NCBI GenBank assembly: GCA_036388775.1
Contig: DASVRD010000002.1
Coordinates: forward strand, 1,482 to 65,481
From: Pyrinomonadaceae bacterium
GTDB taxonomy: Bacteria; Acidobacteriota; Blastocatellia; Pyrinomonadales; Pyrinomonadaceae
Length of the DNA: 64,000 nucleotides
Reading direction: 5' to 3'
Position 1 is the first letter of the stretch, and the number at the start of each line of letters is the position of its first letter. This document shows positions 1 through 64,000 of this stretch, piece by piece. Below the pieces are notes generated by a model, which was not told the DNA's origin, did no database searches, and saw only the letters and a program-made list of their open reading frames with translations. The position numbers were made by a program, and so were the translations under genes.

Positions 1-971
1 ATGTGAACGAACCCCATTTCTCCGTAAGGTCGCACCACGTCTTTAATCGGAGTGGAAACCACCGGCAATCCGGCTGCCAAATATTCCGGCGTTTTCGTCG
101 GGCTGATGAATTTCGTGCTTTCGTTTAAAGCAAACGGCAACAGCGCCGCGTCCCAACTCGCCAGATATTTCGGCAAATCGGCGTATTGTTTGCCGCCGAG
201 ATAATGAATGTTGGCGGCTTGCGGCAAATCGTCTTCGCTGATTTTCACGACCGGACCGATCATCACGAATTGCCAGTCAGGACGCAGCGCGGCGATTTTT
301 CCGACCAAATCAATATCCAATCTTTCATCAATCACGCCGATAAAACCGAGTCTCGGATGCGCGATTTCTTTTTGGTCTTCCGGTTCTTCCGTAATGTTTC
401 TGGCTTCGGCGAAATGCTCGGTTTCGATTGATGACGGAAAACAGAAAACGCGGGCGTGTTTATCGCGTTTGTTTTCAAAGATGCTTTGCCCGCCGGTGAA
501 TACCAAATCGGCGACTTCAAAAAGCTGTTTTTCGCGTTCGAGCAGATTCGCCGGAGCGTTTTTAAAAGCCGAAAGCTCGTCCATACAATCGTAAACAACG
601 GCAAGCGGGTTTTTGTGCTTCGTCCATTCAAAAGCCATCGGCGTGTAATACCAGAAGAAAAATTCGCCGATGTTTTGGTCAATAAAAAGCGTGTCGAATA
701 ATTCGTGCAAAATCGCTTCGCCGTCTCCGGCTTCCCAACGCTCTTTCGGCACAATCGGCAAGACGACCGTTACGCCCGTTTTGTGCTTCTGAATGTCGAG
801 GCGCGGCAGCGGGTCATCCGTGACAAACGGTTCTTCGACAAAAAATACTCTCTGCCCTTTGGCAAAGCGGCTCAAAAGATGCTGCGGGCGCTGCCAGACA
901 AAATTCCAGCGCAGATGCGACAGGCAAATCAAATCGGGCAGCGTCTTGTTGTTTGCGTTTTCAGTTTCCAT
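1..971 (-). CDS. glycosyltransferase (GT1/GT4-type), partial: C-terminus lies left of the window
   Basis: Absent from the ORF track because it is open at the window edge. My translation of the minus strand from ATG 971-969 reads METENANNKTLPDLICLSHLRWNFVWQRPQHLLSRFAKGQRVFFVEEP...FISPTKTPEYLAAGLPVVSTPIKDVVRPYGEMGFVH with no stop down to base 1. The track ORFs at 186-1088 are other frames of this gene. Confidence 0.75.
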   Translation of the reverse strand, partial: METENANNKTLPDLICLSHLRWNFVWQRPQHLLSRFAKGQRVFFVEEPFVTDDPLPRLDIQKHKTGVTVVLPIVPKERWEAGDGEAILHELFDTLFIDQNIGEFFFWYYTPMAFEWTKHKNPLAVVYDCMDELSAFKNAPANLLEREKQLFEVADLVFTGGQSIFENKRDKHARVFCFPSSIETEHFAEARNITEEPEDQKEIAHPRLGFIGVIDERLDIDLVGKIAALRPDWQFVMIGPVVKISEDDLPQAANIHYLGGKQYADLPKYLASWDAALLPFALNESTKFISPTKTPEYLAAGLPVVSTPIKDVVRPYGEMGFVH

Positions 972-1460
972 AAATTTCAATTACTTTTTTTCCCAAAGAT
1001 AAAAAAAGTAATAATCGGTTTTTGCGCGATTTTTCACACTTCCTTTCCGAACGAACTAAAGGCTGCCCGTCCGTGTACGGTTTTCTGACATCTTTCTGAC
1101 AGTTCTACTCCGACCATTACAAGTTTTGTGCCAAGAGCCGTTTCACCGAAATATCAATATTTACGGGGATTTTTCTTTTCTTGAAAATTCGATTTTGAAG
1201 CATTTGAATACAGCGAAAACAAACGATGTACTAAATTTCACATTGCGCGACAGGGCTTTCGATTTGTTGTATATTTGTAATGCCGTTCGCATTAAACGGG
1301 GCGTTTTCCAGCGCCGCCGTTAATTTGTAAAATTCGTTTTTGTACTTGTCGGAACAAGGTTTTTCAGCCGAATCGTTGAAGAAAGCCGGAAAACAGGTTT
1401 GTGATTTTGAGAACGAATGAAGGCTGGCATTTTGAGTCGAGAATTTTAGTTTGTAAAGCT

Positions 1461-4400
1461 ATGCTCACCGAAACAATTTTACTGGTCGCCGATTCCGACG
1501 CCGAGCAAAAAACTCAGGACGAGCTGCATCGGCAACTGGCGCTTTTTCAGCTTTCTTACGACCCGATTTTCGCCTCGGATTTCGATGGCGGAATTGTTTA
1601 TTGGAATCAAGGCTGCGAACAACTCTACGGTTATTCAATCGGCGAAGCCCTCGGCAAATCGAGCCATGCGCTGATGAAAAGCGATTTTCCCGTTTCTTTC
1701 GATGATTACCGGCAAACGCTTGAAAAAACAGGGCGCTGGACCGGAAAAATCCGGCGCTTATGCAAAGACAATCGCGTTTTGACAATTGAAAGCCGCCAAA
1801 TGCTGACCGCAATCGGCGGCAAACGGATCGTTCTGGAAGCCAACCGCGATGTCACCGAACAAAGTCTCGCTGAAGAAAAACTGCGTGAGGCGGAAGAACG
1901 CTATCGCGCTTTTATCGAACAAAGCTCCGAAGGAATCTGGCGTTTTGAATTGGACGAGCCGATTCCGACAACTCTCGCGGTCGAAGAACAGCTAAAGCTT
2001 GCCTACGAACGCGGCTTTCTCGCCGAATGCAATGACGCGATGGCAAAAATGTACGGCTTCGATTCCGCCGACCAAATCATCGGCGCTCGCTTAGCTGATT
2101 TGTTTGTCACCGAAGACCCCGCAAACGAGGCTTATCTTCGCGCTTTTCTCGAATCGGGTTATCGTCTGACGGAAGCCGAATCGCACGAAAAAGACGCCGA
2201 CGGGCACGATGTTTATTTCAGCAACAATCTCATCGGAGTCGTCGAAAACGGAAAATTATTTCGAGCCTGGGGAACGCAGCGCGACGTGACCAAATTGAAA
2301 GAAAGCGAAAAAGTGCTGGTACGCTATCGCCTCGTTTCCGCACAGGCGCGCGACATTGTTTTGATGGTTCGACCGACGGGCGAAATCGTCGAAGCGAACG
2401 CGGCAGCGGCGCGGGCTTACGGTTACACGCAGGCAGAATTGCTGACAATGAATATTGCCGATTTGCGCGCGCCCGATAGCTTGACCGAATTGGCGCGACA
2501 GATCGAACAGGCAAATCTGCACGGCATTTTGTTTGAAACCGTTCACCGCCGCAAAGACGGAATAACCTTTGACGTTGAAGTAAGCGCAGTCGGCGCGGAC
2601 ATCGGCGACGAGCGTTTTCTGCTGAGCATCATCCGCGACATCAGCGAAAGAAAACAAGCCGAAGAAAAATTACGCGAATCCGAAGTTCGCTTCCGCAAAA
2701 TGGCGGACAATTTGCCCGTAATGGTTTGGGTAACCGACGCCGACGGAAGCTGCACTTATTTAAATAGATTATGGTACGAGTTCACTGGGCAAATGCCGGA
2801 GACAAGCTTAGGTCTCGGCTGGATTTCAGCGGTGCACCGGGACGACCAAAAGCGTGCCGAAGAAGCGTTTTTGTCCGCCAACGAGCGACGCGGTGAGTTT
2901 TACGTCGAATATCGGCTGCGCCGCCGCGATGGCGAATATCGCTGGATGATTGATTCGGCGCAGCCGCGTTTTGACGAAAGCGGCGAATTTTTAGGTTATA
3001 CCGGCTCGGTCGTTGATATTCACGAGCGTAAAGTCATCGAACAACAAGTGAGCTTTCAGCTCAATCTGACGCAAACCATTACCGACAATACACAGTCGTG
3101 TCTGCTGATGATGGACGCCGACGGGTTTTGCACATTTGCGAATCACGCGACCGAGCGCGTCACAGGTTTTAAACCGGAAGACTTAATCGGCGAGATTCTG
3201 CATTATAAAATTCATCACACGCGCCCGGACGGATCGCCTTTTCCAAAAGAACAATGCCCGCTCGACAAAGCGCTTCCGTTGCACGAAGCGGTCGTCGGTT
3301 ACGAAGATGTTTTCGTTCACAAAAACGGGCATTTTTATCCGGTGCGCTGTTCGGGACGCCCTATTTTCAAAAGCGGCGAACCGGTCGGAACGGTAATCGA
3401 AGTTCAAGACATCACGGAAGAAAAACGCGCCCGCGAAGCTCTGCTTAAAGCCGAGCGTCAGGCGGCGGAGGAATATCAGGCACTGCTCTCGCGTATTGTC
3501 CCGCTCGCGCAAACGCTCGGCACGGCGCGCGATTTGACCGCGATTTACCGGGCAATCGGCGATTTCGTTCGCGCTTCGATGCCGTGTATCGGGTTTTTCG
3601 TTTCGTTTTACGATTCGGATAAAAATTTGCGGACGGGGGCTTACGGCTGGGCGGAAGGCGCGGAGCTTGACATTGCCAGTTTGCCGCCGACGCCGCTCAC
3701 TCAAGACGGCGGACCGAATTCGCAAGCCATCTTCCAGCAACAAACAATCGTCGTCGGCAATTACCGGCAAACGATGGCAAATCGCCCGCACATAGTCATT
3801 GGTGAGGAAAACGGAATCGTCCCCGATTCGTCGCTTATCGCGCCGATGATTGTGATGGGAAGAATCATCGGCACTTTGGAAGTGCAGGCTTACGAATCCG
3901 CCGCTTTTAACCGAGACCACGTTGTCTCGCTCGAAATGGCTTCAAATCTGGCTGCGGTGGCAATTGAAAACGTCCGTTTGCTCGAAATCGAGGCGAACGC
4001 CCGGCAGGAAGCCGAGATTGCAAATCGCTCAAAAGACGAGTTTCTGGCGGTTCTCTCACACGAGCTGAGAACGCCGCTTAATTCGATGTTCGGCTGGGTG
4101 CGAATGCTCAGCACCGGGCAGCTCGACGCCGAAAAAACGCGCCGCGCGGTTGAAGTCATCGAACGCAACATCAATTTGCAGACGAAATTGATTGAAGATA
4201 TTTTGGACGTTTCCAGAATTATCTCCGGGAAAATCAGGCTCGAAAACAGGCAGTTCGATTTCCTGCCGCTGATCAAATCCGTAACCGAAGTCGCGCAGCC
4301 GACCGCCGAAACCAAAAACGTCGAGCTAGTGACCGAATTCGATTCCGAAGCCTGTATTTTGCAGGGCGACGCGGAACGCTTGCAGCAAGTCGTCAACAAC

Positions 4401-5138
4401 TTGCTGACCAACGCGATCAAATTTACCCCGTCGGGCGGCAAAATCGTCGTCAAGCTCGATTGCAACGAAACCCGCGCCGAATTAAAAGTCATTGATTCGG
4501 GAGTCGGCATCGAGCCGGAGTTTTTGCCTTTTGTTTTCGACCGCTTTCGTCAGGCGGACAGCTCTTCAAAACGCAAACACGGCGGTCTCGGTTTAGGTTT
4601 GGCAATCGTCAAACACCTCGTCGAAATGCACGGCGGCGAAGTTTTCGCCGAAAGCGCAGGCGTCGGCAAAGGCGCGACTTTTACAATTCGCCTGCCGATG
4701 CACAGCCGCGTCGGATTGAGTGAAGCGGAAAAAATATTCGCGGTTGAAGAAAAAGAACAGGATTTGGAAAAATTGAATTTGCTTGTCGTTGACGACGACA
4801 CGGATGCGCTCGAAATGCTGAGAACAATGCTGTCCTCGCGCGGCGCGCAAGTTCAAACGGCTGCGTCGGCAATCGAAGCTCTGAAAATTGTCGAAAAAAA
4901 AGTCCCGGATGTTTTAGTCAGCGACATCGGAATGCCGGAAATGAACGGAATGGAGTTTATCGGCAAAATCCGGCAATCAAAAAACAAACGTCTGCGGCAA
5001 ATTCCGGCAATTGCTCTGACAGCTTACGCTTCAGCCGAAGACCGCGAGCGCATCTTAGCTTCCGGGTTTAATCAATATCAACGAAAGCCGGTAAATTTCG
5101 CCGATTTAATTGCCAACATCAAAAATATTTGTTCGTAG
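1461..5138 (+). CDS. cytoplasmic multi-PAS/GAF hybrid sensor histidine kinase with C-terminal receiver
   Basis: Track ORF 1401-5138; I prefer ATG 1461 (MLTETILL). Several PAS-like modules and a GAF-like block. H-box FLAVLSHELRTPLN, ATPase motifs DSGVGI and GGLGLGLAIVKHLVEMHGG, receiver LLVVDDD...DVLVSDIGMPEMNG...ALTAYA. No TM segment seen. Confidence 0.9.
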   Translation: MLTETILLVADSDAEQKTQDELHRQLALFQLSYDPIFASDFDGGIVYWNQGCEQLYGYSIGEALGKSSHALMKSDFPVSFDDYRQTLEKTGRWTGKIRRLCKDNRVLTIESRQMLTAIGGKRIVLEANRDVTEQSLAEEKLREAEERYRAFIEQSSEGIWRFELDEPIPTTLAVEEQLKLAYERGFLAECNDAMAKMYGFDSADQIIGARLADLFVTEDPANEAYLRAFLESGYRLTEAESHEKDADGHDVYFSNNLIGVVENGKLFRAWGTQRDVTKLKESEKVLVRYRLVSAQARDIVLMVRPTGEIVEANAAAARAYGYTQAELLTMNIADLRAPDSLTELARQIEQANLHGILFETVHRRKDGITFDVEVSAVGADIGDERFLLSIIRDISERKQAEEKLRESEVRFRKMADNLPVMVWVTDADGSCTYLNRLWYEFTGQMPETSLGLGWISAVHRDDQKRAEEAFLSANERRGEFYVEYRLRRRDGEYRWMIDSAQPRFDESGEFLGYTGSVVDIHERKVIEQQVSFQLNLTQTITDNTQSCLLMMDADGFCTFANHATERVTGFKPEDLIGEILHYKIHHTRPDGSPFPKEQCPLDKALPLHEAVVGYEDVFVHKNGHFYPVRCSGRPIFKSGEPVGTVIEVQDITEEKRAREALLKAERQAAEEYQALLSRIVPLAQTLGTARDLTAIYRAIGDFVRASMPCIGFFVSFYDSDKNLRTGAYGWAEGAELDIASLPPTPLTQDGGPNSQAIFQQQTIVVGNYRQTMANRPHIVIGEENGIVPDSSLIAPMIVMGRIIGTLEVQAYESAAFNRDHVVSLEMASNLAAVAIENVRLLEIEANARQEAEIANRSKDEFLAVLSHELRTPLNSMFGWVRMLSTGQLDAEKTRRAVEVIERNINLQTKLIEDILDVSRIISGKIRLENRQFDFLPLIKSVTEVAQPTAETKNVELVTEFDSEACILQGDAERLQQVVNNLLTNAIKFTPSGGKIVVKLDCNETRAELKVIDSGVGIEPEFLPFVFDRFRQADSSSKRKHGGLGLGLAIVKHLVEMHGGEVFAESAGVGKGATFTIRLPMHSRVGLSEAEKIFAVEEKEQDLEKLNLLVVDDDTDALEMLRTMLSSRGAQVQTAASAIEALKIVEKKVPDVLVSDIGMPEMNGMEFIGKIRQSKNKRLRQIPAIALTAYASAEDRERILASGFNQYQRKPVNFADLIANIKNICS

Positions 5139-5266
5139 TTCTTAATTTGTTCGTTGATCGTAGTTCGTTGTTCGTTGCAAATCGCCAAAGAACGTTGTCG
5201 TTTTAATTTCAAACGCTACTTAAAACTGAGAAAAACAACGAACGACGAACCACGAACTACGAACAA
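5129..5266. repeat. heptamer-array hairpin element (TTCGTWG type), imperfect, fills convergent intergenic gap
   Basis: Outer 13-bp perfect stem: ttgttcgtagttc (5129-5141) with gaactacgaacaa (5254-5266). Inner stem 5163-5177 with 5236-5250 (15 bp, 1 mismatch). Arms are tandem TTCGTTG/TTCGTAG units. The left arm contains the kinase stop codon TAG 5136-5138, and the right arm ends 1 nt before the Crp stop codon (5267-5269). Confidence 0.7.
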
Positions 5267-5959
5267 TTAGAATTTTAAAGCCTGAAAACATTCGCACGCT
5301 TCCGCTTCGAGCAGCTTGCGGTCATGGACGCGAACGGTTCCGCGCGCGTAGGAAATCGCGCCTTTTTCCTGCATTGCTCCGGCAACGTTGGTGACTCCGG
5401 CGCGGCGCGCGCCGAGCTTTCTGGCAATCGTTTCATGCGTCAGGGGAATCTCGTCATTTCCGGCAAGCTCGTGAACGAGCAGCAGCCAAAAACAAAAACG
5501 CTGCTGCAAGCTGTGTCGCCCGTTGCAAACCGCACGCTGCGAAACTTGGCGCATTAGATTGCCGTAAAAACTGAGCAGCAGTGAACGCAGCTCATCATTT
5601 GTGGCGGCAAAATCGCGTATCACCGCAGTTTCCATTTTGAGAGCTTCGCCGGCTTTTAAAACGGTCGTACAGTTGCGTGCGATTTGCTCGCCGAAAATCG
5701 CCTGAATTCCAATGACTCCTTCGCGTCCCGTCAAACAAACTTCGGCGCTTGAGCCGTCTTCCATCAAACTGCAATAAGAAACGACGGCATCGAGCGGAAA
5801 ATAAATCGAGCCGATGGCGTCTTCGACTTCGTAAAGCGGTTGTTCGGCTTCCAAAACAATCGGTCTGGTATGAGCGAGCAGATTGTTTTTTTCAGACAAT
5901 GGCAAAGCGTTAATCAAATGATTACCGAAAGGAGAAATCTGTGCGGTTTTAGTCTGCAT
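5267..5959 (-). CDS. Crp/Fnr family transcriptional regulator (cNMP-binding domain + C-terminal HTH)
   Basis: 230 aa. Beta-roll effector domain (YFPLDAVVSY...GREGVIG), then HTH THETIARKLGARRAGVTNVAGAMQEKGAISYARG and tail EACECF. Confidence 0.85.
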   Translation of the reverse strand: MQTKTAQISPFGNHLINALPLSEKNNLLAHTRPIVLEAEQPLYEVEDAIGSIYFPLDAVVSYCSLMEDGSSAEVCLTGREGVIGIQAIFGEQIARNCTTVLKAGEALKMETAVIRDFAATNDELRSLLLSFYGNLMRQVSQRAVCNGRHSLQQRFCFWLLLVHELAGNDEIPLTHETIARKLGARRAGVTNVAGAMQEKGAISYARGTVRVHDRKLLEAEACECFQALKF

Positions 5960-6034
5960 AAATGGGGAATGAAAAAGGACAAGAGGAATTATAAAAATAA
6001 TTTCCCCGTTGTCCCCACAGTTTTGCGCCGCCTT

Positions 6035-6904
6035 TTACTGAACGCGAGCGGCTTTTAATTCAAAATGAAAATCGCTTCGTAAAATGTCGTAACATTCGCA
6101 CGCACAGTTTTCCAGACCTCTGCGATTGGAAATGATGATGTGTCCTCGGCGCGATTGGACGCAACCGTTTCTTTCCAATTCATTTAAAGCAACCGTCACG
6201 CTGGCACGGCGCGCGCCCAAACGATTGGCGATTGTTTCCTGCGTCAAAGCCAAATCGTTGCCGGTGGCGCGGTCGTGAACGAGCAGCAGCCAGGTGCAAA
6301 GCTGTTGCGCGACGGTGTGGCGGCAGCGGCAAGCTGCTCGCTGAGAAACCTGCGTGAGAAAATCGCTGTAATAATTGAGCAAAATCTTTTGCAGTTTTTG
6401 ATTTTGGCGGAAAATATCGCGGAGCAGCTTGGTTCTGACGCGAATTGCGGTTCCGCCGGTTTCGGCAATCGTCAGACAATTCGCCGTTATCGCGCCCATC
6501 ATTGAAGAAATTCCGAGAAGTCCTTCGCGCCCGACCACCCCGACCTCGATCATCGCGCCGTCTTCCATCAAACAAAGGCGTGAAGCGACCAGATCAATCG
6601 GAAAATAAACGAAATCGAAAGTATCGCCGATGTCGTAAATTGTTTGTCCGCGCTCGAATACGACTTTCTGCATCGCGGGTTGCAGTTTAACTGACACATC
6701 AATCGGAAGATTCAGCAAAAGCTCGTTTCCGAGTTGCGGCTGCGATTCGGTTTTGTCTTTTGCCGAAATGAACGGTGAAACGGGGAAAGCCGGTTTCAAG
6801 CCCGCGCGGTTCGTCAAATTGCTTTTTCCGTCGCCCGGTAATTGCCATTTGTTTTGCCCAATTGAACTTGTTCGGTTAAGTGCTGCTACTGCGTTGATTG
6901 CCAT
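6035..6904 (-). CDS. Crp/Fnr family transcriptional regulator with about 60 aa N-terminal extension (paralogue of 5267-5959)
   Basis: 289 aa. VYFPIDLVASR...GREGLLG, HTH TQETIANRLGARRASVTVALNELERNGCVQSRRG, tail CACECY. Same architecture and order of motifs as the neighbouring gene. Confidence 0.85.
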   Translation of the reverse strand: MAINAVAALNRTSSIGQNKWQLPGDGKSNLTNRAGLKPAFPVSPFISAKDKTESQPQLGNELLLNLPIDVSVKLQPAMQKVVFERGQTIYDIGDTFDFVYFPIDLVASRLCLMEDGAMIEVGVVGREGLLGISSMMGAITANCLTIAETGGTAIRVRTKLLRDIFRQNQKLQKILLNYYSDFLTQVSQRAACRCRHTVAQQLCTWLLLVHDRATGNDLALTQETIANRLGARRASVTVALNELERNGCVQSRRGHIIISNRRGLENCACECYDILRSDFHFELKAARVQ

Positions 6905-7387
6905 TTATTGAACCCATCCTTGAAGAATAATTACAAATAATATTTGCCGCAGTGCTTCGAGCAATCATTATGCCAATTAGCGATTAGCTAATGTTTTAGG
7001 TTTATTTATTCAATTTTTGAAAGACGGAATTTTATTTGGCTGGAGATTTTCAGAATTTGGCGTAAATATTTTTTGTATTGAGACAATACAGACTTTTCCG
7101 GGTTAAAAAGCGCCTGAAAAGAGAGGCGTATGCTTTCGGCACATTTAATCCGTCGAATAGCTTCTAACTTTTCTATTAAAAATTTGCCTTAAAGTCGGTA
7201 ACATTTCGGTACGGTTGTGTACAAAATCGAACTTTATAATCGCTTAAATTATTATTTTCATTATCTTACAAAATTTACCTCTGCCTTGTGGCACGGTGAT
7301 TGTTTGTTTTGGGAATCTTTTTAGCTCACCGAGCGAAAAGATTTGTTGGTTTATTGTTATTTATTTGATGGATTTATATTTAATTTT

Positions 7388-9508
7388 ATGTCGGTTTATA
7401 CGGAGCACTCAAGGAATTGGCAATTTAAAGGTCGGAATAATATTTCAAATAGCAGCAGCGAGAAAGCGTCGAAAAATGTTTTTTGGGCGGAAAGCGAAGA
7501 ATCCTGTTCTGCGCTCGTCACTCAAAATCCCACTCCTATCTGGCGGATCGAACTGAAACACGGTGTCTCGGCTTCGCTCGGCGAAAAAGAACAAATCGAG
7601 CAAATCGAGCGTTTCGGGTTTCTTGCCGAATGCAACGAAGCTCTGGCGCGCTCGTTTGGCTGCGAATCGTCAGTTGAAATGATTTGTCTTTTCGGGGAGC
7701 GCTTTCCCGCCGATTTGTTTGCCGACACGCAAATGTTTTTGCGCGATTTTATTCAATCCGGCTATCGGCTGGAAAACGTGAAAAGCGTTCGTAGCGACTC
7801 TGCGGGAAATGAGCGTCATTTTTCCACAAACGTTTTCGGAGTTGTCGAAAACCGCCGTTTAACTCAAATTTGGGGTATGCAGAGCGAAGAAAAACCGGCT
7901 TCGACGGAAAGCGGCGATTTTTATCAAGCCGTGATTGATTCGATGCTAGAACACATCGCCATTATTGATGAAAACGGTCAAATTATCGCAACGAACGATG
8001 GCTGGAAACGATTTGCCGTAAATAACAACGGAAACGATAAAAAAAAGATAGATGTCGGCGCAAACTATTTTGAAGTTTGCCGCGTGGACGGCGGCGAGCT
8101 TGCCCGGCAGGTCGAGGAAGGCATTCATGAGGTTTTAAACAAACAAAAAGATTATTTCACCGTCGAATATCCTTGCCACAGTCCATCGGGCGAGCAACGC
8201 TGGTTTTTGCTGCACGTAACGCCGCTCTCCGGCACAAACGGCGCGGTCGTTTCGCATTTGAACGTCACCAAACGAAGAAAAGCCGAACAGGAACGTCAAA
8301 AAGCGCTCGAAGAACTAAAAAGGGCGGCGGAGGAAAATGAAATCGTCAATCGAATGAAAGACGAGTTTCTGTCGGTGATTTCGCACGAATTACGCACGCC
8401 GCTGACTTCGATGCTCGGTTGGACGCGGCTGATTCGTTCGGGCAAGCTCGACGATAAATCAATCGCGCAGGGGCTTGAAACAATCGAGCGCAACACGCTC
8501 GTTCAATCGCGTCTGATTGAAGATTTGCTCGACGTTTCGCGCATTATCAACGGCAAAATCAAGCTCGAAGCGTTTCCGGTCAAGATTCGCTCGCTCGTCG
8601 AAACGGCGGTTGAATCAATCAAACCGACGGCTTCGATCAAACAGATCGCGGTCGAGTTTCGTTCGGAGATTGACGACGCCACTGTTTATGCAGACCCGCG
8701 CCGAATCCAGCAGGTTTTGTGGAATTTGCTCTCGAATGCCATCAAATTTACGCCGCGCAACGGTTTCGTGCTGGTTAATTTAAGTGCCACCAATGATGCG
8801 ATCAAAATTTCCGTGACCGACAACGGAATCGGCATTGCGTCGGAATTTTTGCCGCATCTTTTTAAGCATTTCCGCCAGCAGGACGCTTCGATCACGCGCA
8901 AACACGGCGGTCTCGGTTTGGGGTTGTCAATTGTGCGGCATTTAATCGAGCTGCACGGCGGACAGGTTAAAGCCGAAAGCGCGGGCGAGGGCGAAGGCTC
9001 AGCTTTTACATTCAGCTTGCCGCTGATGAACGCCCGCGTCGAATCGCTCGAAAACATCAACAACGTCGTCGCTTCCGAAAGCTTCGACGCGCCGAATAAA
9101 ACCGCCGCGCCGCGAAAGCTCGTCGGCGTCAATCTGCTGCTTGTCGAAGACGACGCGGACAGTCTTGAATTATTGGCGTTTTTGTTCGAGTCAACCGGCG
9201 CGACGGTCAGAACCGCAAATCTGGCGAGCGTTGCTTTTGATAAATTTCAGGAAAACCCGCCGGATTTATTGATTTCCGATATTGGAATGCCGGACGAAGA
9301 CGGTTACAGCTTGATTCAAAAAATCCGTCGCCTGCCGCCCGAAAAAGGCGGAAACGTTCCGGCGATTGCACTGACGGCTTACGCCAAAAACGAAGACCGT
9401 TTAAAGGCTCTTTCAAGCGGTTTTCAGCGGCACATTAAAAAACCGATTGAGCCGGTGGATTTAATCGAGCAGGTTGCCGAAATGCTCGAACAGAAAAAAA
9501 ATATTTAA
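7388..9508 (+). CDS. PAS-domain hybrid sensor histidine kinase with C-terminal receiver
   Basis: Track ORF 7343-9508; ATG 7388 (MSVYTEHS) preferred. H-box FLSVISHELRTPLT, GGLGLGLSIVRHLIELHGG, receiver LLLVEDD...DLLISDIGMPDEDG...ALTAYA. The N-terminal PAS (GFLAECNEALARSFG...FGVVENRRL) is paralogous to one in 1461-5138 (GFLAECNDAMAKMYG...IGVVENGKL). Confidence 0.9.
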   Translation: MSVYTEHSRNWQFKGRNNISNSSSEKASKNVFWAESEESCSALVTQNPTPIWRIELKHGVSASLGEKEQIEQIERFGFLAECNEALARSFGCESSVEMICLFGERFPADLFADTQMFLRDFIQSGYRLENVKSVRSDSAGNERHFSTNVFGVVENRRLTQIWGMQSEEKPASTESGDFYQAVIDSMLEHIAIIDENGQIIATNDGWKRFAVNNNGNDKKKIDVGANYFEVCRVDGGELARQVEEGIHEVLNKQKDYFTVEYPCHSPSGEQRWFLLHVTPLSGTNGAVVSHLNVTKRRKAEQERQKALEELKRAAEENEIVNRMKDEFLSVISHELRTPLTSMLGWTRLIRSGKLDDKSIAQGLETIERNTLVQSRLIEDLLDVSRIINGKIKLEAFPVKIRSLVETAVESIKPTASIKQIAVEFRSEIDDATVYADPRRIQQVLWNLLSNAIKFTPRNGFVLVNLSATNDAIKISVTDNGIGIASEFLPHLFKHFRQQDASITRKHGGLGLGLSIVRHLIELHGGQVKAESAGEGEGSAFTFSLPLMNARVESLENINNVVASESFDAPNKTAAPRKLVGVNLLLVEDDADSLELLAFLFESTGATVRTANLASVAFDKFQENPPDLLISDIGMPDEDGYSLIQKIRRLPPEKGGNVPAIALTAYAKNEDRLKALSSGFQRHIKKPIEPVDLIEQVAEMLEQKKNI

Positions 9509-9731
9509 AGGGCGAATTAATTTTTCGCTCTTTAAATATTTCAATTTGTACGAATCAAAGCCGTTGCTTGTACTGAATTCGCTCGCAAATCTGTTTCCAA
9601 AGAAACTAAAACTTCATATTAAAAAATAATATCTTGCCAAAGCGCCGATGTTTATTGCATTCCGGCGCTCTGGCATATTCTTTGCCCATAAATCGGCGAA
9701 CGTAAATTTTAATAATAGGAGATTAAAAATT

Positions 9732-9905
9732 ATGGCGGACGGGGATGGCGGAAGCGGAGCAGGCAGCGCGATGTGGGCTGTCGTGACGCTTTTGATTGTT
9801 TTGATAGTTGTCGGAGCATTGTATTTTGGCGGCGCATTCGGTAATCGAAGTGCGGGACCAACCAAGGTTGACGTTAAAATTGACGCTCCCGCACCGAGCC
9901 GTTAG
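9732..9905 (+). CDS. small single-pass membrane protein (57 aa), unknown function
   Basis: Internal ATG of track ORF 9648-9905, preceded by AGGAG (aataggagattaaaaattATG). MADGDGGSGAGSAMWAVVTLLIVLIVVGALYFGGAFGNRS... has one clear TM helix. Confidence 0.55.
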   Translation: MADGDGGSGAGSAMWAVVTLLIVLIVVGALYFGGAFGNRSAGPTKVDVKIDAPAPSR

Positions 9906-9942
9906 CTTGATTTTTGATTGATTTTAAGGGAGGTGGACATCC

Positions 9943-10122
9943 ATGACGCGAACAACACAGGAGGCACAAGCGCAGGAAACGCGCGGGGTGTTGGCGGTCG
10001 TTGTGATGTTATTACTGGCAGGTGTCTTCACAATTTTATTCGCCGCCGGACATTTGAGCGATAAAACGCAAAATCCGGCGGAGGTTGAAACACATTCGAC
10101 AGTAGTTAGCAAAAACAAATAA
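9943..10122 (+). CDS. small single-pass membrane protein (59 aa), unknown function
   Basis: Below the 60 aa track cutoff; found by reading. GGGAGG 7 nt upstream of ATG 9943. MTRTTQEAQAQETRGVLAVVVMLLLAGVFTILFAAGHLSDKTQNPAEVETHSTVVSKNK, stop TAA 10120-10122. Confidence 0.5.
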   Translation: MTRTTQEAQAQETRGVLAVVVMLLLAGVFTILFAAGHLSDKTQNPAEVETHSTVVSKNK

Positions 10123-10138
10123 AGCGACTGGTAAACAG

Positions 10139-10202
10139 GCGGCAGAAAATTGAAAATTGGCGAACGCGGTTTTGCTCCACAAAGTTTTCAATCTTCTGCC
10201 GC
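10139..10202 (+). terminator. long hairpin after the small-protein pair
   Basis: gcggcagaaaattgaaaa (10139-10156) pairs with ttttcaatcttctgccgc (10185-10202): 18 bp with 1 mismatch. A T-rich tail (tttctcattttt) follows. Confidence 0.5.
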
Positions 10203-10220
10203 TTTCTCATTTTTAAAGCT

Positions 10221-11300
10221 ATGAAATTAAAAAAAGTTTCCCAACAAACAATCGTTATCACGGGCGCGACGAGCGGAATCGGTTTGACGACCGCGCGAAT
10301 GGCGGCGAGAAAGGGCGCGCGGCTCGTTTTAATTGCCCGAAATGAAGAAGCCCTACGCCAATTGGCGGACGAGCTAAATTCCAAAAACACCGAAGCCATT
10401 TATTTCGCCGCTGACGTTGCGGATGAAAACGCTTTACAAAATGCGGCGGATGCGGCAATCGCAAAATTCGGCGGTTTCGATACGTGGGTAAACAACGCGG
10501 GAGTCTCGATTTACGGCGAAATTCTGGAAACGCAGCTTGATGATATGCGCCGCCTTTTCGACACGAATTTTTGGGGCGTTGTAAACGGCTCGCGCGTTGC
10601 GGCTGAACATTTAAAAAATCGCGGCGGCGCTTTAATCAATGTCGGCAGCGTATTGTCAGACCGCGCGATTTCGATTCAAGGCGTTTATTCCGCATCGAAA
10701 CACGCGGTCAAAGGCTTTACAGACGCTTTGCGGATGGAGCTTGAATCTGAAAATTATCCTGTCTCCGTCACGTTAATCAAACCGAGCGCAATCAACACGC
10801 CTTACACCGAACACGCGCGCAACCTGATGCCGCGAGAGCCGAATGTTCCGCCGCCGGTTTACGCGCCCGAATTGGTCGCTGAAGCGATTCTGTTCTGCGC
10901 GCAAAACGTTGTCAGGGATTTTACGGTCGGCGAAGGCGGAAAAATGATTTCGCTGATGGGCAACCTTGCGCCGCGTTTGACCGACAAAGCGATGGAATGG
11001 TCGGCTGCCGCAACACAGCAAAAGGCTTCTCCCAATCCGGGCAATCGTCCCGACAGTCTTTACGAAACTCATTCCGATTTACGCGAGCGAGGCAATTACG
11101 ACGGAATCGTTTTCGAGGAAAGTCTGTATCAGCGAGCGAAACTGAATCCGCTCTTGACGAGCGCCATTTTAATCGGCGGCGCGGCTGCGCTGGTGGCTGT
11201 GGTCGCTGGCAAATCTAATCGGGAGAGAAATGGAGATGAAGTCAATCACAGGAATCTTCAAAATGAACAGCCCCGCTCGCTCGAAGTCGGACACAGCTAA
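10221..11300 (+). CDS. SDR family oxidoreductase with about 100 aa C-terminal extension ending in a hydrophobic segment
   Basis: 359 aa. Cofactor motif ITGATSGIGLTTA, NNAG, catalytic YSASKHAVKGF. C-terminal LLTSAILIGGAAALVAVVAG looks like a membrane anchor. Confidence 0.85.
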   Translation: MKLKKVSQQTIVITGATSGIGLTTARMAARKGARLVLIARNEEALRQLADELNSKNTEAIYFAADVADENALQNAADAAIAKFGGFDTWVNNAGVSIYGEILETQLDDMRRLFDTNFWGVVNGSRVAAEHLKNRGGALINVGSVLSDRAISIQGVYSASKHAVKGFTDALRMELESENYPVSVTLIKPSAINTPYTEHARNLMPREPNVPPPVYAPELVAEAILFCAQNVVRDFTVGEGGKMISLMGNLAPRLTDKAMEWSAAATQQKASPNPGNRPDSLYETHSDLRERGNYDGIVFEESLYQRAKLNPLLTSAILIGGAAALVAVVAGKSNRERNGDEVNHRNLQNEQPRSLEVGHS

Positions 11301-11323
11301 TTCGTTTTTTAAAAGAGAATTTC

Positions 11324-11358
11324 AAACGGGACGAGACTTGTTTTTCGCCCCGTTTTTT
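11324..11358 (+). terminator. putative rho-independent terminator
   Basis: aaacgggacg ... cgccccgttt stem (1 mismatch) followed by a T-run at 11353-11358, 24 nt after the SDR stop. Confidence 0.5.
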
Positions 11359-11386
11359 ATTATTAAAGTTTGGAGGTCAACGTTTG

Positions 11387-12682
11387 ATGAAAAATAATTT
11401 AAAACTGTTCATTGCCCTGAGCCTGGTTTTCTGTTTCTCCCTGACAGCTTTTGCCCAGAAAAAAGATGACAAAGAAATTAGAGACGCCGGAAAACGCGCC
11501 GACCAAGCCGCGCGTGTTTTCCGCAGCATTATGGACAAGCCGGACAAATCAATTCCGCGCGAATTGCTCGAACGCGCCGAAGCCGTTGCGGTTTTTCCGG
11601 GCGTTCTCGGCGCGGCTTTTATCGTCGGCGGAAGCGGCGGTGAAGGCTTGATTTCGCGCCGCACGGCGACGGGCTGGAGTGCGCCCGCGTTTTTTAAAAT
11701 CGGCGGCGGCAGCGTCGGTTTCCAAATCGGGGCGGAAAAAACCGACGTTATTTTGCTGATTATGAACGACGGCGGTTTGAAAGGTCTGCTCGAAGACAAA
11801 TTTGAGTTTGGCGGCGAAGCGGGCGTTGCCGCCGGTCCGATTGGCAGAAAAGCCTCCGCGACCACTAACGCGACGCTCGACGCCGGAATTCTGTCGTATT
11901 CGCGCACCAAAGGCGCGTTTGTCGGCGCGGCACTGAAAGGCGGCGTTCTTTCCCCGGACAACAACAAAAATCGCGCGCTTTACGGCAAAACATCGAAAGA
12001 AATTCTGCTCGCCGAATCGCCGGTTCCGACGCCCGACGCGGTAGCGGATTTTCCTCAGACTTTGAATCGCTTTTCAAACCGACGCGCAAACGACGGAACA
12101 AACAGCGAAACTCAGCGCGTGCGAACCGTCGGAACTTCGACTGAAGCGGCAAATCCGCAAACTGAGAGCGATGTTTATTACGTCGTGAGAACTCCGCGCC
12201 GCTCAAACGCTTCAGAAGAAACAGAGGCCGCGCGAGCGCGTGACCGTCTTGCCAGAGAAATCCGCGCCGAGTTGTTGATGCTTTCGTCTTACGGCGTTTT
12301 CGACAGTCTTGAGTTTCAGATTTTGCCGGACAATTCGGTCGTGCTACGCGGCGTTTCAACCAGCGATAAATTAAAATCGGATGCCGAACAAGCCGTCAAG
12401 CAAATCGAAACCGTCACCGCAGTTCGCAACGACATCGAAGTTTTGCAGGCGTTGCTCGATGATCAACGCCTGCGTCAAGAGCTTTTCCGCGCAGTCTATT
12501 CCGGCGATCTTGCACGCTATTCAAGCGGCTCGCTCAACCCGATTCACATCGTCGTTAGAAATGGCAGCGTCACTTTAAAAGGCGTAGTTGATTCGGAAGC
12601 GGATAAAAATTTGGCGGCGGTTCAAGCTAATTCCGTTAATGGAATCACGGGCGTTAAAAACGAGCTTTTGGTTGAAAACTAA
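11387..12682 (+). CDS. secreted SYLF (DUF500/Ysc84-like) lipid-binding domain protein fused to two BON domains
   Basis: Signal peptide MKNNLKLFIALSLVFCFSLTAFAQ. SYLF-like block IPRELLERAEAVAVFPGVLGAAFIVGGSGGEGLISRR...GWSAPAFFKIGGGSVGFQIGAEKTDVILLIMN. C-terminal repeats end in VRNDIEV and VKNELLV (BON-like). Confidence 0.7.
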   Translation: MKNNLKLFIALSLVFCFSLTAFAQKKDDKEIRDAGKRADQAARVFRSIMDKPDKSIPRELLERAEAVAVFPGVLGAAFIVGGSGGEGLISRRTATGWSAPAFFKIGGGSVGFQIGAEKTDVILLIMNDGGLKGLLEDKFEFGGEAGVAAGPIGRKASATTNATLDAGILSYSRTKGAFVGAALKGGVLSPDNNKNRALYGKTSKEILLAESPVPTPDAVADFPQTLNRFSNRRANDGTNSETQRVRTVGTSTEAANPQTESDVYYVVRTPRRSNASEETEAARARDRLAREIRAELLMLSSYGVFDSLEFQILPDNSVVLRGVSTSDKLKSDAEQAVKQIETVTAVRNDIEVLQALLDDQRLRQELFRAVYSGDLARYSSGSLNPIHIVVRNGSVTLKGVVDSEADKNLAAVQANSVNGITGVKNELLVEN

Positions 12683-12713
12683 AACAAGCCTTTCAACTGC
12701 GGCGGAAGCGGAG

Positions 12714-12763
12714 AAAAACAAAAGAGCGAGATGAATCAAGTTCAAACTCGCTCTTTTGTTTTT
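12714..12763. terminator. bidirectional terminator between convergent genes
   Basis: aaaaacaaaagagcgag (12714-12730) is the perfect complement of ctcgctcttttgttttt (12747-12763), with A-run and T-run flanks. Confidence 0.75.
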
Positions 12764-12797
12764 TCACAAAGCTTAGAAATTTACGTCATTTCCCAGC

Positions 12798-13556
12798 TTA
12801 TAGGCTCTCAAGCCATTTCCGCAAATTCGGGGTTCGGTTTGTGCTGGAAACAAGCTTAATATTCAAGTTTCGCAAGCGCACGACAAGGCGGTCACGGAAA
12901 TCAGGTTCGAGGCGTTCAATAAAGTTGAGGTTGACAATTTCGCTGCGGTTGAGCCGGAAGAAAGTTTTAGGATCGAGAATTTGTTCAAGCTCGGTAAGAT
13001 TTTCCTTGAGCGGAAACTTGTTTCCTTCGGCGTCAAAGGCAAACGGAATTTCGTCTTGTGTTTTAATAAAAGCAATTTGACTGGTTTCAAGCAAACGGAT
13101 TCCGCCTTTTACTTTGACTATCAAGCGTTCTTTGTAGTTTAGTTGGGCGAGATTTGCTTGAACTTTATGCCAGAAATCCTGTTGCACGGAAACGAAGTTT
13201 TGTCTGAGCGATTCGAACTTTTGCATTGCCGCGACGAATTTTTCATAAGCAAAGGGTTTGAGTAAATAGGCGATGCCGTTGCGTTCAAACGCTTGCAGCC
13301 AAAATTGATCATAGGCGGTAGTAAAAATCGTCGGGCAAGCGACTCGACCATTTTCGTAAAGGCGAAAGACATTCCCGTCCAAAAGCTCGATGTCCGAGAA
13401 AACCAGATCGGGCGCGCGGTTTTCGTTAAACCAGACGAAACTGTCTTTGACGCTTTCCAGACGCGCGACGATTTTAATTTGGCGGTCGTATCGGTGAATA
13501 AACTCGCTCAATTTGTCGCCCGCCGGCAGCTCGTCTTCGATAACTACAACTCTCAT
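12798..13556 (-). CDS. LytR/AlgR (LytTR) family response regulator
   Basis: 252 aa. Receiver MRVVVIEDE...DLVFSDIELLDG...LLKP, then a LytTR-type DNA-binding C-terminus (FFRLNRSEIVNLNFI). Confidence 0.85.
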   Translation of the reverse strand: MRVVVIEDELPAGDKLSEFIHRYDRQIKIVARLESVKDSFVWFNENRAPDLVFSDIELLDGNVFRLYENGRVACPTIFTTAYDQFWLQAFERNGIAYLLKPFAYEKFVAAMQKFESLRQNFVSVQQDFWHKVQANLAQLNYKERLIVKVKGGIRLLETSQIAFIKTQDEIPFAFDAEGNKFPLKENLTELEQILDPKTFFRLNRSEIVNLNFIERLEPDFRDRLVVRLRNLNIKLVSSTNRTPNLRKWLESL

Positions 13557-14575
13557 TTCTTCAATTTTAGCAAAGGAATTTTGACGCTGAAAACCTGCGC
13601 GTCGCTCCGAATTTCAATCGGCTGTTCAGTCAAAAACGCATAACGCGCTTTTAAGTTCTCCAGCCCTGTGCCGCTCGTTTCTCGCGTTTGCGGTTTGGCG
13701 CGAATGTTGTTTTCCACCAGCAAAAAGTCTTCATCGAGCTTGACGCGAACCTGCAAAGGCTCTTTTTGATCTCCGGCGTTGTGTTTGACGACATTCTCAA
13801 GCAAACCCTGCAAAGCCGCCGGAATAATCATTTGACCGTTAATTTTAGCCGTCGTGACTTCCCAATCAAAATTATAAGCCCCGCCAAAACGCTGACCGAG
13901 CAGATAAACGTAATTTTCCGCAAAGCTTAATTCATCTTTAATGGAAACGATTTCCGTGTTCTGCGTATGCAGAATATAGCGGTAAAGCTCTGCCAATTTA
14001 CCTAAAAATTCATTGGCGATTTTCGCATCTTTCTCAATCAGAGACGATAAAACATTTAGATTGTTGAACAAAAAATGCGGGTCAACTTTCTGCTGTAAAA
14101 GTTTTAATTGCATCTCGCTTTGCGCCCGCTGTGCCGCTAAGAGACGTTCTTTTGTTTTGATCGAATCCGAAAAGTAAAAGTAAGAGATGCAGCTAAAGCA
14201 AACCATCGTTTGCGTAATAAAATCAATCAAATACTCGGTCACCCAATCATAAAGCGTGTGAGTTTTTCGGTAGTACAATTCCTCGACTCCGAATATTCCC
14301 CAAACGGTTGTGACCAGTGAGATAAACGGAATTGCCGAAATTAGAATTAAAAAATCTCTGCTCGTTGAAGTTGAGTTTTCAGACAGCAGCTTAAAACCGC
14401 GTCTGACCAGCACAATCAAACCCGCGCCGATCAGGCATTTGATGAACATCCAATAAACTGCGTCCCAGTGAAAAAAGAACCGTTCCAGCGAACGTGCCAT
14501 CTGCAGCTTGATGAAAACGAGGAATACGAAACAAAACAGCAACCAGCCCAGAAGTCCTAAAAGTCGAAGTTTCAT
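13553..14575 (-). CDS. LytS/YehU-type sensor histidine kinase (membrane)
   Basis: 340 aa. 4-5 N-terminal TM helices, His_kinase motif LLQQKVDPHFLFNNLNVL, ATPase part NVVKHN...GTGLENL. 4-nt overlap (ATGA) with the response regulator gene. Confidence 0.85.
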   Translation of the reverse strand: MKLRLLGLLGWLLFCFVFLVFIKLQMARSLERFFFHWDAVYWMFIKCLIGAGLIVLVRRGFKLLSENSTSTSRDFLILISAIPFISLVTTVWGIFGVEELYYRKTHTLYDWVTEYLIDFITQTMVCFSCISYFYFSDSIKTKERLLAAQRAQSEMQLKLLQQKVDPHFLFNNLNVLSSLIEKDAKIANEFLGKLAELYRYILHTQNTEIVSIKDELSFAENYVYLLGQRFGGAYNFDWEVTTAKINGQMIIPAALQGLLENVVKHNAGDQKEPLQVRVKLDEDFLLVENNIRAKPQTRETSGTGLENLKARYAFLTEQPIEIRSDAQVFSVKIPLLKLKK

Positions 14576-14633
14576 TTAATAACCTTTAAAATCTTATCTT
14601 TCACTCGCAGTTTATCGGTTAAGATCGTTATGT

Positions 14634-15635
14634 TTACTGAACCGTCCAGATGCGAACCGTTCCGTCAAGACTGCCCGAAGCCAGCGAGCGCCCGTCGGAA
14701 AGGAAAACAACGCTCGTAATTGATTGAGAATGTCCCTCTAACGTGCGTAATTGATTGCCCGTTGCAGTTTCCCACAAATGGACGGCTCTGCCCGTCGCTG
14801 CGGCGAGCGTTTTGCCATCGGGCGAAAAAGCGACGGCTGTGACCGGCATTTTCCATTTTAAAGGCTTGGGCGAATACGCAACTGCTATCGGAGTTTGCGT
14901 TTCAAGAACTTTAATGGTCTCGCCGGTTTCCGCGTTCCACAGGCGAGCCGTTTTGTCCCGACTAGCCGAGGCGAGAAAGCGACCGTCCGGGGAAAAAGAG
15001 ATGCCTATCACGGAGCTTCGATGCCCCTCCAGCGTTTTGGTTTTTTGTCCCGTTTTCAAATCCCAAAATATTATATCGCCGCGCGCCGCGGCAAGATAAC
15101 GCCCGTCGGGAGAAAACGCAAGCACGTCAATATAGCCTCCGGTTTCCAATGTTTGGAGCGGACTTCCGGTTTGCGTATCGTAAATGACCGTATTGCCTTC
15201 CTGACTGCCCACGGCGAGACGACGACCGTCCGGTGAGAAATCAATTGCTACCGACCAGCTTTTTAATTTTAACGCTCGCAGTTGTTTGCCCGACTTGACG
15301 CTCCAGATTATAACTTGTTGATCGTAACCGCTCGAAGCCAGCAGTTGATTGTCCGGCGAAAAGCAAACCGCATAGACTTCGCCTCGATGTCCGCGCAGCA
15401 CTTGATTTACTTTTCCCGCTTTCGCGTCCCACAGGTGAACTGTTTGATCAATGCTTGCGCTTGCTATCAGCCTGCCGTCACCCGATACGTCAATTGCCGA
15501 CACCGCATTTGTATGACCGCGCAAAATCTGCTCAGTCGCCGCTAAAGACTGGAAAACGGGATAAATTGAAATCAGCAGGTGAAAAACAATTGTAGTAACG
15601 GTTAATTTACCCGCGAACGGACTTTGACGAATCAT
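14634..15635 (-). CDS. membrane-anchored or secreted WD40 beta-propeller protein
   Basis: 333 aa. N-terminal hydrophobic segment LTVTTIVFHLLISIYPVF, then about 7 WD repeats (GHTNAVSAIDVS..DGRLIASAS.DQTVHLWD and similar). Confidence 0.85.
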   Translation of the reverse strand: MIRQSPFAGKLTVTTIVFHLLISIYPVFQSLAATEQILRGHTNAVSAIDVSGDGRLIASASIDQTVHLWDAKAGKVNQVLRGHRGEVYAVCFSPDNQLLASSGYDQQVIIWSVKSGKQLRALKLKSWSVAIDFSPDGRRLAVGSQEGNTVIYDTQTGSPLQTLETGGYIDVLAFSPDGRYLAAARGDIIFWDLKTGQKTKTLEGHRSSVIGISFSPDGRFLASASRDKTARLWNAETGETIKVLETQTPIAVAYSPKPLKWKMPVTAVAFSPDGKTLAAATGRAVHLWETATGNQLRTLEGHSQSITSVVFLSDGRSLASGSLDGTVRIWTVQ

Positions 15636-16201
15636 TTTTTCTCCTCCTTCGCTTCCGGTAACTGGAATATTCTTTTGCCCTGGCGAGTGACGATAACGTT
15701 TGGGCTGTCTCCGACGGCAATGAGACGGACGGAATGGCGATTATCGCTGTCGTGTATTTGCAAATTTGCGCCTTTTTCGTCGTTGGCGAGAAACATCGCC
15801 GTTTGCCCCTGCACCGTGTCGAGCGTCAAAGCCACTGTTCCCGGCTCGTCTGAAGTAAAATACCCGCTTCGCTCGTTGCCTTCGGCGTCCATTAATAAAA
15901 TTCCTGATACCGCTCCGTTTCGTTTATATCGCTTTCCCAGAAGCAGCGGGTCGGGAAGCGGCGCGCCGATTTGAACTCGTTCCCTGCCTTTTTCGTCAAC
16001 TATTATCAATCCGCGCGCTCGCAGCACAGAGTCCGGTGCGGCAACCGAACCGGCATTTGTTTTTCCGATAAAAACAGATACTGAGACAGCCGCCGTCATT
16101 AAAAACAGCAGCGTATAAAATCCCCAACTCAAACGACGGTTTTGCCGCTCAAGCTTGGCGACGGTTTCTTTAATTTCTTTTATTTCATTTTCTTCAATCA
16201 T
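15632..16201 (-). CDS. single-pass membrane protein, unknown function
   Basis: 189 aa. N-terminal coiled region, TM WGFYTLLFLMTAAVSVSVFIG, beta-rich ectodomain. Its stop overlaps the WD40 start by 4 nt, suggesting translational coupling. Confidence 0.6.
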   Translation of the reverse strand: MIEENEIKEIKETVAKLERQNRRLSWGFYTLLFLMTAAVSVSVFIGKTNAGSVAAPDSVLRARGLIIVDEKGRERVQIGAPLPDPLLLGKRYKRNGAVSGILLMDAEGNERSGYFTSDEPGTVALTLDTVQGQTAMFLANDEKGANLQIHDSDNRHSVRLIAVGDSPNVIVTRQGKRIFQLPEAKEEKK

Positions 16202-16568
16202 TTTTCTCTTGGGGTAAACAAATCAGAGTTATCGGCAGCTCGAAAATTGCCTTTTGTCAGAGCATCAAGAGTTGCAAGACTGTTTGTAAATTGAAAATCA
16301 GTGAATGCCGGAAAATTTCGCAAGAGTGACGGAAAATAATGGATGAGCTATTCGCCGTTTTGCCGGAGCTTAAAATAAAAATGCTTGATATTCAAATGCA
16401 TTTTTATTTTCGGCGAGTACGAGAACGTACAGACGACGTATTTTTTTGAAAATAATTATAGGAAAGATTTTTGTAACTTCGGGTTTTTATTATCTCCCTA
16501 ACATCTGCTTTTTAGTTGTCGAAAACCGAAGTTTATTTTTCATACAATTTGAAAGGCGGTTCAAAGCG

Positions 16569-17315
16569 ATGAAACGGCAAATTGCAATTATCAGCGACTG
16601 CGCATCTCCACTAAAAACCGGCGACGATCAATGCGTTTATGTCGCTGATTTAGCCGAAAATCTCGCCGCCGTCGGCTACGAAATTGACGTTTTTACCCGC
16701 CGCGATTCGCCCCATCAGCCGGAGATTGTTTATCCGTCGGAAAACCTGCGCGTCATTCACATTCCGGCTGGACCGGCGAGCGCGGTCGAAAAACAGGATT
16801 TGCTCCGTCTGATGCCGCAGTTTACGTCGTTTGTTTTAGGGCATTTCAAACAAAAAGATTACGACCTGATCCACGCGAATTTCTTTCTGTCAGGGTTGAC
16901 GGCTCTTAATCTTCACCGCGCGACGGAGACTCCTTTTGTCGTTTCATTTCACGGACTCGGACGCGCCGCGAAAACGGACGATTTCCCGATTGTTCGTCAG
17001 GAAATCGAAGACCGAATCGTGCGCGAAGCCGATGCGATTTTAGCCGCATCAGCGCGCGAAGAAAAAGATTTAAAATTTTTGTATGACGCTCCGCCGGAAA
17101 AAGTCTTTGTCGTTCCGACGCCGAAAGACGACGAAGCGTGGAAGCAGACAACTGAAAAAATCAGCCGGATTTACGAAAACATTTTGACCAACAAAATCTT
17201 GCTTTCGGCGACGATTAGAGCCGCGCTGCAAAATTTTCGGCAGCAAGCGCCGAAAATGGCTTTGTCGTTAAATCAGTTGCCGGATAAACAAAATTCTCAA
17301 AATCTGATTTCTTAA
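16569..17315 (+). CDS. glycosyltransferase family 4 N-terminal domain only (possible truncated remnant)
   Basis: Track ORF 16446-17315; ATG 16569 (MKRQIAIISDCASPL...). GT4 N-domain features (DVFTRRD..., LIHANFFLSG, VVSFHGLG, EADAILAASAREEKDL). The sequence leaves the family pattern after KVFVVPTP, and no nucleotide-sugar-binding C-domain follows. Confidence 0.55.
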   Translation: MKRQIAIISDCASPLKTGDDQCVYVADLAENLAAVGYEIDVFTRRDSPHQPEIVYPSENLRVIHIPAGPASAVEKQDLLRLMPQFTSFVLGHFKQKDYDLIHANFFLSGLTALNLHRATETPFVVSFHGLGRAAKTDDFPIVRQEIEDRIVREADAILAASAREEKDLKFLYDAPPEKVFVVPTPKDDEAWKQTTEKISRIYENILTNKILLSATIRAALQNFRQQAPKMALSLNQLPDKQNSQNLIS

Positions 17316-17334
17316 AATTCTTTCTTTGCTGAAG

Positions 17335-18570
17335 TTATTCAATTTTTGCCGGTTCTTTCGGCGGATTTGTCGTTGAGATGACAATTGTTTCGGTTGGCGA
17401 TTTCATTTCGTAAACAATTCCGCGCCAGGCGATTTTTCTGGAAAGAGCGGCGCAAATCGAGTTGTAGAGATAAACGGGCGGCGTCAGCGGAAACATGAGA
17501 ATTTGCGCTAAAGAACTTTCTTTTAGCTCTCTTCCGTAATCTTTTAAAATTAATTTTATGGCTTCGAGCCTGAGCCACGCCTTGCCCGCGCCGAGCGCGA
17601 AAATTACGAGCAGCAGCAGGAGCGGCAGCCAAAACGATTCGCCGGAAACAATGCGCCAAACAATCAAAAGCAAAAGCGAGTAAAAAGTTAAGGTGAAAAG
17701 CAAGCCGCCGAGCAATGATGTGAGCCAGAAATGCCCGGCATAAACGCGCGTGATTTTCATCTGTCTGGTTGTAAATTCGAGCATTTCGCCGAAGCTGCAA
17801 TCTTCAAACGAAGCAATTAAACACTGCGGAACAAAACGAATTTTCAGCTCGTTTTGCCGCATTGCGGCGGTCACGGTGAAATCATCGGAAAGCGTGCCGC
17901 GCCAACGGTCGCTGATTTTTATTCGTTCAAACGTCGGTCGCCGCATTGCCATCGAACCGCCCCAGCAAAAGTTGTTCGCGGCGTTTTCGCCCAATGCCGA
18001 GGCAATCGAAGCGTTCCAAACCGATTGCATTTCCGAGCCGAAATTTCGATTTTTTGAAATAAACCAGCGATAGCCGGTGGTCGCGCCGATTTGTTTGTCC
18101 GCGAGCGGCGCAACCAGATTTCGCAGCCAATTTCTCCCGACGCGCGCGTCCGAATCAACAAAAACGAAAATCTCGCTTTTATCCGAAACGTCTCGAACCG
18201 CGTGCCGCAAATTATGAACTTTCTGCCCGGTGTCGGTCGCTCGCCCGGCGACGACTAGCTTTGAAACCGCTTCGGTCGCCACGCCTTTCCACGCTTTTTC
18301 AATTACCGGAACCGCCGCGTCCTCGGCGTCGTCAACAGCAAAAATGATTTCGTAAGCCGGATAATCCTGCCGGTAAAGCGCTCGCAGATTTTCTTTCAAA
18401 TTTTCATCCAACCCGCGACAAGGCACGATGATGCTCGCAAACGGCGTGAAATCGGATTTGGGTTTTGCCAATTCTCTTTTAAAAAAATCGAGATAACGAA
18501 AGCCGCCGCGCAAGCTCATAATGCTCAGATAAATCAGGACTGCGGCAAATAAATAAAGTAAATAAATCAC
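17335..18570 (-). CDS. membrane glycosyltransferase family 2/21 (ceramide glucosyltransferase / HpnI-like)
   Basis: 411 aa. N-terminal TM, SIIVPCRGLDENLKENLRALYRQDYPAYEIIFAVDD, DSDARV (DxD), and C-terminal TM helices. Confidence 0.7.
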   Translation of the reverse strand: MIYLLYLFAAVLIYLSIMSLRGGFRYLDFFKRELAKPKSDFTPFASIIVPCRGLDENLKENLRALYRQDYPAYEIIFAVDDAEDAAVPVIEKAWKGVATEAVSKLVVAGRATDTGQKVHNLRHAVRDVSDKSEIFVFVDSDARVGRNWLRNLVAPLADKQIGATTGYRWFISKNRNFGSEMQSVWNASIASALGENAANNFCWGGSMAMRRPTFERIKISDRWRGTLSDDFTVTAAMRQNELKIRFVPQCLIASFEDCSFGEMLEFTTRQMKITRVYAGHFWLTSLLGGLLFTLTFYSLLLLIVWRIVSGESFWLPLLLLLVIFALGAGKAWLRLEAIKLILKDYGRELKESSLAQILMFPLTPPVYLYNSICAALSRKIAWRGIVYEMKSPTETIVISTTNPPKEPAKIE

Positions 18571-18720
18571 GGTTAAACTTTTACACTGGCTGCGCTTTTA
18601 TGCAACACAATTTATTTAATATAGAGCAAAGTTTCGGCGCTAAAATAAAATTGAATCATGCAAATCGAGAATTACTCTTTTGGCGAGACAGGGGATTTTT
18701 CATAGAGCGAAATAAAACGT

Positions 18721-20952
18721 TTATCGCAATCCTTTTAGCAAAACCGCATCGTGAAGCCATCCGCCCTGAATGACTGCGAAGGTTTTACCGTCCGGTGAAA
18801 CTGACAGACCATAACCTTCGGTAATTTCTTCATCACCTAAGGCTCGGATTTGGCGCGGCGTTTCTTCATCAAGCTGTTGAAACCATAAAACTTTATTTAC
18901 AAAACCGGGATTAGCTGTAATGTATGCCAGATTTTTCCCGTCCGGCATCCAGGCAATGTGCATTAAAATTAATTTTTTGTCCGCTAAATGAAAGGTTTTC
19001 ACGGTTTGTCCGTCAGCCAGTGAGACAATAGTCAAAATTCTTTCGTCGCCTTGTCTTTCGGAAAAAGCTACCTGTTTACCGTCCGGCGAAAAGGCGAAAC
19101 GCGGTTTTGCTTTATTCAAAACGAGCTGCTGTTCTCCGGTTTTCGCGGAAATGCGCCATAGCATACTGGCAGAGATATGACGGTAATAAACCCATTCGCC
19201 GTCGGGCGAAACAAACACCGGCGCGCCGCCATCCGTCTGAGTCATTTGTGTTTGATTGCTTCCGTCGGTGTTCATCCGCCACAACTGTCCGGAGCCTGAT
19301 TTGTTTGACACGAAAAATACCGATTTATTGTCAGGCGAAACGATTGGGGCGAATTCGTCCGCCGGATTATTGGTTAATTGTCGTTGACCGCTTCCGTCAG
19401 GATTGATACTCCATATTTCGTCGTTGCCCGACATCATTGAAGAAAAATAGATTTTACCGTCCGGGGCAAACGACGCTGAGGAGGCGTTGGTTAAAACAGA
19501 GATGTCTGAAGGATTTTCCCGAGTAATCAACCTAATCCGAAAGTTTTCTTTAAAGTGCGTCGTAACCATTGCGGTCGCATCTTTATTCATATTCAACACC
19601 GCATAAGATTCGGAATCGTTTGTTAACGGCGATGCCTCGCGAGTAGCGGCAGAAACTTGCCAGATGCGAAAGTTTTTGTTGGGAAATCTTGATGCCGTGA
19701 TGAGCAAACCGCTTTTGTCCGGTAGCCAGACTACGTTTTTGATGTCGTAAAACTTCTCAGTGATTAATTCGCGCTCCGCGCCGCTTTCCAGTTCGACTTC
19801 CTTTAGTTCAAATTCGTTCGAAGAGGTTACCGATTGACCCGTGGCAAAGGCGATTGATTTTCCGTCGGGCGCAAAGCGATTCCCTCCGATGCGAAACGGG
19901 TGCGAACGAGAAACGATTTTCCTTTCGTTTTTGCCGTCGTCGGCGTCGGCAATGTAGAGCGAACAGAATTCCTCCTTCTGTTGCGGACAGCGCACGAAAG
20001 AGATTTGCTTACCGTCGGGCGAAATGCTCATCCAGCCAAGTTCCGTCCCGCTCAGAATTTTTTGTGGAATTCCGCCGAAAATAGAAACGCGGTAAATGCT
20101 TTCCGGGTCACCCGACAAACGTACCCCGCGGGCGAAGTAAAGAGTTTTTTCATCCGGTGAGACGGCAAGCGCGAAATATTGTTCATCAGACGGCGGAATT
20201 ATCTCAACGCTGTTTCCGGTTTCGAGTTCCCTTAGCCAGACGCTTTGTTTTTCGGCGCCTGTGCCGTTGGTATAAATCACATTTTTTCCGTCAGGCGAAA
20301 GAACGGCAACGGTTACTTTGCCGGTGGTCGAAAGTTTTTCGGAAGAAAACGGCGCGGATAAAATCGGCGCATTCGGCGCGAAACTTTTGCTTCGCGCGTA
20401 CCACAAACCGATAAAAATTGCTGCCAGGAGCAAACCGCCAATGCCGAGAAAAATCGGCGCATGAGATTTTTTTCTTGTCGGCAAAACCGTCGGTTTTTCA
20501 GTAAAAGCAATTTCCGCAGGCGGAGAAACGATTGACGCACCCGCTTCCGACTGGGGCTGGTTTATTTCCCCCGATTCGTTATTTTCCTCAGGCTGGTCCG
20601 CTTGGTAAAGTTTGAGTTCTACGGGAATTTCTTTAACATCGGCGATAAAACGATAGCCGTGCTGACGAACCGTTTTGATGTATTTGGGATTATGCGCATC
20701 ATCGTCTAAAGCTTTTCGCAACTGGCGAATATTAAAGGTCAGATTGCTGTCTTCGACAAAACTACCCGCCCAGATTTTTTCCATCAATTCATTTTTGCCG
20801 AGCAGCCGTCCGTGATTTTCAACAAGGAGCGAAAGCAGTTCAAAACCCTTTGGAGTGAGTTCGACGGGCTGGTCGCCGCGCAAAAGAATTCGTTCTTTCG
20901 GGTCGAGACGAAATTCTCCGAATTCATATAAGTGCTTGAGCGGCGCGGACAT
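18721..20952 (-). CDS. CadC/OmpR-type winged-helix transcriptional regulator fused via a TM segment to a TolB-like (PD40) beta-propeller
   Basis: 743 aa. N-terminus YEFGEFRLDPKERILLRGDQPVELTPKGFELLSLLVENHGRLLGKNELMEKIW...VRQHGYRF, TM IFLGIGGLLLAAIFIGLWY, then many SPDGK-type repeats. Confidence 0.85.
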   Translation of the reverse strand: MSAPLKHLYEFGEFRLDPKERILLRGDQPVELTPKGFELLSLLVENHGRLLGKNELMEKIWAGSFVEDSNLTFNIRQLRKALDDDAHNPKYIKTVRQHGYRFIADVKEIPVELKLYQADQPEENNESGEINQPQSEAGASIVSPPAEIAFTEKPTVLPTRKKSHAPIFLGIGGLLLAAIFIGLWYARSKSFAPNAPILSAPFSSEKLSTTGKVTVAVLSPDGKNVIYTNGTGAEKQSVWLRELETGNSVEIIPPSDEQYFALAVSPDEKTLYFARGVRLSGDPESIYRVSIFGGIPQKILSGTELGWMSISPDGKQISFVRCPQQKEEFCSLYIADADDGKNERKIVSRSHPFRIGGNRFAPDGKSIAFATGQSVTSSNEFELKEVELESGAERELITEKFYDIKNVVWLPDKSGLLITASRFPNKNFRIWQVSAATREASPLTNDSESYAVLNMNKDATAMVTTHFKENFRIRLITRENPSDISVLTNASSASFAPDGKIYFSSMMSGNDEIWSINPDGSGQRQLTNNPADEFAPIVSPDNKSVFFVSNKSGSGQLWRMNTDGSNQTQMTQTDGGAPVFVSPDGEWVYYRHISASMLWRISAKTGEQQLVLNKAKPRFAFSPDGKQVAFSERQGDERILTIVSLADGQTVKTFHLADKKLILMHIAWMPDGKNLAYITANPGFVNKVLWFQQLDEETPRQIRALGDEEITEGYGLSVSPDGKTFAVIQGGWLHDAVLLKGLR

Positions 20953-20977
20953 AATATACTTCCGGGAAAGGTCTAAT

Positions 20978-21075
20978 CTAATTCTAATCTGTTTCTCATT
21001 TGGCAGCCCGAAAGCCGAAAAGATTAATTCGAGACGCCAAAAAAGCTCTCATTTAATTCTAATTTATTTCTCATG
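20978..21075. promoter_or_regulatory. pair of 23-nt direct repeats in a divergent promoter region (candidate operator)
   Basis: ctaattctaatctgtttctcatt (20978-21000) and ttaattctaatttatttctcatg (21053-21075) match at 19 of 23 positions, start-to-start spacing 75 nt. They lie between the winged-helix regulator gene and the diiron gene. Confidence 0.4.
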
Positions 21076-21251
21076 CAATTTAATTTCAATCCCACGTATG
21101 GTGAATGACCGAGATTGTTCCGGCAGAACATTTCAAGTCGCGGTGCGAACGGACGCGAATATTTTTGACATTTATAAAAACAAAACATTTTTTCATCTTC
21201 GTTCGCCGGGAAAATTCAAAAAACAGAGAAATTAAAAAGGAGTTAATAATT

Positions 21252-22190
21252 ATGCATGATGCAATAGCAACCAAAACGAAAGCCCTGCAATATGATTATC
21301 GCGAAACCTTAGCCGCTTCGCAACGCGTGAACTGGCGAATCGAAGACATTATCGGCGGCGACAAACAGCTTGATTTTAATAAGCCGTTTATGCCCGAATC
21401 GCTCGTCAGAGTCGAGCAGTTGCCGTTCTTAAACGCCGAGGAGAAACGAATCTTGAACCAAATTCGCGGACACGCATATCTGTGCATCTTCGGTCTGGTC
21501 GAAGAATTCATTTTGCCGTTTGTGCTTGATCACGTTCGCCCGTCGCTCGATGAAAACGATTATCGCGTGCGCGCTTTTCTGCAGTTTGCCGGCGAAGAAG
21601 CCAAGCATATCCAACTGTTCAAAGCGTTTACGGAAGAATTTCACAAAAAGTTTTCGACCGAATGCGCCGTCATCGGACCGCCCGCCGAGGTGGCAAAAGC
21701 GGTTTTGTCGCATCAGCCTTTGGCAGTCGCGCTCGTCATCCTCCAAATCGAATGGATGTCGCAGCTACACTATATTGACAGCATTAAAGATAATCAAGAG
21801 CTTGACCCGCAATTCAAAAGTCTGCTCAAAAATCACTGGCTCGAAGAAGCCCAGCACGCCAAGCTCGACACTCTGATGATCGAAGCGCTCGCCGGCGGAA
21901 TGACCGAACAGCAAATCGAATCGGCGGTTGACGAATATCTGGCAATCGGCGGATTTCTCGACGGCGGATTAAAACAGCAGACGTTTTTCGATATGGAAGC
22001 GCTCGAAAGAGCGACGGGAAGACAATTGTCCGAAACCGAACGCGAAGAATTTATGACGATTCAGCATCAAGCCGACCGCTGGACGTATCTCGGTTCGGGA
22101 ATGACACACCCGAAATTCCTGGAAACGCTCGGAAAATTGAGTCCCGCGCAAAGAAAACGCATCGAGGAAATTGCCCCGGTATTTTGTTAA
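21252..22190 (+). CDS. ferritin-like diiron-carboxylate protein (AurF/N-oxygenase-like fold)
   Basis: Track ORF 21105-22190; ATG 21252 follows AAGGAG. Two E...ExxH pairs: LVEEF ... GEEAKHIQLF and QIEW ... LEEAQHAKLD. Confidence 0.6.
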   Translation: MHDAIATKTKALQYDYRETLAASQRVNWRIEDIIGGDKQLDFNKPFMPESLVRVEQLPFLNAEEKRILNQIRGHAYLCIFGLVEEFILPFVLDHVRPSLDENDYRVRAFLQFAGEEAKHIQLFKAFTEEFHKKFSTECAVIGPPAEVAKAVLSHQPLAVALVILQIEWMSQLHYIDSIKDNQELDPQFKSLLKNHWLEEAQHAKLDTLMIEALAGGMTEQQIESAVDEYLAIGGFLDGGLKQQTFFDMEALERATGRQLSETEREEFMTIQHQADRWTYLGSGMTHPKFLETLGKLSPAQRKRIEEIAPVFC

Positions 22191-22341
22191 AGGCGCAGAG
22201 TCCCGTCAATTAAGCCGCCACGCGAAATTGTCTGTCACCGCTTTGTAATCCTGGTGGTCGGGGATTCTCGCGTTCGGCTGCGGGGCGCGGATTCGGCGTC
22301 AACTGTGACAAAACTTCCCGGAGAAATTGGAGAGAAAAGAT

Positions 22342-23685
22342 ATGAGTGGAAATTATACAACAAACGTAAAGAGCGCTAATAACGCAAATGATGAAGTGAT
22401 TGTAGAGAACGCGATCAGAGAATATGCGAAAGGTCTTTTAGAGGATGACGTTATCGGTGAATACGAATGTCAGATCGCAGAATGGGAGATGTTTCTGAAT
22501 AAGGTTCTCGATGCCGAAAGACTGGCTCTCAAAAATCACGAAGATACACTGAAAAGTGTTTTAAACGAACAGCAGCAACAAGATCAATTGGGTGCAATGT
22601 TTGCAATGATGGCGCTCTCTCTGGCTTCCGGTCCCGCGCTTTCTTGGATCGTCGGCGCAATCGAAACCAGGGTCTTCCCGAAATATTTTTCGATGCGCCA
22701 AAATACGTCTCAAAAGGTTTTATTGGAACATAAAAACAACACCACACCGACGTTTTTTACCAGGTATCGAAGCGAGAACGAATACAACCAGGTGGCGGCA
22801 AAGGTTTTTGGAGAGTTTACCGCTAATGTGGTGCAAAAAGGGTACATTGATCCGATAAATTATTACATCTCGAAATTGCCCGAGCGAAACGCCGGTAATA
22901 ACAATAGGTCATATCAGGAATTAACCGCCATCGCTCTGATCCCGGATAACGACAACAGCGACAACCTGTATAAAAGTCTGAAAACCCGCATCGAGAACGC
23001 TCTTAAGGAAGAAATAATGACGACCAGAAGCCGAATTCGGGAGTTGGCATTGAACGTCAGACGCGACACCCAATTCGGCAAAACAATGCTGAACATCCTC
23101 TACAAGCTAAATCCGCAGGCTGAAAAATGGGGGCTTCGGGAAAAACAGAAAGCGGCGGAATTATTTATTGAAAATTGGATTGACGGCTGCCGCGCGGAAT
23201 GGGCAAAGAAATGGCTTTATTTCGGCAACAATCCGCCGACCACTTCGATTTATGAAATGAGCCGCAGGCTTGAGCGTGAAATCTGGAAGATGTGGATTCT
23301 CGATCAGGAATTCAAATTCCATAAAACGGAACCGACGGATAATCAGGACGGCGTCACCCTGATCGGATTCAAGTGGGTTGAGGGACGCAATAAAATTAAG
23401 CTTCACAAACTCATTGTCGAAAGACTGATTGATCTCGGCGTCGTCATTCCGCAAACAAGCAAACAATTCGAGGCGCTAAACGAGCGCAATTTCGGCAAAT
23501 CGAACAAAGAAATCCCGAGTGTTTTCGTTGACGACACGGTTGATAGCCCCGAGGAACTGGCAGAAATACAAAGCTGGGCTAAGAATCACACGACCGAGCT
23601 GCTTAACGGCAAATTCGACACTACGCCGCGAGGAATCGGGTCAATTGTCAATGTTCACAAAGCATGTATAGGAAAAAGGCGGTGA
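22342..23685 (+). CDS. hypothetical protein (447 aa), no domain recognised
   Basis: ATG 22342 after GGAGAG. E/K/Q-rich N-terminal region, one hydrophobic stretch GAMFAMMALSLASGPALSWIVGAI, W-rich C-terminal half (ENWIDGCRAEWAKKWLYFG, EIWKMWILDQEF). Uses AGA/AGG/ATA codons more than neighbouring genes. Confidence 0.6.
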   Translation: MSGNYTTNVKSANNANDEVIVENAIREYAKGLLEDDVIGEYECQIAEWEMFLNKVLDAERLALKNHEDTLKSVLNEQQQQDQLGAMFAMMALSLASGPALSWIVGAIETRVFPKYFSMRQNTSQKVLLEHKNNTTPTFFTRYRSENEYNQVAAKVFGEFTANVVQKGYIDPINYYISKLPERNAGNNNRSYQELTAIALIPDNDNSDNLYKSLKTRIENALKEEIMTTRSRIRELALNVRRDTQFGKTMLNILYKLNPQAEKWGLREKQKAAELFIENWIDGCRAEWAKKWLYFGNNPPTTSIYEMSRRLEREIWKMWILDQEFKFHKTEPTDNQDGVTLIGFKWVEGRNKIKLHKLIVERLIDLGVVIPQTSKQFEALNERNFGKSNKEIPSVFVDDTVDSPEELAEIQSWAKNHTTELLNGKFDTTPRGIGSIVNVHKACIGKRR

Positions 23686-23732
23686 CTCAAAAACGAGAAC
23701 CAGCGTCAATTTTTAGAAAAAGGACTGAAATC

Positions 23733-24974
23733 ATGAAAAGAAATTTAGCAAAAACATTTGTATTTTTAAGCCTTATCGCGTTCGGCACAGGCGTATGTTT
23801 GGCGCAGATAACGGTCGTTCTTCCGAAAATAAAAATCGGAAAATCGGTAAAGGAGCTGCCGAAAATCAAGGATGAGAATACAAATACAATAACAACGAAC
23901 ACAACAACGACCACAAACGGAAATTTGAATCCGAAAACGTCTGGTTCAAAGTTGATTTACGAAAATCAGTACCCGACGAACGTGCCGGTTTTTCTGAAAA
24001 ACTCGATTTACGTCGAGGCTATAACCACGGACGAATACTGGAAAATGAAAGGACAGAAAAATTATTCGAGCTGGATTCCGAAGATTCGTTTCAATCAGTT
24101 TTACAACGAGGAGAAAGTTTTAAATTACACGGTCGAATATTTCAACCCGGACGGCTCGGCGTGGTACGGCGAAAATTTGGAGTCAAGCGGCAGAAACGCC
24201 GACCGCACGGTTTTGTATCAAAGTCCGAGTCCGTATGGAAACGGCGTTATTGATACTAAAACAACCAATGGGACGGGCGTTTATTCGTTCAAAATTACCA
24301 ATCAGGACACAAAAGAAGTTCTTTATCAAGGCAAATTCAAAGTCGGAAAATACACCCGCGCCCAAAGCCCGCAGGAGAAAAACAAATTCGGTTTCTACGT
24401 CGAACACGATTGGCTGCTGCCGTTCGGACATATCGGATTTCACTTTAGCGGTTTGGAATTCGGCGGAATGTCGCCGCAGGTCAGCGTTTGGCTGAAAGGC
24501 GCGGTTGAGGCGAACGAACTCGAAGCTCGCGTTTTTTACAAAGGGCAGCAAATCGCTTCAACCAAAGACAGCGGCGGCGCGGCGGATTACGACCCCAGAC
24601 AATCGGACTACGCGGCGGCTTTCGTTCCAAGCAACGTCTGGAAACGCTGGCAGTTTACCTGGGGAAACTTCCTGTTCGACAACAACGGCAGCTTTAACCG
24701 CGAGAATTACCCGGACGCTTTTTACGCCGACAAAAATCCGGGCGATTACACAATCAAAATCTATCGCAGCGGCGCGCAAATCCGCGAGTTGGGCTTTACC
24801 ATCGGCGCTGACGGCAGATTCGCCGCTCCCGCTTATACAAATCAGATTCCTTTGCCGTATCACGCGATAATCGTGCCGGTAAAAGTTATCGGAACGACGG
24901 AGAAATGGGACGCGGCGGCTTGGAAAACCGAGGCTTTCTACGGAAATCCTTTGAACGGATTCGCAGTCCAATAA
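23733..24974 (+). CDS. secreted hypothetical protein (413 aa), no domain recognised
   Basis: ATG 23733. Signal peptide MKRNLAKTFVFLSLIAFGTGVCLAQ, a T/N-rich linker (NTNTITTNTTTTTNGN), then an aromatic-rich, probably beta-rich body. Confidence 0.65.
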   Translation: MKRNLAKTFVFLSLIAFGTGVCLAQITVVLPKIKIGKSVKELPKIKDENTNTITTNTTTTTNGNLNPKTSGSKLIYENQYPTNVPVFLKNSIYVEAITTDEYWKMKGQKNYSSWIPKIRFNQFYNEEKVLNYTVEYFNPDGSAWYGENLESSGRNADRTVLYQSPSPYGNGVIDTKTTNGTGVYSFKITNQDTKEVLYQGKFKVGKYTRAQSPQEKNKFGFYVEHDWLLPFGHIGFHFSGLEFGGMSPQVSVWLKGAVEANELEARVFYKGQQIASTKDSGGAADYDPRQSDYAAAFVPSNVWKRWQFTWGNFLFDNNGSFNRENYPDAFYADKNPGDYTIKIYRSGAQIRELGFTIGADGRFAAPAYTNQIPLPYHAIIVPVKVIGTTEKWDAAAWKTEAFYGNPLNGFAVQ

Positions 24975-25122
24975 GCGTTTGCGCAAATTGCTTTTGAATT
25001 GAAAGAGAAAAATGCCTGCGAAGGTGAAACGGAAAGCCGCTTTTAATTAAATAATCCGGCGGCAGAATGAAAGAGATAAATGTATGGAATCTTTTTATAA
25101 ACAAACAACCATCGCGTGCACG

Positions 25123-25548
25123 ATGCTGCCAGCCGCGTTTTCCGCAAAATCATATCCGGTTGAAACAATGTTTAATTTACATTACCAAATCGTTCTGCGT
25201 GTTGCGGACGAGGCAAATCCGATTGAGGAAAAATGGCGCTTGCAGTTTTATAAATATCTCGCAAGCTGCGTCAAAATCTGCGGCGGAAGAGTTGAAACAA
25301 TCGGCGGCGCGCCGAATCAGGTGCATTTGCTCATCGCTTTATGCTCGACGAAAGCTCTCGCCCAATTTGTGCGTGAGTTGAGATTACTTTCTCAAACCTG
25401 GGTGCGGCGAAAATTGCAAATTCCCGATTTCGCCTGGCAGGAAGGCGGCGAAGCTTTTACCGTCAGCCTGACGCAGCTCGCACGAGTCAAAGCTTTCATT
25501 CAACGGCGCGACGCACATTATCGGCAACACAGTTCGCAGCAGGAATAA
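25123..25548 (+). CDS. IS200/IS605-type Y1 (HUH) transposase-like protein with degenerate catalytic motifs
   Basis: Pattern NLHYQIVLRV ... NQVHLLIAL ... FAWQEGGEAFTVS ... VKAFIQRRDAHYRQHS follows the TnpA(IS200)-like layout. It has Q-V-H where H-u-H is expected, and F where I expect the catalytic Y (comparison from memory). Confidence 0.6.
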   Translation: MLPAAFSAKSYPVETMFNLHYQIVLRVADEANPIEEKWRLQFYKYLASCVKICGGRVETIGGAPNQVHLLIALCSTKALAQFVRELRLLSQTWVRRKLQIPDFAWQEGGEAFTVSLTQLARVKAFIQRRDAHYRQHSSQQE

Positions 25549-25836
25549 GCCTAACATTGGCAAAAAAAGGAGAAAGAAATGCCTGCAAAAAGGAAGTAAT
25601 CATCGTCCGCGAACTGATCCACGCCGGATGCAAAACGCGGTCGCTCCGGGCGGCTGAAACCCGTAGCCGCAACTAGTTTCAATCACAAAAACAAACCCTT
25701 TTCCCGGCTCTGCTTTACAGGAGCGGATAAAGCTGCGCGCGGCGTCGCCCGCAGAAACGGGTTGGATAAATCAACGATTGGCTGTGCTGCCAATCAAAAC
25801 CTAAAACTAAAAATTCAAATAATAAGGAGAAAGTAA

Positions 25837-26388
25837 ATGCAAATCATAAACATACAACATATCGTCAGGCTTATTGTTTTGCTCGGCACCGTCGCCGGGT
25901 TAACGCTCGCCTTTAACACGTCCGCCAGAGCGGGCGACAACAAAGCGCCGGAATTGCCGCCCTCGTGCGAGAAATTGCAGGTGCCCGCGGGAAATAAAGT
26001 GTCCTTTCACGTTTACGCGATTGGCGTGCAGGTTTACAGATGGAACGGCGCTAGCTGGGATTTTGTCGCGCCTGTGGCGAATTTGTACGCCGACGAGGAT
26101 TTTCAAGGGCAGGTCGGCATTCATTACGCCGGACCGACCTGGGAAAGCAACAGCGGGAGCAAAGTAGTCGCCAAGCGCCTGGAAGGTTGTGACCCCAATC
26201 CCAACGCCATTTCCTGGCTGCTGCTTCAAACGGTTTCGAGTGAGGGACCAGGCATTTTCAGGAAGGTAACCTATATCCAGCGAGTGAACACGAGCGGCGG
26301 TTTACGTCCCGCCACTTCCGGCTCTGTTATCGGCGAAGAGGCAAGAGTGCCGTACACGACAGAGTACTTATTCTATCGCGCGCAATAA
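25837..26388 (+). CDS. secreted DUF3455-family protein
   Basis: AAGGAG before ATG, plus a signal peptide. FHVYAIGVQVYRW...GIHYAGPTWESNSGSKVV...ISWLLL...VTYIQRVNTSGG matches my memory of DUF3455. Confidence 0.6.
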   Translation: MQIINIQHIVRLIVLLGTVAGLTLAFNTSARAGDNKAPELPPSCEKLQVPAGNKVSFHVYAIGVQVYRWNGASWDFVAPVANLYADEDFQGQVGIHYAGPTWESNSGSKVVAKRLEGCDPNPNAISWLLLQTVSSEGPGIFRKVTYIQRVNTSGGLRPATSGSVIGEEARVPYTTEYLFYRAQ

Positions 26389-26393
26389 GGCAA

Positions 26394-26425
26394 ATGTGTT
26401 GTCCCGGAAATTCGGGACAACACAT
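26394..26425 (+). terminator. hairpin terminator after the DUF3455 gene
   Basis: atgtgttgtcccg (26394-26406) is the perfect complement of cgggacaacacat (26413-26425), with a 6-nt loop. Confidence 0.65.
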
Positions 26426-26469
26426 CTTTCAGTGAACACAAAACAAATAGAAATAAACGGAAAAATAAT

Positions 26470-27159
26470 ATGAATAAGCTTAAGCAATACTTATCGTTAC
26501 CAATCGGACTTTCAATGATATTCTTTGTCGCAGGCTCTGCTTTCGGGCAGAAATCGAGCGAAGCGAAGAATGCAAATGAGAACGCTGCGGCAAATGCCAA
26601 TGCCGCAAATATCCAGACGGTTGATGCCAGACAAAGCGGCGAGTGGAATGTCGGAATTAATCCGACAAAAAATACCGTTCAGCTTGCGAACACAACGTCG
26701 AATCCGCTGCCGGTGAAAGTCGTCGAAAGCGGCGCGAGAAGACCGTTTCAAACACGGATTTCGTTAAATGTCGAATCAGGCGGAGGTCTCGCGTCCGGTT
26801 TTTTGCCGATTCCCGCCGGTAAACGATTCGTCATCGAAAACGTCTCGGCAATCGCCCGAACTCCCGTCGGTCTGCGGATGGATATTAATTATTTCACTTA
26901 TTTTGACGACGATTTCGACGGCATCGCCGACATCAACGACATCACGTTTCACCGGTTCGTGCTGACCGAACAGGGTACGTTCAACAACCAGGCGACGGCG
27001 ACGGCTAATCATAAGGTTCTGGTATTTGCAGAAGAACAAATCGGACAAGGGCATTACCAGATAGGCGTGCGCGTCACCCTGAGCGGACCCAATACAGCCC
27101 ACGCGCAAGGACAAATAACTTTTTCCGGTTATCTGGAAGATTTGCCGCCGCAGCAATAG
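26470..27159 (+). CDS. secreted hypothetical protein
   Basis: 229 aa. Signal peptide LSMIFFVAGSAFGQ. No recognised domain. Confidence 0.6.
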   Translation: MNKLKQYLSLPIGLSMIFFVAGSAFGQKSSEAKNANENAAANANAANIQTVDARQSGEWNVGINPTKNTVQLANTTSNPLPVKVVESGARRPFQTRISLNVESGGGLASGFLPIPAGKRFVIENVSAIARTPVGLRMDINYFTYFDDDFDGIADINDITFHRFVLTEQGTFNNQATATANHKVLVFAEEQIGQGHYQIGVRVTLSGPNTAHAQGQITFSGYLEDLPPQQ

Positions 27160-27171
27160 GGCACAATGACG

Positions 27172-27216
27172 GTTTCTGCGATTGCCGCGCGTTGTTCTCG
27201 TGACAATCGCAGAAAC
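27172..27216 (+). terminator. hairpin (no T-tract) downstream of 26470-27159
   Basis: gtttctgcgattg (27172-27184) is the perfect complement of caatcgcagaaac (27204-27216), with a 19-nt loop. Confidence 0.45.
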
Positions 27217-27264
27217 GATTAATCACTTAAATTATATTCAAACAAAAGAGAGGAAATAATATTT

Positions 27265-28098
27265 ATGAATGCAACGATATTGCAGATGACTCCGGAAATG
27301 GAAACGTTAAAGACAAAATTGAAAGCGACCTGGGTTTCCGGCGACTTCGGTAAAATCGCCGAATCTTTCACCGTTGGAGCAGCCGAATTTGTCGAGAGGT
27401 TAAATTTAAAACCCGGAATGCGCGTTCTTGACGTGGCTTGCGGCAACGGCAATCAATCAATCCCGGCGGCATTGACGGGAGCCGAAGTAACAGGCGTTGA
27501 TATTGCGCCGAATCTTATCGAACAAGCACGAAAACGAGCCGCAAGTGCAGATTTGAGAATTAAATTTGAAGAGGGTGACGCCGAAAATCTGCCTTACGGG
27601 GATGCTGAATTTGATGTCGTGATGACAATGTTCGGCGCGATGTTTGCGCCGCGCCCCGAACTGGTTTCGGCTGAACTTATCCGCGTTTGTCGTCCCGGCG
27701 GCGTGATTGCGATGGCTAATTGGACTCCGACCGGCTTTGTCGGGCAGATGTTCAAAATTGTCGGCTCGCACGTTCCGCCTCCGCCGAATATGCCTTCGCC
27801 TTTGCTTTGGGGAGATGAAACGAAGGTGCGCTTCCGTTTGGGCGAAGGAGTTTCGCAAATCAATTTTGAGCCGCGCTTGATTTCATTTACGTTTCCGTTC
27901 AGCGTGCCGGAAACGGTCGAATACTGGCGCGAGTTTTACGGTCCGACGCACAAAGCCTTTGCCGCGCTCGATGCCGACGGACAAACCGCTTTGCGGCGGG
28001 ATTTGGAAAAATTATGGGCGGAAAACAATCTCGCTACAGACAGAACAACCGAAATCAAAGCGGAATATCTTGAAGTAACGGCAGTTCGCAATGAATAA
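27265..28098 (+). CDS. class I SAM-dependent methyltransferase
   Basis: 277 aa. Motif I VLDVACGNGNQSI, then acidic post-I GVDIAP and DAENLPYGDAEFDVV. Confidence 0.8.
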   Translation: MNATILQMTPEMETLKTKLKATWVSGDFGKIAESFTVGAAEFVERLNLKPGMRVLDVACGNGNQSIPAALTGAEVTGVDIAPNLIEQARKRAASADLRIKFEEGDAENLPYGDAEFDVVMTMFGAMFAPRPELVSAELIRVCRPGGVIAMANWTPTGFVGQMFKIVGSHVPPPPNMPSPLLWGDETKVRFRLGEGVSQINFEPRLISFTFPFSVPETVEYWREFYGPTHKAFAALDADGQTALRRDLEKLWAENNLATDRTTEIKAEYLEVTAVRNE

Positions 28099-28170
28099 GC
28101 TTACGAACTAAAAAATGGAAAACAAATGCTTCGCTAGACTCGTTTAACTCTGTGATTTAAACTCAAAATT

Positions 28171-29133
28171 ATGGATGAAGCAGTAGTTCCAAATTCAATT
28201 CGTTGTCGTTATTGCGGTCAGCGCAATCAGGTTAAAACCAATGGAAACGCGGGCGGGGGAAACGCGGTTTGCGGAAAATGCCGTTTGCCGCTTTCCGACG
28301 CGCCGCACAAAAAATTCGCGGATTTAAACAAACACGATTATGTTCACCCGGAGGACAGCCGCGCGCTCGCCGCTCTGCGCGCGATTCCCGGTATTGATTC
28401 GGCTTTAAAGAAATTGCTCGCCGTGACGGGCGAATCGGCGATTCGCGTTTCGTTTATGGCTTCGGCGGTTAAAGTCACGCCGCTGCAATGTCCCGATTTA
28501 TACGCCAAATTGCAAATCGCCTGCACGACGCTCGGCGTTGATATGCCGGAGCTTTACGTCCAGCAAAGCCCGATTGTTAATGCTTTTACAGGCGGAGTCG
28601 AAAAACCGATTATCGTTTTGCACTCGTCTCTGATTGAAAGATTGACGGACGAAGAAGTTTTGGCGGTCGTCGCGCACGAAGTCGGGCATATTCACGCCGA
28701 ACACGTTCTTTATTTAACCGCCGCCAGATTAATCGAAGCGCTTGCAACCGTTGCGCTCGCGGCGACTCCGGTTGTCGGAATTGTCAAAGACTTGATTACG
28801 GCTTCGATGCGCGGCGCTTTGCTCGCCTGGGCGCGGAGGGCGGAATTGTCCTGCGACCGCGCCGCTTTGCTCGTCACGCAGGATGCGAACGTCATCGGGC
28901 GGACGATGATGAAATTGTGCGGCGGAACTTTCGCGTCGAAAGTTGATTACGATCTTTTCCTTGAACAAGCGCGCGAGTTTCAAGCCAACTACGACAAAAA
29001 ACAGCTCGACCGTTTTTGGGCTGACATTATTTCTTCGGGAATGACGCATCCGTTTCCGGTCTGGCGCGTTGCGGAAATCCTAAAATGGGTTGAAGGCGGC
29101 GAGTATCAAAGTCTGATGAACCGCGCTAAGTAA
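28171..29133 (+). CDS. M48 family zinc metallopeptidase with N-terminal zinc-ribbon
   Basis: 320 aa. CRYCGQ...CGKCRLPL (2x CxxC), HEXXH as VVAHEVGHIHAEH, and a downstream E in AELSCDRAA. Confidence 0.8.
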   Translation: MDEAVVPNSIRCRYCGQRNQVKTNGNAGGGNAVCGKCRLPLSDAPHKKFADLNKHDYVHPEDSRALAALRAIPGIDSALKKLLAVTGESAIRVSFMASAVKVTPLQCPDLYAKLQIACTTLGVDMPELYVQQSPIVNAFTGGVEKPIIVLHSSLIERLTDEEVLAVVAHEVGHIHAEHVLYLTAARLIEALATVALAATPVVGIVKDLITASMRGALLAWARRAELSCDRAALLVTQDANVIGRTMMKLCGGTFASKVDYDLFLEQAREFQANYDKKQLDRFWADIISSGMTHPFPVWRVAEILKWVEGGEYQSLMNRAK

Positions 29134-29148
29134 AACAAGTAAATAGTC

Positions 29149-29200
29149 AATAGTAAATCGCGAATCGTGACTGGAAAATTACGATTCGCGATTTACTATT
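29149..29200. repeat. heptamer-array hairpin element (TAAATCG type)
   Basis: aatagtaaatcgcgaatcgt (29149-29168) is the perfect 20-bp complement of acgattcgcgatttactatt (29181-29200), with a 12-nt loop. More degenerate 7-mer units flank both arms (29138-29214). It starts 5 nt after the M48 stop codon. Confidence 0.85.
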
Positions 29201-29288
29201 TACGATTCACTATTGAACGATTTACTAAATCCTTGAATTAAGGTAATAAAGATGGAAAAGGAAATTCGCGGTTTCCTTTTTCAAAACG

Positions 29289-30053
29289 ATGGCAAACCAG
29301 TCGCAATCAGCCGCCGCCAGTTTAAACCAAAACGCAAAAATTCATATCGCCGCAGTTGTTTTTCTGGTGGCGATTGTTTGTTTGTCGGCGGCACTCGCGC
29401 TGGCGTTTGCCGGAGCGGGTTTAACGCAGTTGCAGCGTTGGCTGCTGACGGTTTTTCTGATTGTGTTTCCAGTTGCCGGACTTGCTTCGTCGGTTTGGCT
29501 GATTTTGCGTCATTACAAAAAGCTCGCGCTCGTCGCCAGCGAAGACGATTTTTCGTGGACGACGATGACGCCCGAACAGCAGCGCCGCAAATTAAACCTC
29601 GAAGTCGCCCGCATCAAACAGGAAACATCAGAGGACGAAAATCTTCATCAGCTTTATGTCTTTCTGGAAGATTTGGCTTTGCGGCAAGTCGAAGCGGAAA
29701 ATCAAATGCCGCTTCTCCGCCATATTGTTTTGGAAGGCGTGCCGTTTGACGGCGTGACGATCAAAGACGGGCGGGTTTTCTGCGTCGAAGTCACATTTTT
29801 GGTCGTCCCGGATTTGCCGCAGGAAAAGGTTGACGCGCTGCTTGATAAAGTCGAGTACGCCGCGCGCCGCGTCCGTCAAAAAGTCCCGGCGATGCGCGTC
29901 CGGCTGCTGCTCGCTCTCGTCACCAGATTAAATCAGCAAGCCGAAAATCGTCTGCGTACTTCGCTCGCGGAAAAATTCTCGCTCACGCCGGTTGATGTTG
30001 ACGTGCGCTTTTTGCCGCACGATTCTCTCCAAAAAACTTTTATTGCGGAATAG
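29289..30053 (+). CDS. membrane protein (2 TM) with soluble C-terminal domain, unknown function
   Basis: 254 aa. TM helices [25 protein letters not shown] and [23 protein letters not shown]. No motif recognised in the C-terminal domain. Overlapping track ORF 29252-29749 judged spurious. Confidence 0.55.
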
Positions 30054-31086
30054 CATCGGCAGTTAAAATCGGCTTTTCGTAGGGCGGAACATCAACGCCG
30101 TAACCGGGAATGCGGATGCAGGCTGCAAAATGATTCGGCGTGATTTCTTTTAATTCCGGCTCGATTTCCGCGCATTCTTTGATGGCAAACGGACAGCGCG
30201 TGCGAAAACGGCAGCCCGAAGGCGGATTAATCGGCGTCGGCACGTCGCCTTTTAAAATAATTCGGTCGCGTTTTATTTTCGGATCGGGAACGGGAATCGC
30301 CGACAAAAGTGCCTGCGTGTAAGGCATCAGCGGGTTGGCGTAAAGCCCGGCGGCGGGCGCGATTTCGACGATTTTTCCGAGATACATTACCGCGACGCGC
30401 TGCGAAATATGCTCGACGACCGCCAAACCGTGTGAGATAAAAAGATACGTCAAACCGAATTCGGATTGTAAATCCTGCAAAAGATTGACGACCTGCGCCT
30501 GCACGGAAACATCGAGGGCGGAAACCGGCTCGTCGCAAATAATCAATTTCGGATTCAAAGCCAGCGCGCGCGCAATTCCCAAACGCTGTCGCTGCCCGCC
30601 CGAAAATTCGTGCGGATAACGATACATATAATCGGGATTCAAACCGACTTTCTGTAAAAGCTCGGCGACGCGAGCTTTCTGTTCGTTTTTGCCGCCGATG
30701 CCGTGAATCTTTAGCGGTTCGGAAACGATTGAAAGAATAGTCAGACGCGGATTTAAGCTGGCATACGGGTCTTGAAAAATAATCTGCATCTCGCGCCGCA
30801 GTTTTTGCAAACCGTTTTTGCTCGTTTTTAAAATATTTTCGCCTTCAAACAAAACCTCTCCGGCGGTCGGTTCCTGAAGGCGCAAAATGTTGCGCCCGAC
30901 GGTTGATTTTCCGCAGCCCGATTCGCCGACCAGCCCCAAAGTTTCGCCCGCCAAAATATCAAACGAAACGCCGTCAACCGCTTTGACCACATCGTCGCTG
31001 CCTTCAATCGGGAAATGTTTGACGAGATTGCGAACTTGAACAAGCTCTTTTTTTTCCATTTTTGCCGTTGCCGCATTATTTATCAT
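30040..31086 (-). CDS. oligopeptide/dipeptide ABC transporter ATP-binding protein (OppF/DppF-like)
   Basis: 348 aa. Walker [10 protein letters not shown], signature FSGGQRQR, Walker [14 protein letters not shown]-terminal oligopeptide-type extension with CRFRTRCPF. Confidence 0.85.
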
Positions 31087-31690
31087 TTTTCTTTTTAGCT
31101 TTGACGAGTTTGAGCGGCGGAAATTCTACTCGGCGATAAATTTCATCCAGAGTGAGCTCACAGCCGATTGATTCAAAAACTATTTTTTCATTTGGTTCGG
31201 TATATTCATAAAGTTTCCAGAAACCATCCGATTGGCGAACATAATGTTCAACGCTCATTGTGTTTTGCGAAATCAAAACGTAGTCGGTCAAACTCTCCAA
31301 ACGCCGATACGATTTTGACTTTTCGCCGCGGTCACGTGCTTCGGTTGATTTTGACAACACTTCACAAATTACTGTGGGATTTTCCAGCGTATCGAAAATG
31401 TTCGGAACGAGCCGAACTTCACCGCAAACGACAGTTACATCAGGGTAAACATAAGTCGTTTCGCCGGCTTCGACACGCAAATCACCGAAATGGACTTCGC
31501 AGTTCTTATTTCTGAGTTGAATCGCTAGCTCTGTTCCAGCGTTGCTGGCAATCAAACTATGATTTCGTTTGCTGCCAGCCATTGCAAAAACTTCGCCGTC
31601 AATATATTCGTGCCTAATTTTCGACCGTCTCTCAAACGCCAAATATTCTTCAACGGTCATCACACGCTCTTTAGTTAATGCTTGTGCCAT
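31076..31690 (-). CDS. Uma2 family (DUF820) PD-(D/E)xK-like endonuclease
   Basis: ATG 31690 ([20 protein letters not shown]...). [76 protein letters not shown] are typical Uma2 blocks. It starts 2 nt after the OppD-like stop and overlaps the longest OppF-like start. Confidence 0.75.
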
Positions 31691-31692
31691 TG

Positions 31693-32706
31693 TTATTCTT
31701 TCTCGACACTCGGATTTTCGTACAAAACGCAACGCGCCGCTGCCCGATTTTCGACATTATAAAGCGGCATCGGATCGTGTGTGCAGCGTTTGTGAACGTG
31801 CGGGCAGCGCGGCGCGAAATGACAGCCGGGCGGCAGATTTGTCGGCGACGGAACGATTCCTTCGATTGTTTCCAAACGTTTGTTTCGTGTTACGCCTTCC
31901 ATCGTCAGTTTCGGAACTGAGCGCAATAGACCTTGCGTGTACGGGTGTTTCGGACGCTCAAAAATTTCATCAACGCCGGATTCTTCGACAATTCGCCCCG
32001 TGTACATCACGCACACGCGGTCGGCGACTTCGGCGACGACGCCTAAATCGTGCGTGATGAGCAAAACGGCGAGGCGGCGGGTTTTTCGCAAATTATCAAT
32101 CAAATCGAGTATCTGCGCCTGAATCGTCACGTCGAGCGCGGTTGTCGGTTCGTCCGCGATTAGCAGTTCGGGGTCGCAAGCTAAAGCCATCGCAATCATC
32201 ACGCGCTGGCGCATTCCGCCGGAAAGCTGATGCGGATAATCGTCAACGCGCCGCGCCGGGTCTGGGATGGAGACTTCGCGCATCGCTTCGATTGCCGCTT
32301 CGTAAGCCTGTTTGCGCGACAAACCGCGATGCAGCCGGATGGCTTCGGCAATCTGTTCGCCGACGGTGTAAACCGGATTGAGCGAAGTCATCGGGTCCTG
32401 GAAAATCATCGAAATGTCGTCGCCGCGAATTTGCCGCATCCGTTCATCGCTGAGCTTTAAAAGATTTTCGGCTTGCTTGTAATTTGCGCCTTGAAACCAA
32501 ACCTCGCCGCCGACAATTTTTCCAGGCGACGCGATCAGCCGCATAATCGAAAGCGCGGTGATTGATTTCCCGCAGCCGGATTCGCCGACAAGTCCGAGCA
32601 ATTCGCCCGCTTCGAGATGAAAGCTGACATCGTTGACGGCTTTAACCGTTCCGGCGCGCGTCGGAAAATGGGTTTCTAAATTTTTAACTTCCAATAAACG
32701 AGACAT
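31693..32706 (-). CDS. oligopeptide/dipeptide ABC transporter ATP-binding protein (OppD/DppD-like)
   Basis: 337 aa. Walker A GESGCGKS, signature LSGGMRQR, Walker [14 protein letters not shown]-terminal [14 protein letters not shown]. Confidence 0.85.
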
Positions 32707-32801
32707 TTTAGATTGAGTTTAAAACCGGCGAACTTTTATTTCGTCCTTTTTAATGTTATCAAAGAATTTTTAGACTTGTGTAAATTCCGCTGCTCAAAAG
32801 A

Positions 32802-33428
32802 ATGCCTCGAATCGTTTTATTAAGTGACACGCACAACTGCAACGAACAAATCAGCGTTCCCGACGGCGATATTCTGATTCATGCGGGCGACGCGACAAAT
32901 CGCGGGCAGGTTGATGAAATCGTCGCTTTCAACGAATGGTTTTCCGGCTTTCCGCACAAACACAAAATCTTTGTCGCCGGAAATCACGATTGGCTGTTTG
33001 AGACGCGCCCGAAATATGCTCGAAGTCTTTTGGCGGAAAACGTCGTTTATTTACAGGATTCGTCGGTCGAAATTTTAGGCTTAAAAATTTACGGCTCGCC
33101 CTGGCAGCCGCGTTTTTTTGATTGGGCTTTTAATTTAAATCGCGGCGGCGAAATGGCGGAAAAATGGAAATTGATTCCGAACGAAGTTGATATTTTAATC
33201 ACGCACGGTCCGCCGTTCGGAATTTTGGACGAAACGCCTCGCGGCGATTTTGCCGGATGCGAAGAATTGCGGAAAAGAGTCGAAGAAATACGCCCGCAGC
33301 TTCACGTTTTCGGGCATATTCATTTTGGCTACGGTACGGAGGAAAAATTCGGCGTGCGATTTGTCAACGCTTCAAACTGCGACGAAGATTATTTGCCGAC
33401 GAATTTGCCGATTGTCGTTGATTTGTAA
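32802..33428 (+). CDS. calcineurin-like metallophosphoesterase
   Basis: 208 aa. LSDTHN, HAGDATNRG, AGNHD, THGPP, GHIH. Confidence 0.8.
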   Translation: MPRIVLLSDTHNCNEQISVPDGDILIHAGDATNRGQVDEIVAFNEWFSGFPHKHKIFVAGNHDWLFETRPKYARSLLAENVVYLQDSSVEILGLKIYGSPWQPRFFDWAFNLNRGGEMAEKWKLIPNEVDILITHGPPFGILDETPRGDFAGCEELRKRVEEIRPQLHVFGHIHFGYGTEEKFGVRFVNASNCDEDYLPTNLPIVVDL

Positions 33429-33448
33429 AAATTGATAATCACATTTAA

Positions 33449-33511
33449 TTCTCTGTGTTCTCTGTGGTGAGATTTATCTTGAAAAAATCTGCACAGAGAA
33501 GTCACAGAGGA
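33449..33511. repeat. heptamer-array hairpin element (CACAGAG type), imperfect
   Basis: ttctctgtg (33458-33466) pairs with cacagagaa (33492-33500). After a 2-nt bulge, ctctgtg (33451-33457) pairs with cacagag (33503-33509). It lies 21 nt after the metallophosphoesterase stop. Confidence 0.6.
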
Positions 33512-33562
33512 AACACGGAGAGATTTTTCGGGCATAAATTGCCAAACAGAATTTTTTAGGAA

Positions 33563-34429
33563 ATGGAAACCGAAGTTTCACTGTCAAAAGCCGAAAACCG
33601 TGAGTTGGCTTTGAAGCCGACTGCCGAAGAACTCGCCGTTTTAAATCGGACGGAGCGCGCAGGTTTTTGGCTCACTGAAAAAATGAATCAAGGCGCGTGG
33701 AAACGTTTGATGACGTTTTTTCAGCGCCACATCGGTTCTTTGTGGATTTATCTGGGGACTTACAATTTGATGAATGTGTACGGGCTGGACAATTTCGAGA
33801 AAACGGATGTTGAAAAACCCGTTTTGCTCGTCGCCAATCACCGCTCATTTTTCGATATGTACACGGTTTCGTCCGTGCTTTTTCGGCGAACCCGACGCCC
33901 GATGACTTTGTTTTTTCCGGTTCGCGCCAAATTTTTCTACACTTCGCCGCTCGGCTGGTTCGTTAATCTCGTGATGGGCTGGTTTTCAATGTACCCTCCG
34001 TTTTTCCGCGAAGAAAGGGACGCCAAAAAACGCGAGTTCGACAAATTCTCTCTGCGCCGACTGATTGATTTAGCCGGGCACGGGCGAGGACACATCATCG
34101 GTTTTCACCCGGAAGGCAAACGAAACAAAGACGCCGCCACGCCTTACGAATTTCTGCCCGCGCAGCCCGGCATCGGCAAAGTAATTATGGCGACGCGCCC
34201 TCAAGTCATCCCGGTTTTCATCGCCGGACTCGGAAACGATTTGCCGAAACAAGTTTTAGGAAACTGGTTCGGCGGCGAAAAAGTGAGAATTTATTTCGGA
34301 GAGCCGCTCGATTTATCGGAGTTTTACTCCAAAACAGACCGACTTCGCACGCACAAAGAAATTGCGGATTTTCTGATGAGTAAAATCGGCGAGTTAGCGG
34401 AACAAGATAAAAAATCGAATGGCTCTTAA
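33563..34429 (+). CDS. lysophospholipid / 1-acyl-sn-glycerol-3-phosphate acyltransferase family protein
   Basis: 288 aa. HX4D motif VANHRSFFD, plus FHPEGKRN and PVFIAG blocks. Confidence 0.75.
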   Translation: METEVSLSKAENRELALKPTAEELAVLNRTERAGFWLTEKMNQGAWKRLMTFFQRHIGSLWIYLGTYNLMNVYGLDNFEKTDVEKPVLLVANHRSFFDMYTVSSVLFRRTRRPMTLFFPVRAKFFYTSPLGWFVNLVMGWFSMYPPFFREERDAKKREFDKFSLRRLIDLAGHGRGHIIGFHPEGKRNKDAATPYEFLPAQPGIGKVIMATRPQVIPVFIAGLGNDLPKQVLGNWFGGEKVRIYFGEPLDLSEFYSKTDRLRTHKEIADFLMSKIGELAEQDKKSNGS

Positions 34430-34443
34430 TTTCAGAAAGCCTG

Positions 34444-35022
34444 ATGAATCATTTACTCAAATCAATAATTTTCTTGATTGCGGTAACTCTGCCTTTTTGG
34501 ATTGCGGCGCGGATTAAAATTTATGTCTCAAGAAAAAAGCGAAATGAGGAAGCGCCAATTAGAACGGAATTTATCTTAACAACATTTTTTGTTTATTTGA
34601 TTTTCGTTGCAGCGATTACAGTGATTCCGACACAGATGTCCAGATTTATAAAACCCAATTTTGATGACTTAAACTTTATTCCAATATTCAATTCAATCAA
34701 ATGCTTTTTGCCGGACGAAACAGGCAAGCCGAAGATGAGCGCATTATGTCATCAAAACATTATTGGAAATATAGTTTTATTTGTCCCGCTTGGAATCCTG
34801 TTACCTTTCGCATTAAAGAGATTTCATTCTTTGAAGAGAGTTTTTGTTTTTGCCTTTTGCCTTTCTCTAAGTATTGAAGCAATTCAATTTTTTTCCAGAT
34901 TCCTCGGTAATTTCAGGGTTGTGGATATTGATGACATTCTTCTAAACACTTTAGGCGCGTGTATAGGTTTCAGTGTTTTATGTCTATGCCGAAGACGCAA
35001 TCCAACAGATCAATGGAAGTGA
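34444..35022 (+). CDS. VanZ family membrane protein
   Basis: 192 aa. 4-5 TM helices, NIIGNIVLFVPLGILLP and DIDDILLNTLGACIGF typical of VanZ. Very AT-rich (17 and 19 G+C in the 60-nt lines starting 34561 and 34801). Confidence 0.7.
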   Translation: MNHLLKSIIFLIAVTLPFWIAARIKIYVSRKKRNEEAPIRTEFILTTFFVYLIFVAAITVIPTQMSRFIKPNFDDLNFIPIFNSIKCFLPDETGKPKMSALCHQNIIGNIVLFVPLGILLPFALKRFHSLKRVFVFAFCLSLSIEAIQFFSRFLGNFRVVDIDDILLNTLGACIGFSVLCLCRRRNPTDQWK

Positions 35023-35247
35023 GGCGGAAACAGCGATTTTCCTATAACGGCTCCTCTTAATCATTTGCTTGCGCGTAGCCGGTTTCCGCCCGCTTCATCT
35101 CAAGCATTATGTGCTTCGGGTTTTCCAGGTAATGCTTGATTTAACACACTAATTTCAAACTTTTTCTCTTTGACCAAGCTCTAAATGTCGTATTTACCAT
35201 CTACTAAATCACGCGCTCGGGTTAAAATGTTTTTAGAGGAAAAGTTG

Positions 35248-36468
35248 ATGCTTGTGTTTGTAAAATCCGGTTTCTCAAGTCTTTTTTTACTGCTTATTTG
35301 TTTGTTTGTCGTTAATGATATTTTTGCTAATGCGCCCGGTAATTCTTGCGGCGGTGTCGGGGGCACTATCAGAATGCAGGATGCAGCGATTCCGCAGCGC
35401 GGCGGCGGAACTTTAAACGCTAAGATTTTCGCGCCCGATGCGGCTTTGCAAACCGCGCCTTGTCCATTGATTACGATGCTGCCCGGCGGCGGCGCGGAAA
35501 TTACGAGCGTTGAGTGGGCGGCGCGGCTTCTCGCCGCTAACGGCTACGTTGTTATTATCACCAAACCGCAAACCGGCGGGAGTCTTAACGATTACAACAC
35601 GGCGGCGATCAGTGGAATTGATTATCTGGTTTCAAATGCCAGTCCTTATTTGAGTAACACGGACACGGATGCCGTCGGCGCGGTTGGCTGGTCTCTGGGC
35701 GCGAGAATTTTGACTCGCACGCAAGAGCAGGATACGCGCATCTCGGCAATTGTCGAATGGGATAATTTAGCAGTCAGCGAAGCGGGAGATTTGGGTTCGC
35801 CCGCGTGCACAAATCAGCCGACAACTTTAAGAACGCCGCGCGTTCCCGCACTTGGTCAGGCTTCCGACACCTGCATTGACGGGCGTGCTCCCGATGCAAA
35901 GAAAACCGGGTTTAATCGTTGGAGGCAATTTGGTCAACCGGTAATGCAAATCGTTTTTCGCGGCTCAAATCACTTTTGGTGGAGTGCGGCAGGGGGCGAA
36001 ACACAGCATAATTTAACGCATTATTATACGCAAAACTGGTTCGACCGTTGGTTGAAAGGCGACTTGACTGCGACGAGCAGACTTTTGTCGCGCAACGTTA
36101 ATAACTATTCGCTCGAAACTTTGCTCAGTCAGACTTTTAATTCCGGCGCGTTTTTCGACGGCTACAATTGCGATGATGTGCGAACGAACTGCCAGCAATC
36201 TAATCAAACGGTGACAATCGGCGGAAGAGTTACCGACTCGAACGGGCGCGGTGTTGCCAATGCTCGCGTTGTTTTAACGGGCGATTATCTTTCCGCGCCG
36301 CGTTATGCTTTGACCAATCCGCTCGGTTATTACAGATTTATTAATGTTCCGGCTTATTTCGGTTATCAAATGATTGTCTCCGCCAAGAATCGCAGCTTCG
36401 CACAACCTTCTGCTGCTTTGACAGTTATTGGAGACACAGCAAACTTAAACTTTACGAGTAACCGATGA
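35248..36468 (+). CDS. secreted alpha/beta hydrolase (lipase/cutinase-like) with C-terminal carboxypeptidase-regulatory-like domain
   Basis: ATG 35248 after GAGGA. Signal peptide, nucleophile elbow GWSLGA. C-terminus TIGGRVTDSNGRGVANARVVLTG...NPLGYYRFINVP is CarboxypepD_reg-like. Confidence 0.55.
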   Translation: MLVFVKSGFSSLFLLLICLFVVNDIFANAPGNSCGGVGGTIRMQDAAIPQRGGGTLNAKIFAPDAALQTAPCPLITMLPGGGAEITSVEWAARLLAANGYVVIITKPQTGGSLNDYNTAAISGIDYLVSNASPYLSNTDTDAVGAVGWSLGARILTRTQEQDTRISAIVEWDNLAVSEAGDLGSPACTNQPTTLRTPRVPALGQASDTCIDGRAPDAKKTGFNRWRQFGQPVMQIVFRGSNHFWWSAAGGETQHNLTHYYTQNWFDRWLKGDLTATSRLLSRNVNNYSLETLLSQTFNSGAFFDGYNCDDVRTNCQQSNQTVTIGGRVTDSNGRGVANARVVLTGDYLSAPRYALTNPLGYYRFINVPAYFGYQMIVSAKNRSFAQPSAALTVIGDTANLNFTSNR

Positions 36469-36661
36469 CGAAGACACGCCCAATAAATCATTGGACTTGA
36501 GGCGAAACAGCAACGTTTTAAAAAGATCACCATTTTCCTTTCGGCAGCGTGTTGAGGGATTTTGCCAACTTCAGCATAAACCTTAAAAACACAAATTAGA
36601 ATATAGTCTCTGCCTTAGCTTCATTGACTTTAAAGCTGAAAAAAGGCTAAACAAAACGAGT

Positions 36662-37327
36662 ATGAAAAAATGCTTTGTCGTTTTGTTTTCGTTTGTTCTC
36701 TCGGCGGCTTGTTCGTTTCAGGTCGGGCAGCGCGAAAGCGCGACTGTTGATTCGGCTGCGAGCGCAAACGTGGTTCCGCAGGAAAATAAAAACAATCGGG
36801 CTTCCGCGAATACTGAAAATAAAAACGGGGAAACCGTCAAACAATCAATCAATCCGCGCGGCGGGCAAACGATTGACGGGCAGATTAAAGCCGATTGTCT
36901 GAAAAACCGGCGTGGCGACAAAGTGCCGGACGCGAAGCAAACTTTTGTGATGGATTTCGAGCCGTTCCGCGACGCTTGTTTCGTTACCTTTCACGATGCC
37001 GAATATACAAATCCGCCGCTCGGTTCCGAGTTTCACGTTTACCGCGACGGGAAACCGATTTTTGAGTTTCCGGGTCAATTAAACGGCGCGACGTGCTGGG
37101 TTGAAGCCGTTTCGTTTGTTGATTTGAACGAGGACGAATTAAAAGACATCATTGTCGCGGGAATGTGCGGCGCAAAGGCTGGAGCTTACGGCGAAAATAT
37201 TGTTTACGCGAACACGGGCGACGGTTTTAGAACCAACGAGGACGCCAATTATAAGCTCGCGGATTTTAAACGAATTAAGGAAATCGAAAATTTTGTCAGA
37301 CGCAACCGGCAGCTTTTCTTCAAATAA
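36662..37327 (+). CDS. lipoprotein, unknown function
   Basis: 221 aa. Lipobox-like VLSAACS after the signal sequence. Confidence 0.6.
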   Translation: MKKCFVVLFSFVLSAACSFQVGQRESATVDSAASANVVPQENKNNRASANTENKNGETVKQSINPRGGQTIDGQIKADCLKNRRGDKVPDAKQTFVMDFEPFRDACFVTFHDAEYTNPPLGSEFHVYRDGKPIFEFPGQLNGATCWVEAVSFVDLNEDELKDIIVAGMCGAKAGAYGENIVYANTGDGFRTNEDANYKLADFKRIKEIENFVRRNRQLFFK

Positions 37328-38276
37328 AACGGATACGAACCTGCCTTTAATCATCGTCAACCCGACGAGCGCAGGCGGTGACACCGCGCGAATCTGGGCG
37401 AAAACCGCCTCGGAAGTTCACCGGCGTTTCGGCGCGTTTGCGGTTGAGTTTACCCGCGCTCCCGGACACGCCAAACAAATCGCGCTCGAAGCGGCGAAAC
37501 AAGGGCGCTCGCTGATTATCGCGTGCGGCGGCGATGGAACGATTAACGAAGTCGCAAACGGGATTCTGGAATCCGGCGCGCAGGCGGAACTCGGCATTTT
37601 GCCTTCCGGCACGGGCGGCGATTTTCGGCGCACTTTTAATATTTCAACTCATCCGGCACAAGCCGCCGCCGATTTGAAAAACGGGAAAACCGAAACGATT
37701 GATATCGGGCGTGTGACGTTTGCTGATGAAAACGGGGAAAGCGTTTCGCGTTATTTTTTAGGCGTCGCTTCATTCGGTATCAGCACTTCGGTCCTTAATC
37801 GCGTCAAAGCCGATAAACCTTTTGCGTGGCTGCCGCGCGGGCTATCAGGACGCGCAGGTTTCGCCTGGTCAACTTTGCAGACGACGCTTGAAATGAAATA
37901 CACGCGAGCGCTCGTGACGCTTGACGAAGGGCGCGAGCGCGAAGTTTCCGTCGTTAATTTTTGCGTGGCAAACGCACGTTATTTCGGCGGCGGAATGAAA
38001 ATCGCACCCGACGCTAAACTTGACGACGGTTTGTTTGACGTGGTGATGATAGGCGAAATTTCCTCAACCAAAATTCTGGCAAATTCTTACAAACTTTACG
38101 CCGGAACACATTTCGATGTAGCGGAAGTTCATCACTCGCATGCGAAAAAAGTCGTCATCAATCCTGCGGCTGATGAGAAAACCCGGTTTGAAACCGACGG
38201 CGAGTTGCCCGGATTTTTACCCGCCGTTTTTGAGATCGTTCCGCGAGCCTTGAAAATCAGAATCCCGAAAAAATAA
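37293..38276 (+). CDS. diacylglycerol kinase-family lipid kinase (YegS/BmrU-like)
   Basis: LPLIIVNPTSAGG...LIIACGGDGTINEVANG...PSGTGGDF. The track start 37152 overlaps the previous gene by 176 nt. TTG 37293 (AAGGA 12 nt upstream) is my guess, and the start is uncertain. Confidence 0.7.
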   Translation: MSDATGSFSSNKTDTNLPLIIVNPTSAGGDTARIWAKTASEVHRRFGAFAVEFTRAPGHAKQIALEAAKQGRSLIIACGGDGTINEVANGILESGAQAELGILPSGTGGDFRRTFNISTHPAQAAADLKNGKTETIDIGRVTFADENGESVSRYFLGVASFGISTSVLNRVKADKPFAWLPRGLSGRAGFAWSTLQTTLEMKYTRALVTLDEGREREVSVVNFCVANARYFGGGMKIAPDAKLDDGLFDVVMIGEISSTKILANSYKLYAGTHFDVAEVHHSHAKKVVINPAADEKTRFETDGELPGFLPAVFEIVPRALKIRIPKK

Positions 38277-38279
38277 AAA

Positions 38280-38311
38280 GGCTGGAAAGCTCCATTTGAA
38301 ACTTTCCAGCC
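38280..38311. terminator. bidirectional hairpin between convergent genes
   Basis: ggctggaaag (38280-38289) is the perfect complement of ctttccagcc (38302-38311). Confidence 0.6.
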
Positions 38312-38339
38312 GAAAATCGCGTCTTCGCCGATTGGGAAT

Positions 38340-39980
38340 TTAGTAGGTTCTTAATTCTCCAACCGGACGGTCGCCCGCTAATCCGAACTGCTGAGATCTG
38401 AAGGTTAAAAAGTTCGGAGAATCTAACCAATAAAAGGTGTTGTTTGTTTGGCGGTAAATCGCTATATCGTATTTACTGTCGCCTCCGAAGTCTCCGGCAA
38501 CGGCAATATCGCGTGTTGTAGCGGTGCCGCCGGGATTGCCAAGGAAGCGAGCCACAAAGCCTGTTCCTCCGTTTTCACGGATATACCAGTAACCATCTCC
38601 GCCATTGCGCCAGACTGCAAAATCTATTCTGGTGTCGCCTAGGAAATCGCCGAGAACATAGTAATCAGTGCTAAAATCACCCCAGGGAAACGAGCTAATC
38701 TGTTGTCCGGTAACGCTGTCGCCCCAAATATAGCTGTCGGGACCGCTAGCATTCTGACGAATAACAACCAAATCCGCCCTGCCATCACCGGTAAAATCGC
38801 CGCCCGCCATCGGAACGTCTTCCGTACTCGTCCCCGTTGCAGAGCCGAAGGCGACCGAGCGCAGGGTATTTGTGGTGCTTGCTCGATAACTCCAGAGCCA
38901 TTGACCATTTACGCGGCGAATCGTCGTCGGATCATCTCTGCCGTCGCCGTCATAATCGGCATCGTAGCCCGCAAAATCGCTGGTCGCACCAAACGGAAAT
39001 GCATTGAGTGCAACCGGATTTGTATGGCGGATATAAAAACGGCTTTCTCCGGCTGTCGAACTTGGTCTCCAAACGCCAATATCCGCACGATTATCAGCAT
39101 CGAAATAGCCCGGTGTTAAAGCATCTGCGGCGGTCAAACCCCAAAAGATGGTTTCTTGACCGGCGCCGCCGTTATTTAAAACTCTCCAAATAACGTTCGT
39201 TCCAGTGCCGTTATAAACGGCGAACGAGCTTTTGCCCGAACCGAAATAATCAAAGAACGGTTTTGCCGCAACCGGCGGATTGGTCGTGACAGTTGTAATA
39301 TCAAGCGCAGCGGCGGAAACGGTGCCGGTATCGCTGGCGCATCCGTCCGTTACACGTAATGTCCAAGTGCCGTTGGCTTGAGCCGGAGTCAGCCCGCCAA
39401 ATGTGGCGTTGAGCGAAGTATTGGCGCCAGTCGAACCGGGACCGCCGCGCTGCGAAGTGCGGTAAGTTCCGCCCGGGATCAGCGTAGTCGGACTTGCCGC
39501 CGCCGCCGCCGCCCACCAACTTGCGGTGGCTGCATCGCTGAATGTGTACTGACCCTCTATCGGTGAGCTGTCACCGGCGCTGGCATTGCTGCCGGGTCCG
39601 ACGGTAGCTCCGGTGTACCCGAATAAGTCAAGCTGCCGTGTGCCGCCGGGAGCTATCAGAATTGCAAGAACGTCCCCGACCCAGGGATGTTCAATTGTTA
39701 AACTTATGGTAACCGCCTGTACGTTGCCGGTTAGACCTGTCACATTAAATGTTACGTCACGCGATGGTCCGGGGGTTTGACAATTCGGTTGTGCGCTCGT
39801 GCTGTCAGGAATTGCTCCGAGGTTTGTCCCGGTAAAAGTCACTTGAGGCGATGCTAAAACCGGCATGGTTGAAGCAATAAAAAACGCCAGGCTCAATAGC
39901 GCGGCGACTCCGAATTTGTACGAATTTTTCAAAAGTTTAAAACTTTGGTCAAAAGGCTGTGTGTTCATTACGCTCCTCAT
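38340..39980 (-). CDS. secreted protein with proprotein-convertase P-domain-like module and FG-GAP/VCBS repeats
   Basis: 546 aa. Signal peptide, LTIEHPWVGDVLAILIAPGGT (P-domain-like). Repeats DFTGDGRADLVV, GDFLGDTRIDFAVWR, GDFGGDSKYDIAIYR. Confidence 0.65.
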   Translation of the reverse strand: MRSVMNTQPFDQSFKLLKNSYKFGVAALLSLAFFIASTMPVLASPQVTFTGTNLGAIPDSTSAQPNCQTPGPSRDVTFNVTGLTGNVQAVTISLTIEHPWVGDVLAILIAPGGTRQLDLFGYTGATVGPGSNASAGDSSPIEGQYTFSDAATASWWAAAAAASPTTLIPGGTYRTSQRGGPGSTGANTSLNATFGGLTPAQANGTWTLRVTDGCASDTGTVSAAALDITTVTTNPPVAAKPFFDYFGSGKSSFAVYNGTGTNVIWRVLNNGGAGQETIFWGLTAADALTPGYFDADNRADIGVWRPSSTAGESRFYIRHTNPVALNAFPFGATSDFAGYDADYDGDGRDDPTTIRRVNGQWLWSYRASTTNTLRSVAFGSATGTSTEDVPMAGGDFTGDGRADLVVIRQNASGPDSYIWGDSVTGQQISSFPWGDFSTDYYVLGDFLGDTRIDFAVWRNGGDGYWYIRENGGTGFVARFLGNPGGTATTRDIAVAGDFGGDSKYDIAIYRQTNNTFYWLDSPNFLTFRSQQFGLAGDRPVGELRTY

Positions 39981-40204
39981 AATTTATGTAATTCCTTTTT
40001 CCGAATTACTGCTCGAACTTTGTTTTTATGGGTTGTATTTCACCGCGCAGCGAGGTTTGAGTTTTTGCGTTTCAAGGAGAAACCAAGAATCTGCGTTGTG
40101 AATAACAACTATATTTTTGCTCGGAAAACAAAAGCAAATTTGGCGAAAAGATAGAACGAATCGCGCTTTTTGTCAATTATTACCGATGTTTTGACAAAAA
40201 GCGG

Positions 40205-40438
40205 TTATTCTTTATTTCCGCCGAACATACCGCCCAGATTGCCGAGCATTCCTCTGGCTTGATCCATCATTCCGCTCGAACCGGTTTCGCCGCCCTGCAC
40301 CGCGCCGTCCAATGCGCCCGCGACCGGAGCCGGAAGACGTTCTTTCAAAAAGCCGATCACGGTTTCGGCGGCGGTGCGCGCTTGCTCCTGTGAAAGCCCG
40401 GTTCTTTCGGCGACGCGGTTGACCAGTTCATCAAGCAT
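40205..40438 (-). CDS. small hypothetical protein (77 aa), helical N-terminus and Gly/Met-rich tail
   Basis: MLDELVNRVAERTGLSQEQARTAAETVIGFLKERLP... Codon usage resembles neighbouring genes. No family assigned with confidence. Confidence 0.5.
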   Translation of the reverse strand: MLDELVNRVAERTGLSQEQARTAAETVIGFLKERLPAPVAGALDGAVQGGETGSSGMMDQARGMLGNLGGMFGGNKE

Positions 40439-40735
40439 TTGGCAAATATTCTCCTAATTGATTGAAATAAAAACGAGAGAGAATCAATGATTATGCCAAT
40501 TATCGAATGAAGTCAATAGTTTTTGTCAAACAAGAGTTAAATTGCGTCTTTCGCGGTTTAATTCGTTGAAAAACGAAAAGCACAACGGCAAAGGACGCGA
40601 AGGTTTTACGCAAAGGACGCAAAAAAGATTTAGTTTATTTTTGTCGTCTGCTTTACATTGCAATCGTTCTCTTAATTAGAAACAATTTTCAATAAATATT
40701 GACGATTCGCCGCGCTTGGCTGACAATCTGTTTGA

Positions 40736-41629
40736 ATGTCGGTTTTGCTGATTTTTATTGACGGGCTTGGAATCGGGCGACGCGACGAGCAGACAAATCC
40801 GTTAGCAAATTTGCCTGCTGCCGCGCCGCTCGCCGTTTTTCAAGACGAAAACGAGCCGGCTTACCGCGACGGAATTTTAATCCGAACCGACCCGCGACTC
40901 GGCGTCGAAGGCAGACCGCAAAGCGCGTCCGGGCAAACGACGATTCTGACGGGCTTTAACGCGCCGGGCTTTTTGGGCTATCACAAACAAGGTTTTCCAA
41001 ACGCGGCGATGCGCGAGATTATCGCCGAACGCTCGATATTTTTGCAGCTCGAAGACTTAGGAATCGAGCCGAATACATTCGCCAACGCTTACACGCCGCA
41101 GTTTTTTGAAGAAGAACCGCGCTGGAAATCCGCCACGACCTGCGCCGTCGAAGCCTCGACCGTCCGTTTTAAAACGCTCGACGATTTAAAACGCGGCGAA
41201 GCGGTTTTTCACGATTTTACGAACCGTCTATTGCGGGAACGCGGGTTCGATTTTCCGCTGCAAACGGCGGAAAAGGCGGCGCAATCGTTAGCGCGGCTCG
41301 CCGAGAAAAATCGTTTCACGCTTTACGAGCATTTTTTAACCGATAAAATCGGACACGCCCAAGATTGGATGGCGGCGTGCCGACATCTGCCGGAATTGGC
41401 AAAATTCGTTCGCACGGTTTTGGACGAGATTGATTTAAACGAAACTACCGTTTTGCTGACCAGCGATCACGGGAACATCGAAGATTTATCAATCAAGAAT
41501 CACACTTTAAACGATGTGCCGACGCTTCTCTGGGGACGAAAAAAAGAATTCTGCGCTGAACGAATCCGAACTCTTGCCGACATCACGCCCGCGATTGTCG
41601 AAACTTTGAAAAATGAGCGAATTTCCTAA
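40736..41629 (+). CDS. alkaline-phosphatase-superfamily metalloenzyme (cofactor-independent phosphomutase-like)
   Basis: 297 aa. N-terminal LLIFIDGLGIG and C-terminal LLTSDHGN metal-site-like motifs. Substrate not inferable. Confidence 0.5.
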   Translation: MSVLLIFIDGLGIGRRDEQTNPLANLPAAAPLAVFQDENEPAYRDGILIRTDPRLGVEGRPQSASGQTTILTGFNAPGFLGYHKQGFPNAAMREIIAERSIFLQLEDLGIEPNTFANAYTPQFFEEEPRWKSATTCAVEASTVRFKTLDDLKRGEAVFHDFTNRLLRERGFDFPLQTAEKAAQSLARLAEKNRFTLYEHFLTDKIGHAQDWMAACRHLPELAKFVRTVLDEIDLNETTVLLTSDHGNIEDLSIKNHTLNDVPTLLWGRKKEFCAERIRTLADITPAIVETLKNERIS

Positions 41630-42959
41630 AAACGACCGCCGCGAGATTTTCGGCTGGGTGATGTACGACTGGGCGAATTCGGCTTTTTTGACGACCGTTA
41701 TCAGCGTTCTCGCCGGACCGTATTTAACCGCGCTGGCGCAAAACGCTCTCGGCGACGAAAACGGCGTGATTTTCGATCTGGGCTGGTTAGGTGCCGTGAC
41801 AGCTAAATCGCTTTTTCCGTTTGCCATTTCGCTTTCGGTTTTCGGACAGGTTTTTCTGCTACCGTTTTTGGGCGCGATTGCCGATTACACGCACTTGAAA
41901 AAAACATTTATGATGTTTTTCTGCGCCGTCGGCGTCATGGCGGGCAGCGCTTTGTTTTTTATCGAAGGCAATCTTTATCTGCTCGGAAGCCTCCTGATTA
42001 TAGTTTCAAATCTGGCGATGGGCGGCACGCTCGTTTTTTACAACGCTTTCCTGGGCGACATCTGCACCGACGATCAGCGCGACAAAGTTTCGAGTCGCGG
42101 TTTTGCCGTCGGTTATCTGGGCGGCGGTTTAATGCTGCTTTTTAATTTGCTGCTGTTAAATAACGCCGGAAATCTCGGCATCACGCAGGGTTTCGCCGTG
42201 CGTTTGTCGTTTCTAATCGCCGCGCTCTGGTGGGGCGGATTCGCTTTAATCGCTTTTGCATTGCTCAAACAGCGCGGCGCATCGAGACAGACAACGAAAA
42301 AAGAAAATTATATTTTTCTCGCTTTTCGAGAACTCGCCGTCACTTTTAAAGATTTATACAAACTGCGGCAAACCGCGCGTTTTCTCATAGCTTATCTGCT
42401 TTACAATGACGGAATTCAAACCGTGATTAACGTTTCTTCACTGTTTCTCGCGCAGGAATTATTCGAATCGCGCGGCGTTCCGGCTGACAATGTTTTTTTG
42501 CTGATGATTTTTCTGCTCGCGCAATTTATGGCAATGGTCGGCAGCTTTGCTTTTGAATTTTTGGCAAGAAAAATCGGCGCGAAATATTCGATTTTAGTTT
42601 CGCTCGTCATCTGGGCGGCAATTGTCATTTACGCTTACGCAGTTTTAAATACGATTTCCGAAGCGTGGATTATGGGCGCGGCAATCGGTTTTGTTTTGGG
42701 CGGCTCGCAGGCGCTTTCGCGCTCGCTGTTTTCCCGAATGATTCCCGAAGGCAGGGAATCTGCGTTCTTTTCGATTTACGAAATCTCAGAACGCGGCACT
42801 TCGTGGATCGGACCGCTCGTTTTCGGCGCGGTCGCGGCGGCGACAAATTCTTATCGCCATGCAATTCTCGCGCTCATCGCATTTTTCGTTATCGGAATGA
42901 TTCTGCTTTTTCTGACCGACACCGACAAAGCCGTCGCGCAAGCGAAAGAAGCAATTTGA
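41613..42959 (+). CDS. MFS transporter (UMF1/Atg22-like)
   Basis: 448 aa. About 12 TM helices, N-terminal FGWVMYDWANSAF typical of this subfamily. 17-nt overlap with the upstream gene. Confidence 0.75.
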   Translation: MSEFPKNDRREIFGWVMYDWANSAFLTTVISVLAGPYLTALAQNALGDENGVIFDLGWLGAVTAKSLFPFAISLSVFGQVFLLPFLGAIADYTHLKKTFMMFFCAVGVMAGSALFFIEGNLYLLGSLLIIVSNLAMGGTLVFYNAFLGDICTDDQRDKVSSRGFAVGYLGGGLMLLFNLLLLNNAGNLGITQGFAVRLSFLIAALWWGGFALIAFALLKQRGASRQTTKKENYIFLAFRELAVTFKDLYKLRQTARFLIAYLLYNDGIQTVINVSSLFLAQELFESRGVPADNVFLLMIFLLAQFMAMVGSFAFEFLARKIGAKYSILVSLVIWAAIVIYAYAVLNTISEAWIMGAAIGFVLGGSQALSRSLFSRMIPEGRESAFFSIYEISERGTSWIGPLVFGAVAAATNSYRHAILALIAFFVIGMILLFLTDTDKAVAQAKEAI

Positions 42960-43113
42960 AAACCCTGCTATCGTTTTACCGTTATTTTTTCATGGCGGGA
43001 AATTATCGCTCTAAAAATTATTTTTTTGTATTTGTTTGAACGCAACCTTTAACGGTTTCAATCGTAACTAAACCTCAAGAAATACCGATTCTGAAATAGA
43101 TAATCCAAGCCCA

Positions 43114-43968
43114 ATGAAAATTTACCGCATTTTGTTGATTCTATTTTTTATTTGCCAAATTAGCGTTGCAGCCCAAAACGATTCGGCTCTAAATGAAGTC
43201 GTCGCCGCCGAAAAAGCGTTTGCGGCGATGGCGGCGGAGAAAGGAACGAATCCGGCATTTGTCGAATACGCCGCGCCGGAAGGTTTGGTTTTTAATCAAA
43301 AGCCGGTCAACGCTCGCGATTTTTACGGAAAACGCCCGGCAAATTCTTCACTGTTGGCTTGGTCGCCGAACTTTGCGGGAATTTCTTATACCGGCGAGCT
43401 TGGTTTTACGACCGGAAACTGGTCATTTCACCCGAAAGGCAAAACCGACGCGCCGACGGCTTTTGGTGAATTTGCCACCGTTTGGAAACGGCAGCCGGAC
43501 GGAAAATATAAATTTGTCGTTGATATGGGAATCCAGCACGCCAAATACGAAACCGAAATTGTTCCGCAAACGCCTTTTCTTGCGGGCAAAGCCGATAAAA
43601 AATCGGATGCGCAAAACTGGCAAAAGTTGGAAAACGATTTTGCAGATTCACTCAAAAAAAACGGCATAGTAAAGACTTACGACAGACTTTTGGCGGAAAA
43701 TTCGCGGCTGCTGCGTGAAAATCATTTTCCGTTTGTCGGCAGAAAAGAAGCTCTACGAGCCGTTTCGATAGAAAAATATTCTTTAAACTCAAAACCGATT
43801 AACGGCGAGCTTTCCGGCGATTTTGCTTACGCTTACGGCGAATACGAATTGACCGATTCGACAAACAAAGCCCAACACGGATTTTATCTGCGCGTCTGGA
43901 AACAAACCGCAAAGGGCTGGCAAATCGCGCTTGACGTGCTGCATCCGGCGCCGCCAGCCAAAAATTAA
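43114..43968 (+). CDS. secreted protein with two NTF2-like (DUF4440/SnoaL-like) halves
   Basis: 284 aa. Signal peptide, then repeated pattern AEKAFAAMAAEKG...FATVWKRQPDGKYKFV and ...GFYLRVWKQTAKGWQIALDV. Confidence 0.5.
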   Translation: MKIYRILLILFFICQISVAAQNDSALNEVVAAEKAFAAMAAEKGTNPAFVEYAAPEGLVFNQKPVNARDFYGKRPANSSLLAWSPNFAGISYTGELGFTTGNWSFHPKGKTDAPTAFGEFATVWKRQPDGKYKFVVDMGIQHAKYETEIVPQTPFLAGKADKKSDAQNWQKLENDFADSLKKNGIVKTYDRLLAENSRLLRENHFPFVGRKEALRAVSIEKYSLNSKPINGELSGDFAYAYGEYELTDSTNKAQHGFYLRVWKQTAKGWQIALDVLHPAPPAKN

Positions 43969-44037
43969 AATCTCTGCGGCTTTGCTTTCTCCGCGTCGTT
44001 TGCGTGAAAATTGTAATTCCGCCCGGCGAGGCGCGAA

Positions 44038-45039
44038 TTGAGAAAAGTGAATCCGCAAAAAACAAAAGAAATTTCAAATTGTTTCGCCCAAACGGTCGAA
44101 TTATTGCGGCTCGAAGCTGCGGCAATCGAACAAGCCGCCAACCGTTTGGAAAAAGAAACGATTGAGCGGGCGATTAATTTGCTGATTGATTGCCCCGGCA
44201 AAATCGTCGTTCTCGGCGTCGGCAAATCGGGCGTTATCGGGCAGAAAATCGCGCAGACGCTGACCAGCACCGGAACGGTCGCGATATTCGTTCATCCTTC
44301 AGACGCGATGCACGGCGGTCTGGGCGTTATTACCAGCGGAGACGTTGCAATCACTCTTTCAAACAGCGGCGAAACGGACGAGATTTTACAGCTTTTGCCC
44401 GCTTTAAAATCCAGACAAGTTTCGATTATCGCCATCATCGGAAACATTGATTCGACTCTGGCGCGGAATGCGGAAATCGTTTTAGACGCTTCGGTTGACA
44501 AAGAAGCCTGCCCGCTCAATCTCGCGCCGACCGCTTCGACAACCGTCGCGCTGGCAATCGGCGACGCGCTGGCGATGGCTCTGATGCAGTGCAAAAATTG
44601 GACGGCTGAAGATTTTGCGGCGAATCATCCTGCCGGGCGTTTGGGCAAGCGTTTGAGCGTTCGCGTTCGGGATTTAATGCACGAAAGTCCGAATGTTTCG
44701 CCCGCCGCAAATTGGCTCGAAGTCGTTTCGGAAATCAGCCGATTCGCGCTCGGCGCGGTCAATGTCGTTGACGACCAAAACCGGCTTGTCGGCATCATAA
44801 CCGACGGCGATTTGCGCCGGACGGTTGAGCGAATCGAACCGGAAGATTTGAGAAAATTGACCGCCGCCGAAATGATGACCGGCAAACCGATTGTCGCAAA
44901 GCCGCCGATGCTCGCTTTTGACGCTTTGCAATTAATGGAAAACCGCCCTCGTCAAATCGCGGTTTTGCCGGTTGTCGGCGAAAACGGCGAAGCAATCGGT
45001 TTGCTCAGATTGCACGACATCGTTCGCGCCGGATTGTAG
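44038..45039 (+). CDS. kdsD: KpsF/GutQ family arabinose-5-phosphate isomerase (SIS + 2 CBS domains)
   Basis: 333 aa. GKIVVLGVGKSGVIGQKIAQTLTSTG, SNSGETDE, and a C-terminal CBS pair. Confidence 0.8.
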   Translation: MRKVNPQKTKEISNCFAQTVELLRLEAAAIEQAANRLEKETIERAINLLIDCPGKIVVLGVGKSGVIGQKIAQTLTSTGTVAIFVHPSDAMHGGLGVITSGDVAITLSNSGETDEILQLLPALKSRQVSIIAIIGNIDSTLARNAEIVLDASVDKEACPLNLAPTASTTVALAIGDALAMALMQCKNWTAEDFAANHPAGRLGKRLSVRVRDLMHESPNVSPAANWLEVVSEISRFALGAVNVVDDQNRLVGIITDGDLRRTVERIEPEDLRKLTAAEMMTGKPIVAKPPMLAFDALQLMENRPRQIAVLPVVGENGEAIGLLRLHDIVRAGL

Positions 45040-45059
45040 CCGGATTGTAAAGGAGATTT

Positions 45060-45731
45060 ATGAAAAGAAAATTGCTTTTTGTTTTTGCGATTCTTTTATT
45101 TTCAAGCAGTTTTGCCCGCGCGCAGAACCCGCCGGAAATAACCGTCACGCTCAGCGAGCAGTTTTTGAACTCTTTTCTCGACGCGGTTTTTACCAATCTC
45201 GACACGCCGACGTTTCAACTGTCCAAAGCCGAAAATCCAAATCCCAAAATCGAAAAAGTAAAATTTGAAAAAGCAAAATGCGTCGAATCAATCACTTTGC
45301 AGCGCGAAATGAACGGCGTTCGAACTTCGGTGAGAATTGCGGACGGAAAAATTCTCGCTCCGCTCGCTTTTACGGGCAATTACGACATCCCGTTTGTCGG
45401 CTGCACTAATTTTAAAGGCTGGGCTGAGGCGGATTTGAATATCGAATACGACGCCGCCAAACAAACGCTGTTCGGGCGCGTCAAAGTCAACAAAGTTGAT
45501 TTAAACGGAGTTCCCGGAATTGCGAGCGGCGTGGTCGGCAAGTTTGTGCAAGGCTCGATTGATAAAAAAGTAAATCCGCTCGAAATTCTCAAAGCGGAGC
45601 AGATTTCAGCCATTGTTCCGGTGCAGTATGCCAAGGGCGCAATCAAACTAAAAGCGACGAATATGCGAACCGAAGTCATCGGAAATGCGCTAAACGTCCG
45701 AGTAGCTTTTGAATTCTCCAAAGCTCAATGA
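45060..45731 (+). CDS. secreted hypothetical protein
   Basis: 223 aa. Signal peptide MKRKLLFVFAILLFSSSFARAQ. 20 nt downstream of kdsD. Confidence 0.6.
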   Translation: MKRKLLFVFAILLFSSSFARAQNPPEITVTLSEQFLNSFLDAVFTNLDTPTFQLSKAENPNPKIEKVKFEKAKCVESITLQREMNGVRTSVRIADGKILAPLAFTGNYDIPFVGCTNFKGWAEADLNIEYDAAKQTLFGRVKVNKVDLNGVPGIASGVVGKFVQGSIDKKVNPLEILKAEQISAIVPVQYAKGAIKLKATNMRTEVIGNALNVRVAFEFSKAQ

Positions 45732-45749
45732 GACTCATCATAAAAAGGT

Positions 45750-46448
45750 TTATCCGAAAAGAATCGTTGACAGCAAATTATTTGTCGAGTGAAGGATGAC
45801 GCACGCCCAGAGCGATTGAGCGCGTTTGAACAAAAATCCCAGCAGCAATCCGAGAAATAGTATTTCCGCCATTGCTACCATTTTATCGGGCAGAAGCGGC
45901 GCTTTGCCGATGATAATCCAACCGGGAAAATGAATGGCGACGAAAAGAGTCGCCGTCAACAGATTTGCTATCCAGAAATTCATAAAGCGCTCAAACGCTT
46001 GCAGCAAAAAACCGCGAAACGCGATTTCTTCAATGAGCGTAGCTACTGTCAGCGCTGTAAACCACGCTTCGAGCGGTACAAGCTTCGGATTGCTGCCGCC
46101 GTTTGCCAATATAATTCTCGCTAACACAAGCATTGTGTAACCGATACTCGCAACGACTCCGCACAAAATCCCGCTTCTGATGTTTTTATCGAGCTTTAGA
46201 AAAGAAATCGGTTTTTCGCCGATAACGAATGTTAGAAGAAGAAAAACGGGCGCGACAAAAATGCAGATACGAATAAATTCATTGAGAAATATTCGTGCCG
46301 GAAGATTTCCGATGCTGATAACCGATGGGTAAACAGTCGAAACATAAACAGTCCATAGCCCGAAAATCAGCGCGAGATAGACGATGGCGCAAAATAAAAA
46401 TATCCAATTGAAGGGATGAATCGTTGCTAAATACCTGTTGTTATCCAT
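45750..46448 (-). CDS. CPBP family intramembrane glutamic endopeptidase (CAAX protease-like)
   Basis: 232 aa. Multiple TM helices, EEIAFRGFL, FVAIHF, HSTNN. Confidence 0.8.
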   Translation of the reverse strand: MDNNRYLATIHPFNWIFLFCAIVYLALIFGLWTVYVSTVYPSVISIGNLPARIFLNEFIRICIFVAPVFLLLTFVIGEKPISFLKLDKNIRSGILCGVVASIGYTMLVLARIILANGGSNPKLVPLEAWFTALTVATLIEEIAFRGFLLQAFERFMNFWIANLLTATLFVAIHFPGWIIIGKAPLLPDKMVAMAEILFLGLLLGFLFKRAQSLWACVILHSTNNLLSTILFG

Positions 46449-46464
46449 AATTTGTGTTGGAACA

Positions 46465-46488
46465 AAAGGCGCGAAAGCTCGCGCCTTT
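46465..46488 (-). terminator. rho-independent terminator of the merR operon
   Basis: aaaggcgcg / cgcgccttt stem. On the minus strand it is followed by ttttgtt. 30 nt after the stop of 46518-47045. Confidence 0.65.
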
Positions 46489-46517
46489 AACCGTACTTAT
46501 CGCATTCGCTCTTCGTT

Positions 46518-47045
46518 TTAAGGTTTATCTATTTCCAGAGAATCGCCGGTTTTGTGGTCTTCGATTTGAAACTTCATAAAATCGTGAATTGCCGCCAATG
46601 CCTCGGCGTTTTTGGTTGAAAGACGGACTCGCGCGCCGCTTTCTACTTCCTCATATTCGTAATCTATTTCTTTCGCGAGTCGCTTCATAACCGCTACTCC
46701 CGGAGGCACTTTGCCGTGAGTCAGAAACGGAGCTTCAAAATTTCCAGTCGGAAACTCTTTCGAAATATGCTCCAGATGTTTCCTGATTTGTTCCAAGCTT
46801 TCTTTGTCACCCGCGTTGTTAGCTCTGACTTCGATTGCGCCGCCATTTGTTAAGAGGCGAAAACGATGCGTTGTTTTCGTGTGCGAAAATCCCATTGCAT
46901 AATCTCCGCGTTCGTTCACTTCCGTGTGGTGCCGGTCGTGATTTTTTTTGTCATGCTGCTTCGCTTGTTGCGAAAAACAAGCCGTGCCGGAAAAAATGAC
47001 TGACAAAATCAAAAGGCTCATTCCTGAACGAATGCTAAATTTCAT
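46518..47045 (-). CDS. secreted His-rich protein, unknown function (putative metal-binding)
   Basis: 175 aa. Signal peptide, then QHDKKNHDRHHTEVNERGDYAMGFSHTKTTHRF. 11 nt downstream of the MerR gene. Confidence 0.6.
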   Translation of the reverse strand: MKFSIRSGMSLLILSVIFSGTACFSQQAKQHDKKNHDRHHTEVNERGDYAMGFSHTKTTHRFRLLTNGGAIEVRANNAGDKESLEQIRKHLEHISKEFPTGNFEAPFLTHGKVPPGVAVMKRLAKEIDYEYEEVESGARVRLSTKNAEALAAIHDFMKFQIEDHKTGDSLEIDKP

Positions 47046-47056
47046 ATCACTCCTTA

Positions 47057-47533
47057 TTACTTTGATTTTTTTTGCAGAGAACGATAACGAAATTTGGAAT
47101 TTTTGGCTGTTTGCACGCCGGAAATAGTTTCGAGCAAAAGAGCGGAATCACCGTTTGTAGTTTCGGCTAATCTCGCATCCCAATCTTTTGTAATTGCCTG
47201 AAGCGTTTGCCGCAAAACGAGCATTTCCTTGATATGTCGTTCCAATTCGGCAAGCTTTGCGGCAGCCAGGTCGCGTGCCGCCTGGCACGGCGGATTGCCC
47301 TTGTCGCGTTCTTGAAAGAGACGAGCTAATTCGTCAAGCGTAAAACCGACGGCGAGCGCCCGGCGCGCCATTTGCACCCGTTCGACCGTTTCGACGGAAT
47401 ACAAACGATAACCGTTAACAGCTCGCTTTGCGCGAGCAATCACGCCTTTGCGCTCATAATGACGCACGGTATCGCAGCTTACGCCAGCCGCCGTCGCCAA
47501 TTCGCCAATAAACATCAAATTTTTATCGTTCAT
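47057..47533 (-). CDS. MerR family transcriptional regulator
   Basis: 158 aa. IGELATAAGVSCDTVRHYERKGVI...GYRLY, plus a coiled dimerisation helix. Confidence 0.85.
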   Translation of the reverse strand: MNDKNLMFIGELATAAGVSCDTVRHYERKGVIARAKRAVNGYRLYSVETVERVQMARRALAVGFTLDELARLFQERDKGNPPCQAARDLAAAKLAELERHIKEMLVLRQTLQAITKDWDARLAETTNGDSALLLETISGVQTAKNSKFRYRSLQKKSK

Positions 47534-47548
47534 TGCTGTACTCCGAGA

Positions 47549-47580
47549 AGTATAAAGGTTGGAATCGGTTCCAGAGTCAA
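47549..47580 (-). promoter_or_regulatory. MerR-type promoter with long spacer and internal dyad operator
   Basis: Minus strand: TTGACT-ctggaaccgattccaacctt-TATACT. The spacer is 18-20 nt depending on which -10 hexamer is used, and it contains the dyad TGGAA-CCGA-TTCCA (47560-47573). It lies 16 nt upstream of the merR ATG. Confidence 0.55.
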
Positions 47581-47669
47581 GCGAGAAATTTCATTGATAA
47601 CAAACTATTTTCATTCTGTGCAAAGCCGTAATTCTAAAATTGTCCGGCTCGCCTTTGCATCAAAAAAAG

Positions 47670-48395
47670 TTATCCGAATTTTTGCTTCAATTGCGCGGCG
47701 TAGCGGCGGCTGACCGTGAGTGGCTCGCGGTTGTTTTGCAGATAAATCTGATACGAGCGATTAAACCAGCTTTCCAGCCGCTCGACGCATTCGAGATTAA
47801 TGATCGAAGTGCGGTGAATGCGAATAAAATGCTTTTCCGGCAATCTCGTTTCCCATTCGCGGAGAGGTTTTTCCGCCAACAATTTCTTTCCTTCAATTGT
47901 AAAAACTTCGGAATAATCGCCCGCCGCCAAAATGTGCGAGATGCGATTGATTTTTAGAAAAACCGAGCGCCCGCTCATCTCCAAAAGCAAGCGATCGTCA
48001 AACGCCAAAGGTCGAAGATTGTTCGCCGCCGATTTTTCATTTTTTACGATTTTTTCAATCGCTTTTTTTAGCCTTTCGGGATTTACGGGTTTGAGCAGGT
48101 AATCAAGAGCGTTAACTTCAAAAGCGCGAATCGCGTAAGCGTCAAATGCCGTGACGAAAACCGTTTTGAAGTCAGCCGATTCGACTTGTTCGAGCAAATC
48201 AAAGCCGGTTTCATTGGTCAGTTGAATATCGAGAAAAACGATTGTCGGTTGTTTGTTCTCAATCAAATCCAGCGCCTGACTCACCGAATCCGCTTCGCCG
48301 ACGATTTCTACTTCCGCAAAATCAGCCAGCAGCGAGCGCAGCTCTCTGCGAGCGAGCCGTTCGTCATCAACTATTAATGCTTTTAGTTTCGTCAT
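47670..48395 (-). CDS. LytR/AlgR (LytTR) family response regulator
   Basis: 241 aa. ALIVDDE...TIVFLDIQLTNETG...LLKP, and LytTR C-terminus FIRIHRTSIINLECV. Confidence 0.85.
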   Translation of the reverse strand: MTKLKALIVDDERLARRELRSLLADFAEVEIVGEADSVSQALDLIENKQPTIVFLDIQLTNETGFDLLEQVESADFKTVFVTAFDAYAIRAFEVNALDYLLKPVNPERLKKAIEKIVKNEKSAANNLRPLAFDDRLLLEMSGRSVFLKINRISHILAAGDYSEVFTIEGKKLLAEKPLREWETRLPEKHFIRIHRTSIINLECVERLESWFNRSYQIYLQNNREPLTVSRRYAAQLKQKFG

Positions 48396-49485
48396 TTTTT
48401 ATCGCAATTCGCGCTCGCACCCAGCCTTTTTCTTCGCTCAATGTAAGACTTCCGCGCTCGTGAAAAATTTTCTCAAGTCGTTGAGTGACGTTTTTTAAGC
48501 CGACATTTGTGCCGTTTATCCCGCGTGATAACGCGCCCGTGTTAGCGACTTCCATTATCAAAGCGTTGGCATCGAGCCGCGCCGAAACCAAAATTTTCAG
48601 CGGTTTGGCGCGTCCGTTCAAACCGTGTTTGACCGCATTTTCGATTAAAGGATTGAGCAGAAAAGGCGGAACCGGCAAATCTTCGACCGTTTTGGCAACG
48701 TCGAAATTAACTTCCAATTTTTCTTCAAACCTGGTTTTTTCAATCGCCAGATAATTTTGCGCGGCTTCGATTTCATCGCGCAGCGGAATCATTTCCGCGC
48801 CGTTATTGAGCAGCGAGTAGCGCAAAAATTCGGCAAGCTGCGTGACCATTTGTTTTGCCCGGCGCGAGTCTTCGTCAATCGAAGCCCGAATCGAATTTAA
48901 CGAATTGAAAAGAAAATGCGGATTGAGCTGATAGCGCAAAACTTCGAGTTGAGCTTGATTGGCGAGCGCAGACGCGGCAAGCGCGTTTTCTCGTTCGCGC
49001 TGCCACGCGAGCCAGTATTTGATGCCGAAATAAAGCGCGCTCCACGCCGTCAGAGTCAACCCGTAATCGAGCGAGGTACGCGGGCTGCGCGCCAGACTGG
49101 ATGCCCAAACGAAGTTTGGGGCGGTTAATCCGCCATAAATCATTTCGAGAAAAGCCCACGCCAAGCCGAAAATGATGGAAGTCGTCAGAACGAGCAAAAC
49201 CGTCGCCTGAATTGAAAGACTGGCAAAGCGGCGATAAATAAGCCGCATCGCGCAAGTCAGGCAAAAGCCGATCACAGTGCGAACCAGTTTGATCTGAAAC
49301 AGACGCCAGTAAGTTCCGGGGGCGGCAACGGTTAAAAATGTGACATACATCATCACCAGATAAACCAGCCAGCCCCAGATTTGGAGTTGCCAGAAAGTAT
49401 AAACACGGTCGAACAAACCGCTAAATGCCGGTTTCTCGATTGTTTCGGCACGGCTTAAAGGTGCTTTTGCAAAAATTTCTTCCAT
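48367..49485 (-). CDS. LytS/YehU-type sensor histidine kinase (membrane)
   Basis: 372 aa. TM helices, LRYQLNPHFLFNSLNSI, NAVKHG...NVGLKNV. Confidence 0.85.
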   Translation of the reverse strand: MEEIFAKAPLSRAETIEKPAFSGLFDRVYTFWQLQIWGWLVYLVMMYVTFLTVAAPGTYWRLFQIKLVRTVIGFCLTCAMRLIYRRFASLSIQATVLLVLTTSIIFGLAWAFLEMIYGGLTAPNFVWASSLARSPRTSLDYGLTLTAWSALYFGIKYWLAWQRERENALAASALANQAQLEVLRYQLNPHFLFNSLNSIRASIDEDSRRAKQMVTQLAEFLRYSLLNNGAEMIPLRDEIEAAQNYLAIEKTRFEEKLEVNFDVAKTVEDLPVPPFLLNPLIENAVKHGLNGRAKPLKILVSARLDANALIMEVANTGALSRGINGTNVGLKNVTQRLEKIFHERGSLTLSEEKGWVRARIAIKNDETKSINS

Positions 49486-50306
49486 CTTCTTTCCGCAATC
49501 TGTGCGTAATGGGCACGGTATGTTTCTCCCCCGACACCGGCAAACCCGTGTCCCGCATCATCGTAAATATAAATTTCCGGTTTGCGATTTTTAGCCGAGA
49601 ATTTTTCGCCCAGCTTTGCAACGAGTTCATTCGGAATCAAGCCGTCGCGCGTTCCGTAATGAAACTGAATAGGAATTTTAACTTCTTCAATAAATTCCAA
49701 CATAGACGGTCGCGGATCGGTTGGAGAATTGCGTTCCGGCGGAAACGCCGGACTCGCATAAAAAGCTACCACGGCTTTGACGCGCGAATCGGAATGGGCA
49801 AACCGCGCCGCCGTATAACCGCCGCCGCAATAACCGAGAACTCCGAAGCCTTCGCCATTATACAGCGATTTTGTTTTCAGAAATTCAACTCCGGCTTGCC
49901 CGTCCGCAATGTAACGCTTGATAAAACGGTCGCTGCTCACGAACTCCTGCGGCAATTTCGCCATATCGTCTTTTTCGCGCGAAGTCGAACTGACGGCTAA
50001 ACCGACAAATCCGGCTTCGGCAAGCCTGACAGCCGTATGATTAACATCTTCAGGCAAAGCGGCGTTGCCGTGTAAAACCAGAACGGTTCGATATTTTCCA
50101 CGTTTTTTCGGATAAGCCAAATAACCTTTAATCGTGTCCTCGCCGTTCTTAAAATCAACCAATTGCTGCTCAACTTTCTCGCCTTTGTCGTCATTTTTTG
50201 TTTGCGCGAACAAAGTCGAAGCGAGCGCGATTCCGCCTACGGCAGCGCCCGCTATAGCTAAAAAGTCGCGCCGCGTCCGCTTGTTTCCGCAATCTTCCAG
50301 ACACAT
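49455..50306 (-). CDS. Tat-exported dienelactone hydrolase family protein
   Basis: 283 aa. Twin-arginine signal KRTRRDFLAIAGAAVGGIALA, nucleophile motif VLGYCGGGY, C-terminal DDAGHGF. Confidence 0.8.
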   Translation of the reverse strand: MCLEDCGNKRTRRDFLAIAGAAVGGIALASTLFAQTKNDDKGEKVEQQLVDFKNGEDTIKGYLAYPKKRGKYRTVLVLHGNAALPEDVNHTAVRLAEAGFVGLAVSSTSREKDDMAKLPQEFVSSDRFIKRYIADGQAGVEFLKTKSLYNGEGFGVLGYCGGGYTAARFAHSDSRVKAVVAFYASPAFPPERNSPTDPRPSMLEFIEEVKIPIQFHYGTRDGLIPNELVAKLGEKFSAKNRKPEIYIYDDAGHGFAGVGGETYRAHYAQIAERRWKKFLQKHL

Positions 50307-50350
50307 ATACTTTCTCCTTCAGATTTGCTGGATTTTTTAACTTCCGCTTG

Positions 50351-50809
50351 TTAGTTTTTCTTAACCGGCTGTTTAGGTTCGGCTTGGGCAATCTTATTAA
50401 CGATTTTCCATTCGCCGTCAATTTTCAAAAGCAGCAGATAATCGGTAATTTTTATGCTCGGATAGTCAAAGACGAGCTTGGCGATTGCTGCGTTTTTTGT
50501 GATTTCAACAGTCTCAATTTTCCGTTTGCGCTTGGCTTCATCAGAAGCAGGCTTGCCCGGAAATGATTTCACGTAATCTTCAAATTTAAAACTTATCAAT
50601 TTGCCGTCGTCCGGTTTTATGCCCTGAATTTTCGCTTCCGGGTGAAAAGATTTACCGAGATTGCTGCCGTCGCCTGTTGCGTGCGCCTTGATGTAATTTT
50701 CAAGCGGAATGCGAACGGCTAATTGTTCCGCATCCGCTTTTTGGGCGAAGGCTTGAACGATGACGGTTGATAATACGATTGCAATGAAAAATAACGATTT
50801 GATTTTCAT
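50351..50809 (-). CDS. secreted NTF2-like protein (putative lumazine-binding / SnoaL_3-like)
   Basis: 152 aa. Signal peptide. IPLENYIKAHATGDGSNLGKSFHPEA...DYLLLLKIDGEWKIVNK is paralogous to the C-terminal half of 51892-52722. Confidence 0.6.
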   Translation of the reverse strand: MKIKSLFFIAIVLSTVIVQAFAQKADAEQLAVRIPLENYIKAHATGDGSNLGKSFHPEAKIQGIKPDDGKLISFKFEDYVKSFPGKPASDEAKRKRKIETVEITKNAAIAKLVFDYPSIKITDYLLLLKIDGEWKIVNKIAQAEPKQPVKKN

Positions 50810-50864
50810 AATTTTCTTTGAGAGCGTTTAGAAACTAACGCCAAATTCAATGTTAGTCGCAGTT

Positions 50865-51773
50865 TTATTTTGTTTTAGTCATGAAATAGTCCCAAGCTGC
50901 TTTTGAAATGTCTGCAATTATTTTTTCATTTGTTGCTGCATCTTCTTTTGAATTGGTTACAAAAACGCTAATAAAAAAATGTTGTCCATTCGGTAAAAAC
51001 ACAATTCCAATATCGTTAACCGCCGCTGTTATACCTGTCGTTCTGTTAGTTCCTGAAGAACCCGTTTTGTGAGCAACAACGGTTCCTGTTGGTAATTGTC
51101 CTTTTAACCTGTTTCTGCCGGTTTCCGTTTCTTTCATCGCTTTCCAGATAAAGTCATAACTATTTTTGGAAAGCAGCTTTTTCTTGTTCTCATAAAACGA
51201 CGATAAAACTTCGTTTGCCGCTTTCGGGGTCGTCCAATTTTGAAACTGTAAATCCCAATTACCCTGCTGATCCTCTTCATTGAATTTTATTGATACGTCT
51301 TTAAATTTATTTTTTATGAAGTATTTTTCAACCGCCTGAGGTCCGCCGATCAGCCTTAACAAAACATCGCAGCCTACGTTGTCGCTTGCAGAAACCATGT
51401 ACTCTAAAATTTCTGAAATCGCGAGGCTTGCTCCATCAGGATATTTATCTCTAATGGGACTATAAAGATTGGGTAAAAGGTCTTTCTTCTCAATTTTTAT
51501 TTTTTGATCAAGAGAAAATTTTCCTTTGTCAATTTCAGACAGCAATGCTAAAGCGATATGAAGCTTAAAGACGCTTTGCATTGGGAAACGGCTGTCACCA
51601 TTTATGGATAAAGTGTTTTTCCGGTCGTTCCCAACGATTGAAACGCCAACCACAGCGTTCTTTGTCGAAACGATTTGTTGTATTTCCTGTCGTAATGAAT
51701 TTGTAGTTTGAGCAGATGTCTGGCTGGTAACGAATAGAAAAAGTAAAAGTGCTAAGTGAAACGGTTTAGTCAT
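50865..51773 (-). CDS. class A beta-lactamase, CfxA/CblA/CepA-like (subclass A2)
   Basis: 302 aa. Signal peptide, SxxK as FPMQSVFKLHIALALL, SDN as VSASDN, KTG as AHKTGSSG. NDIGIVFLPNG...FVTNSKE resembles my memory of CfxA. G+C is 20 and 21 in the 60-nt lines starting 50881 and 51241. Confidence 0.8.
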   Translation of the reverse strand: MTKPFHLALLLFLFVTSQTSAQTTNSLRQEIQQIVSTKNAVVGVSIVGNDRKNTLSINGDSRFPMQSVFKLHIALALLSEIDKGKFSLDQKIKIEKKDLLPNLYSPIRDKYPDGASLAISEILEYMVSASDNVGCDVLLRLIGGPQAVEKYFIKNKFKDVSIKFNEEDQQGNWDLQFQNWTTPKAANEVLSSFYENKKKLLSKNSYDFIWKAMKETETGRNRLKGQLPTGTVVAHKTGSSGTNRTTGITAAVNDIGIVFLPNGQHFFISVFVTNSKEDAATNEKIIADISKAAWDYFMTKTK

Positions 51774-51798
51774 TTTCTTTGCTCCTGAATGTGAATTT

Positions 51799-51837
51799 AT
51801 TTGGCGATGGTGAGCGTGTTGTTCACTATCGCCAAAT
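51799..51837 (-). terminator. hairpin separating the beta-lactamase gene from the upstream gene
   Basis: atttggcgatggtga (51799-51813) pairs with tcactatcgccaaat (51823-51837): 15 bp, one G-T pair. Confidence 0.45.
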
Positions 51838-51891
51838 TACAATTTTAAATTTCTAAACACCTTTTTAGAGGCTTACCGTCCCCAAAGCGTT

Positions 51892-52722
51892 TCATTTTCC
51901 GCCGCCTGTTTTCGGCTCAAAATGAAAACTCTTGTTAATGATTTTCCACTCGCCGTTGATTTTGAGCAGAGTCATATAATCAACGAATTTGCCGGTCGGG
52001 TAATCGAGAATGATTTTCCCGACCGCAGCGTTTCCCGCAACGTCAACGCTCTCGATCCAGCGTTTGCGTTTGTCCTCGTCCGGCGCGGGTTTTCCGCTCA
52101 TTCCATTGATGTATTCGGCGAATGAGCGCGTCGAATATTTGCCTTCGCGAATAAAAATCAAATTGCCTTCGGTGTGAAACGCTTTGCGCATAAATTCAGG
52201 ATTGCCCGTCGCGTGTCCCTGCAAATAATTTTCGAGCGGAATGCGCGCGGCGGCTTTTTCCGCATCGGTCGTTTGCGCCGCGAGCATCATTCGAGCAGTT
52301 TCCGAAGAAATCGGCTCAGTAAATGTCCGGTTAAATTTAATCTCGGAAATTTCTCTCGGATTTATTTTGTCGCCTTTTTGTGCGCTCCGGCTCGTTTTGC
52401 GGTATTCCGAAAATTCGTTGAAAACGGCTTCGCGTTTTTCGTAAGCCCACGAATCTTTATATTCGGTCATCAGCAGAACATCCCATTCGGCGGCTTGAGC
52501 CGTAGGCAAAGACAAAACCTGATAGTTCGAGACAATTCCTTTCTCTTTCATAAAGGCTCGCGCCTGTGCCCAATTCTGTTCGATAAATTGCAAATAATCG
52601 GCTTGCCGCCCGCCCTTGGTTTTGACGAAATCAACCGCCCAGACGGAAACTGATTGAGCAAAAACGTTTACGGACATCAATAAGACGAAAGCTCCGGGTA
52701 AAAAAAATGTTTTTGTTTTCAT
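51892..52722 (-). CDS. secreted two-domain protein: N-terminal alpha/beta (Dabb/ABM-like?) domain + NTF2-like domain
   Basis: 276 aa. Signal peptide. The C-terminal half (IPLENYLQGHATGNPEFMRKAFHTEG...DYMTLLKINGEWKIINK) is paralogous to 50351-50809. Confidence 0.6.
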   Translation of the reverse strand: MKTKTFFLPGAFVLLMSVNVFAQSVSVWAVDFVKTKGGRQADYLQFIEQNWAQARAFMKEKGIVSNYQVLSLPTAQAAEWDVLLMTEYKDSWAYEKREAVFNEFSEYRKTSRSAQKGDKINPREISEIKFNRTFTEPISSETARMMLAAQTTDAEKAAARIPLENYLQGHATGNPEFMRKAFHTEGNLIFIREGKYSTRSFAEYINGMSGKPAPDEDKRKRWIESVDVAGNAAVGKIILDYPTGKFVDYMTLLKINGEWKIINKSFHFEPKTGGGK

Positions 52723-52752
52723 AAATAACCTTTCTTCTTTCTAATTCAAAAA

Positions 52753-53880
52753 TTAAACTTTGGCGTTTAACGACGCTCGCAGGGCTTTGAAGAAAATTTG
52801 CATTTCCTCCTGTGTTCCGACAGTGATTCGCGCCCAATCGGAATCGAGCGGAGCATTGCTCGCACCGCGAATTTGAATGTTGTATTTGGCGAGTCGGGCG
52901 GGCAAATCCCTGTTTCCCGCACCGAAATTTACCCAAATCGAATTTGCCTGCGACGGCACTTGCGGGAGATTCATCTTTTCAAATTCGCGCTTCATAAACT
53001 CGCGCGTCGCTGTATTTCGACGGCGGCTCTCGCGGACAAATTCCGAGTCCTGCAAACCGGCAATCGCCGCGCGCAAACTGACCGGATTAAACCAGGTCAT
53101 CCGAAATTGCTTTAAACGGGCGGCAATTTCAGGTTTTGCCAAGCCGTACCCGACGCGCATTCCCGCTAAACCGTAGATTTTCGAGAAGGTACGCAGGACG
53201 ATGACATTTGCGCCTTTGCGAACAAAATCAATCATTGAAGACGCTGGAAAATCATCAACATATTCCAGATAAGCCTCGTCAACCAGAATCGGCGCTTGTT
53301 TTGAAACAACTTCGCAGAATTGTTTTAATTTCTCGGTGGAAACAATCGTTCCGGTCGGATTGTTCGGGTTGCAAATGTAAACGAGCTTCGTCGCGGCGGA
53401 AATGCGGCGGCTCATCGCGTCCAAATCGTGAACGTGATCTGCATCAAGCGGCACACGGTTGATCCTCGCGCCGATTCTTTCGGCATATTGAAGCAGCCCG
53501 AAAAATGTCGGCGAAGCCGCCACGATTTCGCCTTGATTAAGCCCATAAGCTACTGCCGCCATTGCCAGGATTTCGCCCGAACCCGTTCCCAAAACAATTG
53601 ATTCCGGCGGGACGTTTTCACGTTCGGCAATCAGCTTTTCAAGCTGCGCGGCTTCGGTTTGCGAATAGCGGTTTCCGAGTGAAACGGATTCGATAATTGC
53701 TTGTCGTGCTTTGGGCGAAGGACCGTATGGATTTTCGTTACCCGAAAGACGAATTATTGATTGTGATTGTGATTGGGCGGCGATTGTATTGCTGCCTGTT
53801 CCTAGATTCAGAAAAGCCGAAGCTCCGGCAACAGCGCCAATTTTCAGCATCTCGCGGCGATTAACAGAATGAATTGACAT
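52753..53880 (-). CDS. Tat-signal-bearing HisC-like class I/II PLP aminotransferase
   Basis: Track ORF extends to 54045 but crosses a strong terminator, so I prefer ATG 53880. MSIHSVNRREMLKIGAVAGASAFLNLG is a twin-arginine signal. LSGNENPYGPSP, NPNNPTG, and the PLP lysine in RTFSKIYGLAGMRVGY. Confidence 0.75.
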   Translation of the reverse strand: MSIHSVNRREMLKIGAVAGASAFLNLGTGSNTIAAQSQSQSIIRLSGNENPYGPSPKARQAIIESVSLGNRYSQTEAAQLEKLIAERENVPPESIVLGTGSGEILAMAAVAYGLNQGEIVAASPTFFGLLQYAERIGARINRVPLDADHVHDLDAMSRRISAATKLVYICNPNNPTGTIVSTEKLKQFCEVVSKQAPILVDEAYLEYVDDFPASSMIDFVRKGANVIVLRTFSKIYGLAGMRVGYGLAKPEIAARLKQFRMTWFNPVSLRAAIAGLQDSEFVRESRRRNTATREFMKREFEKMNLPQVPSQANSIWVNFGAGNRDLPARLAKYNIQIRGASNAPLDSDWARITVGTQEEMQIFFKALRASLNAKV

Positions 53881-54026
53881 AAACAGAATTCTCCGTAAAA
53901 AAAGCAAAACCAGATTAAATCGGTTCGATTCTTTGCGGCGAGAAAAAATCTGTGAGCGGTGCAAAGCAGGTGTTAAGCGGCGTTTGAAAGAAATGCGAAT
54001 CAGGCTCTCAAAGTCGAAAAAGCGTG

Positions 54027-54067
54027 AAAAAAGAGCGGATTTCAATATTTGAAATCCGCTCTTTTTT
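54027..54067. terminator. strong hairpin with A/T-run flanks downstream of the NYN gene
   Basis: aaaaaagagcggatttcaa (54027-54045) is the perfect complement of ttgaaatccgctctttttt (54049-54067). Confidence 0.75.
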
Positions 54068-54081
54068 CAACTGCCCAATTT

Positions 54082-54630
54082 TTACTTTTTACCAATTTGC
54101 TTTTTTAAATCATCGAGATAAACGACCGGCGCGCTCGATTCGGCTGCGAGAGCATCGGAAAGCCCGTCGCTCCACGAAATTATTTCGACGCGCAAGCCCA
54201 AGCCTTTGATAAATTGGACGGTTTCGAGATAATCGCGGTCGCCGGAAATCAAAATCGCCGTGTCGTAAGCTTTGTTGATTCCGAGCGTCAGCATTTTCGT
54301 TGCCAATCCCACATCAACGCCTTTTTCCGCCAGATAAGTGTGCGACTCGCCGCAGTTGAGGCATCGAATCGTGCGTTTGCCGAGCGGATAAGTTGCGACT
54401 TCCCAGCGCATTTCTTCTTTTAAAAACTGAAAATAATTGGCTTCGCCGTCGGATTGATTTTCTTTTTCGCCGCCGAAATAATAAACCTGCCAAACTTCTT
54501 CGCCGTTTTGCGACAAAAATTTAATGAATCGTTGCCAATCAATGCGCCAACCGTTGTCGCGCTGTCCGTGAAAAACATTTTGGTCGTCAATAAAACAAAT
54601 CGTTTTGCCCCTTGTTACAGTCATATTCAA
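54082..54630 (-). CDS. NYN/LabA-like domain protein (putative RNase fold)
   Basis: 182 aa. ICFIDDQNVFHG...EKGVDVGLATKMLTL...YDTAILISGDRDYLETVQFIKGLGLRVEIISW. Confidence 0.7.
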   Translation of the reverse strand: MNMTVTRGKTICFIDDQNVFHGQRDNGWRIDWQRFIKFLSQNGEEVWQVYYFGGEKENQSDGEANYFQFLKEEMRWEVATYPLGKRTIRCLNCGESHTYLAEKGVDVGLATKMLTLGINKAYDTAILISGDRDYLETVQFIKGLGLRVEIISWSDGLSDALAAESSAPVVYLDDLKKQIGKK

Positions 54631-54657
54631 ATAAAAAATCAGTTAGCCGTGGTTAGC

Positions 54658-54702
54658 GAACAGCCTTTCAGCTCAGGTTTTGCCATCACTGAAAGGCTGT
54701 TC
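54658..54702 (-). terminator. hairpin downstream of the M43 operon
   Basis: gaacagcctttcag (54658-54671) is the perfect complement of ctgaaaggctgttc (54689-54702). No T-tract. Confidence 0.45.
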
Positions 54703-54752
54703 ATATTCAGACTGAGCAGAGTTTTGATAGAGTTCAAAACAAGCTCGAATCA

Positions 54753-55070
54753 TTATTTCTTCAACACCAGCTTATCGTCTTCGACCGAAGCTATTTGAAG
54801 TTTTCGGTCCGGTTCGGATTCGGTGCGAAAAGCGATTTCATTTTCTTCGGCAAGCTCCCATTCACCCTGCGCCTGCTTGACGCTGTCGGCGGCGGTCGCC
54901 GTGCCTTTAACGAATTTCCCATCAGGTTGAAGCTCGTAAACATCGCGCGGCTGCCGCCTCAGCGGAAAGTCGTAGCTTGATGGACGAAAGACGATTTCGT
55001 CATCCGTGTCTTCCTCGGACGAATGCACCCATTCGCCGCACAGCGCTTCTTTGTTAAATTTAGTGCTCAT
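54753..55070 (-). CDS. small acidic hypothetical protein (105 aa)
   Basis: No signal peptide and no recognised domain. 15 nt downstream of the M43 peptidase gene on the same strand. Confidence 0.55.
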   Translation of the reverse strand: MSTKFNKEALCGEWVHSSEEDTDDEIVFRPSSYDFPLRRQPRDVYELQPDGKFVKGTATAADSVKQAQGEWELAEENEIAFRTESEPDRKLQIASVEDDKLVLKK

Positions 55071-55085
55071 CTTCGATACTCCTAT

Positions 55086-56060
55086 TTATGTTCCAAGCGC
55101 GCTTCGAAAACCGTCCAAAGTAGCCTGCATTCGCGCCACTTGCTCGACGGTAAACATAAACATCGCTTCGTCGTCAACATAATCCATATAGTTCATAAAC
55201 ATATCGCCGTTCGGACCATTGCTGCAACTAATGCGCGGGAAAACGGGCTTTCCGGCGTTCGGTCCGGCGGCATTCGGCGTGTCTCTGACAAAATCAGTCC
55301 CGGAGCAATCTTCCGTGTCGCCCCAGATGTGACGGAGATTCAGATAATGCCCGACTTCGTGCGTCGTCGTGCGCCCGAGATTAAACGGCGCTTGCGCCGT
55401 TCCGCTCGTACCGAAGGCTTTATAATTGATAACCACGCCGTCGGTTTCCGCCGGACCGCCGGGAAATTGAGCATAGCCGAGAAGCCCGCCGATCAAAGGA
55501 CAAACCCAGATATTCAAATAACTGTCGGTCGCCCAGGCAGCTTTCCCTTCGGCTGCGCGTTTGACCGAATCGTTTGTTCCGAACGGTGTTGTCCGCGTCG
55601 TTTTTGTCCGCGTGATTCCGTTTGTCGAATTGCCGTCGGGGTCTGTCGTGGCGAGCGCAAATTCGATATTGGCATCGCCGACGAGACCTTTCCAAACGGG
55701 CGGAACTTTTGTTTTGTCCGTATTTTTGGCGCGGAAATCGCGGTTCAAAACTTTGATTTGGCTTTTGATTTGTGCCGCTGAAATGTTCTGTTGCGGCGTC
55801 ATATAAACGACGTGAACGACGACCGGAATAGTTACGGTAGTGGTGCGAAAAGCGTCGGTTCCGCGAGCCAATCGCGCTTTGGTCTCCTCTTCGAGACTTG
55901 CTTGAATCGTGCGAAAATTGTCGTCCGTTTCAAGCAATCTGAAATGCGCCGCCATTGCGCCGCACTGCCGTCTAAGCGGCGTTAAATCTTCAACTATTTC
56001 GGCAGTATTGCCGGCTTTTTCTTCATTTGAGTTATTTTTGCTTCCTTTTTTTTCAGCCAT
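55086..56060 (-). CDS. M43 (pappalysin/cytophagalysin-like) zinc metallopeptidase without obvious signal peptide
   Basis: 324 aa. HEVGHYLNLRHIWGD extended zinc motif. The N-terminus MAEKKGSKNNSNEEKAGN is hydrophilic. Confidence 0.75.
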   Translation of the reverse strand: MAEKKGSKNNSNEEKAGNTAEIVEDLTPLRRQCGAMAAHFRLLETDDNFRTIQASLEEETKARLARGTDAFRTTTVTIPVVVHVVYMTPQQNISAAQIKSQIKVLNRDFRAKNTDKTKVPPVWKGLVGDANIEFALATTDPDGNSTNGITRTKTTRTTPFGTNDSVKRAAEGKAAWATDSYLNIWVCPLIGGLLGYAQFPGGPAETDGVVINYKAFGTSGTAQAPFNLGRTTTHEVGHYLNLRHIWGDTEDCSGTDFVRDTPNAAGPNAGKPVFPRISCSNGPNGDMFMNYMDYVDDEAMFMFTVEQVARMQATLDGFRSALGT

Positions 56061-56474
56061 TTGATTCTCCTAAGTAATTTAATAAGACAACCTCTGCCGG
56101 CTCTTCGATCAGCCGGAAGCGGTTGAGTTGATGACAAGAACACAGCTCAAATGCGGCTCTAAAAGCGCGTCGGAGCTATTATTTGGTCGAGCTGGCATTT
56201 TAACTCTCATTTAATTAACGCACCGTAAAGGAATGAAAACTATCATCGCTCAAATATTTTTTTAGGATTTCTGCGTCTTCTTAACGAAAATAAAAGATAA
56301 CAAAAATAGATGTTAAAAACATGCTGGCGAACGTAAAAATATTAACGGCAGGCGATAAATAATGGATTAGTGGAAAGCGATGCCGGAGAATGATACATCG
56401 GATGCGATAAGGCTATACTGATTTTGATATAATTTTCTTCGTATTCGGATATGACAGATTTATTGTCTAAATAA

Positions 56475-57827
56475 ATGAGTTTACCTTTAGTTGCCATCAT
56501 CGGACGCCCTAATGTGGGGAAATCTACGCTGTTTAATCGCTTGACGAAAACGCGCAACGCGATTGTCGGGGACCAGCCGGGAATCACGCGCGACCGGATT
56601 TACGGTGAAGTCGAATGGCGCAGCGGGCGCTTTTCGCTTGTTGATACGGGCGGAATCGTGCCGGACGACGAAGCCGTGATTCCCAGCAATATCTTCAAAC
56701 AAGCCGAGTTCGCCATCGCCGAAGCGCAGGCGATAATCTGGGTTGTTGACGCGCGCGCCGGGATTACGTCGCTCGATCAGGAACTCGTGAAATTGCTGCG
56801 GATGACCGGAAAACCGATCATCGTCGCCGCCAACAAAGCCGAAACAAACCGCGTTGACCACGAGGCGCAGGAATTCGCGCAGTTCGGTTTCGACGCGATT
56901 ATGCCGGTTTCAGCCGAACACGGCGACGGAATCGGCGACCTTCTCGATCTGCTTTACGAAACTCTGGATTTCGCGACGGTTTCGGAAGAAAAAAAGCCGG
57001 ACGAAATCAATCTCGCTATTATCGGGCGTCCGAACGTCGGGAAATCTTCGCTTTTAAATAAATTATTGGGCGAAGAGCGCGTGATTGTCTCGCCGATTGC
57101 CGGAACGACGCGCGACGCGATTGACACGACATTCGAGTTTGAAAATCAGAAGTTTCGGTTGATTGACACAGCCGGAATTCGCCGCAAAGGCAAAACTACG
57201 GAAGCGGCGGAAAAAATGTCGGTGATTATGGCGCGCAAATCCCTGGAGCGCGCAGACATCGCCGTTGTCGTCATTGACGCGACCGAAGGCGCGACGAATC
57301 TAGACGCAAACATTGCCGGATATGCGATTGACGAAGGCTGCGGCGTGATTTTGGCGATTAATAAATGGGATTTGATTGCCGACAAAGAAACCAACACCGC
57401 GCTCGAATTTGAACGGCAATTGCGCGACCAGATGAAATTCCTGGATTTCGCGCCCGTTGTCACGATTTCCGCATTATTGGGACAGCGAGTTTCAAAAATT
57501 CTGCCGCTCGCCGTGCAAATCAATGAGGCGAGACATCTCCGCGTGCCGACTTCAAAGCTCAACAAGTTTTTTGAAGAAACAATCTCGCAGCCGCGCGGCG
57601 GCGGAACGCCCGCGCCCGTTAAAGGCGGCTTTTCGCGTCTGCACATTCAATATTTAACCCAAGTCGGAGTTCGTCCGCCGACTTTTCTTTTATTTACTTC
57701 GGGCGGCAAAGCCGGGCTGCATTTTTCTTACACGCGCTATCTGGAAAATCGCCTGCGTGAGGAGTTTGAATTTTTCGGAACTCCGATTAAATTAGTTGAG
57801 CGTCACAAAATGCGTAATAAAAAGTAA
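56475..57827 (+). CDS. der: ribosome-associated GTPase Der (EngA), two GTPase domains + KH-like domain
   Basis: 450 aa. GRPNVGKSTLFN and GRPNVGKSSLLN P-loops, DTGG/DTAG, NKAE/NKWD. Confidence 0.95.
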   Translation: MSLPLVAIIGRPNVGKSTLFNRLTKTRNAIVGDQPGITRDRIYGEVEWRSGRFSLVDTGGIVPDDEAVIPSNIFKQAEFAIAEAQAIIWVVDARAGITSLDQELVKLLRMTGKPIIVAANKAETNRVDHEAQEFAQFGFDAIMPVSAEHGDGIGDLLDLLYETLDFATVSEEKKPDEINLAIIGRPNVGKSSLLNKLLGEERVIVSPIAGTTRDAIDTTFEFENQKFRLIDTAGIRRKGKTTEAAEKMSVIMARKSLERADIAVVVIDATEGATNLDANIAGYAIDEGCGVILAINKWDLIADKETNTALEFERQLRDQMKFLDFAPVVTISALLGQRVSKILPLAVQINEARHLRVPTSKLNKFFEETISQPRGGGTPAPVKGGFSRLHIQYLTQVGVRPPTFLLFTSGGKAGLHFSYTRYLENRLREEFEFFGTPIKLVERHKMRNKK

Positions 57828-57837
57828 GTTTTCACCG

Positions 57838-57919
57838 CCGAGACGCAGAGACGCAGAGAGAAGTTAAAGAGAAAAAATAAAGAGTTTAATTTTGTTTTCT
57901 CTGCGTCTCTGCGTCTCGG
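57838..57919. repeat. heptamer-array hairpin element (GCAGAGA type)
   Basis: ccgagacgcagagacgcagaga (57838-57859) is the perfect 22-bp complement of tctctgcgtctctgcgtctcgg (57898-57919), with a 38-nt A-rich loop. It starts 11 nt after the der stop and ends 12 nt before the next start. Confidence 0.85.
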
Positions 57920-57931
57920 TGGTTAAAAATT

Positions 57932-59404
57932 GTGGAAATAGTTTTGTTGGTTGCAAGATTGATTCTCGCCGCTGTTTTCGCAGTTGCCGGAATTGCCAAA
58001 CTCTTTGACCGCGCGGGCAGCGAAAAGGCGATTGTTGATTTTGGAGTTCCCGAATCAATTGCCAAGCCTTTGAGTTTGCTGTTGCCACTGGCGGAAATTG
58101 CGACCGCGATTTTGCTGCTGCCGCTTGCGACGGCTTGGTTCGGGGCAGTTTCAGCGCTCGCGCTGCTGCTCGTTTTTGTCGGCGGCATCGCTTACAATTT
58201 TGCGCGCGGAAACACGCCGGATTGTCATTGTTTCGGGCAAATTCATTCGGAGCCGGTCGGCTGGTCAACTTTAATTAGAAATTCGATTTTAGCCGCAATC
58301 GCCGGTTTTCTGGTTTTTGCAGGGCGCGAAACGGCGGGCGCGAGCGCGTTTGCATGGCTCGATGATTTAAACGCGGCTGAAAAAATGAATTTAATTTTCG
58401 GCGTTTTAACAATCGGCTTGCTCGCGTTTGTCGCTTTTAAGCTCAAAAGCATTCAGGCGCAACAGATCGTTTTGCAAAGACACATCGAATTGCTTCAATT
58501 AGGCGAAGGCTCTGCGGCAGTAGAACACGAACACGCCGCGCCGCCCGCCGAAGGTCTTCCGCTCGGCGCGCTGCTTCCCGCTTTTTCTTTGCCGGACACA
58601 AACGGCAAACAATTTGTGACCGAAGATTTATTGAAAACAAACAAGCCTTCGCTCTTGTTTTTTGTCAGCCCAAGCTGTAAACCCTGCGCGGGGCTGTTGC
58701 CGGAAATCGAAGATTGGCGGCGACAGTTCGGCGAAAAAATAAATTTCGTCTTTTTTAGTTCGGGCGCGGCAAAGGAAAACGTCGAAAAATTCGGCTCGGA
58801 TAAAATCGTGCTGCTCCAAAAAGACAACGAAACGATGACGCTTTTCCGCGCAAAATGGACTCCGACCGCAATACTGATCAATGCCGACGGTACTATCGGC
58901 AGTCGTTTGGCTACCGGCGATGGGGCGATTCGCGCTCTTGCGCAATCCATTCAACCGAATTTATCGAACGGTCACGTTCCGAAGAGCTTTTTAATTTCGC
59001 AAAACGGCTCGAAAATCGGAGAGCAAGCACCGGAATTTTCCCTGCAAAATCTGGACGGGAAACAGGTAAAATTAGAAGATTTTCGCGGCAAGAAAACTCT
59101 GCTTTTGTTTTGGGGAACAGCCTGTGGTTTTTGTCAGACGATGCTGCCGGATTTGCAAAAATGGGAACGTCAAGCTAACCGAGCCGCCGAATTAGTCGTG
59201 GTTTCGCGCGGCGAAATTGAAACAAATCGGAAACAAAATCTGAAGTCGCCGATTTTGCTCGAACAAGCCACCGAAATCCAAAATCTGTTCGGCGCAAACG
59301 GAACGCCGACCGGAGTAATAATTGATGAAGACGGAAAAATCGCTTCGGACGTAGCTGTCGGTGCCGATGAAGTTTTCGCTCTCGTTGGAGAATATAAAAG
59401 ATAG
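57932..59404 (+). CDS. MauE/DoxX-like membrane domain fused to two thioredoxin-fold (TlpA/redoxin-like) domains
   Basis: 490 aa. 4-5 N-terminal TM helices with PDCHCFG. Two CxxC domains: FFVSPSCKPCAGL and LFWGTACGFCQTM. Confidence 0.75.
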   Translation: MEIVLLVARLILAAVFAVAGIAKLFDRAGSEKAIVDFGVPESIAKPLSLLLPLAEIATAILLLPLATAWFGAVSALALLLVFVGGIAYNFARGNTPDCHCFGQIHSEPVGWSTLIRNSILAAIAGFLVFAGRETAGASAFAWLDDLNAAEKMNLIFGVLTIGLLAFVAFKLKSIQAQQIVLQRHIELLQLGEGSAAVEHEHAAPPAEGLPLGALLPAFSLPDTNGKQFVTEDLLKTNKPSLLFFVSPSCKPCAGLLPEIEDWRRQFGEKINFVFFSSGAAKENVEKFGSDKIVLLQKDNETMTLFRAKWTPTAILINADGTIGSRLATGDGAIRALAQSIQPNLSNGHVPKSFLISQNGSKIGEQAPEFSLQNLDGKQVKLEDFRGKKTLLLFWGTACGFCQTMLPDLQKWERQANRAAELVVVSRGEIETNRKQNLKSPILLEQATEIQNLFGANGTPTGVIIDEDGKIASDVAVGADEVFALVGEYKR

Positions 59405-59406
59405 AC

Positions 59407-59474
59407 TACAGAGATACAGAGGCACAGAGAGAAAATTAAAACAATAAACATCTCTGTATTTCTGTGTCTGTGTG
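59407..59474. repeat. heptamer-array hairpin element (ACAGAGA type), imperfect
   Basis: Left arm 59407-59430 (tacagagatacagaggcacagaga) pairs with right arm 59451-59474 (tctctgtatttctgtgtctgtgtg): 24 positions, 2 mismatches, 4 G-T pairs. It starts 3 nt after the stop codon, and the right arm overlaps the predicted tgt start. Confidence 0.65.
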
Positions 59475-60734
59475 TTGAAGTTTGTGGCGGATAAGGCAAT
59501 TGATTGGAAAGTCGCCGCGCGAGAGGGAAATGCGCGAGCCGGGATTTTAAGAACTCGTCGTTCGATTATCGAAACGCCGGTTTTTATGCCGGTCGGCACA
59601 CAAGGCACGGTTAAAGGAATTCGTTTTGAAACCCTCGAAAACGAACTTGATGCGCGTGTAATTCTGGGAAACACTTATCATCTCTGGCTGCGTCCCGGAA
59701 CTGAAATTTTGCGCGCGGTCGGTGGTTTGCATAAATTTAATTCGTGGAATCGCTCGATTTTGACCGATTCCGGCGGATTTCAAGTTTTTTCCCTCACGGA
59801 TTTAAGAAAATTAAAAGAAGAAGGCGTCGAGTTTCGCTCGCACATTGACGGCAGCCTCAGATTTTTATCGCCGGAAATCTCGATGGAGATTCAAGCCGCG
59901 CTCGGTTCCGAAATCGTGATGGTTTTGGACGAATGCCCGCCGGGACAAGCGGATTTCGATTTCGCCCGCAAAAGTCTGGAAATGACCGCGCGGTGGGCGG
60001 CGCGTTCAAAACAAAAATTTAACGAGCTGCAAGAAGCCGGAATGGATACGGGATTTATCGGAAAGGATGAAGGCGGAAGGATGAAGGATGAAAATGAAGA
60101 CAATTCATCTTTAATTCATCCTTCATCCTTCCGCCTTCATCCTTCAGATTTGAGCGGACGACAGGCTTTGTTCGGAATCGTTCAGGGCGCTTCGCATTTG
60201 CCTTTGCGCCGCGAAAGTTTGGAAAAGACTGTGGAAATCGGTTTTGACGGTTACGCTATCGGCGGTTTGAGCGTCGGCGAAGAAAAATCTGTGATGTATG
60301 ACACAATCGAATTTCTCGCGCCGCAAATGCCCGAAAATGCGCCGCGTTATTTGATGGGAGTCGGGACGCCGGAAGATTTGGTCGAAGCCGTTTTTCGCGG
60401 CGTTGATATGTTCGATTGCGTTATACCGACGAGAAACGGGCGAACCGGAACTGCGTTTACTTCGCGCGGCAAAATCAACATCCGCAACGCAAAACACGCG
60501 ACGGATTCCGCGCCGCTCGATGAAAGCTGCGATTGCGCGGTTTGTCGGCGACATTCGCGAGCGTTTTTGCGGCATTTATATCAGACCGGAGAAATGCTCG
60601 CGGCGATTTTGATCTCGCATCACAATCTGGCGTTCTTCCTTGACACGATGAAAAGAGTGCGTCATTCTATCCGACTTGGCATTTTCGGCGAATTCCGTCA
60701 AGACTTTCTCCGGCAAATTAAAGAAAGCGAATAA
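59472..60734 (+). CDS. tgt: tRNA-guanine transglycosylase (queuine tRNA-ribosyltransferase) carrying an about 40 aa insertion
   Basis: 420 aa. ETPVFMPVGTQGTVKG, LTDSGGFQVFSL, VLDEC, LFGIVQG, GYAIGGLSVGE, zinc site CDCAVCRRHSRAFLRH. Start uncertain (GTG 59472, TTG 59475 or GTG 59484). Confidence 0.9.
   Translation: MLKFVADKAIDWKVAAREGNARAGILRTRRSIIETPVFMPVGTQGTVKGIRFETLENELDARVILGNTYHLWLRPGTEILRAVGGLHKFNSWNRSILTDSGGFQVFSLTDLRKLKEEGVEFRSHIDGSLRFLSPEISMEIQAALGSEIVMVLDECPPGQADFDFARKSLEMTARWAARSKQKFNELQEAGMDTGFIGKDEGGRMKDENEDNSSLIHPSSFRLHPSDLSGRQALFGIVQGASHLPLRRESLEKTVEIGFDGYAIGGLSVGEEKSVMYDTIEFLAPQMPENAPRYLMGVGTPEDLVEAVFRGVDMFDCVIPTRNGRTGTAFTSRGKINIRNAKHATDSAPLDESCDCAVCRRHSRAFLRHLYQTGEMLAAILISHHNLAFFLDTMKRVRHSIRLGIFGEFRQDFLRQIKESE
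60063..60144. repeat. heptamer-array hairpin element (GGATGAA type) inside the tgt reading frame
   Basis: aaggatgaaggcggaaggatgaaggatgaa (60063-60092) is the exact reverse complement of ttcatccttcatccttccgccttcatcctt (60115-60144), with a 22-nt loop. It is translated in-frame as KDEGGRMKDENEDNSSLIHPSSFRLHPS. Confidence 0.9.
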
Positions 60735-60779
60735 AACCGGCGCAAAGACAGGCGCGCCGGTTTCCGTCATAAAATTGTT

Positions 60780-61076
60780 ATGGGCAAACAAATTACGGTC
60801 ATTGCTCGTCTTAAAGCCAAACCCGGACTTGAAAGCAGGCTCGAAGAGTTGGCAAAAGGCTTGATTGAACCGACGCGCGCCGAAGAGGGATGCGTCAATT
60901 ACGTTTTGCACCGCGATTTGGAAGACCCTGCGGTTTACTATTTTTACGAGAATTGGCGCTCTCAGGAAGATTTGGATTTGCATTTTCAAACGCCGCATCT
61001 CAAGCGCGCTTTGGAACTCGCGCCGGAAATTTTAGCCGAGCCGCTTAAATTGACCAGACTCGAAATGCTCGGCTAA
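60780..61076 (+). CDS. antibiotic-biosynthesis-monooxygenase (ABM/Dabb) domain protein
   Basis: 98 aa. ITVIARLKAKPG...EEGCVNYVLHRDLEDPAVYYFYENWRSQEDLDLHFQTPHLK is the typical ABM pattern. Confidence 0.75.
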   Translation: MGKQITVIARLKAKPGLESRLEELAKGLIEPTRAEEGCVNYVLHRDLEDPAVYYFYENWRSQEDLDLHFQTPHLKRALELAPEILAEPLKLTRLEMLG

Positions 61077-61096
61077 AAAGCGTAAGATTTTAAACG

Positions 61097-61402
61097 ATGG
61101 AAACGTTAGCAATTATTTTACAGGAAGGCGGAGGCGCGGCAGCGTTGCTTTTTCAGCTCGCGCCGTTTTTCCTGATTTTTATCGTCTTTTATTTTCTCGT
61201 TATCGCGCCGCAGCGCCGCCGGGCGCAGGAAATGCAGAATATGATCACCGAGTTGAAAATCAACGACACCGTTGTCACTAACGGCGGCGTGATCGGTAAA
61301 ATCAAAGAAATCAAAGACAAAAGTTTTATTATTCAAAGCGCCGACAAATCGTTTATCGAAATCGCTCGCTCGGCGGTTGTCGGAAAAGAAGTTGAACCGT
61401 AA
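61097..61402 (+). CDS. yajC: preprotein translocase subunit YajC
   Basis: 101 aa. One TM helix, YFLVIAPQRRRAQEMQNMITELKINDTVVTNGGVIGKI. Located just upstream of secD. Confidence 0.9.
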   Translation: METLAIILQEGGGAAALLFQLAPFFLIFIVFYFLVIAPQRRRAQEMQNMITELKINDTVVTNGGVIGKIKEIKDKSFIIQSADKSFIEIARSAVVGKEVEP

Positions 61403-61458
61403 ATCGTAAATCGTAAATCGCAAGTAGATGTTTATCTTGCGATTTACGATTTACGATT
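61402..61458. repeat. heptamer-array hairpin element (TAAATCG type) between yajC and secD
   Basis: aatcgtaaatcgtaaatcgcaag (61402-61424) is the perfect 23-bp complement of cttgcgatttacgatttacgatt (61436-61458), with an 11-nt loop. The left arm begins in the yajC stop codon (TAA 61400-61402), and the right arm ends 8 nt before the secD ATG. Confidence 0.9.
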
Positions 61459-61466
61459 CACTAAAA

Positions 61467-63143
61467 ATGAAGAAACGTAATATTTTAGTTCGATTTATCA
61501 TTATCGTCGCCGTCACCTTACTGGCGATTTACGCCGTTTTCGGACCTCGACGTGCCCCGGCAGCGGAAGATTTTACCTGGAACGGCATTAAAAACAATAT
61601 CGCCCAAAATATTCACCTCGGACTCGATTTAAAAGGAGGCACGCATCTTGTAATGCGCGTGCAAACCGAGCAATATTTGTCGAAACTGGCGGAGAATAAT
61701 GCCGAAGCCGCCAGGACTGCGGCAACCAAAGCGAATTTGCCCGTCGGCGAAGCCAGAGCCATTGCCGAACCAAATAACCGGAATTTTCAGGTTGTTTTAA
61801 ATACGACGGATGCGGCAAGGCAGCAGGAAATCGCCGATGCGGTGAAAAAAGAAGTTGATTTTAGTCTCTGGACGCAATCAACAACGGGTGATTCGATTGT
61901 CTGGTCGCTTCCTATTCAAGCCCAGGCGACGCTCAGCCGTCAGGCGGTAGATCAGGCAAAAGCGATTATTGACAGCCGCATCAACCGGCTCGGAGTCGCC
62001 GAACCGACGCTGCAAAATCATGGCGCTTCGGATTCGCACCAGCTTCTTTTGCAAATGCCGGGCGTGCAAGACCCGGAGCGAATCAAGAAAACTCTGACCG
62101 TCGAATCGCGTCTTGAGCTGATGAAAGTCGTCACGCCGAAAGGTCAATTTCAGACGTTTCCGACCGAAGACGCCGCCAAAGCGTCGCTCGGCGGCAACGT
62201 TCCGTCAAATCGCCGCGTTTTGCCGTATGTTGAGCGTGAAGACACGCCCGCGAATCAAAATGAACCGAAAGCTAAACCGACGACTTTTGTAGTTGTCGAA
62301 AATCCGCCGATTATTGACGGCAGCGAGCTGCGTGATGCGACGCCGTTCACGGCAGGCGGAAACAGCTATAACATCAACTTCAATTTGAAACCTTCGGGAG
62401 CGCAGAAATTCGGCGCCTGGACGGGCGCAAATATCGGCGAATATCTCGCCATTGTTTTAAACGGCGAAGTAAAGAGCGCGCCTGTAATCAGGGGACAAAT
62501 CTATGACACAGGGCAAATTGAAGGTCGTTTTACGCAGCAATCGGCGGAAGATTTAGCCGTCACGCTCAAATCCGGCGCGCTTCCCGCTCAAATCGAGTAT
62601 CAGGAAGAGCGCACCGTCGGACCGAGCCTCGGAGCGGATTCGATTCGCTCAGGAGTAACGGCTTCAGTCGCCGGGCTGCTATTCGTAATGGCGTTTATGC
62701 TCTTTTATTATCGCGGCGCGGGCGTAAATGCGGTGATCGCGCTGATTCTGAATATGCTGCTGACACTGGCGGCGCTCGTCTGGTTCGGCGCGACGCTGAC
62801 GCTGCCCGGAATCGCCGGTTTGATTTTGGGAATCGGAATGGCGGTTGACTCGAACGTGCTGATTTTTGAGCGCATCCGCGAAGAATGGCGCGCGGGGAAA
62901 ACCATTCCGCAAGCCGTTGATTTAGGTTTCGACCGGGCGTTTATTACAATTATTGACACGCACGTGACGACGATTATTTCTTCGTTACTGTTGTTTATTT
63001 TCGGAACCGGACCGATTCGCGGCTTCGCCATAACGCTGATTTTAGGGTTGTTGATTAACCTCTTCTCGGCAGTTTATGTGTCCCGCACAATTTTCATTTG
63101 GCTTTTGAGCCGCAAACAGCGTGTCGAGACGCTCAGCATCTAG
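61467..63143 (+). CDS. secD: protein translocase subunit SecD
   Basis: Track ORF starts at 61428 inside the hairpin; ATG 61467 (MKKRNILVRFIIIVAV) preferred. Large periplasmic domain, then the C-terminal 5-TM bundle with GIGMAVDSNVLIFERIREE. Confidence 0.9.
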   Translation: MKKRNILVRFIIIVAVTLLAIYAVFGPRRAPAAEDFTWNGIKNNIAQNIHLGLDLKGGTHLVMRVQTEQYLSKLAENNAEAARTAATKANLPVGEARAIAEPNNRNFQVVLNTTDAARQQEIADAVKKEVDFSLWTQSTTGDSIVWSLPIQAQATLSRQAVDQAKAIIDSRINRLGVAEPTLQNHGASDSHQLLLQMPGVQDPERIKKTLTVESRLELMKVVTPKGQFQTFPTEDAAKASLGGNVPSNRRVLPYVEREDTPANQNEPKAKPTTFVVVENPPIIDGSELRDATPFTAGGNSYNINFNLKPSGAQKFGAWTGANIGEYLAIVLNGEVKSAPVIRGQIYDTGQIEGRFTQQSAEDLAVTLKSGALPAQIEYQEERTVGPSLGADSIRSGVTASVAGLLFVMAFMLFYYRGAGVNAVIALILNMLLTLAALVWFGATLTLPGIAGLILGIGMAVDSNVLIFERIREEWRAGKTIPQAVDLGFDRAFITIIDTHVTTIISSLLLFIFGTGPIRGFAITLILGLLINLFSAVYVSRTIFIWLLSRKQRVETLSI

Positions 63144-63144
63144 T

Positions 63145-63211
63145 AGTTCAAGGTTCAAAGTTCAAGGTTCAAAGTTATTTGCTTTCAACCTTGAACTTTG
63201 AACCTTGAACT
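63145..63211. repeat. heptamer-array hairpin element (RGTTCAA type) between secD and secF
   Basis: agttcaaggttcaaagttcaaggtt (63145-63169) is the perfect 25-bp complement of aaccttgaactttgaaccttgaact (63187-63211). Further 7-mer units extend to 63218 and allow slipped registers. It starts 2 nt after the secD stop. Confidence 0.9.
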
Positions 63212-63224
63212 TTGAACTTTTGGA

Positions 63225-64000
63225 ATGATAGAGATTTTTCACAAAATTAACGTTGACTGGATGGGGAAGCGGCATCTTTTTATCGCCCTCTCAGTTGTGA
63301 TTTTATTGGCGGGATTAGCGTCCTCAATCGGTCGTGAAGTCCTTCCCGGCGGAACCGATGCTTTTAATCTCGGCGTTGATTTTCAGGGCGGAACCGTCGT
63401 AACGGCTAAATTTAGAGAAAAACCGGCAGATGAACAAATCCGCACGGCTCTGCAAAATGCCAATGTTTCCGACGCGGTTATTCAAAATTCGCTCGATAAA
63501 CAGGATGAAGTTTTAATTAAAGTACCGCTTATCGGAGCTACGGAAGATGCGAGTGCCGAGGAACAGCGCGCACAGGTTGATGCCGGTCGCGCGCGAGTCA
63601 AACAGGCGCTCGACACCTTTGGAAAAGAAGCCGCCGTTGATCTGGGTTCTGAGTCGGACGCTGTTTATAAAATTGTCGGAACCGACGCCGTGGGCGCGAT
63701 TGCCGGCAGCCAGCTTCGCAATCAGGCGGTCGCCGTCACTTTGCTCGGTCTTTTGGGGATTTTGCTTTTTATCGGATTTCGCTACGACTGGACTTACGGA
63801 ATGGGCGCGATTATCGCTGTTTTGCACGACGTGTTGATTACGCTCGCTTTCTTCTCGATTTTCCAATGGGAAATTGATTTGACCGTGATTGCGGCGCTGC
63901 TCACGCTGGTCGGTTTTTCCGTCAACGATACGATTGTTATTTTCGACCGCATTCGTGAAAATTTAAGTCTGAACCGCAAAGAATCGCTTTACACATTGAC
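63225..64000 (+). CDS. secF: protein translocase subunit SecF, partial (C-terminus right of the window)
   Basis: Not in the track (open at the window end). My translation from ATG 63225: MIEIFHKINVDWMGKRHLFIALSVVILLAG...GVDFQGGTVV...IIAVLHDVLITLAFFSIFQWEIDLTVIAALLTLVGFSVNDTIVIFDRIREN. Confidence 0.9.
   Translation, partial: MIEIFHKINVDWMGKRHLFIALSVVILLAGLASSIGREVLPGGTDAFNLGVDFQGGTVVTAKFREKPADEQIRTALQNANVSDAVIQNSLDKQDEVLIKVPLIGATEDASAEEQRAQVDAGRARVKQALDTFGKEAAVDLGSESDAVYKIVGTDAVGAIAGSQLRNQAVAVTLLGLLGILLFIGFRYDWTYGMGAIIAVLHDVLITLAFFSIFQWEIDLTVIAALLTLVGFSVNDTIVIFDRIRENLSLNRKESLYTL

Follow-up and report, generated by a model that had tools for sequence, protein, structure and literature searches.

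Hairpins with tandem-repeat arms at gene ends in a Pyrinomonadaceae genome resemble a lineage-enriched, fast-evolving variant of bacterial extragenic palindromes

Analysis of a 64,000-nt stretch (the window) of the genome of a soil acidobacterium, a member of the Pyrinomonadaceae (Acidobacteriota), revealed eight hairpins that belong to one architectural class, combining periodic arms with symmetry, far above chance. The reading we prefer, albeit with less than even confidence, is that they are REP-like palindromic microsatellites, which would arise, and stay symmetric, through DNA-level slippage and template switching between the arms, with some copying between loci.

An earlier note on this DNA had listed eight hairpin loci; each was recovered where it had been placed and folds far better than dinucleotide shuffles (z -4.2 to -12.1). 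A GTTCGTW heptamer hairpin (5126..5270, unstranded; inner arms 5147-5177 and 5236-5266 around a 58-nt loop; z -5.35) occupies the convergent spacer between the stops of a PAS/GAF histidine kinase gene (1401-5138, +) and a Crp-like regulator gene (5267-5959, -). A hairpin of the TAAATCG/CGAATCG family (29138..29227, +; arms 29138-29168 and 29181-29211, the right-hand array extending to 29227; z -8.9) begins 5 nt past the stop of an M48 peptidase gene (28171-29133), and a weaker hairpin of the CACAGAG group (33449..33511, +; z -4.2) begins 21 nt past a stop at 33428; the left arm of the latter is TTCTCTGTG twice with period 9, its right arm carries CACAGAG every ~11 nt, and the two are 73% complementary. 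The entire spacer between der (56475-57827) and the MauE/thioredoxin gene (57932-59404) is taken up by a period-8 hairpin with CGCAGAGA arms and ACCGCC...GGTGGT basal pairs (57826..57931, +; z -11.9). Another period-8 hairpin, with arms TACAGAGA/CACAGAGA (59407..59474, +; z -6.4), lies between the MauE/thioredoxin gene and tgt, and its 3′ arm shares bases with the GTG annotated as the tgt start. Within tgt itself (59472-60734), a perfect 30-bp hairpin of GGATGAA units lies in frame (60063..60144, +; z -12.1). The remaining two flank secD (61467-63143): a hairpin with TAAATCG x3 arms (61399..61461, +; z -9.6) follows yajC (61097-61402), its first unit including the yajC stop codon and its end lying ~5 nt upstream of the secD ATG (61467), and a hairpin with RGTTCAA arms of period 7/14 and one additional unit on the right side (63145..63220, +; 29/30 bp, z -10.2) separates secD from secF (start ~63225). 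A degenerate candidate at 40536..40628 (+), consisting of GCAAAGGACGC twice plus one partial inverted copy and noted earlier at ~40541-40625, folds weakly (z -2.6; 2 of 200 shuffles fold equally well) and was left out.

Stems of 20-30 bp had been claimed as perfect, and they proved perfect or nearly so (30/30 at 60063-60144, 29/30 at 63145-63211 and 23/23 at 61402-61458), with predicted stabilities of -25 to -61 kcal/mol. Sense and antisense strands fold equally well, neither being consistently better. Ungapped hairpins scoring at least 14 numbered 11 in the window against 0.1 expected, those scoring at least 18 numbered 6 against 0, and a window scan for periodic-arm hairpins returned 6, compared with 0 in 40 window shuffles. 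The positions described earlier were also borne out: the 5′ arm of each of the eight window hairpins begins within -1 to +21 nt of a stop codon, the next start follows the end of several elements after 4-14 nt, and an A/T-rich unpaired leader upstream of that start is always kept. The hairpins occupy short co-directional or convergent spacers directly after stop codons, and none was found in the seven divergent (promoter) spacers of the window, which are its longest. None scored as an intrinsic terminator, none has a T-tract and none matched an Rfam family; intrinsic terminators are ruled out, as the earlier note had supposed.

The claim of 7-mer arms at every locus stood for five of the eight window loci (5147, 29138, 60063, 61399 and 63145), and failed for the two loci of period 8 (57826-57931, CGCAGAGA; 59407-59474, TACAGAGA) and the one of period 9/~11; period 7 (or 14) characterizes 44 of 52 elements. 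There is indeed no single consensus, roughly 700 kb of related genomes containing ~28 unit types. That every locus has a different 7-mer was overstated, since units are not locus-specific and several recur at other sites: TRAATCG, AAAGGYA, AGTGATR, GGATGAA and GTCCTTC are found at loci that are not orthologous, and at two sites of a single genome. Some copies at different loci even have irregular, non-periodic stretches in common. The two window TAAATCG loci share GCGATTTACnATTTACGATTCACTA (elements 29138..29227 and 61399) and match at 24 of 25 positions (29181-29211 versus 61436-61461), and the elements at 1134 and 11180 of L034 contain an identical 27-mer. Copies of one unit family differ in their loops and in the number of their units. 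Over 46 arm pairs the mean is 3.9 units in one arm and 4.2 in the other, array length being restricted to ~3-5, and half of these pairs differ by more than 0.5 unit (r = 0.16); a concerted change of unit number in both arms therefore applies to the TAAATCG alleles described below and not generally. A 5′ arm rich in purines on the sense strand is seen in 39 of 49 elements (~21 of 28 unit types). An inverted partner lies within 200 nt of 93% of period-7 arrays in close relatives and of 70% in Blastocatellia; arrays of period 6, 9 and 12 almost never have one.

Comparison with relatives revealed rapid turnover. Although L004 is 94-95% identical to the window, three of five elements differ between them, and orthologous sites swap, lose or resize hairpins at ~5% sequence divergence. 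L004 and L005 retain the CGCAGAGA element and L001 and L006 carry a replacement; it is missing in L003, where the der>mauE spacer is empty and the same family sits in the neighbouring spacer instead. The slot orthologous to 59407-59474 holds five different hairpins, or none, among relatives. At yajC>secD, alleles of the TAAATCG hairpin have 2/2, 3/3 and 4/4 units, and in ~10 loci this spacer measures merely 4-30 nt. The secD>secF slot carries a period-7 hairpin in many Blastocatellia, built from four different units; in L002, L004, L007 and L008 it is filled by the GTTCGTW unit family of the 5126..5270 element. The RGTTCAA and GTTCGTK alleles of this slot align in register; 12 of 23 stem pairs are compensated, both bases having changed, and one-sided cells number only three. 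A census of 1030 stem pairs counted 1001 Watson-Crick, 6 G·T (sense), 15 A·C and 8 other pairs. One-armed intermediates were observed in the yajC>secD spacer of L006 and the tgt inserts of L002 and L030. Comparing filled with empty sites revealed no target-site duplication and no terminal motif conserved across families.

The hairpin within tgt encodes ~25 additional residues in a surface loop of Tgt. Its one odd unit, GGCGGAA, avoids an in-frame TGA and is exactly compensated by TTCCGCC in the opposite arm. This loop is an insertion hotspot with at least eight insert types across relatives, non-periodic palindromes among them; the insert preserves the reading frame in many genomes, and other in-frame hairpins within genes occur in relatives, this being the only one in the window. 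Rickettsia palindromic elements (RPEs) likewise lie in frame in coding genes and are tolerated in surface regions. RPEs are, however, sequence-conserved families of 100-150 bp lacking heptamer periodicity, whereas here the inserts in one loop differ among relatives.

These patterns suggest how such elements might form. A small hairpin in a tiny gene-end spacer would stall replication, slipped-strand mispairing would then gain or lose units of ~7 nt in each arm independently, and template switching between the arms (quasi-palindrome correction) would transfer the changes of one arm to the other. The outcome would be concerted evolution of units and arms, with almost purely Watson-Crick pairing, and a unit type could spread within the genome by occasional inter-locus copying. 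Elements would persist where they are least harmful, that is, against the stop codon, with 5-15 nt before the next start left free, outside promoter spacers or, within genes, in permissive protein loops. We infer this mechanism, and the near-neutrality it implies, from sequence patterns. Of the generating mechanisms proposed earlier, slippage with template switching fits best, since the arms change in concert, one-sided intermediates are few and G·U bias is absent. The nearly invariable inverted pairing of period-7 arrays suggests that arrays arise in a hairpin context; the mostly Watson-Crick census, the like folding of both strands and the 30/30 stem within the tgt ORF suggest a DNA-level rather than an RNA-level signature; and the unequal unit numbers of the arms, together with the one-armed intermediates, suggest that the arms slip independently. 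Slippage and template switching leave unexplained the irregular stretches common to different loci, such as the 27-mer of L034 and the 25-mer of the window, and these argue for inter-locus copying too. Template switching between inverted-repeat arms is an established process that homogenises and expands them (PMC13100816, PMC7202029). Compensated change could also come from selection for pairing, and the census of 6 G·T versus 15 A·C is small. Moreover, the purine-rich 5′ arm and the absence from divergent spacers point towards a constraint tied to transcription, which would not be expected of a purely neutral DNA process.

Such a constraint would be at home in a different explanation, possible though on balance improbable, in which the hairpins are selected RNA stem-loops of polycistronic transcripts, acting like REPs to shield 3′ ends from exonucleases, as RNase III processing sites (stems of at least 20 bp) or as attenuators without U-tracts that tune how strongly adjacent cistrons are expressed relative to each other, slippage being just the quickest route to a longer stem. 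Placement right after stops in co-directional and convergent but never divergent spacers would follow, as would the strand bias of the arms, their great stability, the pairing preserved by compensatory changes, the constantly kept leader and the recurrence of a period-7 hairpin at secD>secF despite four units. RNA pairing should, however, tolerate sense-strand G·U, which the census does not reveal, and equal folding of the antisense strand is not expected from it. Slots that are often empty in relatives (yajC>secD, der>mauE in L003), exchange or loss at ~5% divergence, the missing T-tract and Rfam match, and perfect hairpins within the tgt ORF, in which a 30-bp stem can do nothing but impede translation, also tell against it.

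Doubtful, too, is that the hairpins are non-autonomous REPIN- or MITE-like elements copied by a hairpin-recognising enzyme such as a Y1 HUH (RAYT or IS200-type) transposase, each unit type being one family and hairpins or gene ends the preferred targets. The earlier note had judged a simple cut/copy MITE or classical REP family inadequate; the lack of a single consensus agrees with that judgement, but the units and irregular stretches shared by non-orthologous loci could reflect REP-like copying between loci. Mobility would also account for presence/absence and replacement at orthologous sites, including the CGCAGAGA element in the adjacent spacer of L003, and for the many inserts of the Tgt loop. 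But there are no target-site duplications or cross-family terminal motifs, loops and unit numbers vary within a family, and the secD>secF "replacement" aligns in register as expected for in-place change. The window does encode a Y1_Tnp ORF (25084-25548), which scores below the IS200 cut-off (24 versus 55 bits), has an apparently degenerate HUH motif (QVH) as read from its translation, and is not flanked by hairpins of this kind. That the hairpins are DNA binding or structural sites, for example cruciforms or arrays for a protein with a 7-bp register, serving nucleoid organisation or replication as REPs bind gyrase or IHF, appears highly improbable; strand symmetry without RNA-type wobble and the strikingly uniform period and narrow array length would suit it, but ~28 unrelated units would require many binders or one that recognises them regardless of sequence, no candidate protein turned up, and occupancy is patchy among close relatives. 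Chance or misassembly is scarcely credible: assembly errors can make palindromic repeats, but the shuffles yielded none, the same elements stand at orthologous positions in independent JGI, NCBI and ENA assemblies, GCA_036387315.1 has a yajC>secD hairpin identical to that of the window, and the tgt insert keeps its frame in many genomes.

Among known systems, REP/BIME/REPIN elements of Enterobacteria and Pseudomonas, associated with RAYT transposases, are similarly short, multi-copy extragenic palindromes that lie at co-directional or convergent gene ends and inside operons, fold into hairpins on either strand and differ from strain to strain (PMC3116915, PMC3733652). They are set apart as imperfect 20-40 nt palindromes that follow a family consensus, carry a GTAG or CGTC tag and lack internal periodicity, whereas the hairpins described here have almost perfect 20-30 bp stems built from tandem 7- or 8-mers of dozens of unit types, share no tag and flank no RAYT gene. 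Symmetric heptamer hairpins, which the earlier note had believed unknown, are already published: Xanthomonas genomes each contain 70-75 convergent inverted pairs of GGGAATC arrays, head-to-head, intergenic, transcribed and able to form stem-loops, whose repeat number varies from species to species without a change of single or inverted type (PMC4692102). Inverted heptamer arrays themselves are thus not new. Xanthomonas, however, uses one G-rich, quadruplex-forming unit genome-wide with only ~40% of arrays paired (PMC4692102), against many AT-rich or mixed units per genome here, 70-93% pairing, and placement tight against stop codons or in frame within an ORF. Cyanobacterial STRRs, TAACTGA of Beggiatoaceae and (GATAGRA)n of Chloroflexus are also intergenic 7-nt tandem units (PMC4679880, PMC6749651), and the excess of heptamer repeats has been put down to polymerase slippage (cited in PMC4679880). 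These are direct arrays of usually one or few units per genome, often upstream of starts (TAACTGA has 169 direct sets and one inverted; PMC4679880), while inverted pairing is the rule here. Quasi-palindrome template switching (Ripley; Lovett), a replication error in which one arm of an inverted repeat serves as template for the other, so that palindromes are perfected and expanded, predicts concerted Watson-Crick-to-Watson-Crick changes like those observed (PMC7202029, PMC13100816). It is known from point-mutation hotspots and single-locus inverted-repeat expansion; a role in maintaining a family of periodic hairpins throughout a genome, as proposed here, is not known from earlier work.

By an unbiased scan, periodic-arm hairpins occur at 11.9 per 100 kb in close relatives and 5.7 in other Blastocatellia (a range of 6-12 within Blastocatellia), against 0.14 in 737 kb from other phyla by strict criteria and ~0.4 in other phyla by a looser scan. 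The same architecture appears sporadically in Syntrophaceae, Parabacteroides and Rickettsiales contigs and in Thermoanaerobaculia, which fits a general mutational process with a lineage-specific rate or tolerance. A secondary, REP-like role in transcripts, in 3′-end protection or as an RNase III site, is possible. Taken as a class, the hairpins look not like terminators or a known RNA but like a lineage-enriched, fast-evolving form of bacterial extragenic palindrome.

All eight loci listed in the earlier note are indeed hairpins, their RNA folding being better than every one of 200 dinucleotide shuffles (z −4.2 to −12.1), and the candidate at 40536-40628, which it had called degenerate, folded marginally (z −2.6). 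An ungapped-stem scan of the window returned 11 hairpins scoring at least 14 against 0.1 expected, six scoring at least 18 and six with periodic arms; neither of the last two kinds appeared in 40 dinucleotide-preserving shuffles, confirming an excess over shuffled sequence. The description of the arms as heptamer arrays needed revision, as Tandem Repeats Finder (TRF) gave a period of 7 (or 14) at five loci (5147, 29138, 60063, 61399 and 63145), but a period of 8 at 57826-57931 (CGCAGAGA) and 59407-59474 (TACAGAGA), and a period of 9 in one arm and about 11 in the other at 33449-33511. The placement described for the elements was borne out: relative to a stop codon the 5′ arm begins at −1 to +21 nt, several elements finish 4-14 nt upstream of the next start codon, and the one at 60063-60144 is intragenic, within an intact ORF. 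The element at 5126-5270 occupies the whole convergent stop-to-stop spacer. The right-hand arrays at 29191-29227 and 63182-63220 are 1-2 units longer than the paired region (5.1 copies versus 3.0, and 5.6 versus 4.6, respectively), and more than one pairing register is therefore possible.

The ORF carrying the intragenic hairpin encodes tRNA-guanine transglycosylase (Tgt), and its nearest homologues belong to Pyrinomonadaceae (Blastocatellia, Acidobacteriota; 85-95% identity). We compared the window with seven syntenic contigs of close relatives (81-95% nucleotide identity), 35 further loci, mostly from Blastocatellia, located via Tgt (505 kb), and 45 loci from other phyla located likewise (737 kb). 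A scan for periodic-arm hairpins that was blind to unit sequence yielded 11.9 per 100 kb in the close relatives, 5.7 in the other Blastocatellia and 0.14 in the other phyla, with a period of 7 or 14 in 44 of 52 elements and of 8 in five. Period-7 arrays of at least 2.8 copies, counted with TRF, numbered 21, 17.6 and 3.5 per 100 kb in the three sets, and an inverted array within 200 nt accompanied 38 of 41 (93%), 62 of 89 (70%) and 23% of them, respectively. Such a partner was almost never seen beside arrays of period 6, 9 or 12. Heptamer arrays of this lineage thus occur essentially in the form of hairpins. The elements are real, strongly non-random and lineage-enriched.

A looser search recovered three genuine heptamer-arm hairpins in contigs from Syntrophaceae (L044, 871-1018, AGGCTAA arms), Parabacteroides (L072, 17705-17873, AATTGAC arms, loop of about 105 nt) and Rickettsiales (L076, 7749-7814, TAGTTGC arms, ending about 5 nt ahead of an ATG). 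Sporadic examples of the architecture therefore exist far beyond Acidobacteriota, and it is not exclusive to the Blastocatellia lineage. Among the matches listed in a metagenome scan for GTTCGTK ×3, the arrays came mostly from unrelated organisms and mostly had no partner, hairpins made up only about 16 of the 91 arrays that could be determined, and heptamer-arm hairpins lay on contigs of 40-69% G+C; one contig with such a hairpin (L147) is from Thermoanaerobaculia, another Acidobacteriota class. A contig labelled Deferribacteres (L052, 15849-15913) has a hairpin whose period-8 arms (CTCTGCGT/ACGCAGAG) closely resemble those of the window element at 57826-57931; convergence, horizontal transfer or an error in binning could explain the likeness.

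Apart from the intragenic cases, 39 elements have a co-directional context, two a convergent one and none a divergent one; within the window they occupy 6 of 43 co-directional, 1 of 6 convergent and 0 of 7 divergent spacers, the divergent ones being the longest. In relatives without an element the spacers measure merely 4-30 nt, so the hairpin essentially is the spacer, adjoining the stop codon and leaving a short unpaired A/T-rich leader ahead of the next start. On the sense strand, purines predominate in the 5′ arm of 39 of 49 elements and of about 21 of 28 unit types. The earlier note had claimed a different unit at each locus, which is right as to diversity, with about 28 unit types (including TAAATCG, RGTTCAA, GTTCGTK, GGATGAA, GCGGATT, AAGGCAA, AAGTCCM, GGTRAAT, AGTGATR and GCGGTCG), but not as to exclusiveness, the same units recurring at 2-9 sites in 1.4 Mb, non-orthologous loci included, with irregular stretches common to some copies. 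Each arm holds 2-7 units (means 3.9 and 4.2), unit numbers differ by more than 0.5 between the arms in half of 46 distinct pairs (r = 0.16), and arrays with a single arm were also found; units are therefore gained and lost in each arm independently.

Comparison of orthologous sites, as proposed in the earlier note, for the five elements along der, mauE (MauE/thioredoxin), tgt, yajC, secD and secF revealed unit-number variation, replacement and absence. The yajC-secD TAAATCG hairpin has 2/2, 3/3 or 4/4 units (5′/3′ arm) among relatives, alleles that fit the suggested concerted change of both arms, which does not extend to the 46 pairs overall; in relative L006 a largely one-armed CTCATCA array takes its place. 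The der-mauE element is conserved in two relatives, has other units in two and is missing from L003, where its family is present in the next spacer instead. Between the window and its closest relative, L004, the flanking genes are 94-95% identical, yet three of the five sites differ. The RGTTCAA and GTTCGTK alleles of the secD-secF spacer resemble a wholesale swap but can be aligned in register, with a common GTTC/GAAC core and with changes at the remaining three positions in every unit of both arms; compensated double changes affect 12 of 23 stem pairs and a one-sided change three cells only. More distant genomes have GGTRAAT or AGTGATR hairpins directly downstream of secD, apparently in the same secD-secF slot, and other distant genomes have no hairpin in the yajC-secD slot. 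Upstream of der, a BrnT toxin gene and a small partner gene are present in L003 (6472-7048) and L006 (6427-7033) and absent in L001, L004 and L005 and, judged from BLAST alignments, in the window.

The Tgt hairpin at 60063-60144 adds 75 nt (25 codons), keeps the frame and stands where the Zymomonas mobilis TGT structure has about three loop residues. A regular GGATGAA array would place a TGA in frame; the actual second unit is GGCGGAA, matched by its exact complement TTCCGCC in the opposite arm, and 30/30 pairs are kept. In relatives L002 and L007 one arm of the insert is short by 21 nt (three units) with the frame kept, L003 carries a GCGGATT hairpin at the same site, and in the Blastocatellia locus L030 (10603-10635) the Tgt loop contains a perfect in-frame GACTCCA ×4.7 array without an inverted partner (peptide TPDSRLQTPDSKL). 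Inserts were present in this loop in 16 of 42 Blastocatellia tgt genes and comprise at least eight sequence types. Exactly the same loop is occupied by non-periodic 19-38-bp palindromes in four loci (L009, 6041-6155; L011, 7511-7596; L026, 3356-3454; L040, about 9473-9574), the first three with a common GAACCG...CGGTTC core and the fourth a variant (example GTCAGAACCGCCTGCGGTAGCGGGCGGTT), encoding for instance SEPPAVAGG...PPATAGGSD. The Tgt loop is an insertion hotspot where palindromes of several kinds are found. The insert-free segment from RW..RS to LFGIVQG spans 36-42 aa in Blastocatellia (L008-L042) versus 23-30 aa in other phyla (L043-L086), the loop being 10-18 residues longer, a surplus that an old insertion may have left behind. 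Another in-frame intragenic case may be the GTTCGTG/CACGAAC hairpin on a metagenome contig of 62% G+C (L167, 4736-4852), within a 589-aa ORF with two ABC_tran domains.

As the earlier note had held, the elements are distinct from ordinary terminators: a terminator scan of 54-64 kb called canonical ones at 54025-54069 and 60733-60764 and none of the elements, which have no T/U tract and end in CACTAAAAATG or TAAAAATTGTG. The terminator at 54025-54069, after an NYN-domain gene, is of the classic bidirectional type, a 21-bp palindrome without mismatches that has A- and T-tracts, and its arms are identical in L001, L003 and L004, in contrast to the fast turnover of the periodic hairpins. Rfam 15 covariance models produced no match at gathering score in the 64-kb window. 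Integron attC sites were rejected, the genes being syntenic housekeeping genes and GTTRRRY core sites being absent by inspection; MITEs were likewise rejected, given that the filled der-mauE site of the window and the empty one of L003 differ without a duplication and that lengths vary with unit number. Like REP/REPIN gene-end palindromes the elements are extragenic and hairpin-forming. REPs carry a conserved 5′ GTAG or CGTC tetranucleotide (PMC3733652); inspection of all element ends revealed no such common tag, no RAYT gene flanked by elements was found within the 64-kb window, and the internal periodicity is a further difference.

The only Y1-transposase-like ORF of the window (25084-25548, 154 aa) matches Pfam Y1_Tnp (IS200-like, E 5e-11), scores 24 bits against an NCBIfam IS200 cut-off of 55 bits and has an apparently degenerate HUH motif reading QVH in its translation. 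It may represent a Y1 transposase that has been domesticated or is decaying. There are no periodic-arm hairpins in its flanks, and it is bracketed by imperfect direct repeats about 25 nt long (AAAGAGAAAAATGCCTGCGAAGG/AAAGGAGAAAGAAATGCCTGCAAAAAGG, about 25002-25027 and 25566-25593). With the ORF divergent and not hairpin-flanked, a RAYT link was kept as a lead only.

Transposase-driven mobility would account for units common to non-orthologous loci and occurring twice within one genome. Positions 1134 and 11180 of Blastocatellia locus L034 carry an identical irregular 27-mer, and the two TAAATCG elements of the window match at 24/25 nt, non-periodic ends included; both matches exceed what convergence would give, and some copying between loci therefore occurs. 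Neither target-site duplication, common terminal tag nor conserved loops were found, and the window has no transposase flanked by the hairpins, which leaves REPIN-like mobilization live but unsupported, and in our judgement quite improbable. The other main rival, that the elements are selected RNA stem-loops, predicts stems that tolerate G·U on the sense strand but not A·C. Among 1030 stem positions in non-redundant periodic hairpins, 1001 were Watson-Crick, 6 G·T, 15 A·C and 8 others, and sense and antisense strands folded equally well on average. Selected RNA, lacking a sense-strand bias in folding energies, G·U counts or mismatch census, was dropped as the main explanation, and we regard it as unlikely.

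The pair census, the equal folding of both strands, the few one-sided intermediates, the perfect stem within an ORF and the patchy occupancy instead favour a DNA-level process that would use one arm as the template for the other. An established mechanism that homogenizes and expands palindromes is quasi-palindrome correction, in which template switching takes place between the arms of an inverted repeat (PMC7202029, PMC13100816), and among the longer simple repeats of bacteria heptamers show the strongest over-representation, ascribed to polymerase slippage in work cited in PMC4679880. Slipped-strand mispairing and quasi-palindrome template switching may jointly build and maintain the hairpins, accompanied by some copying between loci. 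This mechanism, the first two parts of which the earlier note had suggested, is the best supported, and we prefer it tentatively, as plausible but short of probable. In E. coli, template-switch mutations are suppressed by ExoI (xonA) and ExoVII (xseAB). That transcription or gene context also matters is shown by the orientation bias and by the lack of elements in divergent spacers; a secondary RNA role could be behind this, or selection against damage to promoter or initiation regions. A bolder proposal, which we consider highly doubtful, is that Acidobacteriota harbour a self-propagating DNA class, a new kind of mobile or generative element defined by architecture and not by sequence. Its hairpins would write their own arms by slippage of about 7 nt and templating of one arm on the other, and would in addition be copied between loci and into permissive protein loops by a structure-directed rather than sequence-directed activity, such as an as yet unrecognized hairpin-targeting enzyme.

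The belief that symmetric heptamer hairpins had gone unreported is refuted by Xanthomonas, in which GGGAATC arrays form 70-75 convergent inverted pairs per genome (PMC4692102). Our elements likewise consist of two nearby tandem heptamer arrays in convergent orientation. Unlike the single, G-rich, quadruplex-forming Xanthomonas unit, they use TAAATCG, RGTTCAA, GTTCGTK, GGATGAA and others without G-tracts. They differ further in that each genome has many units, pairing is near-obligate, the elements sit tightly against stop codons and have invaded a protein loop in frame, and enrichment in Acidobacteriota is lineage-wide. Cyanobacterial STRRs are direct tandem heptamers of few sequences in heterocystous cyanobacteria, whereas these are inverted, with many units, in Pyrinomonadaceae. 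Elhai et al. (2008) reportedly found that heptamer arrays of Nostoc contain small dispersed repeats. The Tgt element resembles Rickettsia-type palindromic elements as an in-frame palindromic insert at a structurally permissive site, but differs in periodic architecture and host phylum. We found no description of such elements in Acidobacteria in the searchable literature, and rate them as REP-like palindromes combined with heptamer microsatellites.

The elements will confound gene calling, operon and terminator prediction and MAG assembly in Acidobacteriota, and could serve as high-resolution strain markers. If the slippage and template-switch reading is true, it would account for a source of odd peptide inserts in conserved proteins such as Tgt, with sequences like KDEGGRMKDE...HPSSF or ADCGL...AIRN. 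Acidobacteriota would then show in nature how two well-known errors of replication combine to build and maintain a whole family of structures, which can be followed at dozens of loci and through several stages of evolution; concerted evolution of palindromes could be tested directly, and a source of hypervariable intergenic DNA would be explained in abundant, poorly studied soil bacteria.

Follow-up and report, generated by a model that had tools for sequence, protein, structure and literature searches.

A palindromic insert in the coding sequence of tgt

The window analysed here, the whole stretch of 64,000 nt of DNA from a bacterium of the family Pyrinomonadaceae (a soil acidobacterium), contains a tgt gene, for the tRNA-modifying enzyme tRNA guanosine(34) transglycosylase, that carries a heptamer-built hairpin within its coding sequence. 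The gene and the parts of the element are:

59472..60734, plus strand: tgt open reading frame (ORF), 420 aa, host of the insert (ORF call; TIGR00430, 496 bits; alignment with the Zymomonas mobilis Tgt)
60061..60145, plus strand: inserted segment, 85 nt versus 10 nt in the closest insert-free relative, L084 (blastn alignments break at 60060 and 60146; multiple alignment with L084 and L001)
60063..60092, plus strand: left arm, GGATGAA-GGCGGAA-GGATGAA-GGATGAA (D-C-D-D), read as KDEGGRMKDE in the sole stop-free frame of the arm
60093..60114, plus strand: spacer of 22 nt with a weak apical mini-stem in the fold (60095-60100 with 60108-60113), its sequence unlike the spacers of other copies
60115..60144, plus strand: right arm of TTCATCC units, read as IHPSSFRLHPS; all three frames are open

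The host gene is intact. Its ORF matches the Tgt equivalog model TIGR00430 over the full length with 496 bits (cutoff 307), including the catalytic Asp residues and the zinc site. The alignment with the Z. mobilis Tgt (E = 3e-122) is split around the insert into two blocks, in which query residues 11-188 and 230-413 correspond to chain residues 15-191 and 195-378, and the catalytic and zinc motifs DSGGFQ, DEC, LFGIxQG, GGLxVGE, GVGxPxD and CxCxxC...H are all kept in the product.

Within this gene, the arm at 60063-60092 (AAGGATGAAGGCGGAAGGATGAAGGATGAA) pairs over 100% of its length with 60115-60144, both arms being 30 nt long with 22 nt between them, and Tandem Repeats Finder assigns them a period of 7 with 4.3 and 4.6 copies. 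The RNA of this region is predicted to fold at -61.3 kcal/mol (z = -10.3; 0 of 200 shuffled sequences were as stable) and the DNA at -38.3 kcal/mol (z = -11.3). The ORF is translated through the element as ...FIGKDEGGRMKDENEDNSSLIHPSSFRLHPSDLSGRQALFGIVQG, and the 29 codons of the element, read directly from the sequence, include seven GAU, AAU or CAU codons and one GAC codon. The arms contain neither an internal palindrome nor GTAG. Downstream of the element follows CAGAUUUGAGC, which has no U-tract, and a terminator/promoter scan did not call the element as an intrinsic terminator (G+C-rich stem plus U-tract); its identification as a rho-independent terminator was rejected on these grounds. 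An Rfam 15 scan of 57700-63400 yielded no known RNA family, the generic eukaryotic miRNA-precursor models reaching 25-41 bits against gathering thresholds of 43-135.

In an AF2 model, which was built from a shallow alignment of 42 close sequences and was used for secondary-structure placement only, the insert lies between the helix of residues 162-188 and the strand of residues 232-237, and residues 193-220 have pLDDT values below 50. The confidence for the insert-bearing Tgt is moderate (mean pLDDT 68.7, pTM 0.75). The insert would, according to this model, sit in a disordered link from alpha helix to beta strand of the TIM barrel; the corresponding link is short in Tgt of other phyla. In general TIM-barrel topology, such helix-to-strand links are found on the other side of the barrel from the catalytic face. 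The original prediction, made from the sequence alone, had proposed a perfect 30-nt inverted repeat of GGATGAA-like 7-mers with a 22-nt gap, read through in frame at a helix-to-strand position of a Tgt with intact catalytic and zinc motifs, and it proved accurate on all of these points.

The tgt site among relatives

Comparison with relatives shows the tgt hairpin to be a true insertion that is present in some genomes and absent from others. L084, the closest relative found (94.5% nucleotide identity in tgt and about 95% across 7 kb of synteny), lacks the insert, as does the tgt gene of L001 in the multiple alignment. The filled site measures 85 nt and the empty site of L084 10 nt, a net gain of 75 nt or 25 codons. 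No target-site duplication is present in this filled/empty comparison, about 10 nt of the target having been replaced. The native empty site in L084 reads GCGGAAGAT, which is similar to GCGGAAGGAT of the element. A match to GGCGGAAG in the empty allele was rejected as a relic of the element, since it is indistinguishable from native sequence and coincides with conserved Ala-Glu-Asp codons; we keep it as no more than a possible microhomology.

Two independent metagenome assemblies, L081 and L082, carry the same insert as the window. Compared to L081, the window differs by one double compensatory change from A-T to G-C at 60085/60122; in addition, one pair shows a change from G-C to G-T, and there is a single mismatch. 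The right arm of L082 has undergone an in-frame deletion of 21 nt, after which the stem re-pairs in a new register. L083 has units at the tgt site (TGCGGAA/TGCGGAT) that are one or two changes away from GGCGGAA. Presence/absence polymorphism of the segment, one of the checks named in the original prediction, is thus evident from L081 and L082 on one side and L084 and L001 on the other, and a homologous peptide without palindromic DNA in unrelated taxa, which would have contradicted it, was not found among the Tgt comparisons.

Inserts occupy the same site in 89 of 121 close Tgt homologues (~74%); the other 32 have none, and the rest of the protein is free of internal indels. Across the Pyrinomonadaceae, the occupants of this site represent at least five unrelated hairpin families, among them an AVAGG-type palindrome that is not built of heptamers and is present elsewhere, too. 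L206 and L207 contain composite inserts, L093 has a GGATGAA hairpin within the loop of another palindrome, and remnants of inserts are found in L011, L013 and L023. The peptides encoded at the site are likewise of unrelated families and of varying length, and the right arms are translated in different frames in different alleles. That a single codon-level site in tgt hosts several unrelated hairpin families came as the main surprise of this analysis; the original prediction had missed it.

Tolerance alone does not fully explain why several unrelated families share one Tgt site. We infer that a high flux of insertions, the presence of a sole permissive site in Tgt and the occasional entry of hairpins into, or next to, an existing hairpin together account for the repeated hits. 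With its filled, decaying, replaced and empty alleles, the site offers a natural series in an essential-type enzyme and therefore a practical system for the origin, movement, arm complementarity and loss of such hairpins.

Dispersed hairpins with tandem-repeat arms

The architecture of the tgt element had been predicted to be shared with intergenic hairpins in the window, and six such siblings with tandem-repeat arms are indeed present:

5131..5266, no strand assigned: TTGTTCG units with a long loop, stop-to-stop between two convergent ORFs
29138..29211, no strand assigned: AGTAAAT/CGCGAAT units, beginning 5 nt past the stop of ORF 28171-29133
57826..57931, no strand assigned: GAGACGCA 8-mers, upstream of the MauE/thioredoxin gene
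59408..59465, no strand assigned: ACAGAGAN 8-mers, in the spacer that separates tgt from the MauE/thioredoxin gene upstream
61399..61461, no strand assigned: CGTAAAT units in the yajC-secD spacer, with the yajC stop inside the first unit
63145..63220, no strand assigned: A/GGTTCAA units, beginning 2 nt past the secD stop

A repeat at 3528-3617 from Tandem Repeats Finder was discarded as a hairpin candidate, as it reflects weak periodicity within a long ORF.

Orthologous intergenic spacers are occupied in the same way as the tgt site and likewise switch from one hairpin family to another. Between close relatives, unit numbers shift symmetrically on both arms, and gene stop codons often fall within the first hairpin unit. 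The period is 7 in 175 of 181 tandem-repeat-arm hairpins. For 68% of the hairpins with tandem-repeat arms, an ORF of 100 codons or more has its stop between -15 and +80 nt. Their usual place is at or directly after stop codons, and there they probably act as mRNA 3'-end structures, a role also put forward for REP and cyanobacterial STRR hairpins. About 0.87 Mb of related DNA contains over 50 distinct heptamer units, a diversity that a general process of hairpin formation would account for no less well than a multitude of separate mobile families. Judged by eye, a stop codon on either strand is present in about half of the units, near a rough chance estimate, so that an enrichment of the units for stops is not claimed.

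The tgt segment itself belongs to a dispersed family. The pattern GGATGAAGGATGAA-N5-35-TTCATCCTTCATCC occurs in more than 120 metagenome contigs among the matches listed, a metagenome-wide count; the 64-kb window has one GGATGAA copy. Many of these contigs have an identical 30-nt D-C-D-D arm, with loops and flanks that differ in all of them. Such variety among loops would be odd for a simple cut- or copy-and-paste element. Among 105 GGATGAA hairpins, about 7 lie within an outer stem of at least 9 bp, for example in L093, L129 and L148, compared to none in shuffled controls. Nesting is thus real yet rare, and hairpin loops were therefore rejected as a general insertion target.

Further intragenic copies, whose frames the original prediction had proposed to survey, lie in frame in the genes for PFOR, ValRS, UvrA and an N6/N4 DNA methylase, where all read KDEGGRMKDE...SSFILHPSS. 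A pure GGATGAA array has a TGA in every frame; the KDEGGRMKDE frame is open because the GGCGGAA variant unit removes this stop. The variant leaves the purine-rich arm one stop-free frame, and all in-gene copies use it. A single variant unit thereby sets a clear rule for coding compatibility. A peptide search with a synthetic insert consensus returned mostly spurious 'hypothetical proteins' of 30-72 aa over intergenic copies in Thermoanaerobaculia, Pyrinomonadaceae, Anaerolineae and the cyanobacterium Stenomitos, so that a census of host genes was not obtained by this route.

Neither a transposase nor a transposition intermediate was found for the element. In tblastn, approximate IS200 TnpA and E. 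coli RAYT queries gave nothing significant for a Y1 transposase or RAYT in about 0.95 Mb (the window and about 200 short loci), which is a weak negative. RAYT genes are usually single-copy. Neither the GGATGAA motif nor heptamer hairpins in Acidobacteria were found in the open-access literature.

Origin of the insert and comparison with known repeats

We consider it probable, at roughly 60%, that the tgt segment is a copy of a selfish palindromic repeat of the RPE/REPIN/STRR kind that is tolerated in a helix-to-strand loop. The source would be a dispersed, non-coding palindromic family with tandem heptamer arms (GGATGAA with the GGCGGAA variant) and a variable centre. One copy would have entered tgt in the present lineage, exchanging 10 nt for 85 nt and thereby adding 25 codons, and the ribosome would read through it, adding some 29 residues of low complexity to the protein. 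The insert would have persisted because the change in length is a multiple of three, and because one arm frame is open and the link that receives it is modelled as disordered. Arm complementarity could be maintained by slippage of 7-nt units, with one arm serving as the template for the other, or by selection on pairing. The copy in tgt is itself probably functionless.

The occupancy of ~74% of the orthologues, with hairpins from non-homologous families exactly at one site, could also be understood if tgt had a selected cis-regulatory hairpin for which any sequence would serve, be it as a ribosome pause between the barrel halves, an RNase III site, a feedback element or a DNA cruciform. Compensatory changes that preserve stem pairing would agree with this, as would the richness of the insert in NAU codons. 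NAU codons are read by the tRNAs that Tgt modifies. A regulatory role is rather improbable, however, given that L084, L001 and 32 of the 121 homologues do without the hairpin, that alleles decay (the 21-nt deletion in L082 and the remnants in L011, L013 and L023), that AVAGG-type occupants are not NAU-rich, and that the element has no U-tract and matches no Rfam family. No tgt-specific function is needed, since intergenic spacers show the same occupancy and family switching. The hairpin might instead have originated in place, by replication slippage that expanded a short local sequence in 7-nt steps and an intra-strand template switch that then produced its reverse complement. Further slippage, with arm-to-arm correction, would alter the unit over time, and the 'families' at the site would then be descendants of one old insertion. 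The period of 7 in 175 of 181 hairpins and the more than 50 unit types are in line with such a process, and so are the symmetric changes in unit number between close relatives, the stop codons inside first units, the resemblance between GCGGAAGAT of L084 and GCGGAAGGAT of the element, and the L083 units close to GGCGGAA; template switching is, moreover, described as a source of perfect hairpins (bioRxiv 10.1101/2023.04.19.537475). This origin is nevertheless unlikely in view of the 30-nt D-C-D-D arm, which recurs unchanged in other genes and at dozens of loci that are unrelated, and of the AVAGG-type palindrome, which is not heptameric and is found elsewhere, and the similarity of the arms to the empty-site sequence extends over no more than about 9 nt.

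That the peptide is translated and kept in several lineages might point to a use for Tgt, for instance as a disordered linker or as a motif for interactions. This reading is already disfavoured and highly improbable: the peptides at the site are unrelated and of varied length, with right-arm frames that vary among alleles; the segment is of low complexity and modelled as disordered; and the same peptide turns up both in enzymes that are unrelated and in spurious short ORFs over intergenic copies. Misassembly can generate palindromes, and an artefact, or a tgt pseudogene, was among the outcomes that the original prediction had warned of. Its probability is close to negligible, as L081, L082 and L208, independent assemblies from other samples, have homologous inserts with substitutions of their own, and the ORF is unbroken, keeps every motif and matches the family model over its full length. 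A more far-reaching proposal, which we regard as doubtful, holds that heptamer-array hairpins are a class of bacterial DNA hairpins, so far described from cyanobacteria alone, for whose formation or movement a dedicated mechanism with a 7-nt register exists, and that the tgt position is either a true preferred integration site (through microhomology, e.g. GCGGAAGAT and GCGGAAGGAT, or through an existing hairpin) or one where the hairpin is selected for tgt regulation. If so, the repeated occupancy of the tgt site by at least five unrelated families would be a sign of targeting or function rather than of simple tolerance.

For a tolerated selfish repeat, the Rickettsia palindromic elements (RPE) cited in the original prediction are an apt precedent. 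RPE (Ogata et al. 2000/2002) are summarised in PMC10969869 as dispersed palindromic repeats that lie in frame in unrelated housekeeping genes and are translated while the host protein apparently remains functional. The tgt element resembles them in being palindromic, in its many copies (more than 120 contigs among the matches listed) and in its in-frame location in unrelated genes without disruption. It is smaller (about 82-85 nt versus about 100-150 bp) and differs in its tandem heptamer arms, its acidobacterial host and the location of most copies at gene 3' ends, and also in that no conserved peptide spans the element beyond the heptamer-encoded residues and that one site of a single gene is used again and again by unrelated families. 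Because of its Pyrinomonadaceae host and its different, heptamer-based architecture, we do not file it as an RPE. Its architecture is that of the cyanobacterial STRR, 7-bp tandem repeat hairpins located, for example, between hupS and hupL, for which roles in transcript stability, translational coupling or termination were proposed (PMC2670836). Tandem 7-bp arms able to pair, many unit sequences and short spacers by gene ends are common to both. STRR are intergenic and from filamentous cyanobacteria, a location that the sibling copies share, whereas the tgt copy lies in frame inside a coding sequence of a Pyrinomonadaceae bacterium. The earlier statement that no heptamer-array hairpin was known to do this needs qualifying, in that the architecture as such has a precedent.

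REPINs, REP doublets that form hairpins and are mobilised by RAYT transposases (PMC3116915), share with our elements the conserved inverted ends, the less conserved spacer, hairpin formation and the frequent compensatory changes; both also lie mostly outside genes and persist at orthologous sites. Here, however, the ends are heptamer arrays, where REPINs have REP palindromes with a GTAG head, a given genome region holds many more unit families than REPINs usually have, and the approximate queries found no RAYT match in the about 0.95 Mb searched. MITEs with intragenic in-frame copies include ERIC, BOX, Correia and Anabaena MITEs (PMC10969869, PMC2229807). They, too, are small and non-autonomous, have inverted ends and can fuse in frame with host ORFs, but the tgt element has no target-site duplication, is below their usual 100-400 bp and has no conserved interior. 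TAACTGA heptamer repeats of Beggiatoaceae, Cyanobacteria and Bacteroidetes (PMC4679880) are likewise tandem 7-nt arrays with stop codons, mostly intergenic, spread across phyla and moved by an unexplained route; in contrast to our 3'-end hairpins, they are directly repeated and precede start codons, only one inverted case having been reported.

The tgt insert would extend the RPE paradigm of selfish DNA inside protein-coding genes to the Acidobacteriota, an abundant soil phylum, and to tandem-heptamer hairpins, which were earlier described as cyanobacterial STRR. For annotation, such hairpins give rise to spurious small ORFs and to unexplained inserts in conserved proteins of metagenome-assembled genomes. 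One of the small ORFs over a GGATGAA-type repeat comes from the cyanobacterium Stenomitos.

The hairpin in tgt and its presence among relatives

Both the observation and the interpretation of the original prediction hold. The two arms of the hairpin within tgt are, as described there, exact reverse complements separated by 22 nt, each built with a period of 7 nt, and the whole structure is read through with the reading frame maintained.

59472-60734: tgt open reading frame (ORF)
60063-60092: left arm of the hairpin (AAGGATGAAGGCGGAAGGATGAAGGATGAA)
60115-60144: right arm of the hairpin

The element strand folds with -61.3 kcal/mol as RNA (z = -10.3 versus shuffled sequences) and with -38.3 kcal/mol as DNA (z = -11.3). 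The host gene, expected to be functional, is a full-length ORF that scores 496 bits on TIGR00430 (cutoff 307), retains the catalytic and zinc motifs and matches Zymomonas mobilis Tgt with E = 3e-122. Its alignment to PDB is broken at the element, where query residues 189-229 correspond to only three residues of the crystal-structure sequence. In an AlphaFold2 model based on a shallow alignment (mean pLDDT 68.7, pTM 0.75), the insert follows helix 162-188 and precedes strand 232-237, with pLDDT below 50 at residues 193-220. In TIM barrels generally, links from helix to strand are found on the side away from the catalytic face, and such a location fits with tolerance of the insert. A 143-aa antisense ORF (60144-60575, minus strand), which ends exactly at the hairpin base, is no evidence of a gene, since this end is a trivial effect of TGA in the GGATGAA units on the minus strand.

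The closest Tgt proteins and loci come from metagenome-assembled genomes of Pyrinomonadaceae (Acidobacteriota, Blastocatellia), and the compared contigs are syntenic for der, MauE/thioredoxin, tgt, ABM, yajC, secD and secF. Orthologues are indeed polymorphic for the insert: it is absent from locus L084, the nearest relative by DNA (94.5% identity in tgt, ~95% across 7 kb), and from L001, and a homologous insert with identical boundaries is present in L081 and L082, which stem from other samples. At this position L084 has 10 nt and the window 85 nt, a difference of +25 codons for the window (the blastn alignment is interrupted at 60060 and 60146), and this filled-versus-empty comparison revealed no target-site duplication. 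Between the window and L081, the arms differ by one double compensatory change (A-T to G-C, 60085/60122), one change from G-C to G-T and one mismatch. The right arm of L082 has an in-frame deletion of 21 nt (three units), and its new pairing register includes a complementary change of its own. Because the L081 and L082 copies are independent and diverged, an assembly artefact is very unlikely; set against L084 and L001, these copies show that the element was gained, lost or exchanged inside a group of ~92-95% nucleotide identity.

A dispersed hairpin family and its reading frame

Scanning metagenome contigs for the pattern GGATGAAGGATGAA-N5-35-TTCATCCTTCATCC yielded matches on at least 120 contigs, many of which carry the window's exact 30-nt arm (units D-C-D-D, with D = GGATGAA and C = GGCGGAA). 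Every loop and flank of the GGATGAA copies is distinct, and the number of units per arm varies from 2 to 10. When tandem-repeat-arm hairpins with sufficient flanks were pooled from Pyrinomonadaceae tgt loci and metagenome contigs (n=154), 68% had the stop of an ORF 100 or more codons long at -15 to +80 nt, frequently within the hairpin base. All sibling hairpins in the window's spacers begin 0-5 nt past a stop codon or overlap it. A minority of GGATGAA copies lie in-frame inside genes (pyruvate:ferredoxin oxidoreductase, valyl-tRNA synthetase, UvrA, N6/N4 DNA methylase), and all of these encode KDEG(G/R)RMKDE...SSFILHPSS. They share this frame because an array of GGATGAA units alone, (GGATGAA)n, is interrupted by TGA in each of its three frames and the GGCGGAA variant unit leaves exactly one arm frame open; the TTCATCC arm is open in all three.

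Annotations from Thermoanaerobaculia, Pyrinomonadaceae, Anaerolineae and the cyanobacterium Stenomitos frigidus include 'hypothetical proteins' of 30-72 aa (P0125, P0131, P0137, P0159, P0191) matching the peptide that GGATGAA units encode. They seem to be spurious ORFs made by gene callers over GGATGAA hairpins, and judging by such matches, hairpins of this type seem to be present across several phyla.

Long hairpins number 274 in ~0.87 Mb of related DNA, and the arms of 181 are tandemly periodic, a count biased by ~110 GGATGAA copies that were deliberately searched for; 175 of the 181 have a period of 7, and their units are of more than 50 kinds. Among genomes more than 90% identical, one orthologous intergenic spacer may differ in the type or number of its units, contain just an ordinary G+C hairpin or have none, and arm differences between relatives in such spacers are symmetrical or compensatory. 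Our search of open-access papers found no description of heptamer hairpins in Acidobacteria.

In the der-MauE/Trx-tgt-ABM-yajC-secD-secF cluster (window 57826-63220 and L081-L084), four of six spacers carry a 7- or 8-mer hairpin beginning 0-5 nt after the stop codon, the exceptions being the tgt-ABM and ABM-yajC spacers. Between genomes 90-95% identical, unit number is altered symmetrically, and 3' of secD the unit family is switched (GGTTCAA versus GTTCGTG). L084 has a plain G+C hairpin in the MauE-tgt spacer, and L083 has no hairpin between der and MauE.

Recurrent occupancy of one Tgt site by hairpins

Our analysis adds two points to the original prediction: the element is a member of a widely distributed family that obeys a clear frame rule, and the tgt loop is a place where hairpins of several unrelated families repeatedly land or turn over. 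Among 121 Tgt sequences (the window's and its best 120 homologues, 70-95% identity), 89 have an insert of ~15-65 residues at exactly the same position, between DTGF(L/I/V) and (D/N)LSGRQALFG, and 32 have none. Internal length variation is confined to this one site, where Tgt of other phyla has a short link. The inserts belong to unrelated classes, and each one for which DNA was compared is a hairpin.

Classes of insert at the Tgt site
GGATGAA heptamers: window
GCGGATT/GCGGAAT heptamers: L083 (89.5% nucleotide identity to the window)
CCCAAGT heptamers: L030
AVAGG type, G+C-rich palindrome GTCAGAACCGCCTGCGGTAGCGGGCGGTT: L002, L004, L033
Second G+C-rich palindrome: L014
Degraded remnants: L011, L013, L023

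The AVAGG type, named after its encoded peptides SEPPAVAGG...PPATAGGSD, was found outside tgt as well. On a neighbour-joining tree of Tgt the insert classes are intermixed, and Fitch parsimony gave ~52 class changes versus a mean of 73 with shuffled labels, a figure that is indicative only, as the tree is rough. The composite alleles L206 and L207 combine a GCGGATT-type hairpin with an adjacent orphan right arm of the AVAGG palindrome, and in L093 (956-1145) a GGATGAA heptamer hairpin lies within the apical loop of a G+C-rich AVAGG palindrome (GGTCAGAACCGTCTGCGGTAGCAGGCGGG...CCCGCCCGCTTGCAGCAGGCGGTTCTGACC; combined fold -122 kcal/mol). Such nesting is rare (~7 of 105 GGATGAA copies).

At the protein level, the 458-aa Tgt homologue P0119 carries an insert of 81 residues at this site, made of LIDEHSV-like repeats with a period of 7 residues, which should be the expected product of a long heptamer array because 7 and 3 are coprime. 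'Empty' Pyrinomonadaceae alleles have a family-specific extension of roughly 10-17 residues relative to other phyla (AGMDTGFxxAE[DN]LSG; residues ~189-229, L001-L035 versus L036-L080), which could be an older, fixed insertion in this loop.

Affinities and origin of the element

The element behaves toward its host genes like Rickettsia palindromic elements, the precedent originally proposed (PMC10969869). It resembles REPINs in having inverted ends that are conserved, a spacer that varies and compensatory changes (PMC3116915), and its arms are built like those of STRR hairpins, 7-bp tandem repeats in gene-end spacers of filamentous cyanobacteria, for example between hupS and hupL, with a proposed role in transcript stability or translational coupling (PMC2670836). 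However, it fails defining features of all three: its host is neither Rickettsia nor a cyanobacterium, the tgt copy is not intergenic, and REP/GTAG ends and a target-site duplication are lacking. Approximate query sequences gave no significant RAYT match in ~0.95 Mb.

We favour, with a probability of about 0.6, a selfish, non-coding palindromic repeat whose usual niche would be gene 3' ends and whose tgt copy survives because length, frame and position in the protein all happen to suit. An origin in place by slippage and template switching would agree with the diversity of units, but does not explain why dozens of unrelated loci share one 30-nt arm, and we regard it as unlikely. A selected regulatory structure is quite unlikely, as the hairpin is missing from the closest relatives, some alleles are decaying and intergenic spacers show the same behaviour. 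We give hardly any credence to the insert as a useful peptide, and equally little to the palindrome as an artefact or tgt as a pseudogene.

For a selfish repeat, DNA-level events would probably maintain arm complementarity: slippage by 7 nt at a time, together with one arm serving as template for the other, as in the quasipalindrome template-switch model. Selection on pairing could also help. Reuse of the tgt site probably reflects a high insertion flux, a single permissive protein site and occasional insertion in or beside an existing hairpin. The element's GCGGAAGGAT is similar to the native GCGGAAGAT of L084, a possible hint of microhomology guiding insertion. Tblastn with approximate IS200 TnpA and E. 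coli RAYT queries gave no significant transposase match in the window and loci (~0.95 Mb), and no transposition intermediate was seen.

Further features were noted in the window and in more distant relatives:

54025-54069: perfect 21-nt inverted repeat with a 3-nt loop (TGAAAAAAGAGCGGATTTCAA tat TTGAAATCCGCTCTTTTTTCA), A/T runs on both sides, no heptamer arms
12714-12763: perfect 17-nt inverted repeat (AAAAACAAAAGAGCGAG ... CTCGCTCTTTTGTTTTT) with a 16-nt loop, not heptamer-based
L207:2429-3088 and L208:5243-5950: Uma2-family (PF05685) gene between tgt and yajC
L208:3583-3870: 23S_rRNA_IVP-domain (PF05635) gene upstream of tgt

The repeat at 54025-54069 looks like an ordinary bidirectional intrinsic terminator. 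The PF05685 and PF05635 genes are small insertions into an otherwise conserved cluster.
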